From a virus: a stretch of 64,000 nucleotides of DNA. The stretch lies in IMG/VR virus record IMGVR_UViG_3300050120_000309, positions 1 through 64,000 of that record, one strand, 5' to 3'. The notes beneath the pieces are model-generated. The model had not been told where the DNA came from and did not search any database. It saw nothing but the letters and a program-made list of their open reading frames with translations. Position 1 is the stretch's first letter. The number at the start of each line of letters is the position of its first letter. Both the position numbers and the translations under genes were made by a program. This document shows, piece after piece, positions 1 to 64,000 of the stretch.

Positions 1-1684
1 GCGTTGGGATCGGGAGTTGGTCGTTATAAGGAACGAGTGTCGTCAGGTTTGCATTCAATGTTCCCTGAATGCTGTGGTCACTTCCGAAATCAAATGAAGA
101 GGGTAGGATTTGCTGGAAGTAGACACCTTTGTTGTCGATGTTTGCAGGGCAATCCGTCAGCCGGGTGCTGCGAAGTTCACGCTTGAGACGAGAAATCGAT
201 AGCTCGAGCGGCTGAGCTGCGACATTCAGAAGCTGAGCATCGATGGTGTACTTCGCTTCGCGCACGCGGACATCATTTACGTCAAAGTAGTTCTTCATCT
301 CCTGAGTGAGGTAGGAGAGAAACTGAGGCTGCAGACTGGGGTCCGCGGCAGGAAACACGTTGACATTGAGCGATCCCTGAATGCCTTGATAACGCGCGAT
401 CAAGACAGCTAGGCCCACGGCCTGGCCTGTGACCAGTCCCCGGTTGTCGATCGATGCCGACAGATTGGAAGAAGTCCACTGCGCCAGTTGTGTGATGTCA
501 GTCTGAATGCCGGTGCTGAAGGTTGCCGTTGCGGTGAGCTGTACACTCGCTCCGGACTCAACAACGATTGCAGTGCTGGTTACGGCAATGCTGGTAACAG
601 CCGCCGGGATCACAGTGAACAGAATCTGGGCAACCTGGTGTCCACTAACCAGTGCGCTGATCGTTGCGGCGCCTGGGCTCAGGCAGGCAAACCCTCCGGC
701 TGAATTGACTGTACCGATAGCAGAGTTGCTGGAGATCCAGGTCGTCGTATCGTTGATGTTTACAGTCGATCCGTCGCTGAATGTCTGGATCAGATCAAGC
801 TGAACGCCACGTCCAACAACGCCCGCCATCTCGGGGATGATCGTGGTCGAAACCAGTGCTGGCACAACGAACGAACGAATGCCCTTGTAAGAACCAAAGG
901 TTGCGATGAGGGCGGTCGAACCTGCCAGGACGCCGGTGATGAGGCCTGACTCACTGACAGTAATGAGCCCGCTGGTGCCGGTCCAGGTCGTGTCTGCAGT
1001 TACATCAACACTGGTTCCATCATTGTATTCAGCGAATACTGTGAGCTGAGTTGTCTTTCCAACGGCGGCGGAAGCGACACCCTCTACCCGTAGTCCACGT
1101 AGCAGCGGCGCAACGGTCAGGGTGACCATAGCGCTGGCGGATGCGCTCGAAACACTGAGGACTGTTTGCCCGCTCCGGCCAAAGTACATCGAACCATTGG
1201 CATCGATGAACGAGGCTACTGCAGGGACCGAGGATGTGAAAGCCAACGGAAAGAGCGACTGACGATTGAGTGCCATCGTCGTCCCATTGTTCAGAGTGCC
1301 GGTGACCAAGGCCTGTGGCAGGATGGTCGAGAACGGCAAGGAAAGGGGGTTAGTGACAAACCCCAGGGTGGCAAGTGCCAGTGGTTGAACAACAACGGAT
1401 CCTGTTCCCGAGATGCTGCCAAGTGTTGCTGTGACGGACGCCGTTCCTCCATTGAGGGACTGGGAGGCAATAGCCGTTGTCGCTATTCCATTCGAGCCAA
1501 GAGCGATGAGCTTGACGCCCGTTGCTGCCTGCGAAGGGGACTGCGAGCCCTGACTCCAAACAACAGAGCTGGTGATGTCGACCGTCGTGGTGTCGTCGTA
1601 GGTGCCGGTCGCACGAAAGCTGACAGAGCTGCCCATGATAGGGGAGCTGAGGGCAGTGACTGCGATCGATACAAGATTCGGCAT
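1..1684 (-). CDS. Ig-like (Big_2-type) repeat virion/baseplate-associated protein, 3' end truncated by window edge
   Basis: Not in the ORF track (no stop inside the window). ATG at 1684 just after the stop of the baseplate J gene; read manually as MPNLVSIAVTALSSP..., with repeated units such as QLTATATFSTGIQTDITQLAQWTSSNLSASIDNRGLVTG and QLTVFAEYNDGTSVDVTADTTWTGTSGLITVSESGLITG, typical of bacterial Ig-like group 2 domains; in frame to ...PYNDQLPIPT at position 2. Confidence 0.8.
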   Translation of the reverse strand, partial: MPNLVSIAVTALSSPIMGSSVSFRATGTYDDTTTVDITSSVVWSQGSQSPSQAATGVKLIALGSNGIATTAIASQSLNGGTASVTATLGSISGTGSVVVQPLALATLGFVTNPLSLPFSTILPQALVTGTLNNGTTMALNRQSLFPLAFTSSVPAVASFIDANGSMYFGRSGQTVLSVSSASASAMVTLTVAPLLRGLRVEGVASAAVGKTTQLTVFAEYNDGTSVDVTADTTWTGTSGLITVSESGLITGVLAGSTALIATFGSYKGIRSFVVPALVSTTIIPEMAGVVGRGVQLDLIQTFSDGSTVNINDTTTWISSNSAIGTVNSAGGFACLSPGAATISALVSGHQVAQILFTVIPAAVTSIAVTSTAIVVESGASVQLTATATFSTGIQTDITQLAQWTSSNLSASIDNRGLVTGQAVGLAVLIARYQGIQGSLNVNVFPAADPSLQPQFLSYLTQEMKNYFDVNDVRVREAKYTIDAQLLNVAAQPLELSISRLKRELRSTRLTDCPANIDNKGVYFQQILPSSFDFGSDHSIQGTLNANLTTLVPYNDQLPIPT

Positions 1685-1686
1685 GA

Positions 1687-2889
1687 TTAGCTGGCGACGC
1701 TCAGGGCGATGGGGTTGGTGATGGAGTTCTCAACGATCAGCCGCTCCCCGGTCTGCGGGGTGTAGTCGGCGATCAGGTACCGGGAGTAACGGGTACCGTC
1801 TGCGCGCGATCGCCAGATGTAGATGTTGGCAAGAGGCTTGTTCGGCTGACCGATGTCAAGGATGTTCGGATCGGCATTGAGGACTGCACTCGCGATCTCG
1901 TTGATCACCAGTGTTCCGGTGAGGGTCAGGTTGTTGATGTACGTGGAAGCGGCCGACGTCGCGGCGGAGATCGCGCTCTGTTGCTGCCCGGGCGTCGAAC
2001 CGGCGACGAAGGTCAGGGTGGTGGCAAAGCTGATACCGACCAGATCCGGGGCAACGGCTAGTCCCACAAGCGGATAGGCGGTGACATTGCTCAACTGGGT
2101 CTGGCAAGCCTGCAGGAGGCCTGGGGAGGCTACCTGACTGACAGCGTAGATGTATGCCGTGTAGGTGCCGGCCTGGCGGAGGAACACAACGTCCTGAATA
2201 CCGGGAACAGTGAGAATGGCCAGCCGGAGGTCGCCTTCGGCCGCCCCACCCTTGGACTGAAGCTTCAGGTTGATCCGGTAGCGATAGCTATCGTCGTCCT
2301 CTTCGTCGCGTCCTTCGGTGATTCCATAATTATTGGTGACCAGCAGGGAACCAGTGCGGGAGTCGGTGTAGCCCCGGAAGCTGTGGTTGCTGAACACACC
2401 CCGTGGTGCATTTCCCGATGATCCGTCGAAGGAGCTGGTAGCGGCAAAGGGAACTGTGCTAGACGCGGCAGGAAGGGTCACCGACGAATCAAGGGTGTAG
2501 ACTGGACCGTTCGGATCAGATGTTGAGATCACAGTGCCGGCTGGGACAACGATGGACTTGCCATTGTTGATCTGGCCGAAGGTACCCTGCAGAACAAAGA
2601 AGTTGAAGTTGAAGTCGGCTACATCGGATGCTGCTGTAACTGCATCGAGCCGAGGCATGCCATAGATTTCGCCCAGGAAGTCGATGTTGTCCTTGGTGGC
2701 ATAGGGCAACAGTGTCTGGCCTAGCGAGCCGTACTGCCTACCTTCCGACAGGCCCATCTGGTCGCCAACAATATCAGCGAATGCACGAGCTTTGCCACCC
2801 GGACTAGTCTGGGTGATTCCTGTTTGCTGAAGGGCGGCAAGGTTCTGGGCCTGAAACGTACTGGAAGACTGTGGCTGCTGAATGGGCAT
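1687..2889 (-). CDS. Baseplate J-like wedge protein
   Basis: ATKDNIDFLGEIYGMPR, VPAGTVIST, GRDEEDDDSYRYRI and LTVPGIQDV match the baseplate J / Mu gp47 pattern; follows a gp25-like gene. Confidence 0.85.
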   Translation of the reverse strand: MPIQQPQSSSTFQAQNLAALQQTGITQTSPGGKARAFADIVGDQMGLSEGRQYGSLGQTLLPYATKDNIDFLGEIYGMPRLDAVTAASDVADFNFNFFVLQGTFGQINNGKSIVVPAGTVISTSDPNGPVYTLDSSVTLPAASSTVPFAATSSFDGSSGNAPRGVFSNHSFRGYTDSRTGSLLVTNNYGITEGRDEEDDDSYRYRINLKLQSKGGAAEGDLRLAILTVPGIQDVVFLRQAGTYTAYIYAVSQVASPGLLQACQTQLSNVTAYPLVGLAVAPDLVGISFATTLTFVAGSTPGQQQSAISAATSAASTYINNLTLTGTLVINEIASAVLNADPNILDIGQPNKPLANIYIWRSRADGTRYSRYLIADYTPQTGERLIVENSITNPIALSVAS

Positions 2890-3242
2890 TAGAGGGTCAC
2901 GACAATGCTGGTGAGAAGGGTCTTGTTCAGGTAGATGTAGGCCTCGATCGAATTGCCGACTGCAAGAGTCTGAATGGTGAACGATCCGGCGGAGAGGAAT
3001 TGTCGAGTGAGACTGGAAGTAATGGCTCGCTGAATGCTTAGCTCAGTGTTGATATTGACTGGCATGCCGGGGAACACTTCAAGACCGGCGCCGATCGTGT
3101 AGAGCTTCCATCCGTCGACAGCCGCCTTGACGCGGCTAGCCACCATCGACTCGAGCTCTTCAACAGAGTTCAGGGTCGTAGCGAGGTCGCCGTTGCCATC
3201 GAGCAGTGTTCCGCCCATGGACATCCATCGAAGATCAGCCAT
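2889..3242 (-). CDS. Baseplate wedge / sheath-initiator (gp25/gp46-like) protein
   Basis: Small protein (DGNGDLAT...GWKLYTIGAGLE) directly upstream of baseplate J; start moved to the ATG of MADLRW. Confidence 0.6.
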   Translation of the reverse strand: MADLRWMSMGGTLLDGNGDLATTLNSVEELESMVASRVKAAVDGWKLYTIGAGLEVFPGMPVNINTELSIQRAITSSLTRQFLSAGSFTIQTLAVGNSIEAYIYLNKTLLTSIVVTL

Positions 3243-3317
3243 AAAAGGGTGTTCCTGTCGAAAAGCGCTAATCTCCATCGCAAAACACCCTCTTTCAGGG
3301 GGTTTCGTCGAAGAACA

Positions 3318-3713
3318 CTAAGCCAGGTCGGAGTATTGAAGGAGGGAAGACTCACAATCCGAGATGCCCTGGCTGGAGCGGAGGAGCTCCGGTGTGGATT
3401 GGACCAGGGTGGGGATTGGAGTAGGCGTTGTGGAGGCAACGCAGCTGGTGAGGAGAGGATTGAGTCGCCAATAACCGCCACCGATGGCGATCTGGTCTGG
3501 CATAGCGGAGAGACTGATCTTGCCGGCCAGCATGATGCCGAAGTCCGCACTCACATTGATGACATTGTTCTTGTCACCAACCAGAATGATGCTATCTTCA
3601 CTGATCACGAGATACGGCTGGCCCTGGTAGGCGTCGCCGGCGTAGAGAACCTTAGGCTGATTGAGAGCCTTGGCTACATTCTCGAGATCAAGTACCGGAG
3701 GGGTGGCTGACAT
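3318..3713 (-). CDS. Baseplate/spike-associated protein (putative)
   Basis: Short beta-strand repeats (IILVGDKNNVINVSADFGIMLAGKISL); position in baseplate cluster. Confidence 0.4.
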   Translation of the reverse strand: MSATPPVLDLENVAKALNQPKVLYAGDAYQGQPYLVISEDSIILVGDKNNVINVSADFGIMLAGKISLSAMPDQIAIGGGYWRLNPLLTSCVASTTPTPIPTLVQSTPELLRSSQGISDCESSLLQYSDLA

Positions 3714-3799
3714 TAGATGAGGTCGTGATCCTTGATGTCAACGGTGTCGACAACTCGGCCGAAGTCGGTGTCTTTGATGAGTACTTCCCATTTCTTCAT
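3713..3799 (-). CDS. Very small hypothetical protein (28 aa, MKKWEVLIKDTDFGRVVDTVDIKDHDLI)
   Basis: Fills the gap between 3801 and 3713 with coupled start/stop junctions. Confidence 0.35.
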   Translation of the reverse strand: MKKWEVLIKDTDFGRVVDTVDIKDHDLI

Positions 3800-3800
3800 G

Positions 3801-4448
3801 TTAGGTCCCTGCTGGAGCGAGATCCTGATCGACGGGAACGCGCGGAAAAGTAGAGTGAAAGTTGACCTTATGGACAGTGCCGGGTACGTTGATGGCGATA
3901 CTGTTGCCGGTCGAATCTGAGACGACCTGCTGTTGCTTGACCAGGAGAACTTCGACCTGATCACCTTCCATCATGGCGCCCTTCTGGAAGTACTGGGCCT
4001 CTGAGTCTCTGGGTGCAACCGGGAATGGTTGGCACGATATCCAATCGGTCGAGAAGGCGGGATCCAGAAGTCCTGGTGAAACCACAGCTCCAGTTACCGG
4101 ATCGACCTTGGGCGGGTTGTCCTTGATGGAAGCAGTCCAGACCAGGATGGAGTTGGTCGCGGTGTCGTATACGGGATTCACGAGAGGCTGAGTGCCGTCG
4201 TCGACCTGGCCGCTAACCCCAGTCAGTACAACGAGATCAAGGGAGCTGCTATCAGCTCCGTTGTTATCCAGGGATTGTTTGAGGGATACCGCGGAGCGGC
4301 GGGGGCAGCCCACACGACCATCCTCTGTCTGTGCAATCCGCTGGTTCTGGCAAACAGAACAAGGGCTCACGATGCCCTGAAAGGACTGTGGCGCAGAGTT
4401 CGCCCGGTACTGCTGGGCGATCGAGATGGACTGATCGGTAGGTCTCAT
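3801..4448 (-). CDS. Baseplate-region hypothetical protein with Cys cluster
   Basis: 215-aa ORF, CSVC...C motif; preceded by both promoter-like motifs and probably leaderless. Confidence 0.6.
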   Translation of the reverse strand: MRPTDQSISIAQQYRANSAPQSFQGIVSPCSVCQNQRIAQTEDGRVGCPRRSAVSLKQSLDNNGADSSSLDLVVLTGVSGQVDDGTQPLVNPVYDTATNSILVWTASIKDNPPKVDPVTGAVVSPGLLDPAFSTDWISCQPFPVAPRDSEAQYFQKGAMMEGDQVEVLLVKQQQVVSDSTGNSIAINVPGTVHKVNFHSTFPRVPVDQDLAPAGT

Positions 4449-4454
4449 GTCTGT

Positions 4455-4466
4455 CTAGTATAGGAA
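4455..4466 (-). promoter_or_regulatory. Putative late promoter TTCCTATACTAG (copy 1); also has an upstream CTTTGGCCG box at 4478-4486
   Basis: Exact 12-mer, intergenic, ends 6 nt before the ATG at 4448. Confidence 0.7.
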
Positions 4467-4486
4467 CGCAGTGCCACCGGCCAAAG

Positions 4487-7400
4487 CTACTTGACCGGTG
4501 AGGTGACGGGTAGGGTATTGCTCGGTGCGCCCTTGAAGAAGCGGTAGTCGTCGATAAGGGGATAGATGTTGTCTGCCTTGAACTCCTGGAACGAGTTCTG
4601 GATGTTCTGCCAGAAGTCACTGATCTGATAGCCTTCGAGTCCGCCCATCCAAGGACGTCCCCAGCGCGAGACCGGCATGATCTCCACCAGGTTGGAGGTT
4701 TGGCTCTTGTAGCCGGTGTAAATGATGCCGCCCATGATGGCCACACCAATGAGGGACTCGAGCACCCACTCCGGAGGCCCGCCGATAAGAGCAGCTCCTA
4801 CAGCAGCTGTGGTCGCCACGGCAGCTCCGCCAACCCCTGCCGCTATCTTGGTCGAGGTGTTGGAATGAACAATGGCCTGTCCCAGACCTGTCAAGTTACC
4901 GAGGCTTTTGCCCATGACCATGCAGAACATACGAGAGATGTTGGCGGTTGCCGCCTCATTCACAGTCGTAATGGCGCGGGGATAAACCGTGGTGGTACAG
5001 CCCGTCTCTTGGTTGAAGCTATGGAGAACATGATCGACTTCGACGATGCCGACAATGGCAGTCGAGGGGTCGAGCATGATGAGTGCATGACCTGGCTCGA
5101 TTTCAGGTGTCCCACGGAGGATGATCTCTCCCTCGTACATCTTGCCGAGCTCTTCCTTGAGAAAGCTTTGCTGAATCGCCTTGCACAAGTGATCGTATGG
5201 TTCGATGTTGGCTTCAGCATCGATAAGAAGATCTGTGACGTCGAGGATCCTGGTGTAGTGGGAAGGGATATTTCCATTGGCTGACGCAGTGTGCGCGCCA
5301 ACCCGGACAGCGTTGTAGATCTTGTCATTCACACGCATGCTGTTGTGAATGATCGACTGATGATCGATAAAGTGATGCATCCGCACAGGCTTCAAACGAT
5401 CGTCTGACGAAGGGTTCTGCATCTCAAGATACTTTAGCCAGAGCTGACGAACGGCGATGATCTCATTGCGAGCTGCACGCGTCCTGGAGTTCTGCGACGG
5501 ACTGTCAATATCATTGACGAATGTACCCAGCAACTGATCGGCATAGTTGAGGAAAGCCGGCGTCGACTGGAACGCCGCTAGGCCGACGAACTGTTGGACC
5601 TCTGTGTTGAGGCTGTCGAGCGCGGCGTAGAACTGTGCTGGTCCCGTAGGTACTGGCCAGCTGAGAGAAGCACCCTGATCCGTCTTGATCGCGGCAAACA
5701 TAGCAGCCCAGGCTGTAGCGCCCTGGGTATTCCACCACTGAGTGAACTGTGCATCACTGGTCAAAGAGGCATGATAGCGCTCTGCGTCCCCGATCATGGG
5801 CAGGCGGGCGAAATACCAGTCAAGTGGATGAGCTACAACCAGAGTCGCATCCGCCGAGAAAGGGAAGCCATACTGCTTCACAAGAACCTGATACTCCGGG
5901 TAGCGGCGAGAGATGTCCCTGATGATCTCCCAGATGGTCTTGGTCGAATTATCGGGGATCTTGTAGTCGAACTGGTAGTAGAGATCGGTCGTCGATTCAT
6001 CATAGAAGTCGCGCGTGAGGCGCTGCTTCGATGCGTCTCCAAGGTGGTTGATGACGTGATTGATGAGAATGTTCTCGCCGCTGCGGTCGTAGCTGGCCAC
6101 CATCGCAGCACCGATTCTGGAGACTTCATTGGTCGATGAGGAAGAGAACTCTCCGATCATCTTGCCGGCACGGTTTTCCCAGGTCAGTCCCGTAATGAGT
6201 GGATCTGACAGAGCCGCGAGCTTGAAACTCCCAAAGTGCTTGGCATTGTCCATTTTCAACATGGATTCAACAACACTGGCAACGTCAGCTGAGTCATGCC
6301 ACGGCTGCCATCCTCCCCGCTTCTTACCTGCAACCGCTTTCTGGTCTTTGGTCGGCAGCTCACACAGTTCAGCGAGGTAGCTTTCGGCCTCAATAGTCAG
6401 GATGTCATCACCTTCTACGGTTTCGACACGACCGGTGAACACTGGAGTAAGAAGATCAGGATTGTTGGAGTATCCCATCCGAATTTGGATCTTCGTGCCA
6501 GGCTGCAGGACCGCGTACTGCAGAGGTACGCGCTCTACCTTACCCGGTACGACACCGTCGCGGAGGTCGTAGCCGAGCAACTGCTGTACTTGATAAGCCT
6601 GACCACTGATGGTGCGACCTCCGACTAGGGCTGCATTGGGGTCTCCTCCTGAAACAGGGCCGGCACCAGACGCAGGTGTAGTTGAGAAGAACTCCCGCTT
6701 GTAGAGCTCCAGCTCGTACTTACCCTGGGAAGTGTTGTCGAAGAGTTTGTGCTGGAGGATGTTGGCGACGTTTGTGATTGTTATGCGCGCCAGATCCGGT
6801 TTGTCCTTGTACTTCATGACTTCAATGTCAAGCACCGAAGCATAAGAGTAGAAGTTGTCGAAGCCTTGGATCCAGCCCGGGGAGGCGTCCTCAAGCAGGA
6901 AGAGTTTGTAGGTCGGAAAGGCCTCAGCCATGCTGTAGCCTGGGATATTCGTCATCCGAACGAGACTGTTCGTGTCGGCATTCTGCCCAACGTACTCGCT
7001 CTCGGTGATGGCAATGTCGTACGAGTCTGGACGCACTGGGGTATTGACTGCAGCGGCGGTCTGAGTTGCAGCAGTGACCACCTGATCGAGACTCGAACGT
7101 ACATGAGCCATGTACTCATCGTTGTGATTGACGAAGTAGTAGCCAGGATTGAAGTCCGCTCCATTGACGGTCAGAGTATCCAGGCCCATGTCTTTATAAG
7201 CGCCATGTCCGGCATTGACGGAATCTAGCCCTGGCCCTTGTGGAGAGACAGCAGTCGTAAACTGAGCAGAGAACCTTGGGCTGTTCGCCAGGGTGTTGAT
7301 ATCCGTGGCGAAGTTGGCGTCATAGGAAGACAGCAGGGGAAAGATTGCGTCATAGACAGACTGAATGACCGCCTTTCGGGAGGGCACGTTGGTCAGACCT

Positions 7401-9697
7401 TGCGCTGTGTTGTCAGCAGCTGTCAGCCCGAAATCCAATCCCCAGTTTGAATTCGTCTCCACCAGGGCCTGGAGTAGAAACGCATCTCCATAGGTGAAGG
7501 TTCCGCTCTTGAGCATCGGCTGGAGGCGCTTGAGCATCGAGGGGTAACCGGCGGCTACTCCATTGGTGGCAAAGGGTGTCAGCATCGTCGTAACCTGCGC
7601 CGGCTTAGCGTCACAGGAACCTGTAGCTGAGAGGCCAGTGAAATCAACGGCCGTCACCTTCCCAAGCTTCTGAAGGAAACCGGCGAGAACAGGATAGCTG
7701 TAGGCAGCTCGACCTGCGGAGAACGACGACAACTCCGTGATGGTATTGGCTTCATCAGGAGTAAGGCTGGAGAGAGCTCCCGAACTGACAAGGGCGGCCG
7801 CCTGGATCACCGAAGCTGAATCCAGGGATCGGATCTTGAATGGAGACGAGACCTCAAAGATGTTCTCGTACTGAGAACCAGTAACTTCGCACATCACGGT
7901 GTCGGATGTGTTCCCAAGAGTCTGAGCACTGATGCGGTCGATCATCACACCACGAAGGCCCAGCATATTGAAGACCTTGTTCTCGAGGTAGAACGCCTGC
8001 ATCCTGTGAATGCTCGATACCGCGCGCCAGGTGTTTCTGAACTTCAGGTATTGTGCTTCGAGATACTCTGAGGCACCAGAGATTGCCCGAATTCCAGGGT
8101 GGCTCGGTTCAATATCTTCGGAAGCCCGCTCACCCTTCGACAGGAATCCAAGGGAGAACTTCGCGCTCGTACTTCCAATGTGCTGATAGGTCGGGTACTG
8201 GTATCCGGCGAGAGGGATCTGGGCCAGGTTATTGGTGAACAGGATCGAGAACGTCGTCGGGACCATGTCATAGTTGTGCTCGAGATCACCATGATTGGTG
8301 TCTGAGAAGGTCAGTTCCTGCTCTTGATAGAAGAAGGCAACGTCATTGACTGCATGGTCATAAGACCAGCCCTCCTCGATGAGCTTGAGAACGTGCGCAC
8401 TCTGTTCGGCGGTGAGGCTATCGCCCGGAGCCGAACCTGTTGTGTCAGCAATGGGAGTAAGAGCGGCAGGTTTAGCAGCAGTTGGTGGAGACGCTACGAG
8501 GACTGCAGGAATCTTGGACTTCTTGCCACCAGCCGCAGGATTCGAATACTGAGGGGCATACAGAGCAATGCCCTTTGCGTAGTCCGGTTCAGGACCCTCG
8601 TAGTAGCCCTTGCTCTTGAGCGCAGCTGCCAGGCCGGCAGCGGTCTTCGGGGTTGCAGCAATGACGGTGCCGTAGCGCTTTCCGGTCATAAGGCTGCCGT
8701 AATAGACACCAAAGTCTGCGATGGTGGCGAACGGCCGGTAGATCTTTGTCCCGGGCCAGCGTACTCCTCCCAGGTTGTTGAGGGTGCGGGCTCCGCGGTT
8801 GGTGAAACCCTGAGTCTCAAATGCCCATTGGCCAAAGATCAATTCAGCAGGGAGGCCTGTCTTCTGGGAAGCAGTCGCTGCCGCGGCGCGCGCGGCGGCC
8901 GCAATCGAAGATGAGTTAGCATTCGCTGCAATTTGTGGGACAACAGTGTTTTGAACAGCACTGGCGACAGCTGCCGTGGCAGCAGCGGAGACACCTGTTG
9001 CCACCATCGTACCGATCTTCTGGGTCTGGTACTGACGGTAGCGTAGCTTCACTGTGCCGTCGATCTGGTCACGCCAGTTGAGGAGTGGAGATCCGTCGTA
9101 TGACGACTCCGGCCCGCCATCCAGATTCTTCTGCTGCCATGAAGCGATGTATTGCTGGAAGGGAGCGCACAGATAGGCGTCTGTCGACTGTCCCTTGTCC
9201 CCGATGTAACCAAAGTCCGAGGAGTAGGGGAAGTAGTTGAACAGCGTCATCGTCAGATCGACATCGAGGACATCAATCAGGTCTGAATTGGTCTTGACAG
9301 ATAGCTGCCGCAGGCCGAATCCCATGCGGGAATTAGTCATGGACGAATCCTGCTCCGCAAGAGCCTGGCGGATGAATCCGTTCTCTACCTCAACGAAGGG
9401 CGCTGCGTGAAACATGGCCAGGATGGCACGGAGATCCTCCCACTGTTTGTAGCGTCCATCCTCAGTTGAAGCAGTGTCATCGATCATGACCTTGAAGGCC
9501 ACACTGACATCCCATCGAGACTGACCAGTCTTCTTGATCATGTCGTTGCGGCCACGTAGGGTCGTCAAACGGTCGTTGTTGACCAGCTTGTCGGACTTGA
9601 TGTCGGTCGGTGGAACGGACAGGACGATGTGTCCAATCCGGAAGTAGCCGGCCTGAGTGGGGTTGTTCTTCTCGTACTCGCTGAATGTGATCGACAC
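4487..9697 (-). CDS. Large baseplate hub protein with GH73/FlgJ-type peptidoglycan hydrolase domain
   Basis: GLPAELIFGQWAFETQGF...NNLGGV...YRPFATIAD...GYYEGPEPDY (approx. 8530-8900) is a glucosaminidase signature; LQPGTKIQIRMGYSNNPDLLTPVFTGRVETVEGDDILTIEAESY resembles gp27/gpD-like hub domains. Confidence 0.75.
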   Translation of the reverse strand: MSITFSEYEKNNPTQAGYFRIGHIVLSVPPTDIKSDKLVNNDRLTTLRGRNDMIKKTGQSRWDVSVAFKVMIDDTASTEDGRYKQWEDLRAILAMFHAAPFVEVENGFIRQALAEQDSSMTNSRMGFGLRQLSVKTNSDLIDVLDVDLTMTLFNYFPYSSDFGYIGDKGQSTDAYLCAPFQQYIASWQQKNLDGGPESSYDGSPLLNWRDQIDGTVKLRYRQYQTQKIGTMVATGVSAAATAAVASAVQNTVVPQIAANANSSSIAAAARAAAATASQKTGLPAELIFGQWAFETQGFTNRGARTLNNLGGVRWPGTKIYRPFATIADFGVYYGSLMTGKRYGTVIAATPKTAAGLAAALKSKGYYEGPEPDYAKGIALYAPQYSNPAAGGKKSKIPAVLVASPPTAAKPAALTPIADTTGSAPGDSLTAEQSAHVLKLIEEGWSYDHAVNDVAFFYQEQELTFSDTNHGDLEHNYDMVPTTFSILFTNNLAQIPLAGYQYPTYQHIGSTSAKFSLGFLSKGERASEDIEPSHPGIRAISGASEYLEAQYLKFRNTWRAVSSIHRMQAFYLENKVFNMLGLRGVMIDRISAQTLGNTSDTVMCEVTGSQYENIFEVSSPFKIRSLDSASVIQAAALVSSGALSSLTPDEANTITELSSFSAGRAAYSYPVLAGFLQKLGKVTAVDFTGLSATGSCDAKPAQVTTMLTPFATNGVAAGYPSMLKRLQPMLKSGTFTYGDAFLLQALVETNSNWGLDFGLTAADNTAQGLTNVPSRKAVIQSVYDAIFPLLSSYDANFATDINTLANSPRFSAQFTTAVSPQGPGLDSVNAGHGAYKDMGLDTLTVNGADFNPGYYFVNHNDEYMAHVRSSLDQVVTAATQTAAAVNTPVRPDSYDIAITESEYVGQNADTNSLVRMTNIPGYSMAEAFPTYKLFLLEDASPGWIQGFDNFYSYASVLDIEVMKYKDKPDLARITITNVANILQHKLFDNTSQGKYELELYKREFFSTTPASGAGPVSGGDPNAALVGGRTISGQAYQVQQLLGYDLRDGVVPGKVERVPLQYAVLQPGTKIQIRMGYSNNPDLLTPVFTGRVETVEGDDILTIEAESYLAELCELPTKDQKAVAGKKRGGWQPWHDSADVASVVESMLKMDNAKHFGSFKLAALSDPLITGLTWENRAGKMIGEFSSSSTNEVSRIGAAMVASYDRSGENILINHVINHLGDASKQRLTRDFYDESTTDLYYQFDYKIPDNSTKTIWEIIRDISRRYPEYQVLVKQYGFPFSADATLVVAHPLDWYFARLPMIGDAERYHASLTSDAQFTQWWNTQGATAWAAMFAAIKTDQGASLSWPVPTGPAQFYAALDSLNTEVQQFVGLAAFQSTPAFLNYADQLLGTFVNDIDSPSQNSRTRAARNEIIAVRQLWLKYLEMQNPSSDDRLKPVRMHHFIDHQSIIHNSMRVNDKIYNAVRVGAHTASANGNIPSHYTRILDVTDLLIDAEANIEPYDHLCKAIQQSFLKEELGKMYEGEIILRGTPEIEPGHALIMLDPSTAIVGIVEVDHVLHSFNQETGCTTTVYPRAITTVNEAATANISRMFCMVMGKSLGNLTGLGQAIVHSNTSTKIAAGVGGAAVATTAAVGAALIGGPPEWVLESLIGVAIMGGIIYTGYKSQTSNLVEIMPVSRWGRPWMGGLEGYQISDFWQNIQNSFQEFKADNIYPLIDDYRFFKGAPSNTLPVTSPVK

Positions 9698-9699
9698 TA

Positions 9700-12600
9700 T
9701 TACCCTTCCAGGGCTTGCTGCATCTTCTCGCGGGTGCGGAGAGAGCCGGGCTTCATTTGATCGCGGTAGTTGATCGTGACGGTTGAGCTGCCATCAGTTG
9801 CCATGCGGGCCATCATCTTGGCGGTATGGTGCGCGCGCTGCTGATCGGAAGAACGGAGACGGACATCGAGGTCTCGTGTCTCGCCAAGGGGCGCAACGGT
9901 TGTGGTGCGGGTTTGTGCTGGGGCGGAATTGACGTTCCGTGGTGGGCGGGAAGGTGCTCGGGATCCGGCGGGACCATCTCCTGGAACCATGTCGGGACCA
10001 GGGTGAGTCTCTTCCGGACGATACTTGCTCGTGGAGTCCCGGCCAAAGGCTGCAAATGGTTTGCTGAGGCGGGTTGTTGCAATGCCTGCGATGACGGCGG
10101 CCGCGGCGCCTATGCCGAGAACCATACCAATCTTGCTTCCACGAGCCTCACGGGCAACGCTTTCAGCTGTCCGAGTCACCTCATTGAGAGTTCCCAGAGC
10201 TTCTGCCGACCAGGTGCTGGCGGCGCCGGCGGCAGTCCGCGCTTCTTCAGCTGTCGTACTGGCGGCTTGAGAGTAACTGAACATCTCCGAACCCATACCC
10301 AGAGTCTTGGCACTCGCTGCGTTCTCTGCCGGCGTCGTCATGGCCTGGACTGCCTGATCGACTGCTTCACGATCGAATCCACTGTGAAATTGTTCGAGGA
10401 TCTCGCGGTTCTCAGCAAGATAGTCACGGAATGAGGTACGGTCGTTGCCATCGGCAGCGTCCGCCAGCTGGCCCAATGAACCGTAGAAGTGATCGAAGGT
10501 GCCACCCTTACGCATGGAGTTACGCAAGCTGCTGTCGATCTCCAGCGCCTTAGCCAGATCGAGATCGTTCTGATTCTTGAGCTTCATGCCCGAGATCGGA
10601 CCCTGTTTCACAGCCTGCATGAAGAAGGTTGACAGGCTGCTCTTGACTTGAGAATTGGTGATGTTCCGATTCTCTTCGAGTGCCGCCATCATCATGGAGT
10701 AGGTATTCGAACCTGAACCGACAGCTCCGCCGACGGAACGACGACGAAGCGCTTCGTTCCGGGTGTAGAACTTCTGATCCTTGAGACGGCCGAGGAAGGA
10801 CTTGTAAGCACCTTCCTTCGTCCCAACTGTCTGACGAGTCTCGTCACCAACGCCAACAAGGTTCTGCAGATCAGGGACATCCAAGTTCTGAGAGGACTTG
10901 GGGTTCATGACTGCTTCGCGTGCTTCGGCTATCGCATCTTCAGAGTCGAGATAGGAAATGTTCGGACGGTCACCGTCCATATCGAGCATCATTAGCGCAC
11001 GGATCCGCTCATCGATGCCAATACCGGTTGCCTTGTTGAGGTGAGGATCGAGAACGACTCGAACTAGTGGAACGTGCCCTACGGGCTCGCGACTCAGCAT
11101 CGCAAAGACGTCCTCTCCATTGAGGAGGGCGTCACGAACCTTCTTGCTCCGAATCTTCCTGGCCTGGGCCTTACCGATGGCAACTTCCCATGGGTTGATA
11201 GCGCCATCTGCATAGCGCATGCTTGAGGGGCGTGTGTGGGAGGCGAGGGTCTGGGAGAGAGGATCAACTGGGCCGCTACGATAGAAGCTGTCCTTGCCAT
11301 GGACGAACTTCTTCAGCGTGTCCTTATAGGCTTCAGTCTGTCTGGCGATCGTTCCTTCATCAGCGCCCTCCTCATGCATCTTCATGAGCTGGAAAAGAGC
11401 GCTTTCGTGCTCATTTGTTGAGAATTGACCGGCGCCGTAGCGGTTGACCTTGCCACCATAGGCACTATGGCCGAGTACGGGCACAGCGCTGCCGTCGGGC
11501 ATCTTCAACATGAAGTTGTTCTCAGCAGCGACATTGCCTGGATCAAAGATGGAACCAGCACGATTGGAGGCAGTCGTAATGCTACGAGTGCCCGGTGCAA
11601 TGGCATCGCCGAGACTGATCGTGTTTGAGATCGCAGTCTCATCACCCTGGAAGTGCTTGAGCAGATCACGAGTCTGGGTTAGATCGCCGTCATACTTGAG
11701 GCGGCCGGTGATGTTGCCCGCTACGCCATGGTGGCCGCGGATTACCAGCTGCTGCTGGGTGTAGTAGGCGAACTTGGTCTGCTTCGGGACGTTGTAGGCC
11801 ATGTCGTCGGTGATGCGCAGCTCTGAAGGCATGGCATAACGATTGACATAGTCGGCCCAGGGAGTCTTTCCGCCCTTCTCAACATGGGCAGCATAGCTCT
11901 GCATGAACTCATCGCCACGGACTGCATGCGAGGTGATGCGGTCGGAGACATCCTGGAGCATGTTCTTCAGAACAGTGTCTTCTTGCTGAATACGCTCGGG
12001 TGTACGGATGCCCTGCTTGGTGAGGTCCTGATTGAGAGTGCCGTTGTTGTACGCGAAACCAGCCTCAGCCAGGGGATCCCGCCACTTCGACATCACGGGC
12101 TCAAGCTCACCATGCTCCTCCAGACGGCGGAGGGAGTCAGAAGAGATACGAGATAGTGCATCCTGCAGCTCCGAGTCCTTGTTGGTGAACGAACCCTGCG
12201 AAGCGTACACATCAACCTCACGCGGGATGAAGCCGCCGGCTCCGGTGGCGTCGCGGTAGTTGTTCAGACCAGTGCGGAGGCGCTCACTGTCTCCAGTACG
12301 ATCGAAGCTCTGAAGAATGCCTTTCTGGGAGCCGACATTGAACTTGGTGCCTGTCTCGATGTCCTTGACTTCACGCACGACAAAGCGAGTCGTTCCGTCA
12401 CCCATGTTGTGAGTGTTCTCAATGAAGTTCTCTGCTCCCTGTGCGGTGACAGGATTGCCGTTGCGTCGGCCGAGAAGGATCTTGCTTGGGCCATAGACCT
12501 TCTTACCTTCGGCGCTGAGGGTGAAGGTGCGCTTCCCGTCCTCATCGAGAAGGCCGTAGTGCTTCTCCATGGATTGCCCCATGAAATTCTCCCAGCCGGA

Positions 12601-14697
12601 GACAGCCTCTTCATTGACGTCATAGGCCATGTAACGCTCGACACGCGCGCCATTCAGATTACGGGCAGACAAGAAGTCGCCCTCGCCAGCCCGGCCGGCG
12701 GACTTCATGGCACGGAAGTTGCCCGGCTCGGAGAGGTGCTGCACGACCTTGAACCATGCGTCCTTAGCACCGGCGTGATCCAGCTTATGTTCCGCCTGCA
12801 TGATCGACATAGCGGTCAGGTCGTAGCGGCCATTGGCAGCAAAGGCTTCAAGGTATGCACTGAGGCGAATTGCTTTGGTCTCGGCACTGGTCACGCGGCC
12901 TACCCGGGATAGCTCTTGCTCGATTTGACCTTCAGCGTAGGAGGTTACATCCGGCATGTCACCGAATAGGGTCTGCTCACCAGGAGTGATCCCAGCAACG
13001 CGTACGCCCATGACCGGATCGACGATGCCCTCAGCTGCAATCTTCCCGGTCGAAGCGAAGGGGCTAAGGCTGTCACGAACTGGAGAAACTCCTTTGAAGG
13101 TCTCAGCGGGCATGGCGATGCGAATGTTCTTGGTGATGGCGCGATAGACGGAATTCTGTTTCTCAAGGCTGGCATTGCGAGAGAGATCACCAACGTGGTG
13201 GGCATAGAGCTTGAACTCGGGAACACCACCTTCAGAGCCCAGAGGAATCAGATTGTGGTATTCGGCCGCGGAGACACCGGCCTCGACGAAGTCGGCCGCT
13301 CCGGTCTTGCCCTTGCGCAGCTGTCGCAGTCCTTTGCCAGGTCCGCTTTCAGCGTTGCCGAAGCCGAACAGATCGGAAGGCAGGTACTCGTACTGACGGA
13401 GTTTCTGCGCACCATTGCGCTGGACGTACTCCCCATAGGTTGTGTCACGGTATGCGGACCAGCTGTCAGACTGGTCAACCATGCCATACATGTTGGTGCG
13501 CTTGAGCTCCTCACCCACGGTCTTGATACCGAAGCCGCGGCCGAGGGCTTCGAAGGCATAAGCATCGGACTTCCATGCGTCACGCGCTGTGTACACATTA
13601 CGAGCCACGCCCCTGCGCTGGAAGCTGGATCCAGTACGAATCTCACCGTCCTTACCCACAACAGGAATGGTCAGGCCCTTCCGTTGGCCAGCTGGTTTAT
13701 AGGTGAGGCCGACGATGGCGTTGCCGTCTTCCTCTGATGTTTGAATGCTCAGATACTTGGGGTTGAAGCGTTGTCCCTTTGCCCCACCGGACCGGATCGC
13801 GCGCTCAATCGAACCAAAGAGGTCAGGTCGTGAGGTGGCGAGCTCGGCGCGCAGACCTTCGGCGTCGTTCCAGCCCACGCTGCTGATGAATGTCTTGGGA
13901 CCGGCGCCCGCGGCGCGCGCTCCGCCGGGATCGAAGAAGTTCTTCTTATCTGCCATGCGAGACGTCAATCCCTTGATGAACTTGACGTCACCACTGGAAG
14001 CAGTTCCTTCACGGAAGGCCTTGACTTTGCCCTTCATGATCAGCTTGATGTCCTTCTCGGTGAGCATCGGGGCGTTCCGAGGAATGACCTTGGCGCCAGG
14101 CCCCTTCATACCGTCGTTCAAACTCTCGGCGTACTCAGCTAGGCCGGCAGCATCCAGGCTCCGAAGCTTCTCGGCGTGGATGGCGTTCGAGATATAGCGC
14201 ATGTTCTTGCTGGTCTTGAGATCAGCATCGACGATCGTTTCCAAGGTGGTCGCTACGCGGTTGTAGTCGCCCTTACTGCGCGTCATGCCGGCGTAACGGC
14301 GGCGCTTGACGGTCTGGAACTGCTCGAGTGCGATCTTCTGCTGTTCATAGGCGCGCTGAGCCTCTTTGATGTCGGTGTAGGAGACTTCCTTGCCATGAAC
14401 AGACTGCCGCCATTGACGGTGCGCCTTGGGCATGCCGACCATGCGCGTCATGTTCTGGGACACGGTAGGTCCCATGGTGGAAGCTGAATAAGCCACAGCT
14501 CCAATGAGAGGTGTGGTGAACGCAGCAGTCTGGCTGTAATCCCGGTTCTCGTTCTGAAGCAGAGCTGGTGCCAGAAGCATGGCAGCGGCAGCGGCCGTTG
14601 CACTGCGGGGATGACCCTTCGCGAAGGCCACACCACTGCGCTTGATCGCGGTGGCGCGGTCTTTGGCGCGGGTGAGGAACCTTGTATCGATGGGCAT
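9700..14697 (-). CDS. Putative single-chain two-barrel (double-psi beta-barrel) RNA polymerase, probably virion-associated
   Basis: Beta-like GTKFNVGSQKGIL (K785/K792) followed by EVDVYAS; beta'-like LSREP (R1203) 36 residues before DMDGD (1239-1243, nt 10969-10983); located within the tail gene block. Confidence 0.7.
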   Translation of the reverse strand: MPIDTRFLTRAKDRATAIKRSGVAFAKGHPRSATAAAAAMLLAPALLQNENRDYSQTAAFTTPLIGAVAYSASTMGPTVSQNMTRMVGMPKAHRQWRQSVHGKEVSYTDIKEAQRAYEQQKIALEQFQTVKRRRYAGMTRSKGDYNRVATTLETIVDADLKTSKNMRYISNAIHAEKLRSLDAAGLAEYAESLNDGMKGPGAKVIPRNAPMLTEKDIKLIMKGKVKAFREGTASSGDVKFIKGLTSRMADKKNFFDPGGARAAGAGPKTFISSVGWNDAEGLRAELATSRPDLFGSIERAIRSGGAKGQRFNPKYLSIQTSEEDGNAIVGLTYKPAGQRKGLTIPVVGKDGEIRTGSSFQRRGVARNVYTARDAWKSDAYAFEALGRGFGIKTVGEELKRTNMYGMVDQSDSWSAYRDTTYGEYVQRNGAQKLRQYEYLPSDLFGFGNAESGPGKGLRQLRKGKTGAADFVEAGVSAAEYHNLIPLGSEGGVPEFKLYAHHVGDLSRNASLEKQNSVYRAITKNIRIAMPAETFKGVSPVRDSLSPFASTGKIAAEGIVDPVMGVRVAGITPGEQTLFGDMPDVTSYAEGQIEQELSRVGRVTSAETKAIRLSAYLEAFAANGRYDLTAMSIMQAEHKLDHAGAKDAWFKVVQHLSEPGNFRAMKSAGRAGEGDFLSARNLNGARVERYMAYDVNEEAVSGWENFMGQSMEKHYGLLDEDGKRTFTLSAEGKKVYGPSKILLGRRNGNPVTAQGAENFIENTHNMGDGTTRFVVREVKDIETGTKFNVGSQKGILQSFDRTGDSERLRTGLNNYRDATGAGGFIPREVDVYASQGSFTNKDSELQDALSRISSDSLRRLEEHGELEPVMSKWRDPLAEAGFAYNNGTLNQDLTKQGIRTPERIQQEDTVLKNMLQDVSDRITSHAVRGDEFMQSYAAHVEKGGKTPWADYVNRYAMPSELRITDDMAYNVPKQTKFAYYTQQQLVIRGHHGVAGNITGRLKYDGDLTQTRDLLKHFQGDETAISNTISLGDAIAPGTRSITTASNRAGSIFDPGNVAAENNFMLKMPDGSAVPVLGHSAYGGKVNRYGAGQFSTNEHESALFQLMKMHEEGADEGTIARQTEAYKDTLKKFVHGKDSFYRSGPVDPLSQTLASHTRPSSMRYADGAINPWEVAIGKAQARKIRSKKVRDALLNGEDVFAMLSREPVGHVPLVRVVLDPHLNKATGIGIDERIRALMMLDMDGDRPNISYLDSEDAIAEAREAVMNPKSSQNLDVPDLQNLVGVGDETRQTVGTKEGAYKSFLGRLKDQKFYTRNEALRRRSVGGAVGSGSNTYSMMMAALEENRNITNSQVKSSLSTFFMQAVKQGPISGMKLKNQNDLDLAKALEIDSSLRNSMRKGGTFDHFYGSLGQLADAADGNDRTSFRDYLAENREILEQFHSGFDREAVDQAVQAMTTPAENAASAKTLGMGSEMFSYSQAASTTAEEARTAAGAASTWSAEALGTLNEVTRTAESVAREARGSKIGMVLGIGAAAAVIAGIATTRLSKPFAAFGRDSTSKYRPEETHPGPDMVPGDGPAGSRAPSRPPRNVNSAPAQTRTTTVAPLGETRDLDVRLRSSDQQRAHHTAKMMARMATDGSSTVTINYRDQMKPGSLRTREKMQQALEG

Positions 14698-14699
14698 GT

Positions 14700-17600
14700 C
14701 TACTCCTGGTACTCAGTGGGGTTGCGTCTCATGTCATTGAGGACTGACTCTTCGTTATCGATCTGTGCGTCGACACGGACAGTAGCGTGAGACTGAGGGG
14801 CAGCTTGAGATAGCGTTCGGACGTCAGGGTTGCCATTGTTATTGCCGGCGGCAATCATCATGGTCTCGACTGCGCTCCGGAGCTGGTCCTGGGAACGGCC
14901 GTCGCCTGAGGTCAGCTCCTGGACAGCACCTTCAACATACGGTTTGCGCCAGAGGAGGGAAGCGCGATCGTCGAACAGATTGAAGTCATGCTCGTCGTAA
15001 CCTTCCTGCTGAACTATCTTGAGCTTGACGTCCTGGTAATCCAAAGCGTCATTCATGAGCTCGGAGTCAGGGCTGTCTGGCATGGCGAATCCAGTACGAG
15101 AGAAGAACTTCGAGATCTCTACCGATCGAAGGAAGTCGCCAAAGCCCAGTTTGGTATCGGCTGCGGTGTAGGCATCCCGATCTTCCTCGGTGAACATACG
15201 TCCCTGGGATCCAATTGCATCAGGGTGTTCACCAGAAGCGATCTTGATCTTCTCAGTAGACTTGGCCCACTGCGCGGCAAGCGCGCGGCTAGTCTCATCC
15301 GGGACGATGTTGAGAATCTTGGCACGCACATCAGGGTCCGTCTCCTCGACGAACTTCTTGAAATAACGTGCTTCTCTGTTGGGGAGGGTGGAGGCGACGT
15401 AGCCCGCTGAGCCGAAGAGATTGGCGCCGACTGAAGTCCTCTTTGCCTGGCTAGTATAACGTCCACGGTGCTCGGGGTCGCTTGCAGCGTTGTTCAGTCC
15501 CCGGAGGTAGGCAAGTTGATCGGTAAGGGTATCGAGATCCCGGTTGCGCTGGACGTCTTCGGGGATGATGGCCACGTCTGCGACGCGCTCGGCAACGCCA
15601 CGGAGGTAGGGCGAGAGGAAGTCATGGATCGGTCTTTCCCATCGGCGCATACGAGTGCCGATGGCTTCCTGCTGGAGGTACTGGCTGTAGACAGTGCGCT
15701 CTTGCCACATCTTGGTCTGAACTTGCCCCGGCAGGTAGCGGAGCGGGTTCCAGCGGCTGTTATCCCCTTCAAAGGAGATGGCCTCGGCGTACTTGCCCAG
15801 AGCCTGAGCAACCTTGCCGTGCATTGCCTGCTCTTCAGCTCCGCCCAGGTCCTTACGGAACCGGCCAAAACCCTGGTCAATCAGCGCACGATTGATGTTG
15901 AATCCGTCGACTTCGAACACTGCACGCACATTCTCTGAGTTGTCGGCAGCACCTCGTCCGACGGTCAGATTTACCTTGGAACCTTCTGAAAGCACGGTAC
16001 TTAGGTACTGATCACGTTCCTTGAGCTTACCCTCTGCGATGTTCGCCGCTTGCGAACGATTCAGTTTATTTGACTTGCCCAGAGTATCGGCCACGAGATC
16101 GGCCATTGAGCTGCCAACGGAACTGAAATGGAAGATGCGGCCTGGATACTCCGACAGCTCGACTCCTCGGAAGGAAGCACTCTTGACCGTGCCCTGGACC
16201 TTGTCAACGGGTGCGTCGAAGCGTCGCTGATCTACCTGGAGGGTGGATTCCTTGGTCTGGCGGACCTGCTCAACCACCTGCTCATACTGAGCACGGAGAT
16301 CTGTATCACCATGAGATTTCTTCTCAACAACTGCCCGGATCTTGTTGTACTCGCGGGAGTAGGGCGCCACATCAGCGAGGATGCTGAGCTTGTTGATGTC
16401 TGGGTAGTCTTCCGGATTCAGTCCTTCGAGCTCGGGACGGAGTGCGGCGTACCCGGCTCCGGGCAGGCGCGCGTACCCTTCGTCGACTTTGACATAGGGG
16501 TCACCCTTCTGGAAGTTGATGAGATGATCTTCGCCTGGGATCCATGAGGGCATCTCGTTCTGGATCTCGTTGACCTGAGGACTGAACCCTTCATGCTGAA
16601 TGAATCGGCGGAGAGGCTCGGAGTAGCCGACGAGACCATTCTCTGTCTCCGGAGAAACGAACATACCCGCGCCCATATTGCGCTCGTAGTACTGTCGGCT
16701 CAGGGAGTCCATCTGGCGGGAACCTTGCAGATAGACCTCTTTGCCCTTGTTCTTGTCAGGATAGAGCGCGTTGAACGAGCTCTTCATGATGAAGCCAGGG
16801 AGACCGATGAACTCAGCAAAGGTACGAACTTCCTGCTTGGCGGCGTGCCACAGACCGTACTCTTCCTTCGGCTTCGCGGCAGCGAGCGCATCAGGACCCT
16901 TCGGCTCCAATCGAGTCGAGTAAAGGGTGTAGTCCTTTTCGTTCCACTCATCCTCGTGCATGCGATGCACGGGCTTGAACACCTTGCCTAGTGTGGCGGC
17001 GAGGAGAGGTCCAACGAGGGGCACATTCGAGAATGCAGGGGACGTTACCGGGTAAGGTCGATCCTTATAGTGTTCTTTCTCCAACCAATAGGGATCTTTC
17101 AGGTACTTGATCGGGTGTAGGAACGGGTTGTGGTCCCAGTAGTTCTTCTCCGATCCATACAGAGACTTGGTCCACGCCCGACTCTTATATAGAACAGAGG
17201 AATGAGGACGCCAAGCGGTAATGCGCGATCCGGAGAACGCGTTGGAACCAACTTCCCACCACCGGCCCTGACGGATGGGCACATCTTCTTCGCCGGCGTA
17301 GATGCGTCGGAGCTCACTGCCTGTCTTGCGGGAGCCCAGCATGCCCGGAATAAATGGCAGCATGGCAGCGAGGCCGATCAGGGCGCCCTTACCTGGAGTT
17401 CCAAGTGCTCCCCAAAGAGCCTTGGCTTTGCCGGCTGCACCTTCGGCGGCCATTGCCCGCTTGAGCAGTCCAAATGCAGGAAGAGTGGTTCCTTCTGCGT
17501 CCCGATAGGCACGGGCGATGCGGTCCCCGCCAGCAAACTTATCGCTGAAGGCAACCTGGCCCATATGAACGAGGCCACCGATGAAAGCTCCACCCAGCGG

Positions 17601-18710
17601 GAGGGCTAGCGGGCCATACTGAGGGCCTGGCACATTCTCAGCGAACCAATCAGTGGTCTTGCGAGCGCCAGGCGTAGCGTCGGTCAGATCGGCGCGAAGG
17701 ACATTGGCCTTGAGACCGACGTCGATGATGGCGTTGGACGGGCGATGGTCCAGCTTGTAGTCGAGCCAGCGCGCCGCGGTAATGGCGATTGCCGCCGGCA
17801 GCACCCGCTTGGTCAGAAGACCATTGAGCAATCCGCCCTTGCCGATGCCAGGGATATGGAAGACTTTGTTGTAGGAACCCTGCTTGAGGCCGAAGCCAAA
17901 CTCGGTAAGCAGCTTTTGAGGACGTTCAAATAGCTCGAAGAGTTGAGGACCCATCGAGCGACGAGCATTGTCGTAGCTGTTCTTCGCGCGGCCGAAGACA
18001 CTGGCGCCTTCACCGGCCTCAGTCCGTGAGTACCACGCGGAGTAGCGCTGACCATTACTGGCCTTCGCACCCGGGGTCCAGTTCTTGGGGTTCTGGGTCT
18101 CGCGCCAGGTGTTGAAATTGCCCCAAGTGTTGTCGATTGGGTTGGATGACCACTTCCAATCAGGCCGCTTGTCGTAGAGAGGGCGGTTGTACCGGGTGGA
18201 TGACCCCGGCATATGGCCGCCAGCCTTGCCAAAACGTACCTTGACGCCGTCGAAGCCCTCCAGGTTGAGGAAGGGGCTCCCGCGCTGCCCGCGCTTGAAC
18301 CTGAGTCCGTCCTTGCCCTGTGCGGAACGTAGGTGCCCTTCAAGATTGACGTTGTCGCCGAACAGACGCTGGAAATGAGCGCCCTGATCAGTGAGCTTGC
18401 CTCCCCGGAAGAGTTCCTCATGAGAGAAGTGGAGATCATCGACGACATACGATGATGCTCGCTCCGAGAACCGGAGGGTTGAACCCATCCGATTGGGAGT
18501 AACCTCTTCGAACTTCGAAGCCCAGCGATAGACATTCTTGGCGTAGTCCGGCTGCGTGCCGAGGGCTTGTTTGTGGGCAGCAAGTGCAGCACCCCCTACA
18601 GCAAGCACGCCGAGCGTGCGCCATAGAGGGTTGTAGCCTTCTTCGGATTCGAGGATGTCTCGACGCTGATAGCCAGAGCTATCGATGTCGAATACGGAGG
18701 TGGATTTCAC
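14700..18710 (-). CDS. Giant virion protein in the tape-measure position, with hydrophobic segments and a degenerate thermonuclease (SNase)-like domain
   Basis: Follows the chaperone genes; TM-like segments (LGVLAVGGAALAA, LALPLGGAFIGGLV, GALIGLAAMLPFIPG); VQGTVKSASFRGVEL...VRAVFEVDGFNINRALIDQGFG resembles the SNase fold. Confidence 0.55.
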   Translation of the reverse strand: MKSTSVFDIDSSGYQRRDILESEEGYNPLWRTLGVLAVGGAALAAHKQALGTQPDYAKNVYRWASKFEEVTPNRMGSTLRFSERASSYVVDDLHFSHEELFRGGKLTDQGAHFQRLFGDNVNLEGHLRSAQGKDGLRFKRGQRGSPFLNLEGFDGVKVRFGKAGGHMPGSSTRYNRPLYDKRPDWKWSSNPIDNTWGNFNTWRETQNPKNWTPGAKASNGQRYSAWYSRTEAGEGASVFGRAKNSYDNARRSMGPQLFELFERPQKLLTEFGFGLKQGSYNKVFHIPGIGKGGLLNGLLTKRVLPAAIAITAARWLDYKLDHRPSNAIIDVGLKANVLRADLTDATPGARKTTDWFAENVPGPQYGPLALPLGGAFIGGLVHMGQVAFSDKFAGGDRIARAYRDAEGTTLPAFGLLKRAMAAEGAAGKAKALWGALGTPGKGALIGLAAMLPFIPGMLGSRKTGSELRRIYAGEEDVPIRQGRWWEVGSNAFSGSRITAWRPHSSVLYKSRAWTKSLYGSEKNYWDHNPFLHPIKYLKDPYWLEKEHYKDRPYPVTSPAFSNVPLVGPLLAATLGKVFKPVHRMHEDEWNEKDYTLYSTRLEPKGPDALAAAKPKEEYGLWHAAKQEVRTFAEFIGLPGFIMKSSFNALYPDKNKGKEVYLQGSRQMDSLSRQYYERNMGAGMFVSPETENGLVGYSEPLRRFIQHEGFSPQVNEIQNEMPSWIPGEDHLINFQKGDPYVKVDEGYARLPGAGYAALRPELEGLNPEDYPDINKLSILADVAPYSREYNKIRAVVEKKSHGDTDLRAQYEQVVEQVRQTKESTLQVDQRRFDAPVDKVQGTVKSASFRGVELSEYPGRIFHFSSVGSSMADLVADTLGKSNKLNRSQAANIAEGKLKERDQYLSTVLSEGSKVNLTVGRGAADNSENVRAVFEVDGFNINRALIDQGFGRFRKDLGGAEEQAMHGKVAQALGKYAEAISFEGDNSRWNPLRYLPGQVQTKMWQERTVYSQYLQQEAIGTRMRRWERPIHDFLSPYLRGVAERVADVAIIPEDVQRNRDLDTLTDQLAYLRGLNNAASDPEHRGRYTSQAKRTSVGANLFGSAGYVASTLPNREARYFKKFVEETDPDVRAKILNIVPDETSRALAAQWAKSTEKIKIASGEHPDAIGSQGRMFTEEDRDAYTAADTKLGFGDFLRSVEISKFFSRTGFAMPDSPDSELMNDALDYQDVKLKIVQQEGYDEHDFNLFDDRASLLWRKPYVEGAVQELTSGDGRSQDQLRSAVETMMIAAGNNNGNPDVRTLSQAAPQSHATVRVDAQIDNEESVLNDMRRNPTEYQE

Positions 18711-19274
18711 TTAGCGCTGGTTACTCTGAACTCGGTCCCACGCCAGTTTCTGGCCTGCGGTCATCTCCTTTTTAGGAGGTCGAGGGCGTTTCTGGGGATG
18801 TTTCTTGGCTTCGATGGCAGCAGCCAGTTCTTCCGGTGTCGGCATCTTGACGGGGTCCAGTTGCTTGCCGGAGAGGAACTCAGCCTTGGCATAACGATCG
18901 AAGAACGTGTCAGCGTCCCAAGTGTCGATCTCCTCGAAGGTGTAACGGAAGAGGCCAGCAATGAGCGTCTTCGCATTCTCGAGGAAGTCCTGAGTGTTGC
19001 GCTTGGCATCGACGGCGTTCTTGATGTCATCGTAGCTACCACCGAACGGGTTTCGTTCGAGCATAGCCTTGCCAACGAACTCCACGATGCCGGCAGGTGC
19101 CTCCGTAATATCCGGCCCATCAAGCAAAACAGCCCGATAGAGGTCTATGTAGACCTCCATCGGGAGTTTGTGTTCCATACTTTGCGCGAACTGGCGATAC
19201 TCCGCCCAGCTGATGGCTCTCCAGCTCACCGCCATCCCGCTCTTCCAGCCTGCGACGTACTGTATCTGCTGCAA
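18711..19274 (-). CDS. Tail assembly chaperone-like protein
   Basis: YTFEEIDTWDADTFFDRYAKAE resembles the helical motif of second tail chaperones; position between tube genes and giant proteins; TTG start uncertain. Confidence 0.5.
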   Translation of the reverse strand: MQQIQYVAGWKSGMAVSWRAISWAEYRQFAQSMEHKLPMEVYIDLYRAVLLDGPDITEAPAGIVEFVGKAMLERNPFGGSYDDIKNAVDAKRNTQDFLENAKTLIAGLFRYTFEEIDTWDADTFFDRYAKAEFLSGKQLDPVKMPTPEELAAAIEAKKHPQKRPRPPKKEMTAGQKLAWDRVQSNQR

Positions 19275-19285
19275 GGACGTCCGCC

Positions 19286-19732
19286 TTAGAGGTCGATGTA
19301 AAGCTGATCGAGGACCTGAGGCTCCATGAAGTCAGAGAGATCAGCGACGGCGCTGTAGAGAGTTCCTGCGAGGCCGGCGCCTGCACTGGCCAGATCCATC
19401 TCTGTCAACTTGCCAGATGGAACGATCGAGCACCACAACGTGCAATGTGCCGCCATCTTGGTCTGCAGGAAGGGAAGCTGCTTCTCGGGGGAGAGCTTGA
19501 CTGCTTCAGACTGCGCGCCAAGAAGCTCAAGTGCGGTAAACCCGCGGAGCAGGAAGAGGCGTTTGCCGTCAGGCATGGGGAGGAGGCGCAGACGAGCACC
19601 CGGGACCATAGACCGGAAGGTGTCAATCTGACTTTGGGTAGGGGCGCCAGGGAAGAGCGCGAGGAAATCGTATGGGGTCTGTGGTTCTGGTTGAGCTGGA
19701 GTGGTTGGCTCTGCGACGGGAGTCGTGGACAT
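19286..19732 (-). CDS. Tail assembly chaperone-like protein
   Basis: 148 aa; PTQSQIDTFRS...FLLRGFTALE; downstream of tube-like genes. Confidence 0.5.
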   Translation of the reverse strand: MSTTPVAEPTTPAQPEPQTPYDFLALFPGAPTQSQIDTFRSMVPGARLRLLPMPDGKRLFLLRGFTALELLGAQSEAVKLSPEKQLPFLQTKMAAHCTLWCSIVPSGKLTEMDLASAGAGLAGTLYSAVADLSDFMEPQVLDQLYIDL

Positions 19733-19748
19733 GTATTACCTCAGTTCG

Positions 19749-21260
19749 TTATCGAAGTTTGCGACCGATGAACCCGTAGCTGTCGAGCAGGGGAGTATCG
19801 CTATCGCCGTAGATTTGTTCGTTGCTGACAATGACGCATTTGGAGATGCGCCGAGTGACGGTACGACCTCCACCTTCAAGCTCAAGAACCAAGTCGAAGG
19901 GGACATTCTGGTACACGGCATTCGGTCCGACCTGAGTCGTAGCCGAAGCCAAGGTGGTGCGCTTGTACGTGGAAGCGAGAGTAGGATCCGCGGCGAGCAT
20001 GGCCTGGCGCTGCTTGGACACGGCGGCGATCTGGGCGATGACTGCCGGGTCGCTGGAATTCTGTGCTTGCAGTGTTTGCTGTGTGGACATCAGATTCGCA
20101 AAGGTCTGTTGCGACGTCGCATCCGTAGACGAAGTCGACTTCTTGTACTCATTGAGGACCGTGTAAAGGTAGCCCTCAGATATGAAGTTGAGCATGATCT
20201 GGCCCTGTACCAAAGTCTTGCCATTACCGAGCGCATCGAAAGCCTCCGAAGCGTATCCGTAGATGGGAACCTTGTTGCCTTGGAGGACGAATTGAACGCC
20301 TGCCAGTTCCTCGATGAAAAGGTTGCCGATGTACATCCGGGCCTGGGTGGCTGTGAAGTAACGGCCGAACCCGCCATTGGGATTGATAAACTCGTAATCG
20401 GGTACGTCGGCTGGAGTCGTGACACCCGTAACAGTGCTGCTCACTGCGGGTGCTGTCTGGCCGGCATTGGATACGGCCACAGTTCCCGGGCTTGAAGAGC
20501 TGGGAGCCGCGGCGCCATTCGGGGAAACTGTTTGTAGTCCGGCGCCTGATCCGGTGTCCGCAACAGGAACGGGGTTGAGCTGATAGTTCGAGGTGCCTGC
20601 GACAACGGTCAAAGAGGTGGTCGTGGACTGAGCACCAAAGGTCAGAGTGACAGAATAGTTACCTGGAGCGTACTGGGCAGAGGTGGTGTAGGTGCCATCG
20701 GGGCCGAGGGTTCCGTTCTCCGAGCCAATCACCAAGGTAGCTGCAGGTGGAGAAGACACCAGGGAAAGCGTCTGGCTGACCGTCGATGTGATCGCAGTCA
20801 GCTTGACGGCAGCGGGAGGGTCTGTAGCTTGGATGTTCGACCCATACTGCGCGAAGCCAGTAGCAGATATCTGGAGTTGGTTCAAACCTGCCGTCAGGTT
20901 GAGTAGGGGTGCGGCGCCGGTTACAGTTGTGGATCCGACGAGCTCGCCGTTGAGGAATACAGAGGCACCGAATACTGGGTTCGTGCCGTCGGTGACTACG
21001 ATCGTCGTCGAGAACGCCGGAGCTGAGGACTGTAGTGTAAAGGAGAGTGACCCTTGGTAGGTCGTGAGCACGATGTTCTGAGTCTGCGCACCGTATCCGG
21101 GGACAGTTACCGTAACGAGAACCGTTTGCCCTACATCCCCTGGGATATTGAGATTGATGATCCCCTGGCTAGTGGTCTGGGCGCTGGCCCCATTTGCCGT
21201 GACTGTGGCGTTCGGGATTCCCGTGTTGCTGCTGTCATTGACAACAATAGTGGTCAGCAT
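19749..21260 (-). CDS. Tail-tube-like (tube initiator) protein with N-terminal beta-sandwich repeats
   Basis: C-terminal YFTATQARMYIGNLFIEELAGVQFVLQGNKVPIYGY...GKTLVQGQIMLNF aligns by eye with the tube protein at 22333-23025; N-terminal Thr/Val-rich carboxypeptidase-regulatory/PEGA-like repeats. Confidence 0.6.
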   Translation of the reverse strand: MLTTIVVNDSSNTGIPNATVTANGASAQTTSQGIINLNIPGDVGQTVLVTVTVPGYGAQTQNIVLTTYQGSLSFTLQSSAPAFSTTIVVTDGTNPVFGASVFLNGELVGSTTVTGAAPLLNLTAGLNQLQISATGFAQYGSNIQATDPPAAVKLTAITSTVSQTLSLVSSPPAATLVIGSENGTLGPDGTYTTSAQYAPGNYSVTLTFGAQSTTTSLTVVAGTSNYQLNPVPVADTGSGAGLQTVSPNGAAAPSSSSPGTVAVSNAGQTAPAVSSTVTGVTTPADVPDYEFINPNGGFGRYFTATQARMYIGNLFIEELAGVQFVLQGNKVPIYGYASEAFDALGNGKTLVQGQIMLNFISEGYLYTVLNEYKKSTSSTDATSQQTFANLMSTQQTLQAQNSSDPAVIAQIAAVSKQRQAMLAADPTLASTYKRTTLASATTQVGPNAVYQNVPFDLVLELEGGGRTVTRRISKCVIVSNEQIYGDSDTPLLDSYGFIGRKLR

Positions 21261-22201
21261 TAGGAGGTCTTCCAGAGACTGGAGACGGACTTCTCAGTAG
21301 CAGAGGATCCGGTCTGTGTTGTAGTTGGCGAGAAGAGACTCGAGAAGTTCAGAGGGACTAGTGGGCTCAGGTCAGTGGCGAAGTAGGTGAGGACCTGTTC
21401 CAGCATGATGTCTGCGACACCGATGGTGCTTCCGTCCGTGATGAACTCGACGCCGTAGAGCGACTGTGTGCTGACATAGCCCTGCTCGTTGGTGAAGAGA
21501 AGCGTCAGCGTAAATGGAGGGAGCTGATCGAGCTTGGTGTAGACCGTGTCCTTTGACAGATCGGACATCAATCCAGACTGGAGGAACCGGTAGAGAACTT
21601 CGGTGGTGAACTTCGACAGGATAAGGGTCCCAGCAATGGTGCGCGAGCCGCGCGCTATGCCTTTGGGATTGATGTAGCCGAAGGGACGCACTTGCGTCTT
21701 GGCTCGATGAGTAGAGATCGTGATCGCGTTGGCTTCCATCAGCTGCTTGCCGAGGTAGCCTTTCACCTGACTCCCATTGAACTTGGGGGTCTGAGGGATC
21801 TCGATCAGGATGCGACACGATGATCCTGAGAACGCTGCTTCCCCATCGGTGTAGACCAGAGAGCCCGTGCCCGATGTGGGATCAAGCTGCGGATGAACGC
21901 GCGCATCAAGAGTAGTGGGATCGAACTGAAGGATCGCTCCCTGGCCGAGGTCCACTGATGAGGCCGGCGAGGGATTGACGGGATTGCCATTTGCATCCCT
22001 AACGATTGCCGGGTTCTGAATTCCAGCCAGTAGCGCCGAATCTAGGTTGAGACCGCCAGGTGCCTGGATGCTTGTGAGCGGATAGTTCGGACTCGACGGG
22101 GGTGCAAGCGGATCAAGCGGCGCTACCGGCGCGCCTCCGCTGATCAGGGAGAGGAAACTACCTGAAGTGAGTCCGCTAGTTGTGAGGGGAGTAAAGCTCA
22201 T
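21260..22201 (-). CDS. Tail-tube-like paralog
   Basis: FSGS...ITISTHRAKTQVRPFGYINPKGIARGSRTIAGTLI...DQLPPFTLTL parallels the tube protein (FAGA...VSYSVTREKAPIYTMGSPDPRAYARNKRGIAGSLV...DQILPFDISL); start set at the ATG of MSFTP. Confidence 0.7.
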   Translation of the reverse strand: MSFTPLTTSGLTSGSFLSLISGGAPVAPLDPLAPPSSPNYPLTSIQAPGGLNLDSALLAGIQNPAIVRDANGNPVNPSPASSVDLGQGAILQFDPTTLDARVHPQLDPTSGTGSLVYTDGEAAFSGSSCRILIEIPQTPKFNGSQVKGYLGKQLMEANAITISTHRAKTQVRPFGYINPKGIARGSRTIAGTLILSKFTTEVLYRFLQSGLMSDLSKDTVYTKLDQLPPFTLTLLFTNEQGYVSTQSLYGVEFITDGSTIGVADIMLEQVLTYFATDLSPLVPLNFSSLFSPTTTQTGSSATEKSVSSLWKTS

Positions 22202-22214
22202 GGATAGGCAATAC

Positions 22215-22269
22215 AAAAGGCAGCTTCAGCATGACTCGTGACAGTACACGTGCCAAAGCCAAAGCTGCC
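22215..22269 (-). terminator. Long hairpin plus U-tract downstream of tail tube gene
   Basis: Minus strand GGCAGCTT...AAGCTGCC followed by TTTTG. Confidence 0.55.
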
Positions 22270-22332
22270 AGTTGGTGATTACCGGTTTAGACCCCCGGCA
22301 GGGTAGCGCCCTTCGCAGGGCAGTGTTACAGG

Positions 22333-23025
22333 TTAGATCGTTGCGCCGAGGCCCGCAGCGCTGAACGGAGAGTCCATCGCCTGAAGGGGCTCAATCGAAC
22401 GTGCAACGAAGGTCGCCTGGGTCTCGGTCACGGTATCGTCGATCGACACGCCAGTTCCTTCATTGAGGATTTCCACACCGAAGATCTTCGCGCCGGCCAT
22501 TGCGCCGTACTCGTTGGCAGCTCCGAGAGAAATGTCGAACGGAAGGATCTGGTCGGAGTACCACGGCACTGCCAGCTCAGTCCACGAAGGACCGGTGACC
22601 GTGTTGTCGAGCGTGTTGATCGTCGAGCCAACTGTCGGACCGAGGTCACGAACGAGTGAGCTGTTGAAGATCGCCGCGCCGGACGTTACCGCGTCGGGGT
22701 TGGTGAACTGGGGGCGGATCTCATCCACGTCGGCCACGAACTTGCCGCGAGCCTGGTAGAAGAGGGCGAGCAGTGCATGGCGGTCGAAGTTGACCCAGAC
22801 CAGGCTGCCGGCAATACCACGCTTGTTACGGGCATAGGCGCGCGGGTCGGGAGAGCCCATCGTGTAGATCGGTGCCTTCTCACGCGTGACAGAGTAGCTT
22901 ACGCCCTGCAGCTCGGCGAAGAAGAACGGGCCGATGTTGCAACGGTAGTCTGCACCTGCAAACGAGTTGTAGGACTGAGTGATCGGGCTCTCAAGAGCGC
23001 CGCCAACGATTGGGAAACTGGACAC
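22333..23025 (-). CDS. Major tail tube protein
   Basis: 230 aa immediately downstream of the sheath; AGGAG SD; followed by a terminator-like hairpin. Confidence 0.8.
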   Translation of the reverse strand: MSSFPIVGGALESPITQSYNSFAGADYRCNIGPFFFAELQGVSYSVTREKAPIYTMGSPDPRAYARNKRGIAGSLVWVNFDRHALLALFYQARGKFVADVDEIRPQFTNPDAVTSGAAIFNSSLVRDLGPTVGSTINTLDNTVTGPSWTELAVPWYSDQILPFDISLGAANEYGAMAGAKIFGVEILNEGTGVSIDDTVTETQATFVARSIEPLQAMDSPFSAAGLGATI

Positions 23026-23125
23026 GATTGGTTCTCCTGGCCGGGTGGCTTAGGCTGAATTGGGGAGGGAAGGTGAAGAGGAGGGCCTCCGGCGGATGTT
23101 CTCGCCGGAGTCTGAAGCAGCGTGC

Positions 23126-25000
23126 TTACTGCCCGATCGCAACATTCGCTGTGAGCTGGATCAACTCATCTGCCGGGTGGCAGGTAATGTTCAGAGTGGC
23201 ATGGCCAATACGCTGCTGGGCGGGAGTGGACTTGATGTTCACTGAAGGCCGTGTGCAATAGCCTCGGGTCTGAAGGCCAACGAGATCCTGGGTGAGTTGG
23301 GTCTGCATGGAGATCAGGGTGAGACCGTCGAGAGAGGACTGACCGATGTAGTTGTTGGCACGGTTGAGCAGGGTCTGGATCACGACTCCCATACAACGAA
23401 CGCGCACCATGTTGGTGTAGTCGCTGAAGTTGGTCGCGGCCGTAAGATCATGCAGAAGCGCAGGATTCTGGTTGATGCCCTTCGAGCGAAGAACAGAGAT
23501 CTTCGCTTCGGTGAGTGCATCGAGCTGGGCCGGAAGCGGGTTCCAGACCTGGGCCATGCGAACCTGCTTGTTGGTCAGACCGGAGGCTGCATCGAGACCG
23601 GACAGGAAGCCTGCGACGATACCGGCGCCGTTGCCGACGTAGTTCGCAGCGTAAGCGGTGGTCAGGAAGCCGAAGTCGGCGAAGACATGGATGTAAGCGC
23701 CTGCGTCGTTCGGGTTGTTGTTGCCGTCGAACACGATCGGTCCGTCGTAGGCATCGTTCGTGGTGACGAAGAGGCCAGGCTTACGGAAGCCGGATGCGTG
23801 GTCGGTGGCCAGAGCATTGAGCTTGGTCGACGTGATACCCGTCAGGTATGGGATACCGAGCAGGCCGCCACCATCACGAACTGCGTTGCCAGCTACGTTG
23901 TAGACCGGCAGGAAGCCGACCCAACGACGGGTGTCGGTGAGGTTGACAGACGCCGGGAGGGAAGTGCCGATCACAGCAACTGCCTTCGGACCGATCTGGC
24001 TGATCTCAGCGCAGAAGGAGGCGATGGTGTGCGCGAAGTTGACCTCGAAGAAGCCAGCAGCTACACGCGCAGCAGCAGAAACAGCAGACATCGGGGTGAC
24101 AGTTACGCCGGCTGAGTTCTTGGTCGCTCCAGCCCACTGGTAGATGTTGTCGTTGTACTGGTCCTGGGTAACAAGCAGCCAGTCGAGAGCATCGCGGTTT
24201 GTGGCCGGGTTGTTCTTGACGGTCGTGGCGTCGCCAGTGACATAGAAGGCCACGTTCGGCGCATCGACGATCGCATCCGGAACGTAAACGATCTTGACCT
24301 GGATTCCCTGGAGAAGATCGAACGCCTGACGGAGAGCAATGTAGATCTCGCGCTTGCTGAGGGAGGTGCCATCGACAGGAGCTACGATGGTCGGAACCGT
24401 GGTGTGCAGACCAGCTGTCTCAGCTGCTGCTGCAGTGATGGTAACCGACCCAGTCAGGAGAGGAGTCTGACCTGTTCCGAGTGGGAGACCGACGTTTCCA
24501 GCAACAGCAATGGCGCCGCTCTCACCGCTTGCCGCGGAGATCGAGATGTCACCGGTGTCAACTCCAGCGTTGGCGACGTTCGAGAACTGAATCTCGCCGT
24601 CCTTCCATACATTGAGCACACCAGCTGCGTACCAGATCTGGTAACGGGCCGCTGCGTCTGCAGTCACATCCGAGAACGTGATGTCAAAGCCGGGGGTCGT
24701 TGCGCTCGTGGTCTGATCAGCACCTACACCCAAGAGCTGCATCGGCTTGGTACCGATACGGTAAGCAAGGACGTTGTCCGAGTTGGTGGCGACTTCAGCA
24801 GCCGCACGGAAGAGACTTCCTGCGAAGCCGAACTCTGCTGAGGTAACTCCAAGGTCAGAGACCTGGAACGGGGTGCTTACAACACCCTGACCGGCAGTAC
24901 CGAGCACAAGAACTGCATCGTCGCTTGGCTGGAATGCGGAGTTGAGACCGCCGTCGAGCGTGTTTACGATGGTGCCCGGAAGGTAATTGAATGGCTGCAT
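23126..25000 (-). CDS. Tail sheath protein
   Basis: N-terminal YLPGT...VLVLGTAGQG...EFG and C-terminal VRVRCM...NNYIGQ...ATLNITCHPADELIQLT typical of contractile sheaths. Confidence 0.85.
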   Translation of the reverse strand: MQPFNYLPGTIVNTLDGGLNSAFQPSDDAVLVLGTAGQGVVSTPFQVSDLGVTSAEFGFAGSLFRAAAEVATNSDNVLAYRIGTKPMQLLGVGADQTTSATTPGFDITFSDVTADAAARYQIWYAAGVLNVWKDGEIQFSNVANAGVDTGDISISAASGESGAIAVAGNVGLPLGTGQTPLLTGSVTITAAAAETAGLHTTVPTIVAPVDGTSLSKREIYIALRQAFDLLQGIQVKIVYVPDAIVDAPNVAFYVTGDATTVKNNPATNRDALDWLLVTQDQYNDNIYQWAGATKNSAGVTVTPMSAVSAAARVAAGFFEVNFAHTIASFCAEISQIGPKAVAVIGTSLPASVNLTDTRRWVGFLPVYNVAGNAVRDGGGLLGIPYLTGITSTKLNALATDHASGFRKPGLFVTTNDAYDGPIVFDGNNNPNDAGAYIHVFADFGFLTTAYAANYVGNGAGIVAGFLSGLDAASGLTNKQVRMAQVWNPLPAQLDALTEAKISVLRSKGINQNPALLHDLTAATNFSDYTNMVRVRCMGVVIQTLLNRANNYIGQSSLDGLTLISMQTQLTQDLVGLQTRGYCTRPSVNIKSTPAQQRIGHATLNITCHPADELIQLTANVAIGQ

Positions 25001-25030
25001 TGTGGAGAATCTCCCTCTCAGGGGTCCGGC

Positions 25031-25699
25031 TTAGGCCGTCTGAAGAACAGTGATTGGTTGTTGGTCTTGGCCAAGCTGGCCGACGACAGTCATCTGGTCG
25101 ATGAGCCGTTCGGAATAGGTGTCGAGGAAATGAACCTTGACCTGATAGGTCAACGTGCCGAAGTAAATCTCTTGCTCTTCGTGGGTTTCGAACCCGTCTT
25201 CACCGCGGCCAACAAACTGAAACTTGTCAGCTCCACGACCTTCGAAGAACTTGTACCGATTGGCATACTGCAGCATGAAGCGGTGAAACCAGGTCACCAA
25301 GCGGCTGCGAGTGGGGTTGGACTTTGACCAGATCGTGAACTCAACAGTGAGGAGCTCGTCGTACTGGTCTGTCTTGATGACATACCCGGTTTGGTTCGGA
25401 TCGGGCGCCTGAAAGGTGTAAGGCCTCCGAGAAACTGTCCCGTCGTTTCCTACCTGGGCTGGAACTGAACTTAGAACTCTGAAGGTGATGACATCGAACG
25501 CCTGATCGACCTTAGTCAAACGCGCCTTCGGAAAGGAGTGGACGTAAAGGGGATTGGCATTGTCGGGGATTTGCACCGACGCTACATAGAGGTTGAGGCC
25601 CTCTTTGACGATGTCGAAGAACTCATCTGGACTGACTGAAGGCAGCGACGAGCGCAGACGTGGGATCTGTCGGGCATTACGTGGATGTGCGCTGCCCAA
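25031..25699 (-). CDS. Tail completion / terminator-like protein
   Basis: Directly upstream of sheath; VEFTIWSKSNPTRSRLVTWF pattern. Confidence 0.5.
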   Translation of the reverse strand: MGSAHPRNARQIPRLRSSLPSVSPDEFFDIVKEGLNLYVASVQIPDNANPLYVHSFPKARLTKVDQAFDVITFRVLSSVPAQVGNDGTVSRRPYTFQAPDPNQTGYVIKTDQYDELLTVEFTIWSKSNPTRSRLVTWFHRFMLQYANRYKFFEGRGADKFQFVGRGEDGFETHEEQEIYFGTLTYQVKVHFLDTYSERLIDQMTVVGQLGQDQQPITVLQTA

Positions 25700-25722
25700 T
25701 AGAAAACCCCTATCGGGCCTGT

Positions 25723-25734
25723 CTAGTATAGGAA
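25723..25734 (-). promoter_or_regulatory. Putative late promoter TTCCTATACTAG (copy 2)
   Basis: Exact 12-mer, intergenic, upstream of the terminator-sheath-tube genes. Confidence 0.7.
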
Positions 25735-25754
25735 GATCTTGGACCTACACCGGA

Positions 25755-26360
25755 TTAGCTGACGTTCTCCTTGATGAGGCCAAGTTCGAAGTAGGCCACA
25801 GTGGCGTTGTCGCCGCGGATTGGTGTCGTCGACAGGATCTTCCACTTGGCGGATCGGATGGGCTGACCGGTCCCGTCAGTGGCCAAACTACCATCGCCAT
25901 TCACTTTCAACTGGTAGAGCTTGTCGGGAGTGAGCGCTTGGGGGAGGGTGTATCGCTCGTAGTTCAGATATACGTTCCACTCGACGTAGCCGGTGTACCT
26001 GTTTGGATCGGTGTCGCCGTAGGCAGCAAGAGGGTACTGACCAGATCCAAGGATGGCTGGCTTGTAGACCGGGGCCACACCGGCAAAGATGCCGGCTGTG
26101 ACGATGCGTTCGGTGAACTGGTATGACTCCCCCTGGCAGAAAGAGCAGTTGGACCGACGTGTTCCTCCACCATTGGGGTCCCAGCAAGCCGGGCAGGGTA
26201 CATCATTGAACTCGCGCAGGACAACATACTGTCCCTGGGGAGGCATATCGACTCCGCCGAAGAGGACCTTGTGCATTTCAACGCGCATATCGATCGTGGC
26301 CGAGAAGTCTACTCCGCCAGCGCCGGTCGTTGCGGTATCTGTTGTGCCCCAGTAATCCAT
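25755..26360 (-). CDS. Neck / head-closure-like protein with Zn-finger insert
   Basis: CPACWD...CSFCQG; position between head and tail genes. Confidence 0.55.
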   Translation of the reverse strand: MDYWGTTDTATTGAGGVDFSATIDMRVEMHKVLFGGVDMPPQGQYVVLREFNDVPCPACWDPNGGGTRRSNCSFCQGESYQFTERIVTAGIFAGVAPVYKPAILGSGQYPLAAYGDTDPNRYTGYVEWNVYLNYERYTLPQALTPDKLYQLKVNGDGSLATDGTGQPIRSAKWKILSTTPIRGDNATVAYFELGLIKENVS

Positions 26361-27125
26361 TTAGAACGCGCCATTCAGTGACATTGAGAAAGGTGAGGTG
26401 GCGAAGAGGGAAGATCCTGACTGCCAGACACCCGAGCGAAATCCCATCATCATGCCTGAGAACATCGGGCTCCCAAAGAAGTGGACTGCTTTGCCTCGGC
26501 CGCCGTTGCCACCGTGTCCGCCACCAGTAGAGCCGTTGGCTCCCATACCAGTGACGACCCAGTTGCGCCCGGGGGTACGTTCTCCCCAGTCCATGACACC
26601 CTTGCCGGCCATCGTCGCCTTGACATGCCCGCCGGGCGAAGCTTTGCCGCCGGAGCGGAGAGTGACTTCGTACAGCTTCATGCCATCCTTCAGATCCTTG
26701 AGCAGTTCGGGGGTTCCTTCGGATTCGAAGCCCTTCTGCTTGGTGATGCTGAAGTTGGCCAGGACGTGCGCCGCGGGCGCGCCGGCCCCGCCGCTGGTGA
26801 TATTCATGAGCAGGTCACGCGCTGCGGCATTCTGCACCCATTGATTCTGGGCTCCCTGGAAGCGGATCAGATTATCGCCGTGGATATGATCCTTCCGGAC
26901 GAGAAGGAGATCGCACTCCTGACTGGCGTTGTAGATCGAGGACGCGATGGTGATGTCCTGCAGCTTCCGAATGAGAGGTCCACCTGATAGCTTGACCTGA
27001 TTCACCGAAGCATAGAACGGATCGCACGCGCTCAGGATGTCGAAGGTCACAGGCTCCTGCAACGTCGGGCCGGAGACCAGGCGGATACCAGCGGGGATCG
27101 TGATATGCAGAACGAGATTGAGCAT
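26361..27125 (-). CDS. Head-tail adaptor-like protein
   Basis: PFYASVNQVK...HVLANFSITK; Gly-rich C-terminus; synteny. Confidence 0.45.
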   Translation of the reverse strand: MLNLVLHITIPAGIRLVSGPTLQEPVTFDILSACDPFYASVNQVKLSGGPLIRKLQDITIASSIYNASQECDLLLVRKDHIHGDNLIRFQGAQNQWVQNAAARDLLMNITSGGAGAPAAHVLANFSITKQKGFESEGTPELLKDLKDGMKLYEVTLRSGGKASPGGHVKATMAGKGVMDWGERTPGRNWVVTGMGANGSTGGGHGGNGGRGKAVHFFGSPMFSGMMMGFRSGVWQSGSSLFATSPFSMSLNGAF

Positions 27126-27733
27126 TAGACCTGGAGGTAAGCTTTGATGACGGTAACGGCGCCCGAACCATCACGGATAATCACGTGGTAGGTGCCGGAG
27201 ATGACAGTGAGAGCTCCCGTGATCCAGTTGCCCGATGTATCCAACTGGGTGGAGGCCACAGCATTGACTGTTGCCGTAGCCCCGGTCTGCCAGTCGCTCG
27301 AACGGTACACATAAAGTGTGTAGGTCTGAGGGTTGGGGACAGTTACTCGGAGAGCATTGGCTGTCGGGGTGTTTTGGGTAAGGACAATTGCAGTAGAGGC
27401 ACCAACCAGCTGTTGCTGAGTGACGATGTCCATGCTCTCGTGAGCATAGAAATACTTGTCAGGAATGGCCGGATCAGCGGCAGGATCGCCGGCAACGAAG
27501 TAGCTGATATCGATGTAGTCGTGACCGGATACCGACGGGAAATAGGATAGGGTGTACCGCCCGCCGCCGTGGCCCACATGTTCAACAAAGGTGAGTGGAT
27601 CCGTGCAGGCTATCCCATCCCGTGTGAAGTAGACACTGAGAAATGACTGAGCAATCCCCGTGACAGGGATACCGTCGACTAGAACGCGGAAGTCAAAGGA
27701 ACGGGTTCCACCCAGGATGAACATCGACGACAT
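27125..27733 (-). CDS. Virion structural protein (beta-sandwich)
   Basis: 202-aa beta-rich ORF, translationally coupled to neighbours. Confidence 0.5.
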   Translation of the reverse strand: MSSMFILGGTRSFDFRVLVDGIPVTGIAQSFLSVYFTRDGIACTDPLTFVEHVGHGGGRYTLSYFPSVSGHDYIDISYFVAGDPAADPAIPDKYFYAHESMDIVTQQQLVGASTAIVLTQNTPTANALRVTVPNPQTYTLYVYRSSDWQTGATATVNAVASTQLDTSGNWITGALTVISGTYHVIIRDGSGAVTVIKAYLQV

Positions 27734-27888
27734 TACAGCTCCTTGCGGGGAACGAGCTGTTCAACGAGGTGATCCATCTTGCGTCTCAACCGAAGGATGA
27801 TGAAGATTGCGACCACGCTCGTCACATTCGCCAAGATTGCAAGGGGGAGGGCAGCGTGCGCCCACACCTGATTGAAGTGGATCGTCAT
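27733..27888 (-). CDS. Small single-TM membrane protein (51 aa)
   Basis: Below ORF-track cutoff; read manually MTIHFNQVWAHAALPLAILANVTSVVAIFIILRLRRKMDHLVEQLVPRKEL; fills the gap with TAATG coupling. Confidence 0.6.
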   Translation of the reverse strand: MTIHFNQVWAHAALPLAILANVTSVVAIFIILRLRRKMDHLVEQLVPRKEL

Positions 27889-27891
27889 ATG

Positions 27892-28278
27892 TTAGTTCCC
27901 TGTGTGCTTGAGTTCCGTCAACCAAGCTTCGACACTCTTGAACCTCTGATCGAGTTCATTTCGAGGAACGAATGACGCGAGCAGGGGACCCCAGTTCTCG
28001 AGCATGGTGGCGATACGCGGCAGAGATTCCAACTTGGCGCTGATGCTGCCGAGGTCGGTCTTCATCTGCTTGAGATCCTGCTCATGAAGAGCAAGTTGAA
28101 TGCGAGTCGTCTCTTGAGCGGCTTCAATCTTGGCGATCGCGTCTACGCGCGCCTTGAACAGGGTTTCAAGGACGAGAAACCGACGGGAAAGAACCAATGC
28201 ATAACGAATCGCGTAGATCGTCATTGGGACAGAGATCGCCGTAATGTATTCGAATGCATTCTGTGGTGCGACGCTCAT
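27892..28278 (-). CDS. Membrane-anchored coiled-coil protein (possible lysis accessory)
   Basis: N-terminal hydrophobic stretch then heptad-rich region. Confidence 0.55.
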   Translation of the reverse strand: MSVAPQNAFEYITAISVPMTIYAIRYALVLSRRFLVLETLFKARVDAIAKIEAAQETTRIQLALHEQDLKQMKTDLGSISAKLESLPRIATMLENWGPLLASFVPRNELDQRFKSVEAWLTELKHTGN

Positions 28279-28349
28279 AATGGATCCCCGGAGATAAGTT
28301 GAGCGCGCTCGAAATGCACGTCACTGAAGCAGCAAGCCTCAATTACTGG

Positions 28350-28361
28350 CTAGTATAGGAA
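28350..28361 (-). promoter_or_regulatory. Putative late promoter TTCCTATACTAG (copy 3)
   Basis: Exact 12-mer, intergenic. Confidence 0.7.
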
Positions 28362-28367
28362 CCGAGC

Positions 28368-29015
28368 TTAGGCTGCCGGTGCTCGGTTGGTGGCGGTGCT
28401 GCTGTCGGTGAGTTGGAACTTGGCCACAAGCGTTCCCGCGGGAGACAGGATGGTCAAAGTCTGAGGATTCACGGTCTTATCGATGGTCCAGCTGCCCATT
28501 TGGTAGTCATGGAGGTCCTGAATGTTCTGGACCGCCGGGCTCAGGATCGATAGGCTGGCCGGATCGAAGGGAAGGTTGTCGGTCTTGATCTTGATCGCCT
28601 GGACCAGAATGGAGTTGTCCGGGGCAATAGTGGCCAGATCGGTGAAGTGCGCCACAGAGGAGTCCTTGGCTACGGTCGCGTCTTTCGCCACAGTCGAGTC
28701 CAGAGCCACAACACCAGTGACGCGGCTGTCGCCCAACCGAAGGGACTGAAGGAAGCGGCCGCTGATCGTGATTCCATCGGAGGCATACGATACCAGCGCC
28801 ACATAGTCACCGTCCTGCGCACCAGTTGTGTTCCATGGATATGCGTAAACAGCTTCACTGCCAGCGAGTAGGGTCATGGTCTGCGCGTTGACGATGATCG
28901 AGCTGTCGGAAAGACGAACGACACTGACCAGGGGAACAACAGTCACGGTAGGTGACGTGCCATCTGCCTTGGTGATCGAGAGAACGAGATGCTGGGTATC
29001 GCCGGCAAAGATCAT
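28368..29015 (-). CDS. Virion structural protein
   Basis: 215 aa; Ig-like N-terminus, short repeat STVAKD-ATVAKD-SSVA. Confidence 0.5.
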   Translation of the reverse strand: MIFAGDTQHLVLSITKADGTSPTVTVVPLVSVVRLSDSSIIVNAQTMTLLAGSEAVYAYPWNTTGAQDGDYVALVSYASDGITISGRFLQSLRLGDSRVTGVVALDSTVAKDATVAKDSSVAHFTDLATIAPDNSILVQAIKIKTDNLPFDPASLSILSPAVQNIQDLHDYQMGSWTIDKTVNPQTLTILSPAGTLVAKFQLTDSSTATNRAPAA

Positions 29016-29016
29016 G

Positions 29017-29385
29017 TTACTCAGTCGCCGGAGCTGCCGGCGGTGTATCGACTGGTGCTACAGGGGTAGAAGCTACGGCTGCTGTGCTCGTCAAGGGACT
29101 CTTAGTGAAGAGACCAATCAGGGACAGAGCTGCGCTATAGAGGAAGGTGTGGGAAAGACGTACTAGACCGGTGTGCGTGAAGAGCACGGCCTCATGATCG
29201 GCATTGACGATGACCTGGTACGCCTCGGCCGCGGCGCCGGTGACGGTGGCGACAATGAACGTCCGGCTATAGGTCTTCGCACGTGAGAAGTCCTTTACCA
29301 GAGCAGGCTTGTACCTGGCATAGAACTTCTTCGCAGCTGGTAGTGCCCTTGCTGTGATTTGAGGAGGGAGCTGTGGAAACTTCAT
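29017..29385 (-). CDS. Putative holin
   Basis: Two hydrophobic segments, ends KSPL plus a low-complexity tail; two genes downstream of the endolysin. Confidence 0.45.
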   Translation of the reverse strand: MKFPQLPPQITARALPAAKKFYARYKPALVKDFSRAKTYSRTFIVATVTGAAAEAYQVIVNADHEAVLFTHTGLVRLSHTFLYSAALSLIGLFTKSPLTSTAAVASTPVAPVDTPPAAPATE

Positions 29386-29410
29386 GGCTATTGACCACCT
29401 ATCTTTCTCA

Positions 29411-30130
29411 TTACAGAGAGTGCGCCAGGATTGCGATGCCGATCGCTCCAGCTACCAAGCCCACTTTCTTGAGGGTCTTCTTCCAGGCAGGTTCGATCTT
29501 GATCTTCTTCAGGGCTTTGTTTTCATTCGTGAGCGAGACATTGGTCTTCTGCTCGAGTGCATAATCTTTCTGGCATCCATCGAGAACGATTGCTTGCTTC
29601 TGACAGGAGAGATTGTTCGCTGCCAGTTGCTTGAGACCATCCCCGCTGATCGTGGCGACAGGTAGGTCGCCGATAGCTTTGTCATTGGCGGTTGTGGTCG
29701 GAGCCACGCCTGGAATGGTTGATGGCACGACAATCGGCTGAATGTTGAGCCCCGGAGTGCTCGGAGGAGCAGAGGACTTGATCATTGCCAGAGTCTGGAG
29801 CACTGTCTGATTCTGCTGCTGATTCTGCTGCATCTGCGCCGTGACAACGGCGACTTGCTGCTTGGTCGACTCATTGACGGCTGCGATCTGCTCCTTGAGG
29901 GCTGCTTGCTGCTGCGCACCTTGCTGGACGATAAGGGTAGCGTTGGCATTCGCAACAGCATTCGAATTCGACTCATGAACGAAGATGAAACCAATGGCAA
30001 AGAGAGCCACGATAACAATGGTCCAGGTTCGAATGTGGTTGTGGAGTGCTGGCGAGTTCCAGAAGGAGGTGGCAGCTGTCTGGATTGAAGCTGCGGTCTG
30101 CGTCACATCTTGTGCGATCGTGTCCGGCAT
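29411..30130 (-). CDS. Putative spanin-like protein
   Basis: N-terminal TM (WTIVIVALFAIGFIFV), Gln-rich coiled coil, basic plus hydrophobic C-terminus; follows endolysin. Confidence 0.45.
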   Translation of the reverse strand: MPDTIAQDVTQTAASIQTAATSFWNSPALHNHIRTWTIVIVALFAIGFIFVHESNSNAVANANATLIVQQGAQQQAALKEQIAAVNESTKQQVAVVTAQMQQNQQQNQTVLQTLAMIKSSAPPSTPGLNIQPIVVPSTIPGVAPTTTANDKAIGDLPVATISGDGLKQLAANNLSCQKQAIVLDGCQKDYALEQKTNVSLTNENKALKKIKIEPAWKKTLKKVGLVAGAIGIAILAHSL

Positions 30131-30133
30131 GAT

Positions 30134-30661
30134 TTAGATTCCTGGCTTCGCTGCGCGGGTCGCCCATGCAGAGATTTCGTTGGCTGAGGCACGGACTGTG
30201 ATGGCAACCTGGCGATAGTGCTCCTCGAGCAGGTTGATGATCTTGTCCATAAGGACTGGTGTATTGGCGCTGTTTATGGCAGCAATCGTTCCAGGACCAA
30301 CCTTATGGTCCACAACGACCGACTGGCCGGCCGCATTGAGAGCGCCCTGCGCGATCTGGGCCGAGGCCACCACACCGCAGTTGACTGCGATGTCGAGGAG
30401 CTTGTTGGCAATGGGCTGTGAAGCTACCTCACTGAGGCGAAGGGGAGCGGCATAGTCGGAGTTGTAGATGCCAGTGGCGACAACGACCGCGTCAGCATAC
30501 GACATCGCGTAGGTGAAGAAGTCAGGACGTACATTGGGATGGGATTTCTGAGCGATTCCGAGACGGGTCGTCCCGCCTCGATCGACTGTGATCAAGCCAG
30601 GATGACGAGGACTATCCTCATTCTTCAGGATGTAGGCAACTGCCTTGCTGATATCGGCCAT
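30134..30661 (-). CDS. Endolysin, glycoside hydrolase family 108 with peptidoglycan-binding C-terminus
   Basis: ILKNE...DRGGTTRLGI...LLDIAVNCGV...VDHKVGPGTIAAIN...WATRA; AGGAGG SD before ATG 30661. Confidence 0.85.
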   Translation of the reverse strand: MADISKAVAYILKNEDSPRHPGLITVDRGGTTRLGIAQKSHPNVRPDFFTYAMSYADAVVVATGIYNSDYAAPLRLSEVASQPIANKLLDIAVNCGVVASAQIAQGALNAAGQSVVVDHKVGPGTIAAINSANTPVLMDKIINLLEEHYRQVAITVRASANEISAWATRAAKPGI

Positions 30662-30672
30662 GAGAGGCCTCC

Positions 30673-31386
30673 TTACGAGTCGAGCGGCCATCCAGAGATG
30701 AGGATGGTGATCTTGTTGCCGGAAATGGTGACGGTGGGCGTCAAGCCGGCGGGAACCTGAACCATGGGGTCATTCAGGATTGGTTCGAGGGAGAGAAGGA
30801 TTTGCTCTGCAGTGACTGAAGATGTGTCAATAGCACCCGGGAAGATGACGTCGATCTCTTGGGACAGGTCATTGCCGATGGCCCATAGCCGCTGTTCGAT
30901 CTTGATAGACCCGGGCGAGAGCGGGAGATTGAGGACTGGCAGAGGAGACTGAGCCGGCGGAACGACAAGGTTCAAATCTCCTGTGGTGAATGACCACTGG
31001 TAGTTGTAGGCCAGGGTCAGACCGTTGAGATCCTTGATGGAGTCACTGGTGAGCTGGCCAGGGCCAACTATCAAGAGGGTGTAGACCACATTCGGACGGA
31101 GCGGCACCGAGGGTGTAAAGGTCAGGATCGTATTGCCGTTGGTCGCCGCAGTGAAGGCGAAGGTGCCTTCGATGTACTCACGGCCATTGAGAAGCTTCGG
31201 GTTCGCTACGATAAGGGACTGGGGAACGATGATGCTGGTCTGCCCAGGGCCGGTGAGCGAGAAGGTCGTGCTATTGATGGTCGACAAGTCCATCGGCGCG
31301 CTGAAGCCAATGATGATCTTCGCTCCAAGAACGATGTCACGAGCGCCGGATGCCGGAGAGGTACTGATTACGGTAGGCGCTGGCAT
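30673..31386 (-). CDS. Ig-like (SbsA/Big_5-type) virion protein
   Basis: PTVISTSPASGARDI...IIGFSAPMDLSTI...LTFTPSVPLRPNVVYTL...WSFTT. Confidence 0.75.
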   Translation of the reverse strand: MPAPTVISTSPASGARDIVLGAKIIIGFSAPMDLSTINSTTFSLTGPGQTSIIVPQSLIVANPKLLNGREYIEGTFAFTAATNGNTILTFTPSVPLRPNVVYTLLIVGPGQLTSDSIKDLNGLTLAYNYQWSFTTGDLNLVVPPAQSPLPVLNLPLSPGSIKIEQRLWAIGNDLSQEIDVIFPGAIDTSSVTAEQILLSLEPILNDPMVQVPAGLTPTVTISGNKITILISGWPLDS

Positions 31387-31920
31387 TTACTCTTTCTCGA
31401 TGAAACCTGGGAGTTCCTCTTCGTAAATCCGACCAAGGCCGCCGAAGATACCGGAGCCAGGGGATGTGTTGCTCTTGGGCCGCTCGATGCGCAGGGTCCC
31501 GGTAGTTCGGATCTCTTCCTGCATTCGCTCGTAATCGGCTTCACTTTTGGGAGTGATGAAATAGGTGTTGCCCTGTGGGTCCTTGCCGGTCATGACCCGT
31601 GGGCCAATCTCATCGCCTTCTTTGACAAGAGACATCGTGCGGGCTTTCACGGCCTTGTCTATATCCGACATGATCTTGCCGGTGGCGCCGGCGGAGGCTT
31701 CGGTGCCAGTGACGTCAGTCAGTCGGCCGTCGGCGAGCGCGGCGCGCAGGGGGCCTTCTTGCGCAGTCGCGGGAACAACTTGAATGGGAGCGTTACGGGT
31801 GACGAAGAAACCGTAGGACTGAACGCGGGCAGCCTTCTCGGTGTTGAGCATCAGCACGCGACCAGCCAGAGGGCCTTCGTATGCCGGAGACGCTCCAGGC
31901 AGAATGATGAGTCCAGACAT
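31387..31920 (-). CDS. Hypothetical protein (head-associated region)
   Basis: 177-aa ORF with upstream CTTTGGCTC box (31966-31974). Confidence 0.6.
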   Translation of the reverse strand: MSGLIILPGASPAYEGPLAGRVLMLNTEKAARVQSYGFFVTRNAPIQVVPATAQEGPLRAALADGRLTDVTGTEASAGATGKIMSDIDKAVKARTMSLVKEGDEIGPRVMTGKDPQGNTYFITPKSEADYERMQEEIRTTGTLRIERPKSNTSPGSGIFGGLGRIYEEELPGFIEKE

Positions 31921-31974
31921 TTAGATAGAGACCTCTCAGAGACCAGTCTCCTGATCCGAGCCTTCGAGCCAAAG

Positions 31975-32412
31975 TTATGTAGTTGAGGAATGTGCCCGAA
32001 GATACATAGCCGCGGCATCGACTACTGTTGGTTCATCCAAGAAGTGAGCGATACCAAGATTGCAGCGGGTACAAAGTAATCCACGTACTGAACCGGTAAT
32101 GTGATCGTGATCGACCGCTAATCTCTTACCGTTTGTGCCAGGTTTGAGGCATATTGCGCAGACGCCATTCTGTGAAATTAGAAGGAGCTGGAAGTCTTCC
32201 TCGCGGAGGAATATACCTAGCCGCTGACGATCTCTTTGCTTCTTCTGAGTCGAGTGATGAGGCAGACATGCCCTCGCTCTGTCTACCGACAAGCATCTCC
32301 AAGCTTGCTTTCCTGAGGCTCGTATTCCTTTTGTACGAATACCTGCAGGACCACAAACTGAACATTGTGCTGTTCGACCTGCGGCATCGATATTTGATAG
32401 TTTGTGTCGCAT
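31975..32412 (-). CDS. Endonuclease VII-like HNH homing endonuclease
   Basis: QNGVCAIC...LAVDHDHITGSVRGLLCTRCNLGI. Confidence 0.85.
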   Translation of the reverse strand: MRHKLSNIDAAGRTAQCSVCGPAGIRTKGIRASGKQAWRCLSVDRARACLPHHSTQKKQRDRQRLGIFLREEDFQLLLISQNGVCAICLKPGTNGKRLAVDHDHITGSVRGLLCTRCNLGIAHFLDEPTVVDAAAMYLRAHSSTT

Positions 32413-32414
32413 TC

Positions 32415-32447
32415 AAACAAAAGAGGGTGGCGCGATGGCCACCCTCT
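32415..32447 (-). terminator. Rho-independent terminator after major capsid gene
   Basis: AGAGGGTGGC-CATCGC-GCCACCCTCT followed by TTTGTTT on minus strand. Confidence 0.8.
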
Positions 32448-32472
32448 CGTGAAGGGTCTAAGACCCGTGTGC

Positions 32473-33804
32473 TTAGTTCGCGTTGTTGACGTCGAGCGGT
32501 GTGGTACCGTCGAAGATCTTGACTGCCGGATCCATGAGGTCCTGGAACGGGCTGTTCGCGTCGGAGAGGTTGAACACCGAGCGTGCCGGCAGAACAAACT
32601 CGTTCGGGCGAACCTTCACGTTCTTGGCCACTGCGACTGCCTGTGCCTCATGGAGGATGCCGAAGCCGTAGGTCTCTTCGATCGCCATGTAGTTCAGGCC
32701 GTAACGCTGGTCGGTCCAGTCCTTGACGTGTGCATCCTCGCCGACGATGAGAGCACCGAGGTTACGCGACTCGAACATGAGAATGTCCGTGGTGCGGTTG
32801 ATCGGGTCAAAGTTGACGAACGGGGATACCAGGATCTTGAACGGCAGGCCGAGGTAGTTCGGCAGCTGCATCGCCGAGTCCTGACGCTGCGGGAGACCGT
32901 CTGGGCGAGAAGTCTGTCCACCGGTCTGTACGCCATTGACGTACTTGCCCTGCTGACCAGCTCCGTTGCCGAGACCCTTGAAGTTGTAGAAGTCGTTGCC
33001 CTTCGACGCTGGGTTACCGCTCCAGTTGGCGAAGTACGAACCACCACCAGCCTGGATCGCGAACTCGCGAAGGACCGGATCCTTGACCCACATGAGCCAG
33101 GTCATCGGGTGTACGAGCATGGTGTCAGGAATGAAGCCCTGTGCCATGACCTGTGCGTACATGTCGAAGACGTCATCGAGCGTCATCGATCCGTTGAGCA
33201 CGCCCTTGTAGTTACGGCCGGTCGTGGTGCCCTTGACTGGCTGAACGAGCGAAGAGGTGAGACGAGCAGCTGGGTTGTTGTCATAGACAACGGTGCCGAG
33301 CTGGGTGATGAACGAGAAGATGTACTCTTCCTTGTGGCGGGCAAGGGCGTTACCGGCAAGACGGAGCCAGTAGTTGATCCAGGGGTAGCTGGATTCCTTG
33401 ACGAAGCGCTCATGGATCTTGAGTCCGAGGCCGTGACGCTTGACGGTCACGCCGAAGCTCTGAGCTCCACCGATGTTGATGTTCACGAACGGAACGTCAG
33501 CACCGTCGGCAACCTCTTCTGCACGCAGAGGCTCGATCGCCGGGAACACGGTCATCATGCCCTCTTCGTACTCGATGCGCTGAAGGAGGTTGGTACCGAT
33601 CAACAGGGGCTCAATACCCTCCTGGACCATCTGGGTCATGGCGCGAGGAATAAGGAAGGCAGCATTCTGGACGTCCATTGCGTCCTTCATGGTGAACTTC
33701 TTATCGGTCTCGGGGTCGTAACCGTTGGTACGGAAGATATTCTCGAGACGCGCAAGGTTCTTGTAGTCGCCGTCAGTCATCGTGATTGTTGGGGTGTGCT
33801 GCAT
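32473..33804 (-). CDS. Major capsid protein (HK97 fold)
   Basis: 443 aa; FLIPRAM...EPL, AEEVADG, VKRHGL, PDTMLVHPMTW, ETYGFGILHE; AGGAGG SD; follows protease/decoration genes and precedes a terminator. Confidence 0.9.
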   Translation of the reverse strand: MQHTPTITMTDGDYKNLARLENIFRTNGYDPETDKKFTMKDAMDVQNAAFLIPRAMTQMVQEGIEPLLIGTNLLQRIEYEEGMMTVFPAIEPLRAEEVADGADVPFVNINIGGAQSFGVTVKRHGLGLKIHERFVKESSYPWINYWLRLAGNALARHKEEYIFSFITQLGTVVYDNNPAARLTSSLVQPVKGTTTGRNYKGVLNGSMTLDDVFDMYAQVMAQGFIPDTMLVHPMTWLMWVKDPVLREFAIQAGGGSYFANWSGNPASKGNDFYNFKGLGNGAGQQGKYVNGVQTGGQTSRPDGLPQRQDSAMQLPNYLGLPFKILVSPFVNFDPINRTTDILMFESRNLGALIVGEDAHVKDWTDQRYGLNYMAIEETYGFGILHEAQAVAVAKNVKVRPNEFVLPARSVFNLSDANSPFQDLMDPAVKIFDGTTPLDVNNAN

Positions 33805-33879
33805 GAGTACGTGCCTCCTAAAGGCGTTTCAGTCCTGGTGCGGACGGGATTGTGAATTGGGGACAGAGAATGAAGCGTC

Positions 33880-34077
33880 TTAGGATCGGGCGATCCGGAC
33901 TTCGACACTGCTCTTGCAGCGATCGCAGCGGAAGTTGCCGGCGATCTGACCAGAGGAATTGGCCTTTGCGAGAAGCTTGTTGCAAGGCTTGCTTGCATCA
34001 GCAGCTCGCGGAGAGTGGCAGCGTAGGCCGCCGTCTTGGACGACGGCCTTACCGCTTGTGATAATCGTCTGCACCAT
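33880..34077 (-). CDS. Mu Com-like zinc-ribbon protein
   Basis: LRC...CNKLLAK...FRCDRCKS matches the Com family C..CNKLLA...CxRC pattern. Confidence 0.65.
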   Translation of the reverse strand: MVQTIITSGKAVVQDGGLRCHSPRAADASKPCNKLLAKANSSGQIAGNFRCDRCKSSVEVRIARS

Positions 34078-34098
34078 TCGTGATGGTCCTGTCTCGAC

Positions 34099-35505
34099 TT
34101 ACAGGTTGATACGCACGATCACGTGAGTGGAGTACTCAGGACGGAGCGTCTTGGCCTGATCGATGGCGTGAATGAACAGACCATCGGTCGTGACGGAGAT
34201 GTGGTACGGAAGACCGCGAGTTGCGGAACCGCCCATACGGATGGCGACAGGGTTCGGATCAACCATCGGACCAACCATCGGACGATCGAACTGAGTGCGA
34301 ACGCGGCCGAGGAAGCCAACTGGGTTGAGGTTCTGGATACCGATCACGCGCCCGACAATGTCGCTCGGGTTGTGGACGGCCGGATCATACGGGGAGAAGT
34401 TACCCGCATCCGTTCCGTTCGCCTGGGAAGAAGCCACTACAGCAGAGCCGTAGGAGAATCCGCCAACGCCCGATGCACCGGTGAAGTGGGTGAAGGAACG
34501 ACCGAGGCCCTGGAAGTAGCCCGTGATGCCATCCGTTGCAGCAAGCTGCGTCAGGGTGGTCGGGGTTGCACCGATCCATGGCAGCTTGAGAACAAACTGG
34601 GTCTGGATGGCGGTTCCCATCTCGTGCATGTAGTTCAGGACCAGGAAGCCCACTGGAACAACGCCGTCGAGGACGTAGTTGATGCCGGTTGCGGAGCTGG
34701 TGGTGTTGATGTTCGCGCCGGTGTTCACGCCACCGATGTACTGGTACACGTTACGGACAGCCGCGCCGATGGGGCGGGCCTTACCGGTCGGGAAGAGGTC
34801 GCAGGCCTGGCCGAAGGTTACATCTCCAGTGCGGATCGTGAGGACCTGACCAGAAGGCAGGGTCACGGTGTCGCCGGCTGCAGCGTCCGAAGGAGCTGCG
34901 AGAACAGCGAACTCACCAGCAGATGCAACGCGTGCGCCAGTCTGGGGGTTGAATGCGAACCGGATGTCCGAAGGGGAGTATGCAATGACGCAATACTGAC
35001 CAGCGTTCTTCAGGATGGCAGACCCGCTATCGGTCGCGCCGGCAACGTCAGCCGAAGCTACGTCAACGGTGAACTCAGATGCGCTGGCGGTCTGAACAAC
35101 GAAGGTGCCGTTGAGCGCCGCGGTGTTCGTGAGACCAGTGATGACGATCGACTCGCCAGCCTTGAGCTGACCAGACTTGGTCGAAGTCAGGATTCCGGTT
35201 CCGCCTTCAATCTGCGAATGGGTGATGGCAAGGGCCTTGGCCGGAGCCTGGGTACCGGAGAAGAGACCAGCTGGCACGAGGCCGCCGTTCTTGTCCTGGC
35301 CGACGAGCTGGTGCGCGCCGATCACGATCGAAGCAAGCTTCGGGTGACCCTGGTCCTGACGGAGGGTAGGAAGGTATGGCGCCGGGTATGCAACTGGCAG
35401 CCAGGGGCGGAGCCATTCGGACGACTCAAGGTCCGGGGTGGTCTGACCAATACGATCCTGTCCATACAGGTTGCCGAAGAACTGGCCGTTTACGTCTCTG
35501 CTCAT
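34099..35505 (-). CDS. Head decoration/cement protein with inserted beta-barrel domain
   Basis: Between protease and capsid genes; DIVGRVIG motif; insert LKAGESIVITGLTNTAALNGTFVV. Confidence 0.6.
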   Translation of the reverse strand: MSRDVNGQFFGNLYGQDRIGQTTPDLESSEWLRPWLPVAYPAPYLPTLRQDQGHPKLASIVIGAHQLVGQDKNGGLVPAGLFSGTQAPAKALAITHSQIEGGTGILTSTKSGQLKAGESIVITGLTNTAALNGTFVVQTASASEFTVDVASADVAGATDSGSAILKNAGQYCVIAYSPSDIRFAFNPQTGARVASAGEFAVLAAPSDAAAGDTVTLPSGQVLTIRTGDVTFGQACDLFPTGKARPIGAAVRNVYQYIGGVNTGANINTTSSATGINYVLDGVVPVGFLVLNYMHEMGTAIQTQFVLKLPWIGATPTTLTQLAATDGITGYFQGLGRSFTHFTGASGVGGFSYGSAVVASSQANGTDAGNFSPYDPAVHNPSDIVGRVIGIQNLNPVGFLGRVRTQFDRPMVGPMVDPNPVAIRMGGSATRGLPYHISVTTDGLFIHAIDQAKTLRPEYSTHVIVRINL

Positions 35506-35525
35506 TGTGTTTTCCTTTGAAGGGG

Positions 35526-37967
35526 TTACTTGATCTGTGCAGCCTCGAGCCGCATTTTGCCGAGGAATCGCGCTCTTTCGGGAGGCGACATATAACGAAG
35601 GCGTGACTGGAGCAAGTGCTGAGCCTCAAGAGTGGCTTCATCCAGGACAGCGTCTGTTGCCGTAGCAGCAGCTGCTGTCGCATCCGTGATCTGTGTGTGG
35701 TCATCAACCGCTACGGTCGTCTCGATGGGCGTTGTAGCAGCAGTGGAGTCTGTGAACTTGAGGCCCGTGAGGATGTCGGATACCGAGTCGCGCAGGCTGG
35801 TGATATGCCGCTTCGACAGGGACTCGATCTTCTCGTTGGTCTGCTCGGCAGTCAGGCTCTTGAAGCCGTCGTGTCCCTTGAGTACGTTGTGCATGACGAT
35901 TTGCTGAGCGAGGGTGTGCTTGGTCGCTGCGAGGATGACATTGCGCGATGAAACGAGCGCCGTGTTCTCGGCAACAAGCGAATCTTTCTCGGACATGAGG
36001 CCGTTGAGAACCTCGTCCTTCTCATCCAGCTCGGAGCGCATCAGAACGACGTGATCCTTATTGCCGGCGAGACGGGACATTGCCCAGGCGAACTGGTCGT
36101 CTGCACTCCAGTGATCAAGCATGGAACGAACTGCCTGACGAAGAATCCAGGTTGCGTCGTAGTAGCCGTCGGTCTCCTTCGGAAGGGCGGTGTAACCCTT
36201 GTCGAGGGACTTCAGAGTGGCTACGAGCGAAGCCCGTACTTCAGGTGCGATCTCTTTCGGAGCGGTAGCGCCATCCTTGAGGACGACAGAACCAATGGCA
36301 GCATCTACGAGCTTGGTGTACGCCTCGTCTGTCTGGTTGGACCCGTCGGCGACGGCGGTGGTGTCTTCACCCGCCTTGGTTGGAGCAGGAAAAGCCGCTT
36401 CTTTGATCGTGATGTTGCCCAGGATCTGATCTCTGAGCTCTACTGAGATCTTGGCGCGTCCCAGAACCGTCCGGGCAGCAGCTGCAGAAGCAGCGTCAGC
36501 GATCGGGAAGGTCGAGAGCGGACCACAGTAGGAATCTTTGTTGTCGACAAGCTGGGTGTCGCCCATCTCGAGAACTACTTCAGCCAGGACACCAGCGGCG
36601 TCAGCGAAGAAGTCACGATCGAGATCGTTGGCTGCTTTCCAGTCAGCGAAGTCGGTGGCCGCGGGAGCAGCATCTGCCTTCGTGCATTCGCAGTCATCTC
36701 CACCCTCGCAACCCTCTTCGTGCTTCATGGCGATTTCCTTGCCCTGAAACTCCTTGGCTGCCTTGGCGGACTTGGTGGAAACACCCTTGGATTGACCGGA
36801 CGGACCAGCCTTCTCCTTCTTCTTGGCGTCTTCCATCAGCTCTACGAGTTCTGCTGCTACAACTGGGTCAGTCGCGTCCTGCACGATGGCGTCCCACTTG
36901 TTCTTGCGAATCTTGGCATTGACGACGGAAACCAGGCTGCGCTTCGAGGTCTTCAGCTCTTCCGTCTCAGGCGCCCAGGCAGCGAGTGAGTCCTTGACGG
37001 ACAGAGCACGCTCAGAGGTGAGATCTGGGGACTTCAGTTCGGTGCTTAGCGCAGCAAAGTCAAGCGTCGAAATGTCGAGAACTGAATTCATTGAATCCTC
37101 GGCTACAGACAAATCGGACTCATACAAACCATCCGTGAGTCGTAGTCCGTCAGCGGTTGCGGTGTTCTGCATGTTGATTGGGAGACCCAGGAAGAACATC
37201 TTCTCTAGGCTGTCGGTCAGAACCTTCTTGCTGAGGGTGGTGGCGAATGGGTCAGCAGCGAAGTTGATAAAACTGACTTCCTGGTTGATCAACGAGCCGG
37301 CGATGATGAACATCGACTTGCCGTCTTCCATCTCGCCCGGCTTGTGTCCGCACTTACCGTCGGTTGCCCAATCGGTGTGGCACAGAGAGCAGACCGCAGC
37401 ATCGGTTTTGAACCCGACTGAAACTGTGAGGTACTCATCAGCTAGAACTTTGCGGATCGCATCGGGATTCGTGATGCGCAGACCGAGGTCGGTGTAACCC
37501 AGACCCGTGTACTCGTCAAGCGGAAGTAGATTGTCTACGATCCAGTCAACTGAATCGAACAGGCTCTTTCGCTTGCGACCGTCACGCTGGTAGAAGAGGA
37601 AGTCCTTCAGGACAGGCATGTCAGTGCTGTACTTGTAGCTCTCGTCGACGTACTTTGCTTCGAGAACTCTTCCAAGAACATCACCATGCTCGTTGTGTCC
37701 AATAAGGACCGGGCGGGCTGTTCTCAGAGTGGTGAGGCCATCTTCAGACTTCTGTGGGAGCCAGGTGTGAATGGACTCCATCATCTTGTCGGGGCGGTAG
37801 AATCTCCGGTTCCCGTTGACGATGCCAGCATGGGAAGCAGCTACATGAACAAGCAGGCTGTGGCCAGTGTCGGACTGAGAGTCCTTGCACTCGAACAGGT
37901 GTTGCTTATTCTCCCGGACTTCCGTAGGGCGGAAGGTCCAGAAGTCGCGCATCTGGATCCAGGACAT
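35526..37967 (-). CDS. Prohead protease / scaffold fusion
   Basis: PVLIGHN...LGRV, TVSVG, CSLC...CGHKPG, EVSFINFAADPFA; long acidic/coiled-coil C-terminal scaffold region. Confidence 0.85.
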   Translation of the reverse strand: MSWIQMRDFWTFRPTEVRENKQHLFECKDSQSDTGHSLLVHVAASHAGIVNGNRRFYRPDKMMESIHTWLPQKSEDGLTTLRTARPVLIGHNEHGDVLGRVLEAKYVDESYKYSTDMPVLKDFLFYQRDGRKRKSLFDSVDWIVDNLLPLDEYTGLGYTDLGLRITNPDAIRKVLADEYLTVSVGFKTDAAVCSLCHTDWATDGKCGHKPGEMEDGKSMFIIAGSLINQEVSFINFAADPFATTLSKKVLTDSLEKMFFLGLPINMQNTATADGLRLTDGLYESDLSVAEDSMNSVLDISTLDFAALSTELKSPDLTSERALSVKDSLAAWAPETEELKTSKRSLVSVVNAKIRKNKWDAIVQDATDPVVAAELVELMEDAKKKEKAGPSGQSKGVSTKSAKAAKEFQGKEIAMKHEEGCEGGDDCECTKADAAPAATDFADWKAANDLDRDFFADAAGVLAEVVLEMGDTQLVDNKDSYCGPLSTFPIADAASAAAARTVLGRAKISVELRDQILGNITIKEAAFPAPTKAGEDTTAVADGSNQTDEAYTKLVDAAIGSVVLKDGATAPKEIAPEVRASLVATLKSLDKGYTALPKETDGYYDATWILRQAVRSMLDHWSADDQFAWAMSRLAGNKDHVVLMRSELDEKDEVLNGLMSEKDSLVAENTALVSSRNVILAATKHTLAQQIVMHNVLKGHDGFKSLTAEQTNEKIESLSKRHITSLRDSVSDILTGLKFTDSTAATTPIETTVAVDDHTQITDATAAAATATDAVLDEATLEAQHLLQSRLRYMSPPERARFLGKMRLEAAQIK

Positions 37968-37982
37968 GCTGCCTCTGACTTC

Positions 37983-38177
37983 TTACTGGTTTTGTGTGGA
38001 AGGACCGTACCCGGGGAGAGAAACAGGCGTTGGGCCTTTGCTCGTATCCGTAATCGGGGTTACACGGTAGTGAATTTGCTTAGAGAGATTCTGTGCGTCG
38101 GCGATCGGTGTTTTCCGGATCTGGTGAGGATGCTGGAAAAAGGTCACATTCGTCGGCTTGGTCGGATCTGAGGACAT
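37983..38177 (-). CDS. Small hypothetical protein overlapping portal 3' end
   Basis: 64 aa; lies downstream of motif copy 4 and ends 15 nt before the protease ATG. Confidence 0.4.
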   Translation of the reverse strand: MSSDPTKPTNVTFFQHPHQIRKTPIADAQNLSKQIHYRVTPITDTSKGPTPVSLPGYGPSTQNQ

Positions 38178-40308
38178 CGGATGCCTTGAGGCTCAGGCTC
38201 GATGACACAAGCACAGAGACCAGATCGGGGTCGTAGGTTGTAGCCACAAGCGACTTCATGTGGTCTATCCCCGTTCGGTCCTGTCTAGTATAGGAATTCA
38301 CATCACCTTCAACGGAATCACTAAGCAACCGGTCGGCTATCGTGTCGATCACGGCTGCTGATCGCACCTTCCAATCAGCGATATCCATGGAGCCAGTGAG
38401 ACCGCATTCGCTCTGCATTGTCTCTGCAAGACTCACCAGTTCATCGGTGAAATCAGATGCTGCTCCTTCAAGCGCGCTCTGTGCCTTCGTTGGCCCGAGT
38501 GCAGTACCGTGCTGATTGGAGGGTGCATTCTTGTTTGCAACGGACTTCGCCGCGGGTGAGCTCTTCTTGGCGGTAGCGCGCTGAGGAGCGCCGCCACCAG
38601 CTTTGATGTGCGCAGTCTTCGCTTCGAGGACACTGACTTTGTGGCCGGAGGTAGCCTCGGAGTGAGCGGTCTTCGCCTTCATGAGACCTTGCTCGATGTT
38701 GGCCTGCTTGCCGGCGTGCTCGGTCTGCAGCGGCAAAGCTTCCTTCATCTGCTCATGCTGCATCTCCATGATGTCCATCTGCGATTTAGCTTTGGCCTTC
38801 TCTGTTTCCTGGACCAGGCGAACGACGTGCAGATCGAAGTGCAGCTTCTTGCGCTGAACCTCTTTGAATGTCTTCTTGCCGATCATCTTGCGCGCTTCAT
38901 CCTCGTCGATGAGGTTGTTGAGGAAGAGCTGGATGACGTGGTTCTCGAACTTGATCTTGTTGTCGAGGTCGATCTCGTGGAAGAGGATCCATGTGCGCGC
39001 CACGGCCTTCTGGACGGAGACCGAGTAGGTCGCCTCCATAAAGAGTTCCTTGAAGATCTGCAGGCGCACGAGACCACCAAAGGTTTCGAGGTCAGCCTTG
39101 ATGGCGTCCTTCAGGTTCTGAGAGATGTTGTCAGCAGTGGCTCGGTTGGCATTCTTGCCGTCACCCATATCGAGTGCAGACATACCAAGACCGGTGTAGA
39201 TACGGCCTTTGTAGTGCTCGATCATGGTCTTTGGATCAAGACCCTTGCCTTCGGCACCGACGACGGCGACTTCGACGCGCTCGTCTGTAACGAACACACC
39301 TTCCTTCGGCATGTTCTCGATTTGCCACTTGATCAGATCGGTCTCGCTGGTGCCGTTCTCATCCCAGGTGGCCGGGGCGTCCTCGGTTCCGACCTTGATG
39401 TGGAAGAGAGGGAAGAGGTGGTTGATGTATAGCAGCTCGACGTTCTCTTCGAGGCGGCGCAGGGCGAAGATGTCATCCTTGACGCCGACCAGGCGCGGGG
39501 TGCCGAAGCGATGACCTGGCTTGACGTCCCATTTGAAGTGAATCACGTCGTCGAGGTCGATGTCCTGGAACGGAGCTCCTGTCTCGAAGTAGCGACGCCA
39601 CTTGGTGGGCACACCGTCCTCAAGATAGGGGAAGATCAGGTGGGCTGGGACCAGCCGGTAGCCGGCAACCGGAGGCTTACGGCCCTTCTTCTGTTTGACG
39701 GGCGCAGCATCTTCCTGACGGATCTTCTCAAGGAAGCAGTTCGAGGCGAGCAGGAGGTTGTAGAGAATCTGCGTGTAGAACGACTGTGTGTCGCGCTCCA
39801 TCACGTACTCCATCACCTCAAGCCGACGGGTCAGGTACTCGACGTCGGGATCCTGGTCGCCAATGATCTCGAAGCCGTTGCGGAACATCAGCGACAGCTT
39901 GCGACTGGTGGCCTGGCGGACATAGGGCTCTGTATCGAAGATCGTGAAGGGCTCGAGCAGGTTGTACTCGGGCTGAATGATGCCGGACATGCGCCGATAG
40001 GTCTGGTTGGCGTCATCTGTCCGCTTGGCGATGGACTCGGCGAGGGGCTGCGGAACCTTGATGCGGTCCTGCATCTTCAAAGTTGAGGTCTTGGCCATCG
40101 GAATGAAGCGCTCGCCGTCGGTCATGACCGTGTTCATGGTCAGCCGGTGCATGCCGCGCACGCTGGGCTTGAGCTCTACGCCGTCGACCTTTCGGACGAG
40201 ACGCTGGGCCTTGGGAATGGAAAGAGACCCATCCTTCCAGGCGGTGAGCTTACTTTGGCGCTGCAGTTCATGATTGGCTTGTGACGCGAGTTGCTGCTTC
40301 GTTGGCAT
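38080..40308 (-). CDS. Portal protein
   Basis: YNLLLASNCFLEK, DVIHFKWD...FGTP, FHIKVG, GRIYTGLG; located between terminase and protease. Confidence 0.85.
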   Translation of the reverse strand: MPTKQQLASQANHELQRQSKLTAWKDGSLSIPKAQRLVRKVDGVELKPSVRGMHRLTMNTVMTDGERFIPMAKTSTLKMQDRIKVPQPLAESIAKRTDDANQTYRRMSGIIQPEYNLLEPFTIFDTEPYVRQATSRKLSLMFRNGFEIIGDQDPDVEYLTRRLEVMEYVMERDTQSFYTQILYNLLLASNCFLEKIRQEDAAPVKQKKGRKPPVAGYRLVPAHLIFPYLEDGVPTKWRRYFETGAPFQDIDLDDVIHFKWDVKPGHRFGTPRLVGVKDDIFALRRLEENVELLYINHLFPLFHIKVGTEDAPATWDENGTSETDLIKWQIENMPKEGVFVTDERVEVAVVGAEGKGLDPKTMIEHYKGRIYTGLGMSALDMGDGKNANRATADNISQNLKDAIKADLETFGGLVRLQIFKELFMEATYSVSVQKAVARTWILFHEIDLDNKIKFENHVIQLFLNNLIDEDEARKMIGKKTFKEVQRKKLHFDLHVVRLVQETEKAKAKSQMDIMEMQHEQMKEALPLQTEHAGKQANIEQGLMKAKTAHSEATSGHKVSVLEAKTAHIKAGGGAPQRATAKKSSPAAKSVANKNAPSNQHGTALGPTKAQSALEGAASDFTDELVSLAETMQSECGLTGSMDIADWKVRSAAVIDTIADRLLSDSVEGDVNSYTRQDRTGIDHMKSLVATTYDPDLVSVLVSSSLSLKASDVLRSDQADECDLFPASSPDPENTDRRRTESL
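38285..38296 (-). promoter_or_regulatory. Putative late promoter TTCCTATACTAG (copy 4), internal to portal gene
   Basis: Exact 12-mer upstream of the protease-decoration-capsid genes. Confidence 0.65.
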
Positions 40309-40322
40309 AGGATACCGGGGTG

Positions 40323-41930
40323 TTACAGAGACTGGCTGATGCCGGAGATGGCGGTCTGAACGCCGGCTTTGGAGAGGACCGCTGCGGCGGCGGCAGTTGG
40401 AGCGGGGACAGCAGGCGGGGTGACGGTGATGACACCGTTCGAGACGGTGTAGCTGGCACCGTTGCCAGACTGCGTTGTGGCGAGGATGGAGCCGACGGTG
40501 GATAGGAGGGTCGTCGAGCTGGATGCTGCGGTAGTCGTGCTTTGCTGCTGCTTGAGGAACGAATCAGCCAGGGAAGAGAGGGTTCCGAGGTTGTTGACCA
40601 TCGTCAGCAGCTTCACCTGGTTGCAGGTGTCGGACTGCGTGCGGGTCATGAGCTTCTTGAAGGAGTTCAACGACGTGGAGATCTTGCTATTCGCCTTCGC
40701 CATACTCCAGTCGAGGATCGTGGACAATTCCTGCATGCCAGAAGAGAGTCCGAGAGATATTCCCGACGAACTTGACTGAGAGCAGCTCGGAGAGGGTGCC
40801 GGCGGAGCGGCGGGCGGGGGTGGGGTCGCCGAAGAGGTTCCACAGGCTGACGCGGCGCTGTTCGACGTGATCAAACCGGCCAGCGCGCCGCTTGTGACGC
40901 GCGCATCTTGGGTTGTCGTGCGCAAAACACCGATCAAGGAGCTTGCAGCACCGCTCTGGACCGAAGTGAGGCCGGCTCCGAGGCTGTTGGTCATCGATTT
41001 CAGAGGAGCGATCGCCATTTGAGCGATTCGATCGAGAGAAAAGACCATCGAGGAGGCGTCGCTCATCAACTGGACGAAGACGAAGGAGGTCAGACCGTTG
41101 GAGATGTCCTGAAGACTCTCGCTGGCGTCCGTTGATTGGACCAAAGTGAAGAGACTCTTGACCTGAGCGAGTTCTGAAGTGGCCAGGTTGGCGAATGTGT
41201 TCACCATGCAGCCAATGTCCTGGCTGATCGACGAAATACCCGCCATCATCGAGAAGGCGGACGCATAAGTGAGCCCCATTGCTGCAACGTGGTCAGTGAG
41301 GGCGTCATTCACGTCGTCTCCGACGTCGACAGTCGATGCTGGAATGACATTGGGTGACGATGCGGTAGCTGCTACCCCGGCCGCGGCCGGATAAGTAGTG
41401 AGTTGACTGGCGATTGCGGTGTAGACCGTTGCCTGGGTCTTGAGACTGCGCAGCATCAGGGGAAGCTGGGAGCTGAAGTCGCCCTGGCCGGCTAGGCCCG
41501 CCTCAACTGCCTTGTTGATCGTGACGACAGCCTGGTTCTGAAAGGGATTGGGCTGAATCGTAGCATCGGTGCCGGCGGCCTGTGTGAGTTGCTGCGCGCC
41601 GAACTCCACATCGAGGAGATTGGAGTACATCAGCATCGAGACCGCCGGAGGAATGGCCCCGTAGATGGCACTGAGAGCGCGGCCGAGGTCAGGGTTCGAT
41701 GCAGTGTTGACGGTGATGCCGAGGCCCTTGGTCAAACTGAGAATCACGCCCTGCAGATAGACTGCCGTACCGGCCAGGTCGATCAGGTCGGCACTGAGCA
41801 CTGTGGCGCGCGAGCTGTTCGTCGCCGTTCCACCGCCCGTCGTCGAAGTCGGAACGACAGAAGGGGTAGCTGACGGTGAAGGCACCGTGAGCGGGGGATT
41901 GCGAGCGAACTTCCATGGAGAGAAGGACAT
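40323..41930 (-). CDS. Ser/Ala/Thr-rich helical hypothetical protein
   Basis: 535-aa ORF between terminase and portal. Confidence 0.6.
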   Translation of the reverse strand: MSFSPWKFARNPPLTVPSPSATPSVVPTSTTGGGTATNSSRATVLSADLIDLAGTAVYLQGVILSLTKGLGITVNTASNPDLGRALSAIYGAIPPAVSMLMYSNLLDVEFGAQQLTQAAGTDATIQPNPFQNQAVVTINKAVEAGLAGQGDFSSQLPLMLRSLKTQATVYTAIASQLTTYPAAAGVAATASSPNVIPASTVDVGDDVNDALTDHVAAMGLTYASAFSMMAGISSISQDIGCMVNTFANLATSELAQVKSLFTLVQSTDASESLQDISNGLTSFVFVQLMSDASSMVFSLDRIAQMAIAPLKSMTNSLGAGLTSVQSGAASSLIGVLRTTTQDARVTSGALAGLITSNSAASACGTSSATPPPPAAPPAPSPSCSQSSSSGISLGLSSGMQELSTILDWSMAKANSKISTSLNSFKKLMTRTQSDTCNQVKLLTMVNNLGTLSSLADSFLKQQQSTTTAASSSTTLLSTVGSILATTQSGNGASYTVSNGVITVTPPAVPAPTAAAAAVLSKAGVQTAISGISQSL

Positions 41931-41933
41931 GAT

Positions 41934-42344
41934 TTACCCGGCTAGCGCCGAGACCTTGGCGCCGATGGCGGACGGGTTCTGGAGATCAGTTGGGGACAGG
42001 GCAAACACCTGACCGAAGTTCTGGAGTGACTGGAACTGATTACCCACCTGGCCAAGAGCCGCATCGGGGTACATCATGGCAGCGACAGAAGCGTTGTTGG
42101 GGATCAGATACTTGATCACGGCGTAAGCGGCAGCCAGAATCCAGTGGGTGGAGCTGTACGACGCCATCTGTGACTTGAAGTCGGACAGTCCGTGGAAGGT
42201 GGCGTTGTGATAACTGAGGGAGCCAGCAAAGCCCAGCTGCTGCTGGAAGGGCCATTGCGTAAGCTTCGACATCACAGACACGGCAATCGGTCTCTCGAAG
42301 GAGCTGAGATATCCGGCGGCGATGTTGCTTTGGACTTGGCTCAT
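41934..42344 (-). CDS. Hypothetical protein
   Basis: 136 aa, coupled to terminase stop (TAATG). Confidence 0.6.
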   Translation of the reverse strand: MSQVQSNIAAGYLSSFERPIAVSVMSKLTQWPFQQQLGFAGSLSYHNATFHGLSDFKSQMASYSSTHWILAAAYAVIKYLIPNNASVAAMMYPDAALGQVGNQFQSLQNFGQVFALSPTDLQNPSAIGAKVSALAG

Positions 42345-44464
42345 TAGCGGTTGAAGCGTATTCCAGACGCGATGCCATTGAAGGGGGAGACACCAAAGCG
42401 CGACATGCCGCTGTTGGAACCGCCGGAACGGAAGCCACCTGAAGAAGGCAGGCCACGGGAGGGAACTCGACTGCCTGTGGGAGCGGGACGACCTTGTCCG
42501 CCCACCATCATGGCGCCGCGACCGTTGTGAAGAACACGTCCCTGTTGGGGCTGAGCGGCAGGGAGTCCACGTGCTGGAACTCCACTGCGCCGGGCCATGA
42601 CTGATTTGGTCTGCTCCGTCGTATCGGCAGGAGCCGAGCTCGGAAAGGGAGAAGACGGTGCTGCGGGCTGGTATGCGCCTAGACCCCAGCCTGCCACGTG
42701 GGCAATCTGAGCCAAACGTCGTACTGCTTCCTTGGTCCGGAAGAGGCCAAATTCGATCTCGATACCGAGCATGGCGAGCATGAATGCATCGAGGTCGTGG
42801 TCACCTGTTTCGGCATCAGTCTCATAGCTGGCAGGCACTCCATGGGTCGACCAGCTCTTGACGCGGTAGCCCTGCATCTGTGCGATCAGGATCTTGTCAT
42901 CATCAGCGGAAAGCTCGACGAGTTCATTCTCGAGAGCGATGACAGTGCCTTCGACCATGAACGGCTTGGTCCGGCGTTTGATATCTTCTTCATCGTCCTT
43001 GCGCTTGCGCTCACCGATCTCACGATTGGGGACGAGCTTGTTGAACTCCAAGGTGCCACCGAAGTCGATGACCTTGAGGTTCTTCATCTTGTACGTCTGC
43101 GCGTCGCCTTCTTTCCCAGCCAACTGGCCTTCGGTACGGAGCAGTTCATCTTGCGCGAAGCCAAAGCCGGCATCAATGTAGATGTGGTCGCACATCCACT
43201 TCTTATTGAGTCGCTTGATCTCGGCGATGGATAGGGCGACGGTAGACTTGGGGTCATCGACGACGCACCGGTCGACGGCCTTGCGCACGCGGGTATTGGT
43301 GTCATATTCAACGACATATATCCTGGTTCCAGTACCCTTACCATTCCAGTCAATGCCCATGATGTAACGCTTGGTGTTATCCGGCCGCGCGTCGCGGTGG
43401 GCATAGAATCTCTGCGTTTTATCGAGGAAGAACGACTTGAACACGCCGGCCACTGGGTCACCGAACTCGGCAAGAAACTCATGGATGAAGCGATCCATGG
43501 TCTTGGCTTCGAGCATGTAGTTCTCGCGCTTCTCCTCAGACCACTCGGGGTGGTCAGTGATGGGGAAGAAGAACTCTTTGTACTCATCGAACTTCTGACA
43601 CATCTGGTAGTACATGCCACGCAGACCTGTCGGGGTTGACGATCCGTGGAAGGTCAGCTCTTTGAAGCGGCGCAACAGCGGCATCAGCGCGTCGTAGTCA
43701 TCCTCGTTGAGATAGTCCTGTTCATCCAGGCGGATGCGACGGGGGTTCTGACCTCGAGTGGCTCCGCCCTTCTTACCCGAACCTGAACCGGCGGTGAAGA
43801 TCTTGATGATCGACCCGTTGTTGAAGCGAAGGAAGTAGTAGGGGGATTGTTTCTGCTGGGCAAGGACACCGGCCAGGCTGGGGGAATTCTCCAGCTGGCT
43901 CAGGATCTCCATGTACCACATTTCAGCCTGGGTCTGCTGAGGGCAAACGATCATGGTCTCAAGCTTCTTGCGGGTGAGTGCCAGGTGCAGTTCTTCTCCG
44001 ATACCGGTAGAGGACTTACCCATACCACGAGCCCATCGGTCGACCTTGCGCGGAGCGGTGCAGCTCAGCGCTTCCTTCTGATACCACCGGAGGGGCATGG
44101 GAATGAAGTCGCCGTCTGCGTTCTTGACGACGATGTTCTTGCCAACCCAATGGGCAGGGTCGTAGATATCCCGGATCTCATCGATCGTCATGTCCTCGCC
44201 GAGTTCAGCCATCTGGGCCTGCTTCTCGAGGAACATCTGCTCATCGTTGATTCCACGGCACTTGATGTTGAAAGTGCGACCAGGAAACTTTGACTTGTAG
44301 TCGATGTGGCACTTGCGGCAGATGTCGTTCTGCATCTGGCGCACGATGCCCTTATCGGTGCCGTCGGCGTTCCGATCGCGTGCAATGGTCTTACTCAGAA
44401 ACTGTTGCTCTTCGGCAGGCATGCTCGTAAGCAGCTGCTTGAGAGTCACAAAGTTGTCAGGCAT
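42344..44464 (-). CDS. terL: Terminase large subunit
   Basis: LRWYQKE (Q motif), ARGMGKS (Walker A), IRLDEQDY (Walker B), SSTPTG, MGIDWN and DHDLDAF (nuclease); start set at MPDNF. Confidence 0.92.
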   Translation of the reverse strand: MPDNFVTLKQLLTSMPAEEQQFLSKTIARDRNADGTDKGIVRQMQNDICRKCHIDYKSKFPGRTFNIKCRGINDEQMFLEKQAQMAELGEDMTIDEIRDIYDPAHWVGKNIVVKNADGDFIPMPLRWYQKEALSCTAPRKVDRWARGMGKSSTGIGEELHLALTRKKLETMIVCPQQTQAEMWYMEILSQLENSPSLAGVLAQQKQSPYYFLRFNNGSIIKIFTAGSGSGKKGGATRGQNPRRIRLDEQDYLNEDDYDALMPLLRRFKELTFHGSSTPTGLRGMYYQMCQKFDEYKEFFFPITDHPEWSEEKRENYMLEAKTMDRFIHEFLAEFGDPVAGVFKSFFLDKTQRFYAHRDARPDNTKRYIMGIDWNGKGTGTRIYVVEYDTNTRVRKAVDRCVVDDPKSTVALSIAEIKRLNKKWMCDHIYIDAGFGFAQDELLRTEGQLAGKEGDAQTYKMKNLKVIDFGGTLEFNKLVPNREIGERKRKDDEEDIKRRTKPFMVEGTVIALENELVELSADDDKILIAQMQGYRVKSWSTHGVPASYETDAETGDHDLDAFMLAMLGIEIEFGLFRTKEAVRRLAQIAHVAGWGLGAYQPAAPSSPFPSSAPADTTEQTKSVMARRSGVPARGLPAAQPQQGRVLHNGRGAMMVGGQGRPAPTGSRVPSRGLPSSGGFRSGGSNSGMSRFGVSPFNGIASGIRFNR

Positions 44465-44486
44465 AGAGGAGGTGTTCCAGACGTGC

Positions 44487-44888
44487 TTAGTTGAGGCGGA
44501 GGATCTTGACGGTGATGGCGCCAGGGCCAACAATGGCCGAAACAGTCACCTTGATGGCGCGGCCCTTGAGGGAGATCCCGGTTGGCCATTCACCAACTTC
44601 AAGGCCACTGGCATTGAAGATCGTGACGCCGGTGAAGGTCTTGACCGATACGAAGGTTCCGGTACCGTCATCATTGAGGACCTCAATGGTGCAGGACGTG
44701 GTTCCATCCGTGAAGGAGGGAACTACCTCGATCGAATTGGCCTGGGGATTAATGGCAGCCGACGTTGTACCTGCAGTGATTGCTGTTAGCAACGTGGCAG
44801 GAGTTGAGTAGGACGGTGTGAGATCGCCGACGTTCCAGCGAGGGGGAAGGCCCATTGAAGGGTGCGGACTGAGAGGACTACGACCCAT
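44487..44888 (-). CDS. Hypothetical beta-rich (possible virion) protein
   Basis: 133 aa with AGGAG SD. Confidence 0.55.
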   Translation of the reverse strand: MGRSPLSPHPSMGLPPRWNVGDLTPSYSTPATLLTAITAGTTSAAINPQANSIEVVPSFTDGTTSCTIEVLNDDGTGTFVSVKTFTGVTIFNASGLEVGEWPTGISLKGRAIKVTVSAIVGPGAITVKILRLN

Positions 44889-44900
44889 GAGGATCTCCTG

Positions 44901-45401
44901 TTATCTGTGAAGGAAGAGGGCTTCTTGGCCGAGCCACCTGCGAGAAGTGGTCGATGTGCCTGTGAGCTCGATGGCGGCGCGCTGTCTGCGCTGTTGGGAA
45001 GTCTTGGTGTCGATGTAGTCGCCACCGAACCGTAGCTTCTGAGCAAAGCGCCCTTCAGCGGTGAGTTCGGAGAAGCCACGAATCAAGGTGTGCGTGAACT
45101 GGTTGGTCGCATATCCAACGAGCAAAGTGCCGGCGAGGGCGGCGGCTACGGGAGGCAGGCCGAAAGTCGCGGTGAGCCCGGCGGCTGCAATTCCACCAAG
45201 AACCGGTTGAACTGCCAGTGAAACGGACTGAGCTGCCAGTGTGGGGATCAGTTCCCCGCGTTTGGCAGAGGCCACTTCCATAGCAAGGATAGGAAGACCC
45301 CAGTACGCGCCTTCTGAAGCAAACTTGTGTCCCTTCCAATAGGAGTTCTTGATCTCCCTGGAGAAGGTGATGGGTTCATCTCTGGGTGTTAGCCATGCCA
45401 T
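44901..45401 (-). CDS. Membrane-like / internal virion protein
   Basis: Hydrophobic Gly/Ala hairpin, basic C-terminus ending LGQEALFLHR. Confidence 0.55.
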   Translation of the reverse strand: MAWLTPRDEPITFSREIKNSYWKGHKFASEGAYWGLPILAMEVASAKRGELIPTLAAQSVSLAVQPVLGGIAAAGLTATFGLPPVAAALAGTLLVGYATNQFTHTLIRGFSELTAEGRFAQKLRFGGDYIDTKTSQQRRQRAAIELTGTSTTSRRWLGQEALFLHR

Positions 45402-45404
45402 TTA

Positions 45405-46211
45405 CTACCTCGCTTTGTGAAGACCGAACACGAGGTCACCGCCGGCGCCGATGCGCCCCATGCGGTCTCTCACTCCTGAATCGGAGAATCCGTTGTCTTC
45501 GGGAGCAGCTCGGTCAACTCGTTCGGGATCGCCGTTGCCGTGAAGCACTTTGATGGCCCCACCGATGACGGCCGAAGCGGCGACGATGGCGCCGAGACGG
45601 GTACCGCCTCCCCATTTGCCCCATACCTCACTGGCTTTGAAGGCGCGGCCGGCTGCAATACCGACTCCAGTGCCGACGGCGGCGGCTACGACGGTGCCGG
45701 CAGTGCTTCCATCAGTGGTTCTGTGGCCGACGTAGCCTCCGACGAGAGCACCAAGACCGCCAGAGATCGATGGCCGCTGCAGCGCGGTCTTCCATCCGCC
45801 AGGAGACCGGATCTCATCAAAGAGACCTTTGCCGTAATCGCGGATCGCGGAAGAGGTGTCTGCTGCGTATTTCGGAGCAGCTTTGGAGAAGTCTTTGCTG
45901 AACTGGGCAGCGCCGTATCCAACTTCTTCGTTGTAGGCTCCTCGGTATCCGTCGGCTCGAGCGCGTTGGCGCGCCATGACAGACCCTACCGCGGCAGCGC
46001 CACCCGCAGTGAGAAGGCCTGCTGTCCCATATTGAAGAGCTGAAGTGGCTCCGGCATCAGCTCGAGTACCGGCACTTCCTTCGGTGGTTGCATACGTCTC
46101 AGCTCCGGCGAACAGACCAGCGCCGGCAGCGAATACGGCTGCTCCCCCAGTGAGGGGATTTGCCCACAATCGTGAGGTAAAGTTCCCCGCTACTGAGTCA
46201 ATGAAGGCCAT
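45405..46211 (-). CDS. Glycine-zipper protein
   Basis: Multiple GxxxG segments (GGLGALVGGYVG, AAAVGTGVGIAAG). Confidence 0.6.
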   Translation of the reverse strand: MAFIDSVAGNFTSRLWANPLTGGAAVFAAGAGLFAGAETYATTEGSAGTRADAGATSALQYGTAGLLTAGGAAAVGSVMARQRARADGYRGAYNEEVGYGAAQFSKDFSKAAPKYAADTSSAIRDYGKGLFDEIRSPGGWKTALQRPSISGGLGALVGGYVGHRTTDGSTAGTVVAAAVGTGVGIAAGRAFKASEVWGKWGGGTRLGAIVAASAVIGGAIKVLHGNGDPERVDRAAPEDNGFSDSGVRDRMGRIGAGGDLVFGLHKAR

Positions 46212-46217
46212 AGAGTA

Positions 46218-46547
46218 TTAGCGAAGCATTCGGACGGCACCACTACTGAGTGCTTTCTGCGCGCCCCAACGTCGGTACCCTCTCATCCCTGCCATTCCCG
46301 CGGCGCCCATAGCAGCTCCACCGATGGCACCTCGCAGATGATTGTCACGATCGGAGACACCTCCAACGACAGCTCCGCCTCCAGCTACGAGGGCTGTGGC
46401 GTTGACGAGTCCCCGGTTGGTTTTGTAGTCATTGGCGACGCCCCGGGCGACGGCCTTTGCTCGCTGCGCGCCTGGTGAGTTGTAGAACTTGCCGGCACGG
46501 CTGGCAGTGGAACGAAACCCGTTGATGGCGCTGCTGAAGATGCTCAT
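46218..46547 (-). CDS. Small glycine-zipper protein
   Basis: GGGAVVGG...GAIGGAAMGAAG; N-terminus MSIFSSAINGF. Confidence 0.6.
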   Translation of the reverse strand: MSIFSSAINGFRSTASRAGKFYNSPGAQRAKAVARGVANDYKTNRGLVNATALVAGGGAVVGGVSDRDNHLRGAIGGAAMGAAGMAGMRGYRRWGAQKALSSGAVRMLR

Positions 46548-46556
46548 GAAAGTCCT

Positions 46557-46793
46557 TTAGTAAGAAGCCTGTTGTGCTTGAGACCGGAGCTTGGCTGAGG
46601 ATTTGCCGTAGAGACCTCGCGCTACGAGGCCGCCAGGTACGCCGCCTATGAGTCCCCACTTCTTATGCCCCTGGGGAGCAGATAGATAGCCTGCACCCAG
46701 ACCAATCCCTAGACCCGCTCCTTGAGTGACGGCGAACTGCTGGCCTCGAGATAGACCTTTGAAGCCGTTGACAGCTCGACCGAAGATGCTCAT
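46557..46793 (-). CDS. Small glycine-zipper protein
   Basis: GAGLGIGLGAG...GLIGGVPGG; N-terminus MSIFGRAVNGF. Confidence 0.6.
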   Translation of the reverse strand: MSIFGRAVNGFKGLSRGQQFAVTQGAGLGIGLGAGYLSAPQGHKKWGLIGGVPGGLVARGLYGKSSAKLRSQAQQASY

Positions 46794-46831
46794 GGGAATC
46801 CTTTCGCGTCCGGAGACACGTTTGAGCCTGG

Positions 46832-46843
46832 CTAGTATAGGAA
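46832..46843 (-). promoter_or_regulatory. Putative late promoter TTCCTATACTAG (copy 5)
   Basis: Exact 12-mer, intergenic. Confidence 0.7.
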
Positions 46844-46884
46844 GATGGTCGCTAGTCTCTGACTTGATTGACCCGACAGGGGAG

Positions 46885-47481
46885 CTAGGCTACTTGAGCA
46901 AGCGCTCTAGCACGCTTGCGATCTCGATACCTACGAGCTTCCAAAGCCATGGGAGATGGATTTGGGTTCTTTGCTCTTGCTGTGGCAGATACTCTTGCTC
47001 GAACATCTGACGACAGTACTTTACCCAGGTGGGCATTACTGATTCGCCTCTTTGTGATCTCCGAATGTGGGCCACGTACCTTGATGCTCGCGGCTCTGAG
47101 CTTTGCCCGTGCTTCATCGGGATAGGGATTATCTGCCCAGTGGCCAGTCTTTCCAAATCGGTGGTTATCCGATCCAGACCCAGTACCACCGCCTCCGGGA
47201 GTCATGTTGTATCCCTTCAGCGGATTCATTGAGTCATATTGCTCAATCAATCGGATCTCATGAGAGTCCAATTGGTCTTCAGGAATCTCGATAAGGACCT
47301 CTATTATGAAGTTCTCAGCACCATACTTGACGATTGCCCGATGCAAAGCCTGAGAGGATCTACCGCGTAGGGCTGTTGACCGATGAAGGTTCCATCGGCG
47401 CTCAAGCTTCTTGATCGTTTGACCAACATAAAGTTTTCCGTTGGTCGTATTCGTGATGAGGTAGATCACACCAGTTCTCAT
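46885..47481 (-). CDS. GIY-YIG homing endonuclease with NUMOD3-like repeats
   Basis: GVIYLITNTTNGKLYVGQT...RW..H...E...GYNMTPGG; HSEITKRRISNAHLGK. Confidence 0.9.
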   Translation of the reverse strand: MRTGVIYLITNTTNGKLYVGQTIKKLERRWNLHRSTALRGRSSQALHRAIVKYGAENFIIEVLIEIPEDQLDSHEIRLIEQYDSMNPLKGYNMTPGGGGTGSGSDNHRFGKTGHWADNPYPDEARAKLRAASIKVRGPHSEITKRRISNAHLGKVLSSDVRARVSATARAKNPNPSPMALEARRYRDRKRARALAQVA

Positions 47482-47484
47482 GGC

Positions 47485-47925
47485 CTAATCCTTGACTTGA
47501 TTTATTAGACACGGAAGCATCGGGATCCAGAAGTCCAGCTTGGTGCTGAGCTTGCCCTTATCGTCCGACACCTCGCAGATGCCAATCAGGGAGTCTCCCT
47601 CTTCAACTCCAGAGGTGACGTCATGCCTGCTGGGCGAGCTATCAGAGACGGTATGCGTGTGAATGGATCCAAGGGAGAGCCCCTCGGATCTGGCCTGGTT
47701 CTTGAGGGCCTGGTACTGCAGATCGTCATACTCGACGACGTAGGGACTGGTCTTGGTCATACGGATCTTGTGGAAGCTGACGACGTGGTACTCGCCCACA
47801 CCCCGCCGAACAAAGATCACTTCCATGTACTCGTGGCCAGGTTTCTTCCGGTAATGGTAAAGGACCCGGCGACGGAACGAGGCCAGGTCCTTATTGCGAA
47901 TGTGAACATCGAATGCGAGCGCCAT
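47485..47925 (-). CDS. JAB/MPN (JAMM) metalloprotease
   Basis: N-terminal E (HEYM) and GSIHTHTVSDSSPSRHD = HxH-x7-S-x2-D. Confidence 0.8.
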   Translation of the reverse strand: MALAFDVHIRNKDLASFRRRVLYHYRKKPGHEYMEVIFVRRGVGEYHVVSFHKIRMTKTSPYVVEYDDLQYQALKNQARSEGLSLGSIHTHTVSDSSPSRHDVTSGVEEGDSLIGICEVSDDKGKLSTKLDFWIPMLPCLINQVKD

Positions 47926-47932
47926 GGAACCC

Positions 47933-49483
47933 CTATGCAGCGTGAGGAAGTTTGAAGCCGTAGTTCAATGACCTCGAGGGGCTCTTTTCAATGACGGATG
48001 AGATGAATAGCGCGTTGATGCCTTCGGTGAAACTCACCTTGTGCGCATGCAGCGCCCGGCGGGAGAGCACGTATCCCTTCTTCGCATGCCAGCGGTCGGC
48101 AGGAGAGAGGGAGGGAATCTGGTGGTGGATGATGCCGTCGATTTCACGCGAAACCTCGTGGTGCAGGTGACCTGTGAAGAAGTACTGGAAGTCTGAGGCA
48201 CCCCAACCGTTGCGGGCTTCGCCGGCCATGAGGCCCGGCAGCATGGTGACCTTCTCGTCGTTTCCATGCGCGAATCCCATCAGGGTATTCCCGTAGAGAG
48301 CGTACTGGCGGGGGTCGGTGGTGACGCGGACTTCGACGTCACTGTCATTTCGGTACCAGGCCTTGAGGAAGTGGAGCAGGCTCAGGGAGTTCTGATAGTC
48401 GTGGTTGCCAGGGCAGGCGATGAGGCAGACCGGACCAATCTGACGAAGCAAGTCAATGTGCTTGACGGCCAGCATGTTGCCCTCAAAGATCATGTTCTCC
48501 GGCAGACCATCGAGGTCCTGGGGAGTGAGAGCAGTGGTTGAGGCGGCAAGGTTGTCGACATGAAACCAGTCGCTACCCACCGGCACGAAGATGACTTCGG
48601 GGCGGCCATGGCGCGCAACCTGCTCAAGCAAGCGAGAGGTGTGGTCGATCAGCAGCTGCTCGGTCTGAACCTTGGAGTAGGTCTGTCCGCCGGCGTCGGT
48701 CCAGCCCACCTTGCCGAAGTGAAGATCAGTGGGGGAGACGATGAGGGCGAAGCGCTCGGCAGCCTGGATCTTGGGCATGGAGAGCATGGGAGGGCGGTAG
48801 GAGGGGGCGAAGCGCTCGATGTGCTCCATGAATGGGGCCACGACGTTGTGCTGCAGGTCGCGGTACTTGTCCGCGTCCGATTGAGTCTCTTTCCACTTCT
48901 CTATCTCGTAGCCCTGGGAGAGTGCCTGACGGCGCATCTGAAGTGCGGTCTCGATCAGCTCTTCGACGGGGCGCGTCATCAGCTCTTCAGCAGAGAACGG
49001 CTCCTTGTCGTGTGTCCATCCGTGGATGGTCTTGTACTCGGCGAACCAGGGGCGAGGGAAGGTGAAGGTGCGGCACATCTCGTTGACGGAGGCAGGCGCG
49101 CCGTCCCAGTTTGAGTAGGCCTTGGCCATGTCACGGTGAGTCGTACCGGACACCACAACCGGCTCCGGCGCATTGCGCAGGAAGGTCACATAGGTGTCGG
49201 TCTTCTCGTTGTAGACGTAGCGGGAAACCTTGGTATCTCCAACAGCTTGGCTGAGCAGGTGGATCTTGCTTTGCTTCTCTGAGACTTCCTTCACAGGCTC
49301 AGGCTTGGCGGAGCTCTTCTTGGCGGCCGGTGTGGCCAACTTCATACGGCGCTCGATTGTGTCTCGGCTTACACCGTACTTCTCAGCAATCTGTGTGACC
49401 GTGAGGTTGTTTGGCGCCGCCAGTTCCGTCTCGATCATCTCGAGTGTGACTTTCGCGCGGGGCCGTCCCTTTTTCATCGTCAT
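47933..49483 (-). CDS. HTH plus calcineurin-like metallophosphoesterase
   Basis: N-terminal HTH (TVTQIAEKYGVSRDTIERR); DLHFG, GSDWFH, GNHD, AHG, GHLHH motifs. Confidence 0.85.
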   Translation of the reverse strand: MTMKKGRPRAKVTLEMIETELAAPNNLTVTQIAEKYGVSRDTIERRMKLATPAAKKSSAKPEPVKEVSEKQSKIHLLSQAVGDTKVSRYVYNEKTDTYVTFLRNAPEPVVVSGTTHRDMAKAYSNWDGAPASVNEMCRTFTFPRPWFAEYKTIHGWTHDKEPFSAEELMTRPVEELIETALQMRRQALSQGYEIEKWKETQSDADKYRDLQHNVVAPFMEHIERFAPSYRPPMLSMPKIQAAERFALIVSPTDLHFGKVGWTDAGGQTYSKVQTEQLLIDHTSRLLEQVARHGRPEVIFVPVGSDWFHVDNLAASTTALTPQDLDGLPENMIFEGNMLAVKHIDLLRQIGPVCLIACPGNHDYQNSLSLLHFLKAWYRNDSDVEVRVTTDPRQYALYGNTLMGFAHGNDEKVTMLPGLMAGEARNGWGASDFQYFFTGHLHHEVSREIDGIIHHQIPSLSPADRWHAKKGYVLSRRALHAHKVSFTEGINALFISSVIEKSPSRSLNYGFKLPHAA

Positions 49484-49575
49484 CCAAGGTCTCCAAAAGG
49501 TGATCCTGACGGCCGTTGCTGACCGTCAGGCTGTGCAGCCAGGCTTTCGCCTGAGTGCCGTGTGGGGATTCGGTG

Positions 49576-50340
49576 TTACAAGAAATCCGGGTCGAGCTTG
49601 CGAAGCTTATCCCCACGAGCAGACTGTTCTGTCCCGATGTCATTTCCCTTCGCCTTGCCTTCAGCCTTGGCGATCTTCCACTTCTGTTCGGGGGTGAGCA
49701 TCCAGTCCTTGAGAATCATCCTGCGCCTGGCTTCCAGTTGAGCCAAAAGCTCAGCGTTGATATGGAGAACTCTTTCCCATGTGAGGGGAAGAACTTGCTG
49801 ATTTGTGCCACCTTCTGCGTCTTGCGTCGCAAAGCTGATGGCATCGGTGACGTTGACCTGGGTAAGGCGGGCACCTTCGCCTGCGGATAGGATGTTGACG
49901 CAGCGCTGCTCCTGGACGTCGATGTAGGTCAGGGTCGAGACCATCGCCCGGGCATCTTCCGTCAATTGATCCGGTTCCTGGCCGATTGTTCTGCACCAGC
50001 TGGAGAACCGTTCTTCGATGAGGTTGCGCTCGATCGGGCAAAGCTTGCCCTCTGGCGCCTTCTCCATACGAAGGAGGGGGCACTTGGCGGCGTAGGCGCA
50101 GCGGTCTTCAGGCTTCACGTTGACCTGGTTGCCTGGGCAGATGAGTACGGAGCCGCCAGCGGGTCCCAGGATGACCAGGGATTGCTGGAAGGCCTTGAGC
50201 TCGAGTGCTTCAGGTTGAGTCAGTCCCAGCTCGGCGGTAGTGCCAAGGATGGATGTGAAGGTGAAGGCGGGCTTCATGGAAGCGAGATCGGCCGCGTCGA
50301 GCGAGACCATCCCGTCCAGTCGAATGTCAGATGGGGGCAT
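49576..50340 (-). CDS. Cys-cluster protein, possible terminase small subunit
   Basis: CPG...C...CPL...CPIE then helical region ending LTPEQK; late-region position; TerS role is inference only. Confidence 0.35.
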   Translation of the reverse strand: MPPSDIRLDGMVSLDAADLASMKPAFTFTSILGTTAELGLTQPEALELKAFQQSLVILGPAGGSVLICPGNQVNVKPEDRCAYAAKCPLLRMEKAPEGKLCPIERNLIEERFSSWCRTIGQEPDQLTEDARAMVSTLTYIDVQEQRCVNILSAGEGARLTQVNVTDAISFATQDAEGGTNQQVLPLTWERVLHINAELLAQLEARRRMILKDWMLTPEQKWKIAKAEGKAKGNDIGTEQSARGDKLRKLDPDFL

Positions 50341-50342
50341 GG

Positions 50343-50948
50343 CTATGAGTACTCTTTCAGTCGGCGAAGGACTGTATCTTGGCTGATGTGAAACTCTTCA
50401 GCGATCTTCTTAGTGCTCAAGCCTCTATCCCAAGCTGCCTGGACCTCAGATGTTGAGATCACTCGGGGCCGACCTATCCCGGAAGTGACTGATTTACGAA
50501 CAGTCTGTTTGATCGGACGGATACGAACTCGGTGAAGCTGCGCCTCTATTGAGTTTTCGACCCACTGTATTGAACGAGGAGGACGGGATTTGCCTCGCTT
50601 TGATAGGCCGATCTTTGATTTATGTTCTTCGGATTGAGGACCTATAACGGCCCCTGATGGGCCTTCGCCTCCATCAGTTAGGTTTCGAAGACAGCCTGTT
50701 CCAATATCAATGCGTCCATGCAGAGCGATTAGTTTTATCTCTTCAGCAAACGCTTCTTGCTCCGTGAGATTGCTCTTCACGATCTCTATGTGAGTGTGAT
50801 TGGTTGGTCGTTTGTGATGTCGCCCTTTGGTAAAAGCTCGGTAACCCGAACCTTTACCGATGTAATATGGTGTGCCGGCGCAGCCACTGGGGCTGTCTTT
50901 GCTTCTAACGTACTGATACACATAGAAGTCGTTGCGCGGAGAGAGCAT
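50343..50948 (-). CDS. GIY-YIG-family homing endonuclease with NUMOD3 and C-terminal HTH
   Basis: FYVYQY...PYYIGKGSGYR...E...LRNLTDGGEG; SEEHKSKIG; start set to ATG 50948 just downstream of motif copy 6. Confidence 0.85.
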   Translation of the reverse strand: MLSPRNDFYVYQYVRSKDSPSGCAGTPYYIGKGSGYRAFTKGRHHKRPTNHTHIEIVKSNLTEQEAFAEEIKLIALHGRIDIGTGCLRNLTDGGEGPSGAVIGPQSEEHKSKIGLSKRGKSRPPRSIQWVENSIEAQLHRVRIRPIKQTVRKSVTSGIGRPRVISTSEVQAAWDRGLSTKKIAEEFHISQDTVLRRLKEYS

Positions 50949-50958
50949 GCTGACCTGA

Positions 50959-50970
50959 CTAGTATAGGAA
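50959..50970 (-). promoter_or_regulatory. Putative late promoter TTCCTATACTAG (copy 6)
   Basis: Exact 12-mer, 10 nt before ATG 50948; marks the upstream edge of the late region. Confidence 0.7.
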
Positions 50971-51180
50971 CTTGCCGCAAAAGGCAGGACCCCGAGCCGG
51001 CACGTATGCACACTCGGGGTCGATTGGCGGGGTAGGAGAGGAGGTTTGCTTTGGTCTGGGAGGGAGGCGACGGCGACCGTGGCAGGTGAGCTGAGGTTTG
51101 TCTTCCTGGATTGAAGTCGTTTACCCAATGGGGTTTAGACACAGGAGGGAAGGGAAGGAATAGAGGGAATTGGGTCCCGA

Positions 51181-51687
51181 CTAATCCTGGATGGGGAAAA
51201 CCTTATGCACTGCCGAGTCTGACAGGACGGCTGCGACGTGGATCGAGCAAACGTGGCGCTCTTTGAGCATGTCCTCGCCGTATGCGACTACCCATTCCGC
51301 CAGATCCATACATTGCGACATGTACTGGTCCACATAGGAGCAGTTCGAGTTCGAGGAGTGCTCCCAGCAGCCATCACCGTTGTTGAAGCAGAGCACAGCG
51401 TAGCGGCCGTGGGAACGCTTTAGGTAGTAGGCCGGCGCATTGAGCGCGCCGCACTTGGTGCAGGCCAGTGTCGTACCGTGGCTTGGTTTGATGGACGTTT
51501 GTGCAATCAGTCCAGCAAAGAAGTCTTCGACACCGCGGATCATAGCTGTCAGGTCGAAAGGTCGGAACATCGGGGACACGCTGGTCTCTCCAGGTGTTTC
51601 AGACATTCGACGGATGATCTCGTGCGACGCCTGCGCGGCATGCTCTGGGGTAGTGATCTGAAGAACGGGACTTGAGGTATCCAACAT
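51181..51687 (-). CDS. Cys-rich hypothetical protein
   Basis: CTKCG, C...CWEH, C...C...CSIH; GGAG SD before ATG 51687. Confidence 0.6.
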   Translation of the reverse strand: MLDTSSPVLQITTPEHAAQASHEIIRRMSETPGETSVSPMFRPFDLTAMIRGVEDFFAGLIAQTSIKPSHGTTLACTKCGALNAPAYYLKRSHGRYAVLCFNNGDGCWEHSSNSNCSYVDQYMSQCMDLAEWVVAYGEDMLKERHVCSIHVAAVLSDSAVHKVFPIQD

Positions 51688-51739
51688 GGGTGTTATCTCC
51701 ACCATCAGAATCAGATAGGGAGGGTACTTAGCCAAAGGT

Positions 51740-52090
51740 ATGAGAAAGAAGGTTTGCTTTTCTACTATTTACTCAGAGTAAAACGTCAGAGTAACAATGA
51801 AACAGATTGCAAATAGGGGGTACTTTGATAAAGAGGAACAGCATAATGCCTAAAGCATTATGCAAGGTGAACTATGAGTAAAAGGGTTTGAGTAGAAAGG
51901 GTATGTATTAAGTAATAAGTACTCTGAGTATAGTTTTACTCTGAGTAGTACTTACTCGCAGGCTCGTAACGGTAGGGTAGCACCACCAGACGACGACGCC
52001 AAAGGCACAACTACACTCTGAGTAAAAGTACTTCTGGAACTCAGAAGAACCCTTTAGACATGGACAGATCTGAGTACTCAGACCCATCCC
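51740..52090 (+). repeat. AT-rich non-coding array of palindromic TACTC(A/T)GAGTA repeats; candidate replication origin or operator array
   Basis: TTTACTCAGAGTAAA 51768-51782, TACTCTGAGTA 51920-51930 and 51937-51947, ACTCTGAGTA 52015-52024, TCTGAGTACTCAGA 52069-52082, several GAGTA half-sites; hairpin GCATAATGC-CTAAA-GCATTATGC 51841-51863. Confidence 0.7.
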
Positions 52091-52130
52091 CCTGTTCCGC
52101 GGCTCCCCCTTCCCATCGCAACCAGGCGCA

Positions 52131-52155
52131 GAAAAGCCCGACACAAGGCCGGGCT
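52131..52155 (-). terminator. Rho-independent terminator ending the minus-strand accessory genes
   Basis: AGCCCGGC-CTTGT-GTCGGGCT followed by TTTC. Confidence 0.65.
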
Positions 52156-52179
52156 CATCTGGTGGGTCTGGGTATGAGA

Positions 52180-52464
52180 TTAGAACGGACGTAGCAAGCG
52201 CTCAGCGGCCTCGTGTGCTGTCACAGCGATCAGGACGTAGACGAGGAGCCAGATGAGGCCTGTGAGAGCCAGGAAGCCCTGGATGAAGAACGTGACAACG
52301 GATGCAAGGACGGTCCCCAGCAAGATCAGTGGCACACTGGAGTAAATCCCCCAGGAAGACTTGATTTGCCAGACGAGACGAGGCAATGCCCAGGTCAGGA
52401 GGGTGGCACAGATGACTGCAAGCTCACTGATTCGTCCCTGATTAGGATCGAAGGTTATGTGCAT
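52180..52464 (-). CDS. Small multi-TM membrane protein
   Basis: 94 aa with about three hydrophobic segments. Confidence 0.6.
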   Translation of the reverse strand: MHITFDPNQGRISELAVICATLLTWALPRLVWQIKSSWGIYSSVPLILLGTVLASVVTFFIQGFLALTGLIWLLVYVLIAVTAHEAAERLLRPF

Positions 52465-52780
52465 CGTCGAGGTCCTTTCCCTGGATCAGGAACGTGCCGT
52501 CGGCCGCGTATCTGCTGAGGGACGGTCCGAGGTAGTTGATCATCTGCTGCTGAGCACAGAAGCGCTCGCATTCGCTGAGGTACTTGAAGATGAGATCGGC
52601 ATGCTCACCCTTGGCTTGGAGGGAGGTACCGTCATCGAGGGTGATCACGTAGCTGATAGCCTTCACCGTCGACAGGTCGGCGAAGTTGACGGCCGGTGCG
52701 ACAGCGGCTGCCGGCTTGGCAATAGCGCGGGGCTTTGTAGCGGGACGGGGCGGCAGGACAATCTTCTTGAGGGTGGGCAT
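52442..52780 (-). CDS. Hypothetical protein
   Basis: 112 aa, AAGGAG SD. Confidence 0.65.
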   Translation of the reverse strand: MPTLKKIVLPPRPATKPRAIAKPAAAVAPAVNFADLSTVKAISYVITLDDGTSLQAKGEHADLIFKYLSECERFCAQQQMINYLGPSLSRYAADGTFLIQGKDLDDAHNLRS

Positions 52781-52783
52781 GTG

Positions 52784-52948
52784 TTACTCCTTTGAATCGA
52801 ACTCTTCCTGGGTGGGCTCTACAACATCGGCCGGCACTTCATCGACAAGGCGCTTGCCACCGACACCGAAGATGTAGAGGACAAATGCAAGCATCAGAAG
52901 GCAGAGGAAGATGAAGAACCAGAACACGAATGGGTGTGGCTGAGGCAT
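52784..52948 (-). CDS. Small single-TM protein
   Basis: MPQPHPFVFWFFIFLCLLMLAFVLYIFG...; AAGGAG SD. Confidence 0.6.
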   Translation of the reverse strand: MPQPHPFVFWFFIFLCLLMLAFVLYIFGVGGKRLVDEVPADVVEPTQEEFDSKE

Positions 52949-52956
52949 GGGGCTCC

Positions 52957-53295
52957 TTAGTTCTCGAGCTTGGAATTGGTTTGAAGCTGAGGGCAGATAA
53001 CCGTACATGCGCGCTGCGCATTCTCAGCAGACATCATCAGGTACCCAAGTTGGGGGAAGATGATGGAGATGGAGGCGGCTAGCGCGCCGCGCGTACCGAT
53101 GTCCAAGCCGACCCGAGAGTCCGGTGTCTTGCCAGCCTTGATCAACTCGTACTCTTCGGCATAGATATGCGTCATCGTCGCTGCAGCTTGACCCAGCTCC
53201 TCTTCGAGCACAATCAGCTTGCTCTTGAGTCGCTCCAGGTCAAAATACAGATCGATGTACTGCAGGGTTTCTTTGGTGCGGTGTGGGGTACTCAT
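52957..53295 (-). CDS. Hypothetical protein (probably leaderless)
   Basis: 112 aa; CTTTGGCTC box at 53324-53332. Confidence 0.65.
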   Translation of the reverse strand: MSTPHRTKETLQYIDLYFDLERLKSKLIVLEEELGQAAATMTHIYAEEYELIKAGKTPDSRVGLDIGTRGALAASISIIFPQLGYLMMSAENAQRACTVICPQLQTNSKLEN

Positions 53296-53361
53296 AGATG
53301 CAGCTTTGCCCAGAAGGACTCATGAGCCAAAGCTATATAGTGCGAAAACTTGGACGGGTCT

Positions 53362-53562
53362 TTATGCGGAATCATCCACCAGAGTTGTTGTGATCTGATT
53401 CTCGCTGGAGAGCAAACTGGTACCCCGACATGCCTGAATGTATAGAGGCTTCTCATAGGCAAACGTGTTCGCCTTGAAGAGATGGGCCACGCCCTCCGCA
53501 ATCTCGGAAGCAGAGACCAGGCCTTTCGTCTCGATCATGAATTCAACGTGAACAGATGACAT
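53362..53562 (-). CDS. Hypothetical protein
   Basis: 66 aa, GGAAGG upstream. Confidence 0.45.
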   Translation of the reverse strand: MSSVHVEFMIETKGLVSASEIAEGVAHLFKANTFAYEKPLYIQACRGTSLLSSENQITTTLVDDSA

Positions 53563-53670
53563 GAGCGACCTTCCGTGCTGCGGCTGCCGGCGGTGACTTG
53601 GGTTCCGTAGTTGGGCGCCAAGTGCTGCGTGGAGTCTTAGTGACGCGAATGAAGGATCGGCAGTTGGCCA

Positions 53671-54072
53671 TTACTGAACTACCTCGCCTGTTTTGAGATT
53701 CGTCGTTCCTTCGATAAAGGGCCAGTCCTCGAACTTCTCCAGAAGTGCCCAGGAGATCTCAGAGATTGCTACCCACCAAGGCGCCTGTGGGGCCGAGAAG
53801 TCACAGATGATGCCATGCTCGTCGGTATAGGATCCGCCAGCAAAGGTCTGACGGGTCTTTTCATGGACAGCTTTGATTGCTCCCTGCATCTCGAAGAGCT
53901 CGCCGTTACGGACCAGAACGCTATCAGAGGTGACGAGCCTGAAGGTGGCAAGATCCTTCACTTCGCCGGGGATGAAGTTGCTAACGACACGAGGGGCAGA
54001 CTTCACTTTGCCCTGGACGACGAAGCGGGCCATGAAATAGCCCGAGGTTTCGAGATTGATGAGTTCTGACAT
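53671..54072 (-). CDS. Hypothetical protein (probably leaderless)
   Basis: Start MSELINLE supported by CTTTGGCTC box at 54101-54109. Confidence 0.65.
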   Translation of the reverse strand: MSELINLETSGYFMARFVVQGKVKSAPRVVSNFIPGEVKDLATFRLVTSDSVLVRNGELFEMQGAIKAVHEKTRQTFAGGSYTDEHGIICDFSAPQAPWWVAISEISWALLEKFEDWPFIEGTTNLKTGEVVQ

Positions 54073-54160
54073 GAGTTGAATATGAACTGCATGTCCGTAG
54101 GAGCCAAAGACAACGCCCACCTTTATCAGATGGGCGTTGTCAGAGACTACTGATGGTTCG

Positions 54161-54889
54161 TTATGCCGCGACCCGCTCCGGTGAGTTGGAGAACAGTGTG
54201 GTCCAGGCTGCCGCCATCTTGATGCCAGACCCGATGCTGTAGATGATGGTCCGTGAGGCGTCAGCATCAGCTAGGTGGTCGGCATAGTCGGTGATCTCCG
54301 TGGCCAGTTCTTCAAGGCCAACAAGGAAGCCTTCCTCGGTCAGGTTTGGGACCTGGTCGACGAACGCAAGGATCATGTCTTCGACATCATCGAAGGACTC
54401 TTCGAGTTCACTCTCGATAAGGGAGAGATTTTCCTGTTCATCCTCAGTGACTGCGCCACACGCAATGCCCAGGATGACGTCCGCGAGAGCATCGGACAGC
54501 GTGTCGTCACTCAGCTCATCGTTGAAGCCGAAGTCGGTTCCAAGGGCCTCAGCACGAACCTGCGCGCCATGCACAGGACAGTCGACGTTGTCGCAGTACT
54601 CCTCGCCGGCCCCACCTTGTGCCTGCAGAAGATCCTCTGATGCTGTTCCGGGATCAGTCTCGATAAGAAGGCGCTCGGGGTTGTTGGTCAAGAGCAAGGC
54701 CGCGCCGTTGGGCGGGTAGGAGAAGATGCCAGTCTCCAGGGTCTCACCGATCGTTCCGTCGATCTCTCCAGCCTCTACAGACTCGATGACCGGGATCAGT
54801 GCTTTGAGCAGCTCAAAGGTGGAAGGGGACTTGTAGTTCTGGATCAGGATCTGGGTTCCCGACTCAAGTGCAAATGTGATTGACGCCAT
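54161..54889 (-). CDS. Highly acidic protein with C-x4-C-x2-H motif
   Basis: Very Asp/Glu-rich, about seven Lys/Arg in 242 aa; GGAGG SD and box at 54932-54940. Confidence 0.7.
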   Translation of the reverse strand: MASITFALESGTQILIQNYKSPSTFELLKALIPVIESVEAGEIDGTIGETLETGIFSYPPNGAALLLTNNPERLLIETDPGTASEDLLQAQGGAGEEYCDNVDCPVHGAQVRAEALGTDFGFNDELSDDTLSDALADVILGIACGAVTEDEQENLSLIESELEESFDDVEDMILAFVDQVPNLTEEGFLVGLEELATEITDYADHLADADASRTIIYSIGSGIKMAAAWTTLFSNSPERVAA

Positions 54890-55083
54890 AGGTGTTGCCT
54901 CCGACTACGAGATTGCCGTTTGGTGGGGTTCGAGCCAAAGCTAAGAGCCAAGACCCTTCAGGAACTGGCCCGGTGTGCGCGGCGAACCTCTATGAATCAA
55001 CTTACGGATCGTTCGTATGCGAAGCCATCCGGTGATCCCCTGACGTGTGCATAGGGAAAGCAGCCAGAGACGGAACCGGATCG

Positions 55084-55704
55084 TCACAGCCGTTCCTGGA
55101 AAGTGACCTGCTGCTCCAGCATGCCGAGGGCGGTATGAGTGGCACGAGAAAGGACATTGCTCCCTGTAACCCCACAGGCGATATATTTGAGTCCCTTGTT
55201 ACGGGCCTCCGTCTTGGCTTGGGTGTACATCTGCCGGTAGAGGCCTCGGCGCCGATGATCTGGATGAGTCCAGACGGTGCCGATCCACGCAGCGTTACCT
55301 TCGACCCACTGAAACCAGACCAGGATCGCTACGGTGACTCCCAGGTGTTGGATGTAGACAACGTGATCCCAAGAACGCGCAAAGAAGGTCTCACCAGTTC
55401 CTTCGCTGACATGCTCGGCCCCAATCTCGCGGGAGGCGGCATGTGCGATGGCCATCAATTCGCCATCGCCTATTTCATCGAGGCTTAGGGCGCCACTGTA
55501 GTCACTGGGGATCTCTTGAGGGAGGAACATGGCAGATAGGTTCTCGAGGAGGTTCTCATCGTCCAAGGTAATGAACGACGTGGTGCTGAAACGCAGGTTG
55601 AGGACACCAGACTCTTCACCTCGGTTCACACCGATCTGAAGTTCAGTCATTGGTCCAAAAGGGGAGGGAACAGGAAGCTTTGCGTCCAGAAGCGTGAAGA
55701 GCAA
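55084..55704 (-). CDS. GNAT-family acetyltransferase
   Basis: WIGTVWTHPDHRRRGLYRQM (acetyl-CoA motif A) and VTGSNVLSRATHTALG. Confidence 0.75.
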   Translation of the reverse strand: MLFTLLDAKLPVPSPFGPMTELQIGVNRGEESGVLNLRFSTTSFITLDDENLLENLSAMFLPQEIPSDYSGALSLDEIGDGELMAIAHAASREIGAEHVSEGTGETFFARSWDHVVYIQHLGVTVAILVWFQWVEGNAAWIGTVWTHPDHRRRGLYRQMYTQAKTEARNKGLKYIACGVTGSNVLSRATHTALGMLEQQVTFQERL

Positions 55705-55707
55705 TAG

Positions 55708-56088
55708 CTACTCCAGGGAGGGGATGATTTCGAGGTAGGAAGCGAGACGTCCGCCGCCGCACATGAGTCCGGGTGTTTCGACTTCAGGGTCGTGGATGAT
55801 TCCAGCCCAGTTCAATGCCCAGTGGCCGGCAAACGGCTGGCCCTTGGTGTGGAACAGGATGTGCAGCAAAGCGTAGTCAGGTGGTTTGCCCACACCGCGC
55901 CAGCGCTGCAATCCTTTGCCTTTGACCTCAATGTTCAGAGAATCAAGTGCAGAAACGAGCTCCCAGGTCTTGGTGCCATGGTTGTGTCCGAACAGTTCGA
56001 TCGACTCCTCGACGGAGATGCCGGCTGCCATTGCAACAACGGTCTGACCACAGACCCGGGAGTTCTTTGGTTGTACGAGATGAATCAT
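55708..56088 (-). CDS. Papain-like (C39-like) cysteine peptidase
   Basis: Q...CGQTVVAM...GHW...IHDP catalytic pattern. Confidence 0.7.
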   Translation of the reverse strand: MIHLVQPKNSRVCGQTVVAMAAGISVEESIELFGHNHGTKTWELVSALDSLNIEVKGKGLQRWRGVGKPPDYALLHILFHTKGQPFAGHWALNWAGIIHDPEVETPGLMCGGGRLASYLEIIPSLE

Positions 56089-56318
56089 TAGGCGAGGTTG
56101 AACGTGATCGTGTCGCCCTTTTTCATCTGGAACATGGGGACAGAGTCGGGAGGAAGATCGAACCAGATAGCGGCGAGGCCGCGCTGGCCGGTGCTTGAGA
56201 CGTAGGGTACGGAGAGCTTGGAGTAGGTGGCGGTCTTCGGTGGGTTGGAGAAAGGCTGATCACGACGTTCGATTTCGGCGGTCGGGGTGTCGGTGGCTGT
56301 GAAAGTGACGGACTTCAT
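56088..56318 (-). CDS. Hypothetical protein (probably leaderless)
   Basis: 76 aa; box at 56347-56355. Confidence 0.6.
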   Translation of the reverse strand: MKSVTFTATDTPTAEIERRDQPFSNPPKTATYSKLSVPYVSSTGQRGLAAIWFDLPPDSVPMFQMKKGDTITFNLA

Positions 56319-56321
56319 GAA

Positions 56322-56573
56322 CTAGAGTCTGCCCGGCCTGGGACCCGAGCCAAAGTGATAGTCCAACGAAGTCTCGCCTTCCGGATCAACGATCTGTTCG
56401 ATCTTGAAATAGAGCTGAATGACAACCATCCAAACGTGCCGGTACGCACGCCACAGACGAGGCCACCAGTGCGTCGGAAGCTCCCCGGCACGCAGCTCAG
56501 CTACATTCCTTTCGTACGGATAGGCAACGCCCAAATCGGAGATGTACTGGAGGTGTTCGCTACGGTCTGACAT
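56322..56573 (-). CDS. Hypothetical protein, paralog of 56560-56781
   Basis: GELPTHWWPRLW; GAGGAGG SD. Confidence 0.6.
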   Translation of the reverse strand: MSDRSEHLQYISDLGVAYPYERNVAELRAGELPTHWWPRLWRAYRHVWMVVIQLYFKIEQIVDPEGETSLDYHFGSGPRPGRL

Positions 56574-56781
56574 GGCTACCCTCCTCGGCGCCAAGCTCCA
56601 TGATCTGGGCCATCTTCAGCCAGAAGCGATACCAGAGATGAGTCGGCAGCTTACCTTCCGCCAAGACCCTCCGGTTGTCCTTGAAGCGATAGGAGAGACC
56701 GATCCGGAGCATCCGGTCGGTGTGCATCTCGAGCTGCTCTTCTGGGGTCAATGCTGGTGCGAAGTGAAATGGGAAGGTCAT
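56560..56781 (-). CDS. Hypothetical protein, paralog of 56322-56573
   Basis: GKLPTHLWYRFW; ATGA coupling. Confidence 0.6.
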   Translation of the reverse strand: MTFPFHFAPALTPEEQLEMHTDRMLRIGLSYRFKDNRRVLAEGKLPTHLWYRFWLKMAQIMELGAEEGSHVRP

Positions 56782-56987
56782 GAGATCTCGAAGATGATAC
56801 GATCGCCGGCTTTGAGACCGAGAGGTGTGAGGAAGATGCCAGGTGTAGCGAACTTCATGTGGACGGTGCCTGAGATCCGAGAGTCTTCCTGAGTGAAAGC
56901 AACCTGCATCTCAGGGAACTCGCCATTCTCGTTGATAGTGACATCGAGGGAGGGATCAGCAAGGACCTGCAGAACGAGACGCTTCAT
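56778..56987 (-). CDS. Hypothetical protein
   Basis: 69 aa, coupled on both sides. Confidence 0.55.
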   Translation of the reverse strand: MKRLVLQVLADPSLDVTINENGEFPEMQVAFTQEDSRISGTVHMKFATPGIFLTPLGLKAGDRIIFEIS

Positions 56988-57208
56988 TAGCCCCAGCTGT
57001 GTTCAGAGATGGTGTATTGAGACTCTCGAAAAAGGACGAAGGCCAGATTTGCGGCATCTATCCGTCGAGCAAAGCGCAGTGGTTTGTTCGGATCCGTTGT
57101 CCACTCGTAGATGGTGTGGAGGTCGTTGTATGGTGCGATACCTAGCCACTCAGGCATTGGTCCTGTCGGCGCCTTCTCAATGAGCCAACCTGTTTCTATG
57201 GGTTCCAT
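56987..57208 (-). CDS. Hypothetical protein (probably leaderless)
   Basis: 73 aa; box at 57237-57245. Confidence 0.65.
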   Translation of the reverse strand: MEPIETGWLIEKAPTGPMPEWLGIAPYNDLHTIYEWTTDPNKPLRFARRIDAANLAFVLFRESQYTISEHSWG

Positions 57209-57397
57209 GCCCTCGACCCTATAGGGCCAGACGGGGGAGCCAAAGGTTACCGAGCAGGATCATCCTGGTGTAACTGAGCACTCTCTTTGCCGAATGCCCC
57301 GTACGGGAACATGTACAGGTTTGGTCAGATAATCGACACATTTATCTGACATGTTGAAGAAACATACATGTCGGAAGAACCGGCAACATCTTGCCTC

Positions 57398-57592
57398 TTA
57401 TCCCGTAGAAGCCCGTTTATCGGCAACATTGTGCCTGATAAAGCCAAGTCCCACCATCATGTCGTACTGCCTCTGAGAGACGACGATCGCCGGCGGCTCA
57501 TGGGAGTAGGGAACAGGAAGAAGCAGCTCTCTGAGGTCATTGAGCTGGAGAGCCCCGGTGTTCTTGGTGTACTCAGGATCTGACGATTTCAT
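57398..57592 (-). CDS. Hypothetical protein
   Basis: 64 aa, TAATG coupling. Confidence 0.5.
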   Translation of the reverse strand: MKSSDPEYTKNTGALQLNDLRELLLPVPYSHEPPAIVVSQRQYDMMVGLGFIRHNVADKRASTG

Positions 57593-57894
57593 TACCGACT
57601 CACCTGATCTACAGGCGGCCCAATGTTCTCTATATAAGAGCAGAACCCGTCACCCATTACCAGGGCTGCGTCTTTCGGAATAGAACCAGAGACATCTATG
57701 GATATGGAGAAGGGGAATGCCTTGACGGGTAGTTTCTTACTCTGTTTCCGAGATGCAAATTCCAACCAGTCCACAAAGGATTGGTTCGCTCCATCATTGA
57801 GGATCTCAGTCCCCAGATCGAAATCTCTCAGATCGATCGGCCGGTCAATCTCTGTGCTGTAGATCGTCCAACTAGCTTTCTTGGCAGCTGCCAT
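57592..57894 (-). CDS. Hypothetical protein (start uncertain)
   Basis: C-terminal part of the 173-aa track ORF; upstream part overlaps another gene. Confidence 0.45.
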   Translation of the reverse strand: MAAAKKASWTIYSTEIDRPIDLRDFDLGTEILNDGANQSFVDWLEFASRKQSKKLPVKAFPFSISIDVSGSIPKDAALVMGDGFCSYIENIGPPVDQVSR

Positions 57895-57935
57895 GGATGT
57901 TCCTATCTGTATGGGGAGTTTGAGCGGTCGGCCTA

Positions 57936-58145
57936 TTACTTGATGACCCCATTCATCTTGAGTACAGCCTGGAGGTTCTCTATACCAACGGCGACCCGGA
58001 AGATCGCAGGGGTGAGTGCTTCGATTGCCAGCATGATCAGAACCAGGCAGGTCGTTACCGACCAGTGCGCGTGAAGAGCCACCTGGAAGAGCAGAGCTCC
58101 TGTGATAATCCACCGAATACCACGGATGAGGTGTGCCTTCGTCAT
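57936..58145 (-). CDS. Small membrane protein (probably leaderless)
   Basis: MTKAHLIRGIRWIITGALLF...; box at 58174-58182. Confidence 0.6.
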   Translation of the reverse strand: MTKAHLIRGIRWIITGALLFQVALHAHWSVTTCLVLIMLAIEALTPAIFRVAVGIENLQAVLKMNGVIK

Positions 58146-58210
58146 TCCTGCAGCGTAGTGGCTCAGAAGGGCTGAGCCAAAGGCGCCGTCACGCGAACCG
58201 GAAATCACTT

Positions 58211-58543
58211 TTATATATGCAGGGGCGGAGTAAGTGTCTTGATTCTCAGGTTCTTGGCAATGACAGCATGCTCAGGTTCATTGGGATCAAAGACAAGGAC
58301 ATGTACCGCCTGCTCTCCAGCAACCCATCCCAGATTCTTCATCATATGGAGCAAGTCTATGACATCGTCAGAAGATAGGGACCAGTCGAGCTGGCCCTGA
58401 TCGTCCGTGCCTGTGGTGATCCCGAAGACCGGTAGAGCTGGGGGGTGTTGTGAGGTGCGGTGCCCTGGATCCGTGTTGGCTCTCGGGTCGTTGTCAAAGA
58501 TGACTGTGGCGTTGTCGATGGCTTCGTTGAATGACATACTCAT
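58211..58543 (-). CDS. Hypothetical protein (probably leaderless)
   Basis: GTTTGGCTG (58573-58581)-N16-TACTAT-N7-ATG 58543. Confidence 0.6.
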   Translation of the reverse strand: MSMSFNEAIDNATVIFDNDPRANTDPGHRTSQHPPALPVFGITTGTDDQGQLDWSLSSDDVIDLLHMMKNLGWVAGEQAVHVLVFDPNEPEHAVIAKNLRIKTLTPPLHI

Positions 58544-58775
58544 GGCGCCCATAGTAAGCGGCGCACTACTGCCAGCCAAACTCACTTTTATATATGTGGA
58601 GAATGCTCCGCACTGATCGCAGATTGGTGCTCGGAAAACGCTTTGCCAATGGGGATACCAGGGTAATAAGGGTTACCCGATATGGACACTAATCGTTTCG
58701 AGCCCACCCCGGGTGAACCAGGGGTACTGATGTCCACACATCAGCATAACCGTAACACTTACAAGGAGATACACA

Positions 58776-59339
58776 ATGGATACTCATAAGTTCGCAGACG
58801 TCGTCGCATCAGAACTCGGTCTACCCAAATACAAGGTAGTCGTTCAACGTGAGCTCGAGGGAATCAACGCAATGGTTGTTCCTGTAGTCAACGAGATCTG
58901 GCTCAGCCAGCAGATGGTTGAGGAACTCACCAACGAAGAGATCTGTGCAGTCATCACGCATGAGCTTGCTCATCCCTATCACTCGCATCTAGCTAAGCGC
59001 AACGCAGTGTCAGCAGGTCAGTTCATCCTGTCAGGCATCAATCTGTTCCTGCCATTGCCTATCTGGAAGAAAGTAGTCATCGAGCTCGGCATGTCGACGG
59101 TCGCTGCGATCGCCAAGCACAAGATGTTCTGTGCTCAAGAGTATGAAGCAGACGAAATGTCCTTCCGCTATCACCTGCAGGGATCACTGGTCTCTGCATT
59201 GAACAAGATCGAAGCATCAGCACAAGAGCTTCAGAAGAAGTCGGGTCAACCACAGTGGATGCTGGCATTGGGTAGCTTGACTCACCCCAAGACAGCCGAT
59301 CGTATCGCTCGTCTCAGTGTGCCCGTGATCAATCGCTAA
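58776..59339 (+). CDS. M48/HtpX-like zinc metallopeptidase
   Basis: INAM, EEICAVITHELAH, QEYEADE, LVSALNKI, LTHPKTADRIARL; AAGGAG SD. Confidence 0.85.
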   Translation: MDTHKFADVVASELGLPKYKVVVQRELEGINAMVVPVVNEIWLSQQMVEELTNEEICAVITHELAHPYHSHLAKRNAVSAGQFILSGINLFLPLPIWKKVVIELGMSTVAAIAKHKMFCAQEYEADEMSFRYHLQGSLVSALNKIEASAQELQKKSGQPQWMLALGSLTHPKTADRIARLSVPVINR

Positions 59340-59373
59340 TAGCCCTATACCTCAGATTCACAAGGAGAATCAC

Positions 59374-59586
59374 ATGGAATTCATCAAGAAGTACACGTCG
59401 TATCTCCCGGATATGCCCTCAACCTCTGAGGTCATCAAGCACATGGATAGCTACCTGCTCGATAAGAGCAAGGCGGTTACCGAGTTTCTCGATGAACACC
59501 CTGGTATCGCTATCCTGCTCAGCCCTACAAGTATCACGCGTCGCGCAGCACAGAAGCATGTCGACAACATGCTGCACCAGAAGTAG
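59374..59586 (+). CDS. Hypothetical protein
   Basis: 70 aa, AAGGAG SD. Confidence 0.7.
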   Translation: MEFIKKYTSYLPDMPSTSEVIKHMDSYLLDKSKAVTEFLDEHPGIAILLSPTSITRRAAQKHVDNMLHQK

Positions 59587-59674
59587 CAATGTTCCACGTG
59601 GAACTCACTGGTCACCCAATTGGGTGGCCTTCGCTGTTTATGGACACATAACCCATGCAATAGGAGAAATCACA

Positions 59675-59788
59675 ATGTTCAGCTACGAAGTAAAAGGCAT
59701 GTCCCCTCAGGTATTCGTCTCCCTCATCCTCACCGGTATGTTCATCGCCACGATCGCTATTGGTCTTGGTTTCCGCTACGCAGCGTAG
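59675..59788 (+). CDS. Small single-TM protein (37 aa)
   Basis: MFSYEVKGMSPQVFVSLILTGMFIATIAIGLGFRYAA; AGGAG SD. Confidence 0.65.
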   Translation: MFSYEVKGMSPQVFVSLILTGMFIATIAIGLGFRYAA

Positions 59789-59829
59789 TCGTAGTTTCAC
59801 GGACCATAACCCAGATCAAGGAGATCATC

Positions 59830-59958
59830 ATGCACGTATTACTCGCCAAAGTAATCGCTACTGTCCTCGTATCTATCGCAACACTCACTTACATAGCGTA
59901 CGTGTCTTACAGGCCAAAGAATGCAGGTCCTGTAACTGATTACAAGCACTGGCTTTAG
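59830..59958 (+). CDS. Small single-TM protein (42 aa)
   Basis: MHVLLAKVIATVLVSIATLTYIAYVSYRPK...; AAGGAG SD. Confidence 0.65.
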   Translation: MHVLLAKVIATVLVSIATLTYIAYVSYRPKNAGPVTDYKHWL

Positions 59959-60028
59959 TGGTCGGACATTAGCCCTCAGAGATGAGGGCCTTTGTCTGCC
60001 CATTGGGGTAGAGACAGAAAGGAGAAGT

Positions 60029-60475
60029 ATGAAATCTGTCGAGGAACGATTCTGGTCCAAAGTCATCAAGCAGCCTAACGGGTGCTGGATATGGACTGGA
60101 GGAGTAAACGCAATCCATGGCTATGGCAGGTTCTGTCATAGCTCAACTGAAGAGAAGGCACATCGATATAGCTATCGCTTGGCTAAAGGAGAGATACCGG
60201 AAGGTCTCAATCTCCTGCATTCCTGCGATGTCAGAAGATGTGTAAACCCTGACCATTTGAAACCTGGTTCACAGTTGGAAAACGTCCAGGACTGTGAGTC
60301 CAAAGATCGATTCAATCACCCACAAGGTGAGAGTCATGGCAGCGCAAAGCTGACTGCAGCTCAAGTTGAAGAGATTAGAGGTCTTGCAGGCAAAATGCCC
60401 CACTCAGCAATAGCGGCAAAGTTCGGTATGAGTAGATCTCATGTCGGCAATATCTGTCGTGGCGCCAAGTGGTAG
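60029..60475 (+). CDS. HNH homing endonuclease with C-terminal HTH
   Basis: RFWSKV...CWIWTG...YGRF...AHR...LHSCDVRRCVNPDHL...EN; AKLTAAQVEEIR...IAAKFGMS. Confidence 0.9.
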   Translation: MKSVEERFWSKVIKQPNGCWIWTGGVNAIHGYGRFCHSSTEEKAHRYSYRLAKGEIPEGLNLLHSCDVRRCVNPDHLKPGSQLENVQDCESKDRFNHPQGESHGSAKLTAAQVEEIRGLAGKMPHSAIAAKFGMSRSHVGNICRGAKW

Positions 60476-60574
60476 ATGTACCTGCGGTGCAAGCCCATAA
60501 GCACCGTATGTGCCAGAGACGTGGTCCAAACACGTCTCTGGCTTACTTCAACTACCAGATCAAGGAGAATGATC

Positions 60575-63364
60575 ATGTCCAACAATACCAAGAAGACCCT
60601 CGCCCTCGTCAAGGAAATGGAACTGAAGCCCCGCGTTCGTGTCCCCTACGTCGCAGGTGTTCACAGCCACTTCCACGCCCCAACCATGTTCCACAGCACC
60701 TGGGAAACGTCGAACTTCTTCGACATGTTCCTCCCAGAGGGTGTGAACTATGTTGAGGTGTCTGTACTCGGCCGTACTGAGGATGAACTGGATGCCAACA
60801 CATCCTGGTTCGACCACATCGGACGGGAAGGTCTCAAGATCCAAGGTGTTACGCACCGTGTGATCTTCGGTGACTGGGATGACGACGGAGTTGCCATCAT
60901 GGTGCCGGCGGACGCAGTGAAGGGACTTCAAGACCTCGGTCTATCCCTCCAAATCAATGGACCCGCAGATAAGGCTAAGGTACGCAAGTACTTCCGTCGT
61001 ATCCGCGCGCACCACGAATGGGCCATCTCGGGCGCAATCGTTGCCACCAAACAGGTGGAGAATGGTGAGGTACTGACCGTTGCTCCGGATAGCCAGTCGG
61101 ACATCCGGTTCGATATGCTCCATGTCGACCTCAAGGGCATGGACCCAATCAACGTAGCACTCGCTGATGGTGTACACCTCATCGATGTCAACCTGTGCCA
61201 TACCATTGGCCTGGCCTACGGCATCGATAAGCTCACCAACGTCAAAGTGGGTGATGCGTTCAAGGGAACAGCACTCTCAGGTCTCGGCCTGGGTAAGGGC
61301 TTCTTCCATGTCGTTGAGAACGCAACCTATGGAATCGTCCTGTATGGAGCGAAGAAGCAAGTCACGTTCAGTGAGTTCTTCCTCGGCTCACTCGGAGATG
61401 TCAAGGGTGCTGATGTGGCCTATTCGGACCTTCAGTCAACCATCAACTTCGACTATCACCAGGGCGAAATGCTCTATAACCAGTCCGTCCTGTTCATGCA
61501 GGAAGTCATGGAGGCAATCCACAACGAAGACAAGATGCGCCACGTGTTCCTGACACACATGGCTCCGATCTCCGAGATCCTCAGCAATGAGGAAGATGGC
61601 GGTCGTGAGTCCTGGGTACTGCTCGAAGCACTCCGCAAGGGTGTTCCGGTCAGCGCGCAGGGACCAATGAATCCCGGCCTGTTCCGCAGGGTGGTGCGTC
61701 ATCTGTTCACACACGTGCTCGATGCAACCAAGGGACGTGTTCCCTTGACTGGTATCGTGGGACGTTTCAACCTCATGCCTGACCTCAACTGCTTTCTCGA
61801 AGATGGATCTGTGGACTATCGTCTCAGCTCTATCCCAGCAGAAGCTGTGGTCTGCATGGATCTCGATCAGGGCCCATTGGCCATGTATCGTCAGCCCTCG
61901 GGACACAAGAAGGAGCTGGTCAGCACGAACAATGTGCATGACCGTCGCTTCAAGAAGTTCCGTGGTCAGAACCGTATCATCCTCGGTGCAGATGCACTAG
62001 AGTATCTCGCCATCATGGGTGGTGGAGATATGGACGATGCGGTCAATGCAACCGTCAACCTGTCCTGGGTGGAGACAATGGCAACTGGGTCATACCCGTT
62101 GACTGCACTCCCCGCGGCACAGAGCACCAAGGCACTCGACGCAGACAACAAGTATCGTCGTGGTCCTGCCTATCCCCGTCAATGGTCGATGATCGACTTC
62201 TTCGAAGCAGTTGCTGCTTCCAAGGAGAAGGCATCCATGTCCATTGGTGTCGTCGTCAACGCAATCATGCTGGATGAACTCCTGTCCGGCGTGCATAAGG
62301 AGAACATGCTTACCGATATCGCCGATCGCATCGTTGATGCCAAGGATGAGTCGGAGAAGCATGACCTCCGTGTCGCCTATGACTGGCTCCGCAACCGTGA
62401 GGATCGTATCCTCCGTGTCGTGGCTTCCAATCTGGAGGCATTCATCGATCAGAGCAAGACTGGTGCAGGTGATGCTGCTGTATTGGCATCATTCACCGCT
62501 CTCATCAACGAGGTCCGTAACAACAGCATGGTGATCCCCTCGTCGTTCATGATCAAGAACAACAAGGGCCGTGAGCGTGTGCCAGCTAAGCGTCTCATGG
62601 ATATGGACTTCATCACAGCGCCCTCGCTCGTCTGCGAGACGCTCAACCGTATCAAGTTCGAAGCCGATCAGATGCAGGAGGCTCTGGTCGAGGAGCAGTG
62701 GCTCAACGTGGACAGCATTCCTGACTCGTTGGACGCAGCATTCCCACGCAGCAAAGCACACCGTGAGGAGGCATTCGAGCTCCGTATGGCATGGGGTGAG
62801 GCATTTCAATCCCAGCCCAATGCAGACCTGGCGATTCGCTATAAGAACGCCATAGATAACGTGGTCAAACCAGCCTTCTTGAACAAGGAATTGTTCGAAG
62901 AGGACAAGGTTCAGATCGCAGTGGAGCATGCTCGTCTCACCTACCGTGGTCGCAAGACTCAGGCAGAGCGTGGCGAGAATGGTCGGTTCCGGAACTACCC
63001 TGATGGGCTGCTCTGGACCAACACCATCGGTCTGTACTACATCAAGGCGCTCGAAGAGGCTGGACTTACCGGTCTGTATGTACCGGTTCAGTTCGATCGC
63101 TGGAGCCGCAACCTCAGCCGTGGTGCATTTGATGTCCGGGTCGTAGCCGGCATCGTTCTGCGCGCGGAAGATGACATGATGCTCGGAACCACGTTCAATG
63201 TCCTCGATGAAGTAGAGGATGGTATCTATCCCATGATCGATGGCATGATCACCGTCCAGGCACCTGCAGCTGAACTGCGGGCGCCTCGCAACATCGTCAA
63301 TGAGTCGTTCGACAACCCCATGGAGCTGGACTTCGATCTTGATGAAGTCTTTGCCCGTGGCTAG
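60575..63364 (+). CDS. Single-subunit two-barrel RNA polymerase of the cellular RdRP/YonO-like type (variant DxDD catalytic loop)
   Basis: Ordered motifs LADGVHLI, AFKG...GKGFF, MYRQP, MGGGDMDD (62027-62038); R to first D spacing 46 aa; start moved to ATG 60575 behind AAGGAG. Confidence 0.75.
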   Translation: MSNNTKKTLALVKEMELKPRVRVPYVAGVHSHFHAPTMFHSTWETSNFFDMFLPEGVNYVEVSVLGRTEDELDANTSWFDHIGREGLKIQGVTHRVIFGDWDDDGVAIMVPADAVKGLQDLGLSLQINGPADKAKVRKYFRRIRAHHEWAISGAIVATKQVENGEVLTVAPDSQSDIRFDMLHVDLKGMDPINVALADGVHLIDVNLCHTIGLAYGIDKLTNVKVGDAFKGTALSGLGLGKGFFHVVENATYGIVLYGAKKQVTFSEFFLGSLGDVKGADVAYSDLQSTINFDYHQGEMLYNQSVLFMQEVMEAIHNEDKMRHVFLTHMAPISEILSNEEDGGRESWVLLEALRKGVPVSAQGPMNPGLFRRVVRHLFTHVLDATKGRVPLTGIVGRFNLMPDLNCFLEDGSVDYRLSSIPAEAVVCMDLDQGPLAMYRQPSGHKKELVSTNNVHDRRFKKFRGQNRIILGADALEYLAIMGGGDMDDAVNATVNLSWVETMATGSYPLTALPAAQSTKALDADNKYRRGPAYPRQWSMIDFFEAVAASKEKASMSIGVVVNAIMLDELLSGVHKENMLTDIADRIVDAKDESEKHDLRVAYDWLRNREDRILRVVASNLEAFIDQSKTGAGDAAVLASFTALINEVRNNSMVIPSSFMIKNNKGRERVPAKRLMDMDFITAPSLVCETLNRIKFEADQMQEALVEEQWLNVDSIPDSLDAAFPRSKAHREEAFELRMAWGEAFQSQPNADLAIRYKNAIDNVVKPAFLNKELFEEDKVQIAVEHARLTYRGRKTQAERGENGRFRNYPDGLLWTNTIGLYYIKALEEAGLTGLYVPVQFDRWSRNLSRGAFDVRVVAGIVLRAEDDMMLGTTFNVLDEVEDGIYPMIDGMITVQAPAAELRAPRNIVNESFDNPMELDFDLDEVFARG

Positions 63365-63372
63365 CACCGCAA

Positions 63373-63719
63373 CCTGTGCGGTGAATAGAAGCCTTATTCA
63401 CCGCATGGGCAACCCAACGGACCGGGTTGAATGCCTCATATGCTGCGCTTATGACCCATAAAGGGCCTATATGCCTCGTATATGAGTCATTCACGCCGGC
63501 CTGAGTGGATATACCACCAGACTTACCGGATGTTCTGATCCACACCAATACGGGGCCAGTGAAGTCGCCCTGGATGTCGTATTGAATGGAAATAGAGCAC
63601 ATGACACCACACCCTGCCCGCTAACGCGCGCATCTGGTCGTGGCCTCCTAGCTGGTGAAGCCCGTGAAACGGAAGTAAGGGTAGTGGAAGTGAGAACTAA
63701 ACACTTCTCCTGATTAGCG
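63373..63719 (+). ncRNA. Candidate structured non-coding RNA / structured intergenic region
   Basis: About 350 nt with no convincing ORF and at least six hand-foldable stems. Confidence 0.4.
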
Positions 63720-63760
63720 CTCACACCCCACCCCAATACCTTCAACACAGGAGATTTCAC

Positions 63761-63991
63761 ATGAAAGCTGCCTTCGACATCACATTCGTTGACGTGCGCC
63801 TGCCCAATAAGCAGAAGCGCCAGCACTTAGTCCTTCGGGCCGACAACCAGAAGCAAGCACGGGAGCTATTCGGCTCACAGAAGGGCTCTGACTTCAAGGC
63901 TCTGTCTGTCGATGAGGTATTGGCTACGGTCAGCCCTGCATCGCTGGAAATGCTCACCACTCGGTTCAAGGACCATCGAATCGCAGCCTAG
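63761..63991 (+). CDS. Hypothetical protein
   Basis: 76 aa, AGGAG SD. Confidence 0.7.
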   Translation: MKAAFDITFVDVRLPNKQKRQHLVLRADNQKQARELFGSQKGSDFKALSVDEVLATVSPASLEMLTTRFKDHRIAA

Positions 63992-64000
63992 TACATCCCT

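Follow-up and report, generated by a model that had tools for sequence, protein, structure and literature searches.

An uncultured phage with a genome of ~96 kb (95.9 kb) and a contractile-type tail encodes two predicted single-chain two-barrel RNA polymerases (RNAPs) that lack a detectable sequence relationship, together with two repeated, gene-co-oriented motifs that behave as candidate promoters and are kept in relatives; a conserved AT-rich box makes a third promoter-like signal. The reading we prefer is a staged transcription program of the type known from Thermus phage P23-45, run with two unrelated single-chain two-barrel RNAPs in a phage probably of Acidobacteriota; we hold the chances of this full scheme to be evenly balanced. 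The window analyzed here is the whole 64,000-nucleotide stretch (positions 1 to 64,000 of IMG/VR record IMGVR_UViG_3300050120_000309), in which gene annotation places a baseplate wedge (1687-2889), a sheath (23126-25000), the portal, the large terminase and the major capsid protein. The host is probably a mesophilic soil member of the Acidobacteria (Acidobacteriota). A related phage, with aligned translated DNA ~47-57% identical, lies inside a Terracidiphilus MAG, and the same MAG holds both polymerase genes.

Two predicted two-barrel RNA polymerases

Four proteins, three of the tail module and one of the plus-strand arm, are central to the analysis.

4487..9697, minus strand: protein A, 1736 aa, giant protein (tail or ejection) carrying a glucosaminidase (peptidoglycan hydrolase) domain
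9700..14697, minus strand: protein B, 1665 aa, predicted single-chain two-barrel RNAP, candidate virion (injected) enzyme
14700..18710, minus strand: protein C, 1336 aa, function not assigned (ORF map; tape-measure slot)
60476/60569..63364, plus strand: protein D, 962/931 aa, predicted QDE-1/YonO-like single-chain two-barrel RNAP, candidate non-virion enzyme

Protein B is encoded in a sheath-tube-C-B-A late operon behind a CTATACTAG box at 25723, with the giants A and C on either side and stop-to-start gaps of 2 nt between C, B and A in the ORF map. Protein A, directly downstream of B, matches PF01832 (E 7.5e-8) and phrog_20474 (E 4.5e-35); Pfam and PHROG searches with protein C gave no match, and its slot is read as that of the tape measure from synteny with the sheath, tube and baseplate genes. 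The RNAP core of B spans approximately aa 740-1420 and is flanked by a conserved 560-aa N-terminal part and by a C-terminal transmembrane-like segment (aa 1521-1539) and tail, an RNAP domain thus being embedded in a giant multidomain structural protein. An AF2 model of aa 560-1520 (pLDDT 89.2, pTM 0.88) retrieved RNAP β′ chains as all of its top Foldseek matches in the PDB, and VIA-align placed it near QDE-1 (Z 11.8), Pol I A190 (Z 11.7), Mtb β′ (Z 10.2), P74-26 gp62 (Z 10.1, 8f5m) and P23-45 gp96 (Z 8.0, 8h2m). Within the model, residues 588-715 resemble isolated DPBB domains (Z 8-10) and β′ subunits (Z 10-11.7), while the N-terminal half (residues 1-410) resembles β subunits at modest Z scores (6j9e_C, 6.5; 4c2m_B, 6.0).

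The β′-like barrel of B (DPBB-A) displays the DxDxD loop D1239-M-D-G-D1243, preceded 36 residues before D1239 by the [RK]xP element R1203-E-P1205; the β-like barrel (DPBB-B), N-terminal to it in the same chain, displays the lysine pair K785/K792. Across 49 homologues down to 19% identity, D1239, D1241, D1243 and P1205 are invariant, standing among only nine invariant columns of the family alignment, and R1203, K785 and K792 are conserved in at least 90%. Such conservation of catalytic columns indicates selection for catalysis, and the confident predicted fold combined with family-wide invariant catalytic residues identifies B as a predicted two-barrel RNAP. Its gene position proposes B as a candidate for packaging in the virion. 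The family is broad and unannotated: clustering at 50% identity yields about 88 clusters, and neither Pfam nor PHROGs has a model for it. Matches to the B fold in BFVD include one protein annotated as a minor tail protein, as well as weak matches to proteins of crAss-like phages (the "cr" series) labeled DNA helicase, which we take to be crAss virion-polymerase polyproteins. Scans of IMG/VR with the single protein and with a 5-sequence alignment retrieved no relatives of B, and sequence searches with B and D against INPHARED phages, Pfam, PHROGs and PDB sequences returned nothing useful.

Protein D, whose start lies at 60569 or 60575 (~930 aa), occupies the head of the plus-strand arm. Its AF2 model (pLDDT 84.4, pTM 0.79) has the whole-chain QDE-1/RDR fold in both Foldseek and ESM Atlas comparisons. 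Foldseek returned QDE-1 (5fsw_A, E 5.7e-16; TM 0.44-0.49 over the QDE-1 chains, with 2j7n at TM 0.49 over ~950 alignment columns), plant RDR2 and the P23-45-type non-virion RNAP 8f72 (E 2e-5); structure neighbors in the ESM Atlas reached TM 0.61-0.64 to RDR clusters, 32-39% of whose members carry PF05183. A Pfam search with D itself gave no match at E ≤ 0.1, and D does not belong to PF05183 (RdRP) at the sequence level. The catalytic loop reads GGGD[MF]DD (DxDD) instead of the canonical DxDxD (DxDGD), keeping three acidic residues with altered spacing, and none of D487/D489/D490, R390/P392 and K243 varies among 34 homologues, the most distant at 26% identity. On the strength of the confident predicted fold and these family-wide invariant residues, D too is a predicted two-barrel RNAP; given the DxDD loop, its activity is putative.

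The genome therefore contains, as does that of P23-45, one structural and one early two-barrel RNAP gene. Profiles of the B and D families compared with hhalign gave a probability of 0.1 and E 0.58, so the two do not appear as paralogues. The first-pass annotation had proposed two such RNAP candidates, a proposal that the predicted folds and invariant catalytic residues of both families bear out. It had also named co-occurrence of both genes and the motifs in relatives as a check. B and D are documented together in only two genomes, with a third probable, and the motifs are kept; contig C18 of an Acidobacteriota MAG encodes a D homologue (44-47% identity) with no B relative, no CTTTGGCTC and no late motif. 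Because C18 resembles the phage only around D, it is treated as uninformative rather than as a counterexample; its collinear weak tblastx matches were disregarded as a spurious product of sum-statistics. The single 46-kb fragment retrieved by an IMG/VR scan with D lacks the tail arm and is thus silent on co-occurrence.

Repeated motifs and the early plus-strand operon

The 9-mer CTTTGGCTC has 10 exact copies in the 95.9-kb genome, where ~0.7 are expected by chance on both strands; all seven window copies are on the minus strand, and the three outside the window are all on the plus strand. Every copy of this motif, and of the late box TTCCTATACTAG described below, is co-oriented with genes and stands upstream of a start codon. 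The window copies and one variant are as follows.

58573..58581, minus strand: variant box GTTTGGCTG, followed after 16 nt by TACTAT and, 7 nt further on, by the ATG of the gene that starts at 58543
58174..58182, minus strand: CTTTGGCTC box, ATG 28 nt downstream, leaderless
57237..57245, minus strand: CTTTGGCTC box, ATG 28 nt downstream, leaderless
56347..56355, minus strand: CTTTGGCTC box, ATG 28 nt downstream, leaderless
54932..54940, minus strand: CTTTGGCTC box, 42-nt leader with a GGAGG site
54101..54109, minus strand: CTTTGGCTC box, ATG 28 nt downstream, leaderless
53324..53332, minus strand: CTTTGGCTC box, ATG 28 nt downstream, leaderless
31966..31974, minus strand: CTTTGGCTC box inside the structural arm, 45-nt leader

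The box-to-ATG distance is exactly 28 nt at five of the ten sites. If transcription starts at the A of the ATG there, CTTTGGCTC would occupy -37..-29, with its core TTGGCT at -35..-30, and a 17-nt spacer leads to an nAnnnT -10 element at about -12..-7, with the predicted start ~7 nt downstream; on that assumption a σ70 geometry would fit all five putative leaderless sites. The layout resembles σ70 promoters and T4 middle promoters (MotA box plus -10). It differs in its invariant 9-mer, whose core reads TTGGCT versus the consensus TTGACA, and in its weak -10, features that look less like those of a bulk host promoter and more like those of a class depending on a factor. The first-pass annotation had the second phage RNAP, alone or with host RNAP, driving middle and late genes; for this class, the -35/-10 geometry with leaderless starts points instead to a host-type holoenzyme, and the CTTTGGCTC sites probably belong to the host polymerase rather than to D. 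Across the host-like MAG the exact 9-mer shows no genome-wide enrichment, and among loci flanking D homologues it is convincing only in the group with at least 60% identity.

The late box TTCCTATACTAG has six exact copies in the whole genome, all on the minus strand, plus one shorter copy. Allowing ≤2 mismatches gave seven matches, the six exact ones included, a number reached by 0 of 100 shuffles.

50959..50970, minus strand: TTCCTATACTAG late-promoter-like box, 10 nt before an ATG
46832..46843, minus strand: TTCCTATACTAG box upstream of the 46.8-kb operon
38285..38296, minus strand: TTCCTATACTAG box within the 3′ end of the portal ORF, syntenic copy in the related phage (C636:1554)
28350..28361, minus strand: TTCCTATACTAG box in the tail and neck region
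25723..25734, minus strand: TTCCTATACTAG box heading the sheath-tube-C-B-A operon, syntenic copy in the related phage (C636:17072)
4455..4466, minus strand: TTCCTATACTAG box 21 nt past the protein A stop and 6 nt before the next ATG (baseplate genes)
70470, minus strand: seventh, shorter copy CCTATACTAG, upstream of the sole minus-strand gene in the plus arm

Both motifs are kept at syntenic sites in the Terracidiphilus-MAG phage. Loci flanking D homologues, 304 kb in total, contain the CTATACTAG core of the late box 12 times (~2.3 expected), even where the D homologue is only ~39-47% identical, and this late-box 9-mer with a downstream nCAG is invariant at ~19 sites in several phages. Outside the phage contigs of the host-like MAG, the 12-mer at ≤1 mismatch shows no enrichment (10 matches versus 9 in the control). 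The TATACT inside the box agrees with TATAAT at 5 of 6 positions, A-11 and T-7 included; since its A and T at positions 2 and 6 suit a σ70 -10 element, host RNAP could read the late box. Copy statistics, orientation and retention in relatives confirm the two sequence-motif signal classes described previously. Their segregation along the genome is real as well, if incomplete, one CTTTGGCTC copy lying in the structural arm (31966) and three in the plus arm.

The plus-strand operon encoding D has strong Shine-Dalgarno sites (AAGGAG), as the first-pass annotation had stated, and neither repeated motif. It is headed by a conserved AT-rich box that, with its conserved leader (58582-58719), was absent from that annotation.

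58582..58595, plus strand: AT-rich box TCACTTTTATATAT heading the early operon of the plus strand, candidate earliest promoter
58205-58218: second TCACTTTTATATAT copy
58654..58719, plus strand: non-coding block (66 nt) between the TCACTTTTATATAT box and the first early gene

No TCACTTTTATATAT copy other than these two occurs in the genome. Each of the related contigs L025, L026, L027 and L064 has a single copy, which is oriented alike and precedes the D gene by 600-990 nt; aligned with L025, L027 and L064, the non-coding block displays ~85-90% DNA conservation by eye and a conserved hairpin. Rfam gave no match for this block or anywhere in 58-64 kb. The AT-rich box need not be a promoter; it could instead mark an origin or serve as a site for packaging or for a regulator. 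A copy with one mismatch in the Terracidiphilus MAG was set aside, as its contig is unrelated to the phage.

Hairpin-rich spacers, previously put forward as a third, distinct signal class, do not hold up as such; the AT-rich box with its conserved leader is a better candidate for the third signal. De novo motif discovery across 18 early spacers yielded no signal exceeding that of shuffled controls, only the Shine-Dalgarno site being shared, and structured spacers (z < -3) are enriched rather than segregated (~6 of 11 within 59.9-68 kb versus ~9 of 40 elsewhere). An N4-like class of hairpin promoters was accordingly dropped, given stems and loops without common sequence and similarly structured spacers elsewhere. 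Neither repeated motif occurs in the plus arm at 64-71.8 kb, so some other signal must act there.

Relation to known phage systems

The first-pass annotation knew of no described phage with this combination; P23-45 already has it, with two single-chain two-barrel enzymes (PMC10770324). In that phage, the virion RNAP gp96, fused to the tape measure protein (TMP), acts first, the non-virion RNAP gp64 second and host RNAP last, and the promoter motifs are distinct (Chaban et al. 2024, PMC10770324); the non-virion enzyme serves early and middle genes and host RNAP the late genes, and many further viruses with two RNAPs were listed in the same work (PMC10770324). In both phages the tail module encodes one enzyme, at the tape-measure position and associated with a membrane segment, and an early operon encodes the other; promoter motifs are separate, that of the earliest operon being AT-rich, and host RNAP probably participates here too. 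P23-45-type structures are among the fold matches of both B and D. The differences are also substantial. The P23-45 pair cluster as ancient paralogues, whereas B and D have no profile-profile similarity, and D, with its DxDD loop, belongs to the QDE-1/RDR type. In P23-45 the virion RNAP forms the N-terminus of a tape measure protein of 5002 aa, whereas B stands alone as a 1665-aa protein between two other giants; the phage here has a contractile rather than a siphovirus-type tail, one or two AT-rich boxes compare with 14 in P23-45, and the putative host is a mesophilic soil acidobacterium rather than Thermus.

Like crAss-like phi14:2 gp66 and N4 gp50, B is an RNAP domain in a giant structural-region protein, presumed to be injected for early transcription. 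The gp66 enzyme is also single-chain and two-barrel, whereas N4 gp50 is a T7-like single-subunit RNAP; gp66 (6vr4) matched the D model weakly (E 0.016) and appeared in no match list for B. N4 and crAss-like phages are podoviruses, in contrast to the contractile-tailed phage here, and we know of no second two-barrel RNAP for later genes in crAss-like phages. With YonO of the Bacillus prophage SPβ and with QDE-1/RDR (PF05183), D has its whole-chain fold in common (Foldseek E about 1e-15 to QDE-1); it differs from them in its DxDD rather than DxDGD loop and in having no sequence-level Pfam match. YonO is a σ-independent single-chain enzyme that transcribes the late genes of SPβ, the role proposed for D.

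A candidate transcription program

A multi-polymerase temporal program is a reasonable model, since the two polymerases, like two of the three signal classes, are real and kept in relatives; we infer from these the assignment of enzymes to signals and the order of events. B would be packaged, ejected with the DNA and start transcription at the AT-rich box, so that D is made. The CTTTGGCTC-N17-nAnnnT sites would be σ70-type promoters read by the host holoenzyme, yielding mostly leaderless mRNAs of small takeover and DNA-metabolism genes in both arms. The contiguous CTATACTAG-nCAG box would be the late promoter of the structural operons, that of B itself included, and may be read by D, as YonO does for SPβ late genes, or by host RNAP with an unrecognized phage factor.

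One version of the first-pass proposal, in which injected B makes D and D alone reads both the CTTTGGCTC and CTATACTAG classes, largely independent of host RNAP as in phiKZ, seems unlikely to us. Pfam scans, including the 74 remaining small and medium proteins, found no σ factor, transcription factor or known RNAP-modifying domain, canonical TTGACA-N17-TATAAT is if anything depleted in 44-64 kb (3 versus 9.7 expected), and conservation of the exact CTTTGGCTC 9-mer is far above that of a usual -35 element, all in its favor. Yet the 17-nt spacer, A-11/T-7 and start 7 nt downstream are the signature of a σ70-family holoenzyme, and to our knowledge such a bipartite layout is undescribed for any σ-less single-chain two-barrel RNAP. 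One enzyme would also need two dissimilar promoter architectures, and in more distant D-bearing phages CTTTGGCTC is unconvincing whereas CTATACTAG is present. Somewhat more credible, if still well short of the preferred program, is that host RNAP reads both motifs, CTTTGGCTC as a full -35/-10 promoter and CTATACTAG as a -10-only promoter with a phage factor (cf. P23-45 gp39/gp76, T4 gp55), leaving D part of the early/middle plus arm or a task such as priming. The near-match of TATACT to TATAAT, the division of labor in P23-45 and the motif-free plus arm at 64-71.8 kb agree with this. Against it, the invariance of CTATACTAG and nCAG is unlike a typical degenerate host -10, the Pfam scan recognized no late σ-like factor, and the 12-mer is not enriched in the host-like MAG.

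Least probable of the readings considered is that B is a tail or ejection structural protein whose RNAP-derived domain has another role, with host RNAP starting early transcription. B sits in the tape-measure slot and, as ejection proteins do, has a membrane segment, and a dedicated enzyme may seem excessive for one or two AT-rich boxes. The invariant DxDxD and P1205, with R1203 and the lysine pair at ≥90% in the 49 homologues, argue for an enzyme, and N4 gp50, crAss gp66 and P23-45 gp96 are active enzymes within giant virion proteins (PMC10770324).

Returning to the staged P23-45-type program, a further extension of it is offered tentatively: B may be the founder of a family, as yet undescribed, of membrane-anchored single-chain RNAPs borne on the tails of contractile-tailed phages, and D a QDE-1-like lineage working with a DxDD loop, which with three dedicated promoter types would make a program of two phage polymerases of independent origin plus the host enzyme. 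If the staged model is true, a contractile-tailed phage arrived independently at the two-polymerase strategy of P23-45, starting from unrelated two-barrel lineages, which would suggest that injected cell-type polymerases are commoner among tailed phages than present annotation shows. With its DxDD loop, the D family would broaden what is accepted as the catalytic signature of two-barrel polymerases. The published survey filter required [RK]xP 20-100 residues before DxDxD (Chaban et al., Supplementary Data 4, PMC10770324); the D loop would escape it, which accounts for motif-based surveys overlooking these enzymes, and such phages would have gone uncounted. Both promoter types are compact (the -35 box a 9-mer with leaderless starts, the late box contiguous over 9-13 nt) and lend themselves to direct in vitro assay; combined with the enzymes, they could serve as orthogonal transcription parts. 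They could also give an initial picture of how genes are expressed by phages of the Acidobacteriota, a phylum dominant in soil yet little studied.

The phage, its relatives and its likely host

The window forms the first 64 kb of a single virus contig of 95,911 bp, in which the ORF map places minus-strand genes from about 58.7 kb down to position 1 and plus-strand genes from 58.8 kb to the contig end. The contig record is probably a circular assembly, because the ORF truncated on the left, if continued from the right-hand end, would reach its close after 41 codons. PHROG matches, including those of the following genes, identify a contractile-tailed phage:

42344-44533, large terminase (PHROG match)
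38080-40308, portal (PHROG match)
32473-33804, major capsid protein (PHROG match)
23126-25000, tail sheath (PHROG match)
1687-2889, baseplate wedge (PHROG match)

The plus arm carries genes for a ligase, NAD salvage, and thymidylate synthase; the NAD-salvage pair, at genome positions 90003-92565, encodes a ribose-phosphate pyrophosphokinase-like protein and a nicotinamide phosphoribosyltransferase. A search of INPHARED found no related phages, and the nearest relatives are metagenomic, retrieved from bog and peat samples such as those of SPRUCE. The inclusion among them of contigs assigned to a Terracidiphilus MAG and to a second Acidobacteriota MAG, together with a GC content of 57%, points to an acidobacterial host.

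Two RNA polymerases, B and D

Searches with the sequence of protein B, the RNAP candidate of the tail module, gave no matches in Pfam, PHROGs, or PDB sequences.

9700-14697, minus strand, protein B, 1665 aa

An exhaustive HMMER search retrieved a B family of 88 representative clusters, most of 1500-1700 aa, which have in common a core equivalent to about aa 740-1420 of B. An alignment of 49 sequences with identity down to 19% has just nine invariant columns, among them D1239, D1241, D1243, and P1205, while R1203, K785, and K792 are kept in at least 90% of the aligned sequences. These conserved residues form the RxP...DxDGD signature of a beta'-like barrel and the lysine pair of a beta-like barrel. 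AlphaFold2 modelled aa 560-1520 with good confidence (pLDDT 89.2, pTM 0.88), and the model's top Foldseek matches in the PDB, including all those listed at E ≤ 0.001, are RNAP largest subunits or QDE-1. A Foldseek-independent aligner matched the model to QDE-1 (Z 11.8), human Pol I A190 (Z 11.7), Mtb beta' (Z 10.2), P74-26 gp62 (Z 10.1), and P23-45 gp96 (Z 8.0), and residues 588-715 to isolated DPBB domains; beta subunits are matched by the N-terminal half of the model at Z 6-6.5. On the strength of these fold and conserved-residue matches, B is predicted to be a fused beta-beta'-like single-chain two-barrel RNAP.

The B gene is flanked, at 2-nt intervals, by the giant ORFs C and A. C (1336 aa) has no matches in Pfam or PHROG, and A (1736 aa, 4487-9697) carries a glucosaminidase domain at aa 272-380 and a C-terminal hydrophobic segment; it may be the component with which an ejection complex pierces the cell wall. 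The C, B, and A genes fill the slot between the tube/chaperone genes and the baseplate, of which the tape measure protein is the usual occupant, and this gene context suggests that B is packaged in the virion. A single transmembrane-like segment lies close to the C-terminus of B. Similar folds in BFVD include uncharacterised myovirus proteins of Acinetobacter phage ME3 and Microcystis phage MaMV-DC, as well as one protein labelled minor tail protein. The B homologue of the Terracidiphilus MAG (phage contig C636:29985-34713) is split into two overlapping frames that meet at 31987-31991, reflecting either a frameshift or an assembly error.

The second RNAP heads the plus arm.

60569/60575-63364, plus strand, protein D

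D has at least 50 homologues and adjoins PF05183-carrying clusters in the ESM Atlas. A model built from 34 homologues (pLDDT 84.4, pTM 0.79) aligns with QDE-1 along the full chain (E 6e-16, TM up to 0.49), with plant RDR2, the P23-45-type non-virion RNAP (8f72, E 2e-5), and gp96 as the next matches. Across the whole D family, the catalytic loop (residues 484-490) reads GGGD[MF]DD, in which D487, D489, and D490 are invariant, giving the pattern DxDD and not DxDGD, the normal loop of two-barrel polymerases. Because of this loop, motif surveys that require DxDxD, including the filter of the P23-45 paper, would miss D. When the profiles of the two families, B and D, were compared with each other, nothing was found (probability 0.1), so the first-pass annotation was correct in calling the two enzymes distinct.

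An M48-type metallopeptidase gene (58776-59339) is the first in the early operon, and an HNH endonuclease gene (60029-60475) lies directly upstream of D. Both look like insertions, since the close relatives L025, L027, and L064 have no ORF of similar size upstream of D; L001 likewise is without an ORF of HNH-gene size upstream of its D homologue. Directly after the D gene, 63365-63760 is a strongly structured, non-coding stretch of 396 nt (dG -145.5 kcal/mol, z about -4.9) with no Rfam match, and L001 has a spacer about as long and as stable after its own D homologue.

Promoter-like boxes and structured spacers

The repeated motifs of this genome behave like promoters. The promoter-like box CTTTGGCTC occurs 10 times, with seven copies in the minus arm, all on the minus strand, three in the plus arm, all on the plus strand, and every copy in a spacer and co-oriented with the genes. 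At five sites, an ATG lies exactly 28 nt 3' of the box and opens an ORF of 69-133 codons without a Shine-Dalgarno site; the other sites have leaders of 42-76 nt, with a Shine-Dalgarno-like site at three. Assuming a start at the A of the ATG, CTTTGGCTC falls at -37 to -29 and TTGGCT at -35 to -30, with 17 nt between it and an nAnnnT hexamer at about -12 to -7, a layout that, given that start, would be sigma-70-family promoter architecture with leaderless mRNAs. Canonical TTGACA-N17-TATAAT-like sites in 44001-64000 number 3, fewer than the 9.7 ± 3.5 expected from shuffled sequence.

The late-promoter-like 12-mer TTCCTATACTAG, with the core CTATACTAG, is present six times, and its shorter form CCTATACTAG is found at 70470. 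All of these copies lie upstream of structural operons or genes, the one at 25723 heading the operon that holds B; nCAGG follows five of the six 12-mers and CCAGT the sixth.

Co-occurrence of genes and motifs in related phages had been proposed as a check on a two-polymerase cascade. In the Terracidiphilus MAG, homologues of both B and D are present, and both boxes (CTTTGGCTC and CTATACTAG types) occupy syntenic positions in its related phage. B and D co-occur in the present genome, in this MAG, and in a probable third case, a 141,917-bp Logan contig listed as the source of single-member clusters from both families. The 304 kb surveyed on either side of 40 metagenomic D homologues contain 12 copies of the CTATACTAG core, always antisense to D, and this core reaches phages with a D homologue only about 39-47% identical; convincing CTTTGGCTC sites were confined to the group of at least 60% identity.

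The D-containing operon is without either repeated motif. Alignment of the divergent region with relatives revealed an AT-rich box, TCACTTTTATATAT, that is absent from the first-pass annotation.

58205-58218 and 58582-58595, AT-rich box TCACTTTTATATAT, the only two copies in the genome
58654-58719, non-coding block of 66 nt, 3' of the 58582 copy of TCACTTTTATATAT

Four related contigs each carry one TCACTTTTATATAT upstream of D in the same orientation, and the two copies here flank a segment of about 370 bp that is missing from the relative L027. The 66-nt block, for which Rfam gave no match, also follows the single TCACTTTTATATAT copy in L025, L027, and L064 and is more conserved than the neighbouring genes in the alignment with relatives. 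The best candidate for a signal starting transcription of the D operon is TCACTTTTATATAT.

Hairpin-rich spacers, originally proposed as a third signal class, do not hold up as one: AAGGAG is the only sequence common to the early spacers, and strongly structured spacers are enriched at 59.9-68 kb yet present elsewhere. One hairpin is retained in a relative with a different loop, and hairpins of this kind may be terminators or stabilisers. Two very stable hairpin spacers lie near abundant structural genes and could act in termination or attenuation: the one at 32413-32472 immediately follows the major capsid gene (z -8.6), and the one at 22217-22332 separates two tube-like genes (z -4.7).

Relation to P23-45 and a proposed transcription programme

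In P23-45, pre-early genes are transcribed from AT-rich promoters by a virion two-barrel RNAP that is fused to the tape measure protein; among these genes is that of a second, non-virion single-chain two-barrel RNAP, which uses GC-rich promoters, and late genes are made by host RNAP (Chaban et al. 2024, PMC10770324). Supplementary Data 4 of the same paper lists many viruses that have two RNAPs, some of them non-jumbo phages whose two enzymes belong to different single-subunit families (PMC10770324). The two-polymerase phage is therefore a known concept, and the earlier impression that no described phage has such a combination is overturned by P23-45, with its two-barrel pair and host RNAP (PMC10770324). 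The present phage differs from P23-45 in several respects: its two enzymes are unrelated to each other, one of them (D) resembles QDE-1 and has a DxDD loop, its tail is of the contractile type, its B enzyme belongs to an unannotated family, and its promoter set is new.

With B and D identified as RNAPs, we infer which promoters each would serve, and the most economical reading of the two enzymes and the signals would be a P23-45-like scheme. B would be made late and enter the cell together with the DNA, where it would fire at the AT-rich box TCACTTTTATATAT and lead to production of D. The CTTTGGCTC promoters would be served by the host holoenzyme, and the late genes would be driven by the contiguous, invariant CTATACTAG box, with either D or a modified host enzyme reading it.

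Follow-up and report, generated by a model that had tools for sequence, protein, structure and literature searches.

A predicted single-chain two-barrel RNA polymerase, probably virion-borne, in the tape-measure slot of a contractile-tailed phage

To our knowledge, virion-delivered single-chain two-barrel polymerases have been studied experimentally in two lineages only, the crAss-like phages and the P23-45-like siphoviruses of Thermus. In P23-45 the virion RNA polymerase (vRNAP), gp96, is fused to the tape measure protein (TMP) (PDB 8H2M/8H2N; PMC10770324). [quoted passage not shown] The window analysed here is a stretch of 64,000 nucleotides (positions 1 to 64,000 of the IMG/VR record IMGVR_UViG_3300050120_000309) from the genome of a contractile-tailed phage. 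The first-pass annotation had read one giant gene of its tail module, P0001, as probably a packaged and injected RNA polymerase. The enzymatic half of this claim is strongly supported by the predicted structure, which consists of β-like and β'-like halves and a barrel with an invariant Asp triad. P0001 is probably carried in the virion to start transcription in the host.

The 1665-aa ORF, its motifs and their coordinates (Table 1) are exactly as the first-pass annotation had given them. The stretch GTKFNVGSQKGIL contains K785 and K792, R1203 lies within MLSREP 36 residues ahead of D1239, and DMDGD corresponds to D1239-D1243. The hydrophobic segments at both ends are also real. The C-terminal one is strong and its Gly/Ala pattern is conserved in the family alignments; the N-terminal one (an Ala/Leu stretch at approximately residues 33–47) is weaker but conserved, and may be a virion-incorporation or membrane segment. 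Short database proteins match P0001 in the C-terminal tail only. The proposed equivalence of EVDVYASQGS with the PVDIVLN motif of multisubunit polymerases found no confirmation: E827 is invariant in the 8 closest relatives only and is not among the 90%-conserved positions of the family.

Table 1. Positions of P0001, its parts and the related features in the window
Feature	Position	Strand	Basis
P0001 gene, 1665 aa	9700..14697	(-)	open frame, stop codon included
N-terminal Ala/Leu-rich hydrophobic segment and TTPLIGA motif, residues ~31-75	14473..14607	(-)	conserved in alignments A1, A3
Modelled polymerase core, residues 470-1490	10228..13290	(-)	AF2, pLDDT 93.2, pTM 0.91
β-like half, residues 470-972 (model 1-503), Lys-bearing β-rich domain	11782..13290	(-)	VIA wide search
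K785...K792 hairpin (GTK-x6-KG)	12322..12345	(-)	each Lys 95% conserved in 58 relatives
β'-like half, residues 1017-1481 (model 548-1012)	10255..11649	(-)	largest-subunit matches
Double-psi β-barrel with catalytic loop, residues 1147-1274 (model 678-805)	10876..11259	(-)	isolated-DPBB alignment
RxP motif R1203-E-P1205	11083..11091	(-)	R 97%, P 100% in 58 relatives
DxDxD metal-binding triad D1239-M-D1241-G-D1243	10969..10983	(-)	all three Asp 100% in 58 relatives
C-terminal membrane-helix-like segment, residues 1521-1544	10066..10137	(-)	Kyte-Doolittle mean 2.14 over 19 residues
C-terminal tail, residues ~1596-1665	9703..9912	(-)	highly conserved in A1
Upstream giant, 1336 aa	14700..18710	(-)	tblastn E 1e-16 to 3e-32, homolog of 0305phi8-36 ORF145, ME3_35
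Downstream giant, 1736 aa, glucosaminidase domain	4487..9697	(-)	Pfam PF01832 E 7.5e-8
Nearest upstream copy of late promoter-like 12-mer TTCCTATACTAG	25723..25734	(-)	exact copy
P0148, second polymerase, 931 aa, QDE-1/YonO-like	60569..63364	(+)	AF2 pLDDT 84, Foldseek

P0001 passes the filter [RK]xPx{20,100}DxDxD used by Chaban et al. The bare signature is not beyond chance, being present in 4 of the 136 stop-to-stop frames of at least 150 aa in the 96-kb genome, that is, in three frames besides P0001. The signal beyond chance is the conservation across relatives and not the motif itself. The P0001 family comprises ~140 metagenomic cluster representatives (clusters at 50% identity), and conservation was counted over the 58 that are full length (1372–1829 aa, identity down to ~20%). 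K785, K792, R1203 and the Asp triad are kept in 95–100% of these relatives. The x positions of DxDxD take 34 different forms among the 58 proteins with the Asp residues constant, and RxP, present in 56 of them, lies 35–42 residues ahead of the triad. The K785/K792 hairpin is inferred to be a candidate pair of active-site basic residues. R1320, G1327, S1330, N1331, Q1365, I1368 and K1372 are further conserved positions. A search of the representatives unrestricted by length brought up no fusion proteins that go far beyond 1829 aa.

None of the sequence-level methods used links P0001 to any characterised polymerase. There was no match in Pfam, PHROGs and NCBIfam, in PDB sequences (phmmer, hmmsearch) or in 50,697 phage records (tblastn), a set from which near-identical records may have been withheld; a pattern scan of IMG/VR found no relatives, and the ESM Atlas returned just one unnamed cluster (0.82). 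The hhalign probability of alignment A3 against P23-45 gp96 is 0.4%, the same comparison of the family with 0305phi8-36 ORF146 and ME3_36 gave nothing, and neither did the family HMM against all ORFs of the P23-45, 0305phi8-36 and ME3 regions.

The structure of residues 470–1490 (1021 residues) was predicted by AlphaFold2 without templates from an alignment of 69 sequences. Foldseek and VIA-align searches with this model returned RNA polymerases almost exclusively, and the Asp triad (model 770–774) is located inside a double-psi β-barrel, as the first-pass annotation had anticipated. The top PDB matches are all RNAP β'/RPB1, AR9 or QDE-1, with probability 0.96–1.0. The best whole-length structural match is QDE-1 (VIA-align Z 12.5, rmsd 4.1, 358 residues aligned, model 1–1011); its alignments range over Z 11.8–12.5 with 358–403 residues aligned across both halves at 11–12% identity. 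The β-like half (model 1–503) was matched in a VIA wide search, which is independent of Foldseek, by phiKZ nvRNAP (7ogp_C, Z 10.0, 282 aligned), AR9 (7s00_C, Z 10.0), the Xanthomonas β subunit (6j9e_C, Z 9.6, 312 aligned) and Pol I A135 (4c2m_B, Z 8.8). K785 and K792 are found on its adjacent strands E315-319 and E322-328. The β'-like half (model 548–1012) is matched by Pol I A190 (Z 12.0), by Pol II, vaccinia and archaeal A' subunits and by Mtb β' (Z 10.2), the largest subunits of Pol I/II/III giving Z ~12 in VIA-align. These alignments reach model position ~1012 across the long helices H844-872 and H880-902, which follow the barrel and carry the conserved R1320, G1327, S1330, N1331, Q1365 and K1372; in the model they might correspond to the bridge helix and trigger loop. 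Isolated double-psi β-barrels (CDC48-N, designed DPBBs and VAT-N) superimpose on model 678–805 with rmsd ~2.1–2.2 Å over 85–92 residues (Z 8.5–10.2). Among single-chain phage enzymes, P74-26 gp62 gives Z 10.3 and P23-45 gp96 gives Z 9.5 (311 aligned), and the matches in BFVD include giant proteins of crAss phages, polymerases of NCLDV and a protein from ME3.

Since the two halves match β and β' subunits and the whole matches QDE-1, P74-26 gp62 and P23-45 gp96, the reading of the modelled P0001 as a two-barrel polymerase is strongly supported. It is most likely a DNA-dependent RNA polymerase; the fold does not reveal whether the template is DNA or RNA, nor whether it has one strand or two, and QDE-1 uses both. 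According to the mechanism of the superfamily, the three Asp residues would bind the Mg2+ ions needed for catalysis, whereas the lysines, which belong to the other barrel, would stabilise either the transition state or the NTP as it comes in.

The gene is located 3' of the tube genes, two small ORFs in chaperone position (without a family match) and a homolog of ORF145, and directly 5' of a hub-like giant. The first-pass annotation was right in placing it in the tape-measure slot before the hub; however, its immediate upstream neighbour is the 1336-aa giant and not the chaperones. The homologs of this neighbour, ORF145 and ME3_35, are virion structural proteins, ORF145 being annotated as such by mass spectrometry. 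The downstream giant matches a PHROG 'endolysin' (E 4.5e-35) and is homologous to 0305phi8-36 ORF147 and the ME3_37 'baseplate hub protein' (tblastn, blastp). Comparison of the three giants among themselves rejected the idea that they are paralogs. Bacillus phage 0305phi8-36 (ORF139-151) and Acinetobacter phage ME3 (ME3_29-41) have homologs of the genes for sheath and tube, of the ORF142-like, ORF145-like and hub-like genes and of gpJ, arranged in the same order. The slot of P0001 is that of 0305phi8-36 ORF146, a 'hypothetical tape measure protein' that mass spectrometry placed in virions. Since ORF146 is without DxDxD and shows no similarity to P0001 that could be detected, its presence in virions carries over to P0001 by position only, and a polymerase is evidently not the constant occupant of this slot. 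The promoter-like 12-mer TTCCTATACTAG occurs in 6 exact copies against 0 expected, and every one of them lies on the coding strand. P0001 lies between its nearest upstream copy and the next one at 4455-4466, which places the gene in one sheath-to-hub unit of ~21 kb.

A second polymerase, P0148, is encoded in the opposite arm of the genome. Its Foldseek matches are QDE-1 (E 5e-16, TM 0.49), RDR2, P23-45-type gp64/gp62 and crAss gp66, and its RQP and DxDD motifs are invariant. P0148 is much closer to the QDE-1/YonO group, which makes P0001 the more divergent of the two. P0148 is a candidate non-virion partner of P0001, and by analogy the two resemble the virion/non-virion polymerase pair of P23-45. 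The genome has at least two strand-faithful classes of promoter-like motifs, which fits a cascade of two polymerases.

Taken together, we consider it likely that P0001 is a single-chain two-barrel polymerase which is made late, packaged, ejected and used for early transcription, with P0148 acting later. The packaging, injection and early role are suggested by the position in the operon, the synteny with virion proteins known from mass spectrometry, the hydrophobic ends and the presence of P0148, as well as by analogy with P23-45, crAss-like phages, N4 and phiKZ. P0001 would be expressed late from the operon of sheath, tube and giants, and virion assembly would take it in along with two giants, the ORF145-like protein and the hub-like peptidoglycan hydrolase protein. 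It would leave through or with the contractile tail, and the hydrophobic segments at its two ends may serve as anchors at the envelope. It would then transcribe the first-entering genes without the host polymerase, and P0148 would take over later gene classes. What counts against this reading is the compact globular core of ~110 kDa, which is unlike an extended tape measure and could not fit folded inside the lumen of the tail tube.

It is improbable that P0001 is chiefly a tail-lumen or ejection protein, a tape measure or conduit, whose polymerase-derived core serves for motor-like DNA pulling, priming or RNA-templated synthesis and not for early transcription from specific promoters. Such a protein would fit the position where 0305phi8-36 has its annotated tape measure, and the membrane-helix-like C-terminal segment; moreover, QDE-1, the best structural match, is reported to act on single-stranded templates, and PolD DP2 is matched too. 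The match to PolD (Z 6.9) is, however, far below those to RNA polymerases, selection strictly maintains the complete set of catalytic motifs typical of RNA polymerases, and the modelled 61% of P0001 is a compact globular α/β multidomain body rather than an extended α-helical ruler.

About as improbable is a real two-barrel RNA polymerase which stays out of the virion and has a late intracellular role (late genes or RNA-primed replication), the early work being done by P0148 or the host. YonO of SPbeta transcribes late genes, so the roles of P0001 and P0148 could be swapped, and the several promoter-like motif classes leave room for it along with P0148 itself. On the other hand, the gene lies inside the tail operon, two bases from each of its giant neighbours, which are homologs of virion and baseplate proteins; the conserved hydrophobic terminal modules would be needless for a cytoplasmic enzyme; and the known phage polymerases encoded among late structural genes (N4, phiKZ vRNAP, crAss gp66 and P23-45 gp96) are all packaged. 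That P0001 is not a polymerase, its motifs being fortuitous and the model a false positive, is largely refuted and very improbable, for although the bare expression occurs by chance elsewhere in the genome and sequence methods detect no polymerase, the triad is invariant in 58 relatives at ~20% identity and two independent structure searches with a high-confidence model give polymerases for each half separately.

Some metagenome and MAG loci hold residues ~640–820 of P0001 only, the region of the Lys-bearing barrel. These pieces sit in Acidobacteriaceae chromosomes, adjoining a serine recombinase. Their interpretation as stand-alone β-like subunits of a split polymerase was rejected: there is no DxDxD partner nearby, and the frames pass into low-complexity sequence where the homology stops. 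A search with Rfam found no intron at these loci. The packaged-polymerase reading can be extended to a whole clade, tentatively and with rather low probability. A large, nearly all uncultured clade of contractile-tailed phages, with hosts probably among the Acidobacteriaceae and with ME3 as a structural counterpart, would fill the tape-measure slot with a self-contained RNA polymerase. This enzyme would ride inside or alongside the tail, use its terminal hydrophobic modules to insert at the envelope and transcribe, perhaps also help to pull in, the entering genome; together with P0148 it would make the phage independent of the host RNA polymerase. The conserved Lys-barrel fragments in host chromosomes might have been domesticated as a decoy or as a module for interference.

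P0001 adds a third family, presumably packaged, to the virion-delivered single-chain enzymes, one that is invisible at the sequence level, occurs in myoviruses and extends over ~140 clusters at 50% identity. The sequence family and the myovirus setting are new; the kind of polymerase is already known. It follows from this case that a polymerase can be concealed behind the label 'hypothetical protein' or 'hypothetical tape measure' of a giant in jumbo phages of the 0305phi8-36/ME3 type. The family bears on how large folded enzymes exit contractile-tailed virions, and also on how the polymerase superfamily, to which the cellular enzymes and the RNAi polymerases belong, diversified at an early stage.

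Of the described enzymes, P23-45 gp96 shares with P0001 the tape-measure position of a single-chain two-barrel polymerase, the RxP...DxDxD signature and segments of hydrophobic or membrane type; in both cases the genome also encodes another two-barrel polymerase, of the non-virion kind. In contrast to P0001, which is mostly polymerase, the polymerase of gp96 takes up one fifth, at the N-terminus, of a ruler 5002 aa long, and its sequence has no detectable relationship to P0001 (hhalign probability <1%). The gp96 enzyme is without a clamp, a trait that P0001 may or may not share. The P0001 phage, unlike P23-45, is contractile-tailed, with two further giants flanking the polymerase. Like P0001, phi14:2 gp66 is a giant with a DxDxD barrel that routine annotation missed, and it is similarly flanked by two giants, both packaged and one with a cell-wall or protease-type enzyme domain. 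It belongs to a different sequence family (no PHROG, no tblastn match) and has a structural score against P0001 below those of QDE-1 and the cellular subunits; phi14:2 has a podovirus-like tail, and gp66 lies outside any sheath/tube operon. QDE-1, the eukaryotic RDR and the YonO-type enzymes have the same order of β-like and then β'-like parts in a single chain, and differ by the absence of any sequence-level match (11–12% identity). The slot between the ORF145-like and hub-like giants is occupied in 0305phi8-36 by ORF146, which has 2537 aa and, like ME3_36, does not match the HMM or profile of the P0001 family. In ME3 (vB_AbaM_ME3) the same slot holds gp36 (AND75197.1, 'hypothetical protein'), which resembles P0001 in its length of 1603 aa, its N-terminal hydrophobic segment and its SREP...DHDQD motif; match 2 of the P0001 model in BFVD (E 1.6e-8) is an ME3 protein in two chunks whose length agrees. 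ME3 gp36 offers a cultured-phage entry point to promoter use, to packaging and to early transcription that resists rifampicin.

Residues 470-1490 of P0001, the 1665-aa candidate two-barrel RNA polymerase, were folded without templates from a 69-sequence alignment (mean pLDDT 93.2, pTM 0.91). The best 50 Foldseek matches of the model in the PDB are RNA polymerase beta'/RPB1 chains, the phage AR9 polymerase and QDE-1. On re-scoring by VIA-align, QDE-1 aligns with model residues 1-1011 (Z 12.5, rmsd 4.1 A, 358 aligned), and the largest subunits (Pol I/II/III, vaccinia, ASFV, bacterial) reach Z 11.3-12.1 on the beta'-like half (model 548-1012). A second structure search, independent of Foldseek and covering 48,161 representative chains, again matches this half to largest subunits. 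The beta-like half (model 1-503) is matched to beta or second-largest subunits (Xanthomonas beta, Z 9.6; Pol I A135, Z 8.8) as well as to phiKZ and AR9 chains (Z 10.0), and both halves are spanned by the single-chain enzymes QDE-1 (Z 11.8), P74-26 gp62 (Z 10.3), P23-45 gp96 (Z 9.5) and maize RDR2 (Z 8.9). Isolated double-psi barrels superpose on model 678-805 with rmsd of about 2.1 A, and the Asp triad (model 770-774) lies inside this segment. The RNAP beta/beta' likeness for which the first-pass annotation had proposed a structure prediction and Foldseek search was found, with a double-psi barrel in the beta'-like half. According to the literature, the superfamily is marked by a barrel with an Asp triad and by another module that supplies two basic residues; the predicted P0001 structure possesses both. 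Among the BFVD matches are giant proteins of crAss phages, polymerases of giant viruses, and proteins from the Acinetobacter phage ME3 and the Microcystis phage MaMV-DC.

No match to P0001 was obtained in domain/family libraries, among sequences of solved structures, or by tblastn against 50,697 phage records. A word-indexed search yielded 7 full-length relatives at 38-55% identity, and 140 clusters of the family (91 with E below 1e-30) emerged when 1.84 billion cluster representatives were searched with a profile. The full-length members have 1372-1829 aa, and no fused form much longer than that is present among these representatives. The motifs and coordinates singled out in the first-pass annotation (K785, K792, R1203 and DMDGD) are each correct on re-reading of the ORF. 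A check of their conservation, as proposed there, over 58 aligned full-length members gives 95-100% for the Lys, Arg and Asp residues. Only 37 positions of this alignment are conserved at the level of at least 90%, among them D1239, D1241, D1243 and P1205 (100% each), R1203 (97%), K785 and K792 (95% each). A post-barrel block (R1320, G1327, S1330, N1331, Q1365, I1368 and K1372) also belongs to these positions. The residue pair between the aspartates occurs in 34 variants, the canonical DFDGD, DYDGD and DLDGD among them, and the distance from RxP to the triad is 35-42 residues throughout. The fixed triad, the variable residues between and the steady spacing are the mark of selection on a predicted metal-binding catalytic loop. 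The bare RxP...DxDxD signature is weak evidence, since the filter applied by Chaban et al. ([RK]xPx{20,100}DxDxD) also matches 3 further long frames in this genome. Together, the predicted fold and the alignment show that P0001 is built like a single-chain two-barrel polymerase and keeps the active-site residues of one under selection.

Features of the window and of the compared loci (minus-strand structural genes in map order)
Feature	Position	Strand	Remark
Terminase, portal, capsid		-	gene order 1
Sheath	23126-25000	-	gene order 2
Two tube-like genes and 503-aa gene		-	gene order 3
Two small ORFs		-	gene order 4
Giants of 1336, 1665 and 1736 aa		-	gene order 5; two bases between each
P0001 gene	9700-14697	-	open ORF, 1665 residues
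K785 and K792 of P0001	12322-12345	-	translated ORF
DMDGD of P0001	10969-10983	-	36 residues C-terminal of R1203
1736-aa giant	4487-9697	-	glucosaminidase domain, residues 272-380; C-terminal hydrophobic segment
Small baseplate-region ORFs, Baseplate_J		-	gene order 6
TTCCTATACTAG	4455-4466, 25723-25734, 28350-28361, 38285-38296, 46832-46843, 50959-50970	-	exact matches
CTTTGGCTC	31966, 53324, 54101, 54932, 56347, 57237, 58174	-	exact matches
P0148, 931 aa	60569-63364	+	single-chain two-barrel polymerase by predicted fold
ME3_36 (AND75197.1)	L017:13173-17984		1603-aa 'hypothetical protein' of Acinetobacter phage vB_AbaM_ME3, a cultured jumbo myovirus; P0001 slot
Recombinase and 640-820 fragment cassette, example	L019:9339-11071

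The source contig in IMG/VR (95.9 kb, the window being its first 64 kb) is judged about 45% complete. Every gene from about 51.7 kb down to nt 1 is on the minus strand. Sequence homologs of the sheath gene, the two tube genes, the 503-aa gene, the giants of 1336 and 1736 aa and gpJ occur, with gene order kept, in Bacillus phage 0305phi8-36 (ORF139-151) and in phage ME3 (ME3_29-41). This bears out the tail-module location proposed earlier: P0001 takes the tape-measure position in the tail operon of a myovirus. Its positional equivalent in 0305phi8-36, ORF146, carries the annotation 'hypothetical tape measure protein'; the annotations of ORF145 and of ORF146 both cite detection in virions by mass spectrometry. 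ORF146 is devoid of DxDxD and displays no similarity to P0001 in profile comparison or in a search with the family HMM. Because at least 61% of P0001 is modelled as a compact globular body, it is by prediction not a conventional tape measure. Residues 1521-1544 form a strong membrane-helix-like segment, and the C-terminal tail is conserved. In ME3_36, SREP is followed 43 residues on by DHDQD, and a hydrophobic segment is located at the N-terminus. A0A172Q021_2, the second BFVD match, corresponds to the second chunk (802 residues) of a protein from ME3; by fit of length this protein is presumably ME3_36. A further polymerase-like BFVD match is A0A172Q0S6 (798 aa), likewise from ME3. Chaban et al. 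do not list ME3 in their table of 'two RNAPs'.

P0148 matches nothing in Pfam or PHROG. Its AF2 model (pLDDT 84) matches QDE-1 over the whole length (Foldseek E 5e-16, TM 0.49) as well as plant RDR2, P23-45-type non-virion polymerases (gp64/gp62) and crAss gp66. In its family RQP is invariant, as is an unusual DxDD instead of DxDxD. Iyer et al. describe 0305phi8-36 as having a YonO-like single-chain polymerase, so this type is already known. One relative of P0001 and one of P0148 come from contigs of identical length (141,917 bp), which suggests that the two polymerases co-occur.

The motif TTCCTATACTAG (17-mer TTCCTATACTAGNCAGN) has 6 exact copies against 0 expected, all on the coding strand and heading structural gene runs; those at 25723 and 4455 flank the sheath-to-hub unit holding P0001. 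Judged from sequence, it may be a late promoter read by a phage polymerase. CTTTGGCTC, with 7 exact copies on the minus strand only (0.52 expected) concentrated at 53-58 kb, would constitute a second promoter-like class.

Shorter sequences related to P0001 were also observed. P0006, a 994-aa relative with 14 member sequences, begins precisely at the methionine that corresponds to M664, just before the beta-like barrel, and many short predicted proteins start likewise (window about 12706 downward). Gene calling on fragmentary sequence may have produced this start repeatedly, or the protein may really exist in a split or internally initiated form. The Lys-bearing beta-rich domain (residues about 640-820) recurs at 35-45% identity in soil/peat metagenome contigs (L003-L013) and, among Acidobacteriaceae MAGs, in large contigs of chromosomal origin (L018-L023), with several copies per genome and two in one of them. 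Each fragment of about 400 bp encodes that part only, including GTGTK..KG, and is placed head-to-head with a serine recombinase of 207 aa (Resolvase, E 3.7e-43, plus HTH_7) among ordinary chromosomal genes. DNA similarity between copies stops just past GTGTK..KG, where the frames enter low-complexity sequence; pairwise dN/dS is 0.1-0.6. The recurrence in these chromosomes suggests Acidobacteriaceae as the host lineage of the phage.

We infer that P0001 would be packaged, ejected and engaged in transcription of early genes, because its gene lies among late virion genes, its neighbours are homologous to virion proteins, it has terminal hydrophobic modules, the genome has a separate non-structural polymerase, and the known phage polymerases encoded amid structural genes (N4, phiKZ vRNAP, crAss gp66, P23-45 gp96) are all packaged. 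The BFVD match of the model to A0A8S5SD80_1, 'Minor tail protein [Siphoviridae sp. ctnpt50]' of an uncultured siphovirus (E 2.5e-8, about 1000 columns), hints that tail-module polymerases are more widespread than P23-45. The literature searched seems to contain no description of the P0001 polymerases as a family, of their occurrence in a myovirus, of a stand-alone form lodged between two other giants, or of their abundance among uncultured phages; direct precedents for the concept are P23-45 (PMC10770324) and the crAss-like phages. The 1736-aa giant, a homolog of the giants annotated 'baseplate hub' in 0305phi8-36 and ME3, probably does the wall cutting within the trio, and its glucosaminidase calls to mind the wall-degrading/protease domains found in crAss gp65, a cargo protein, and in the tape measure of P23-45.

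Follow-up and report, generated by a model that had tools for sequence, protein, structure and literature searches.

Can a two-barrel polymerase work when the aspartates of its metal-binding loop are spaced differently, and what would such an enzyme do for a phage? Eight residues, including those of an RxP motif, are universal in two-barrel polymerases (PMC2919709), and the DxDxD triad is described in reviews as common to all of them, including bacterial RNAP, Pol II, QDE-1, YonO, and PolD (PMC2919709, PMC7824862). The gene considered here lies in the window, the 64,000-nucleotide stretch of DNA that was analysed, which derives from an uncultured phage from peat soil of the dsDNA tailed type, with portal, terminase, and tail genes. 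An earlier note on this DNA had described the gene product as an early-expressed RNAP of a divergent subfamily with a DxDD loop. In our view the gene product is likely to be an active two-barrel polymerase with a single subunit, belonging to the YonO and RNAi-RdRP lineage, and to serve the phage as a non-virion DNA-dependent RNAP. The fold, remote YonO-like homology, and strict conservation of active-site residues, all computed here, support this reading.

The four motifs that the note had listed, in the order that it gave, are present in the translation of the plus strand, and the DNA of the loop reads gat atg gac gat, i.e. D-M-D-D, as had been stated (Table 1). The distance from R441 to D487 is 46 residues; in the superfamily, the Arg-x-Pro stands about 35-45 residues ahead of the Asp loop. 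The longest open reading frame starts at 60476, and the translation of 60476-63364 holds all four motifs. In the database the gene is called from 60569 as the 931-aa product P0002, and residues are numbered throughout on that protein (ATG 60569). However, the best-supported start is ATG 60575, because the Shine-Dalgarno sequence lies 7 nt 5' of it, compared with a gap of just 1 nt to ATG 60569. The gene is flanked by two perfect hairpins, and an Rfam scan of 58-64 kb gave no match, including at the 3' hairpin.

Table 1. Positions in the window of the polymerase gene, its motifs, domains and candidate functional residues, its flanking elements, and the virion-module protein (residues numbered on P0002).
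Feature	Position (nt)	Strand	Remarks
1665-aa virion-module protein, candidate injected RNAP	9700..14697	-	RxP and canonical DxDxD
Perfect 12-bp hairpin, 7-nt loop	60512..60542	+	Between the stop of the HNH gene and the polymerase Shine-Dalgarno sequence
Shine-Dalgarno sequence	60562..60567	+	AAGGAG
Polymerase gene	60575..63364	+	929 aa from ATG 60575; homologues begin at the equivalent position
Basic helix, residues 134-146	60968..61006	+	Directly before the first barrel; from model secondary structure and column counts
First β-barrel (DPBB-B / DPBB1-like), residues 151-277	61019..61399	+	From strand pattern of the model; inside the RDR2, QDE-1, and gp62 alignments
Motif LADGVHLID, residues 198-206	61160..61186	+	
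'ADG', D200-G201	61166..61171	+	Candidate fourth catalytic carboxylate; aligned with invariant D249-G250 of YonO-like proteins
Motif DAFKG...GKGFF, residues 229-246	61253..61306	+	
Basic pair, K232 and K243-G244	61262..61300	+	Candidate NTP/RNA-phosphate ligands, first barrel
K262	61352..61354	+	79/82 members
Second barrel (DPBB-A), residues 391-507	61739..62089	+	From model; contains RxP and the Asp loop
Motif LAMYRQPSGH, residues 437-446	61877..61906	+	
RxP motif, R441-Q-P443	61889..61897	+	Aligned with YonO R492/P494
Motif AIMGGGDMDDAV, residues 481-492	62009..62044	+	
Metal-binding loop, DxDD form, D487-M-D489-D490	62027..62038	+	Each Asp 82/82; in the model, flanked by helix 476-482 and strand 491-495
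IGxxxN motif, I559-N564	62243..62260	+	G560 81/82, N564 79/82; aligned with invariant G593/N597 of YonO-like proteins
IDxxK motif, I626, D627, K630	62444..62458	+	D627 82/82; aligned with invariant D625/K628 of YonO-like proteins
Perfect 11-bp hairpin, 7-nt loop	63377..63405	+	13 nt 3' of the polymerase stop codon

For the conservation counts, 82 full-length and diverse members of the family, with identities down to ~20%, were aligned. The three aspartates of GGDxDD (D487, D489, and D490), K243, P443, and G201 are kept in every one of them, and R441 in all but two (80/82). None of the family has DxDGD, and DxDD is found in every member whose sequence covers the loop, contrary to the alternative raised in the earlier note, in which all homologues would have DxDGD. 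The loop differs from the canonical DxDxD signature of β'-type barrels in that its three invariant aspartates have an altered spacing. In addition, independent soil metagenome contigs carry close, non-identical copies across the loop, with no indel there among the matches listed. These observations rule out that the loop reflects a sequencing error or marks a dead copy. Nor is the motif set a chance occurrence: its residues are (almost) unchanged across the 82 homologues, and the alignment with YonO-like proteins described below reaches an E-value of 1.5e-8.

That the metal triad has lost its canonical spacing could also mark a catalytically dead derivative, whose fold is kept for nucleic-acid binding or for a structural or regulatory role. 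In dead enzymes, however, catalytic residues are usually lost irregularly, whereas here the three aspartates, the Asp-Gly of barrel B, K243, and RxP all stay (near-)invariant across 82 members with identities as low as ~20%, and we regard a dead enzyme as extremely improbable. Judging from this conservation, catalysis with DxDD appears to be retained, and D490 would take the role of the third aspartate from one residue closer, since the glycine is missing.

The AlphaFold2 (AF2) model of the protein (pLDDT 84.6, pTM 0.79) is predicted to have a two-barrel RNAP fold with two DPBB domains as its core, in agreement with the earlier note, which had made its reading depend on such a fold. A Foldseek search of the PDB retrieved QDE-1 (E 1.2e-16), RDR2 (3.6e-15), P32 gp64 (1.7e-5), and P74 gp62 (7.4e-5). 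With VIA-align, the RNAi RdRPs ZmRDR2 (Z 16.2, 634 aa) and QDE-1 (Z 14.5, 653 aa) were matched, as were the phage single-subunit two-barrel RNAPs P74-26 gp62 (the non-virion RNAP of a Thermus phage; Z 12.3, 508 aa), P23-45 gp96 (Z 10.0), and phi14:2 gp66 (Z 7.5, 552 aa). Residues 391-507 taken alone match β'/Rpb1-type DPBB domains (ASFV, Sulfolobus, Pol III, PhiKZ, and the AR9 nvRNAP; Z 5.3-7, rmsd 2.6-3.4) as well as isolated DPBB domains. P23-45 A7XX94 is among the matches in BFVD, as are phage proteins that bear the name RNA-dependent RNA polymerase, and among the ESM Atlas neighbours are phage clusters with PF05183 on 32-39% of their members and plant RDRs at TM 0.61-0.64. A palm-domain polymerase (GDD or YxDD-like), which the motif might suggest, is ruled out by the fold.

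The strongest and longest of these structural matches are to the RNA-dependent RDR2 and QDE-1, and QDE-1 has both DNA- and RNA-templated activities (PMC9508822). The enzyme might likewise be mainly RNA-dependent, or be dual DNA/RNA-templated like QDE-1, and make complementary or double-stranded RNA for regulation or against host defence. However, this phage has the genes of a dsDNA tailed phage, and the characterised phage members (YonO, P23-45 gp64, gp96, and phi14:2 gp66) are all DNA-dependent. Furthermore, the structural ranking toward RdRPs may mirror the content of the PDB, because YonO is without a solved structure. We consider an RNA-templated role unlikely, and agree with the earlier note that template preference is not readable from sequence.

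Profile comparisons link the family to YonO-like proteins. An hhalign comparison of the 82 family members with six YonO-like proteins gave a Prob of 95.5% and an E-value of 1.5e-8 over 188 columns, and an extended alignment covered 683 columns with a Prob of 96.2% (E-values across both alignments range from 1.5e-8 to 2.7e-9). The extended alignment pairs ADG with TDG, RxP with RxP, IGxxxN with IGxxxN, IDxxK with IDxxK, and D487/D489 with YonO D535/D537, and leaves the DxDD family one residue short opposite the Gly-Asp of YonO. These results show remote homology to YonO-like proteins across the catalytic region. They supersede a comparison of the single YonO sequence with profile A1, which had a Prob of 0.6% and a register off by two residues. 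The first barrel alone gave no significant hhalign match to YonO-like proteins (Prob 2%), so the correspondence of its lysines with those of YonO is one that we infer.

The kinship with YonO that the note had claimed was thus recovered in profile searches, whereas that with the RdRP family was not. Pfam hmmscan of the protein returned only an insignificant PUA_3 match and no PF05183 at E<=1, and PF05183 run against all six frames of the complete 95.9-kb record gave nothing at E<=10. PHROGs gave no match, and tblastn against 50,697 isolate phages brought up no relative, in keeping with the claimed divergent subfamily. PDB sequences gave only chance matches by phmmer and profile, and none with the barrel alone. 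The 82-member profile retrieved nothing outside the DxDD family from a set of 5.8 billion proteins, and our literature search returned no paper linking DxDD with two-barrel polymerases. When clustered at 50% identity, the metagenomic family forms at least 119 groups, whose members are labelled 'hypothetical' in their source records. Profile scans of viral contigs for loci yielded one with A1, none with A4, and two with A5. One member has an N-terminal phage DNA-binding zinc finger; Pfam found no other informative extra domain on the longer members. Relatives are located in Acidobacteriota-associated phage contigs, including the complete 215-kb genome G001, and the host group is probably Acidobacteriota.

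Several further residues can be placed by comparison with QDE-1, for which the metal ligands have been described, with the third aspartate binding cation A only (PMC9508822). The β-type barrel of two-barrel polymerases has one Asp and two basic residues, for which conserved candidates are present here. Asp occupies position 200 in 71 of the 82 members and Glu in another 7, and D200 is a candidate counterpart of Rpb2 D837 and QDE-1 D709. In the basic pair, the K232 column holds R or K in 53 members, K243 is found in all 82, and G244 in 81; their order and context match the R-x4-KG of YonO-like proteins (R266, K271, G272) and R738/K743 of QDE-1, with a spacing that is six residues longer. From order and spacing only, K262 is possibly the counterpart of QDE-1 K767. 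The basic helix upstream (K137 in 73, K140 in 82, and R144 in 81 members) may be equivalent to the DPBB1 auxiliary helix of QDE-1, which binds the product strand (PMC9508822).

Overall, the protein resembles QDE-1 and RDR2 (PF05183) in being a single chain of similar size whose predicted structure superposes over ~630-650 residues, and in the motif order of barrel-B Asp-Gly, basic...KG, RxP, and Gly-rich Asp loop. It differs in having DxDD in place of their DYDGD or DLDGD, in the wider basic pair, in its low identity (~12%) and lack of a PF05183 match, and in being encoded by a dsDNA phage. YonO is likewise a phage-encoded single-subunit enzyme (840-930 aa), and RxP, IGxxxN, IDxxK, and the first two aspartates are common to both. 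It is the DNA-dependent RNAP for the late genes of SPbeta, and its RNA synthesis is processive and dependent on the Asp triad, which is essential (PMC5467207). YonO-like proteins, however, keep DxDGD (D535/D537/D539 invariant) and have no pairwise similarity to this protein by tblastn, and YonO serves a temperate phage of Bacillota. Among the isolate phages that were examined, an HU-like gene lies within one or two genes downstream of the one for the YonO-like protein, whereas none of the eight neighbouring ORFs scanned in the window is HU-like.

The two-barrel fold is also used for DNA synthesis, in PolD (PMC10770324). The protein might accordingly be a replicase or primase like the PolD of archaea, with the altered Asp loop tied to a changed substrate, and no DNA polymerase was seen in the contig of the window, which is 45% complete. 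However, the complete relative G001 has a family-A DNA polymerase, and the sequence homology found here is to YonO-like RNAPs. No PolD chain is among the structural matches listed from Foldseek and VIA-align, which is weak evidence. A DNA-synthesising enzyme is in our view highly improbable.

The polymerase gene stands at or near the head of the non-structural plus-strand arm, with 1.8 kb between it and the strand switch, among small non-structural genes on the strand opposite the structural module. In the relative L009, the homologue is the first gene past the strand switch. From this position near the strand switch, here and in L009, we infer early expression. The candidate promoter classes comprise a 9-mer, CTTTGGCTC, and a late 12-mer; the block at 58.6-68 kb is free of these motifs.

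The 1665-aa protein of the virion module belongs to a family in which K785, K792, and G793 (K-x6-KG), R1203, P1205, D1239, D1241, and D1243 are invariant. In a low-confidence model (pLDDT 58.5), its residues 318-583 match β'/Rpb1-type subunits (Z 9-10.4). By hhalign its family has no significant match to the DxDD family or to YonO-like proteins. The 1665-aa DxDxD protein and the DxDD enzyme occur together in G000, in the complete genome G001, and in G005. With the 1665-aa protein as the candidate virion RNAP, this arrangement would resemble that of P23-45/P74-26, in which the virion module encodes one two-barrel RNAP and the non-structural module another of smaller size, and in which gp64 is a non-virion RNAP that is itself transcribed by the virion RNAP (PMC10770324). 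In contrast to the enzyme described here, gp64 and gp62 have ~600 aa and DxDxD. The virion candidate, unlike P23-45 gp96, is free-standing, with no tape-measure fusion, and its barrel region in the low-confidence model appears nearer to β'/Rpb1 subunits than to gp96.

Given that phi14:2 gp66 and P23-45 gp96 are packaged two-barrel RNAPs, the polymerase could itself be packaged in the virion and injected, like the gp66 of crAss-like phages. The two share the two-barrel fold, and gp66 has been described as QDE-1-like (PMC10770324). However, gp66 has 2180 aa and DFDxD, whereas the DxDD enzyme has ~930 aa without fusion to structural domains, its gene is outside the structural module and on the other strand, and the tail/virion module already has a separate giant DxDxD protein. 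Packaging of the DxDD enzyme is very unlikely on these grounds.

We hypothesize that the DxDD protein, as a non-virion RNAP, would be produced shortly after infection, when the non-structural arm on the plus strand could be transcribed by the 1665-aa virion protein or by the host RNAP. The polymerase would then transcribe later phage genes from phage-specific signals. Together, the two proteins might compose a cascade of virion and non-virion RNAPs, as in the Thermus phage P23-45.

The DxDD loop, kept under strict selection in at least 119 clusters, is a natural test of how far a two-metal site tolerates re-spacing, and it raises the question of whether a neighbouring position can provide the third aspartate, which binds only cation A in QDE-1. 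Much more tentatively, the family could be an active deep-branching clade, the first natural exception to DxDxD, with a full-length architecture nearer to eukaryotic RNAi RdRPs than are the architectures of the phage enzymes characterised so far; it could then be the phage lineage nearest to the ancestor of eukaryotic RdRPs, or be RNA-templated. An HMM of the DxDD family would improve the annotation of soil viromes. Few single-subunit two-barrel RNAPs of phages are known, and the finding adds to them a previously unannotated family that neither Pfam nor PHROG models cover, and brings in large phages of Acidobacteriota in soil and peat. It also suggests a second example of a virion and non-virion RNAP cascade, in which the two-barrel enzymes of the two steps are very different from each other.

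The polymerase encoded in the window is homologous to the YonO/RNAi-RdRP branch of the two-barrel polymerases and very probably works as its members do. An earlier note had read it as a divergent YonO/RdRP-like polymerase, an overall interpretation now supported by a two-barrel structural model and by profile homology to YonO. The stop-free translation of the open reading frame contains all four motifs that the note listed, in the order it gave, and the DNA places the Asp loop where it had been reported. Searches with the protein returned only noise in Pfam, where it does not belong to PF05183, and no match in PHROG, in the PDB (by sequence, with the protein or the family profile), or by tblastn in 50,697 isolate phage genomes.

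An AlphaFold2 model built from a 30-sequence alignment is confident (mean pLDDT 84.6, pTM 0.79). In a Foldseek search of the PDB, QDE-1 from two fungi came first among the matches listed (E 1.2e-16 to 1e-13), with maize and Arabidopsis RDR2 (E 3.6e-15 to 1e-9) and the Thermus-phage RNAPs P32 gp64 and P74 gp62 (E about 1e-5); P23-45 gp96 and crAss-like phi14:2 gp66 ranked next, with multisubunit RNAP large subunits towards the end. An independent all-against-representatives alignment of the model recovered ZmRDR2 (Z 16.2, 634 aligned residues), QDE-1 (Z 14.5, 653), P74 gp62 (Z 12.3, 508), P23-45 gp96 (Z 10.0, 352) and phi14:2 gp66 (Z 7.5, 552). Residues about 391-507 alone align to Rpb1/beta'-type DPBBs (ASFV, Sulfolobus, Pol I and III, and the PhiKZ and AR9 nvRNAPs), and also match isolated DPBB domains. 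BFVD matches included P23-45 A7XX94, proteins of uncultured phages (the best at E 2e-19) and entries annotated as 'RNA dependent RNA polymerase'; ESM Atlas neighbours were unnamed Acidobacteriota-labelled clusters, phage clusters with PF05183 on 32-39% of members, and plant RDRs (TM 0.61-0.64). Since the model matches QDE-1, RDR2 and phage two-barrel RNAPs, the possibility raised earlier that the protein lacks a two-barrel fold can be set aside.

A search of large metagenomic protein sets gave 50 related clusters (26-68% identity); each is labelled 'hypothetical', and no Pfam domain is assigned to any of them. An exhaustive phmmer search raised the family to at least 119 representatives when clustered at 50%. 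The loop reads Gly-rich-D-x-D-D in every member that covers it, and DxDGD is never seen. Across 82 aligned full-length members, which are 19-65% identical to the query (numbering of the 931-aa product), K140, G201, K243, P443, D487, D489, D490 and D627 are each present in 82/82, R144, G244, G485 and G560 in 81, R441 and Q289 in 80, and K262 and N564 in 79. The earlier note had allowed that all homologues might carry DxDGD and that this copy might be inactive or misread. Conservation of DxDD across the family, together with that of the other residues in the 82 members, excludes a sequencing error and is strong evidence against an inactivated copy. In two independent soil metagenomes, contigs have close relatives of the gene that span the loop, with no indel listed there.

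In one 1100-aa member (P0079), the polymerase is preceded by a fused domain annotated as 'putative DNA-binding phage zinc finger' (PF24623, 1.5e-6); at the N-terminus of several others there are 250-370 additional residues without annotation. A homologue on an Acidobacteriota MAG contig is split into several frames, which may reflect an assembly error rather than a pseudogene.

In an alignment of YonO of SPbeta with five YonO-like proteins of isolate phages (Perkons, PMBT24, BUCT082, TR-TP1 and D-1873), R-x-P and D-x-D-G-D are invariant columns in all six. Profile-profile comparison of these with the 82-member family gave a probability of 95.5% (E 1.5e-8, 188 columns), and permissive extension gave 96.2% over 683 columns. 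Family D200-G201 aligns with YonO-like D249-G250, R441/P443 with R492/P494, D487 with D535, D489 with D537, G560/N564 (IGxxxN) with G593/N597, and D627/K630 (IDxxK) with D625/K628. The family lacks one residue at the third loop position, where D490 pairs with the YonO Gly and the third YonO Asp is opposite A491 in the ungapped alignment or placed as an insertion in the extended one. The simplest reading is that the loop is DxD(G)D minus the Gly, as had been proposed. This fits the model, in which the following strand starts directly past D490, as well as the N-G-A-D-x-D-D of many members and the Gly-rich residues ahead of the first Asp. A different register from a single-sequence comparison was not significant. 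The five isolate-phage loci other than SPbeta (L003-L006, L008) carry an HU/IHF-like DNA-binding gene within 1-2 genes after the YonO-like gene, a linkage conserved across distant Bacillota phages, whereas 0/8 neighbouring ORFs scanned in the window are HU-like.

Eight residues are universal in two-barrel RNAPs: three loop Asp, one Asp of the other barrel, the RxP Arg and Pro, and two Lys (PMC2919709). In QDE-1 complexes, all three loop Asp bind cation A and only the first two bind cation B, which D709 contacts via water; R738, K743 and K767 keep the phosphates of the nucleotide in place, and the product strand binds to a short helix ahead of the first barrel (PMC9508822). By sequence, the DxDD family has a candidate for each of these elements in the same order: a basic helix at 134-146 (K137, K140, R144), D200, R/K232 with K243-G244 and K262, R441/P443, and D487, D489 and D490. 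The lysine correspondences are suggested by order and conservation, because the first barrel alone gave no significant hhalign alignment to YonO. The DxDD loop would thus leave the cation B ligands unaltered and would shift, by one position, the cation-A-exclusive ligand alone.

The 95.9-kb IMG/VR viral contig that contains the window is estimated by CheckV to be 45% complete. Its minus-strand structural genes (terminase, portal, three giant proteins of 1336-1736 aa and an endolysin-domain protein) extend to about 58.6 kb, and a plus-strand arm of mostly small genes begins at 58,776. The DxDD gene is at or near the head of this non-structural arm, with 1.8 kb between it and the strand switch; in the related locus L009 no gene comes between the two, and in the complete 215-kb relative phage the gene lies near a switch. 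The HNH gene directly upstream is probably a mobile insertion beside a conserved gene, as it is missing at the equivalent position in the relatives' loci L009 and L012. Two perfect hairpins flank the polymerase gene, each shortly past a stop codon, without a U-tract and without an Rfam match; they may serve a phage RNAP as sites of termination or processing.

Coordinates of the features discussed (positions of the viral record unless a locus is named)
Feature	Position	Strand	Details
1736-aa giant protein	4487-9697	-	next to candidate virion RNAP; N-terminal glucosaminidase/endolysin domain; probably an ejected cell-wall-degrading protein
1665-aa protein	9700-14697	-	one of three giant proteins adjoining tail genes
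Zinc metallopeptidase	58776-59339	+	first gene of plus-strand arm; M48/SprT-like (Peptidase_M48, 1.6e-15)
HNH homing endonuclease	60029-60475	+	free-standing; Pfam HNH_3 7e-8; PHROG 826 3e-30
Open reading frame	60476-63364	+	stop-free
Upstream hairpin	60512-60542		12-bp stem, 7-nt loop
Public gene call	start 60569	+	931-aa product
DxDD polymerase gene	60575-63364	+	likely ATG start, 7 nt past AAGGAG
Asp loop	62027-62038	+	gat atg gac gat
Downstream hairpin	63377-63405		11-bp stem, 7-nt loop
ATP-dependent DNA ligase	81754-83415 (L016:17754-19415)		PHROG 114, 1.8e-23; L013 homologue 62% identical
Ribose-phosphate pyrophosphokinase and nicotinamide phosphoribosyltransferase	90003-92565 (L017:6003-8565)		adjoining NAD+ salvage pair, known from large phages
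Frame-split homologue	L013:9983-12865		84 aa + 762 aa + tail

A second polymerase candidate is the 1665-aa protein, in which K-x6-KG, RxP and DxDxD are invariant among eight homologues (K785, K792-G793, R1203/P1205, D1239/D1241/D1243). Its 1645-aa homologue in the 215-kb phage is 23% identical and retains RQP...DDDLD. A low-confidence model of the central 701 residues (pLDDT 58.5) gave Rpb1/beta'-type matches over 200-240 residues (Z 9-10.4). The protein is a likely injected RNAP and looks more beta'-like than YonO-like; a search for Rpb1-type domains found none in the viral record or the 215-kb phage. Homologues of the 1665-aa protein and the DxDD enzyme occur together in both of these and in a Terracidiphilus MAG (G005), and probably also on a 141,917-bp contig with P0004 (a family member) and P0169.

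YonO is a processive DNA-dependent RNAP that serves the late genes of SPbeta and becomes inactive when its Asp triad is mutated (PMC5467207). In P23-45, the virion RNAP gp96 transcribes the pre-early genes, including that of a second RNAP, gp64, a non-virion two-barrel enzyme that uses its own promoters for early genes (PMC10770324). The genome of the window's phage could supply the parts of such a scheme: a virion-module RNAP candidate and a separate DxDD enzyme. From its gene position we infer that the DxDD polymerase is expressed early. Both strand-faithful motifs of the earlier note are real, the 9-mer CTTTGGCTC with 10 exact sites and the 12-mer TTCCTATACTAG with 6, and neither occurs within 58.2-68 kb, the block containing the polymerase gene. 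No sigma-70-like promoters were found at 58000-64000 (4.9 ± 2.0 expected from shuffles). These absences are compatible with, without proving, a distinct first class of transcription to which the polymerase gene would belong. Since the 215-kb phage has a gene for a family-A DNA polymerase, there is no need to assume that the two-barrel enzyme acts as a replicase.

The window's sequence occurs in a peat metagenome and related copies in soil metagenomes. Contigs carrying relatives were binned with two MAGs, the Terracidiphilus one and one from an uncultured member of the Acidobacteriota, and a further homologue is recorded from a Sphagnum assembly; this binning, together with the Acidobacteriota-labelled Atlas clusters and the Sphagnum homologue, makes Acidobacteriota the probable hosts.

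The DxDxD signature is treated as defining or invariant for two-barrel polymerases (PMC2919709, PMC7824862); the polymerase described here has DxDD instead, and a literature search found no paper on a DxDD two-barrel polymerase. The predicted protein is very likely an active two-barrel nucleotide polymerase and probably, more specifically, a DNA-dependent transcriptase of the non-virion kind. As a group, the DxDD proteins form a sizeable phage family that lacks annotation and has its catalytic triad spaced differently.
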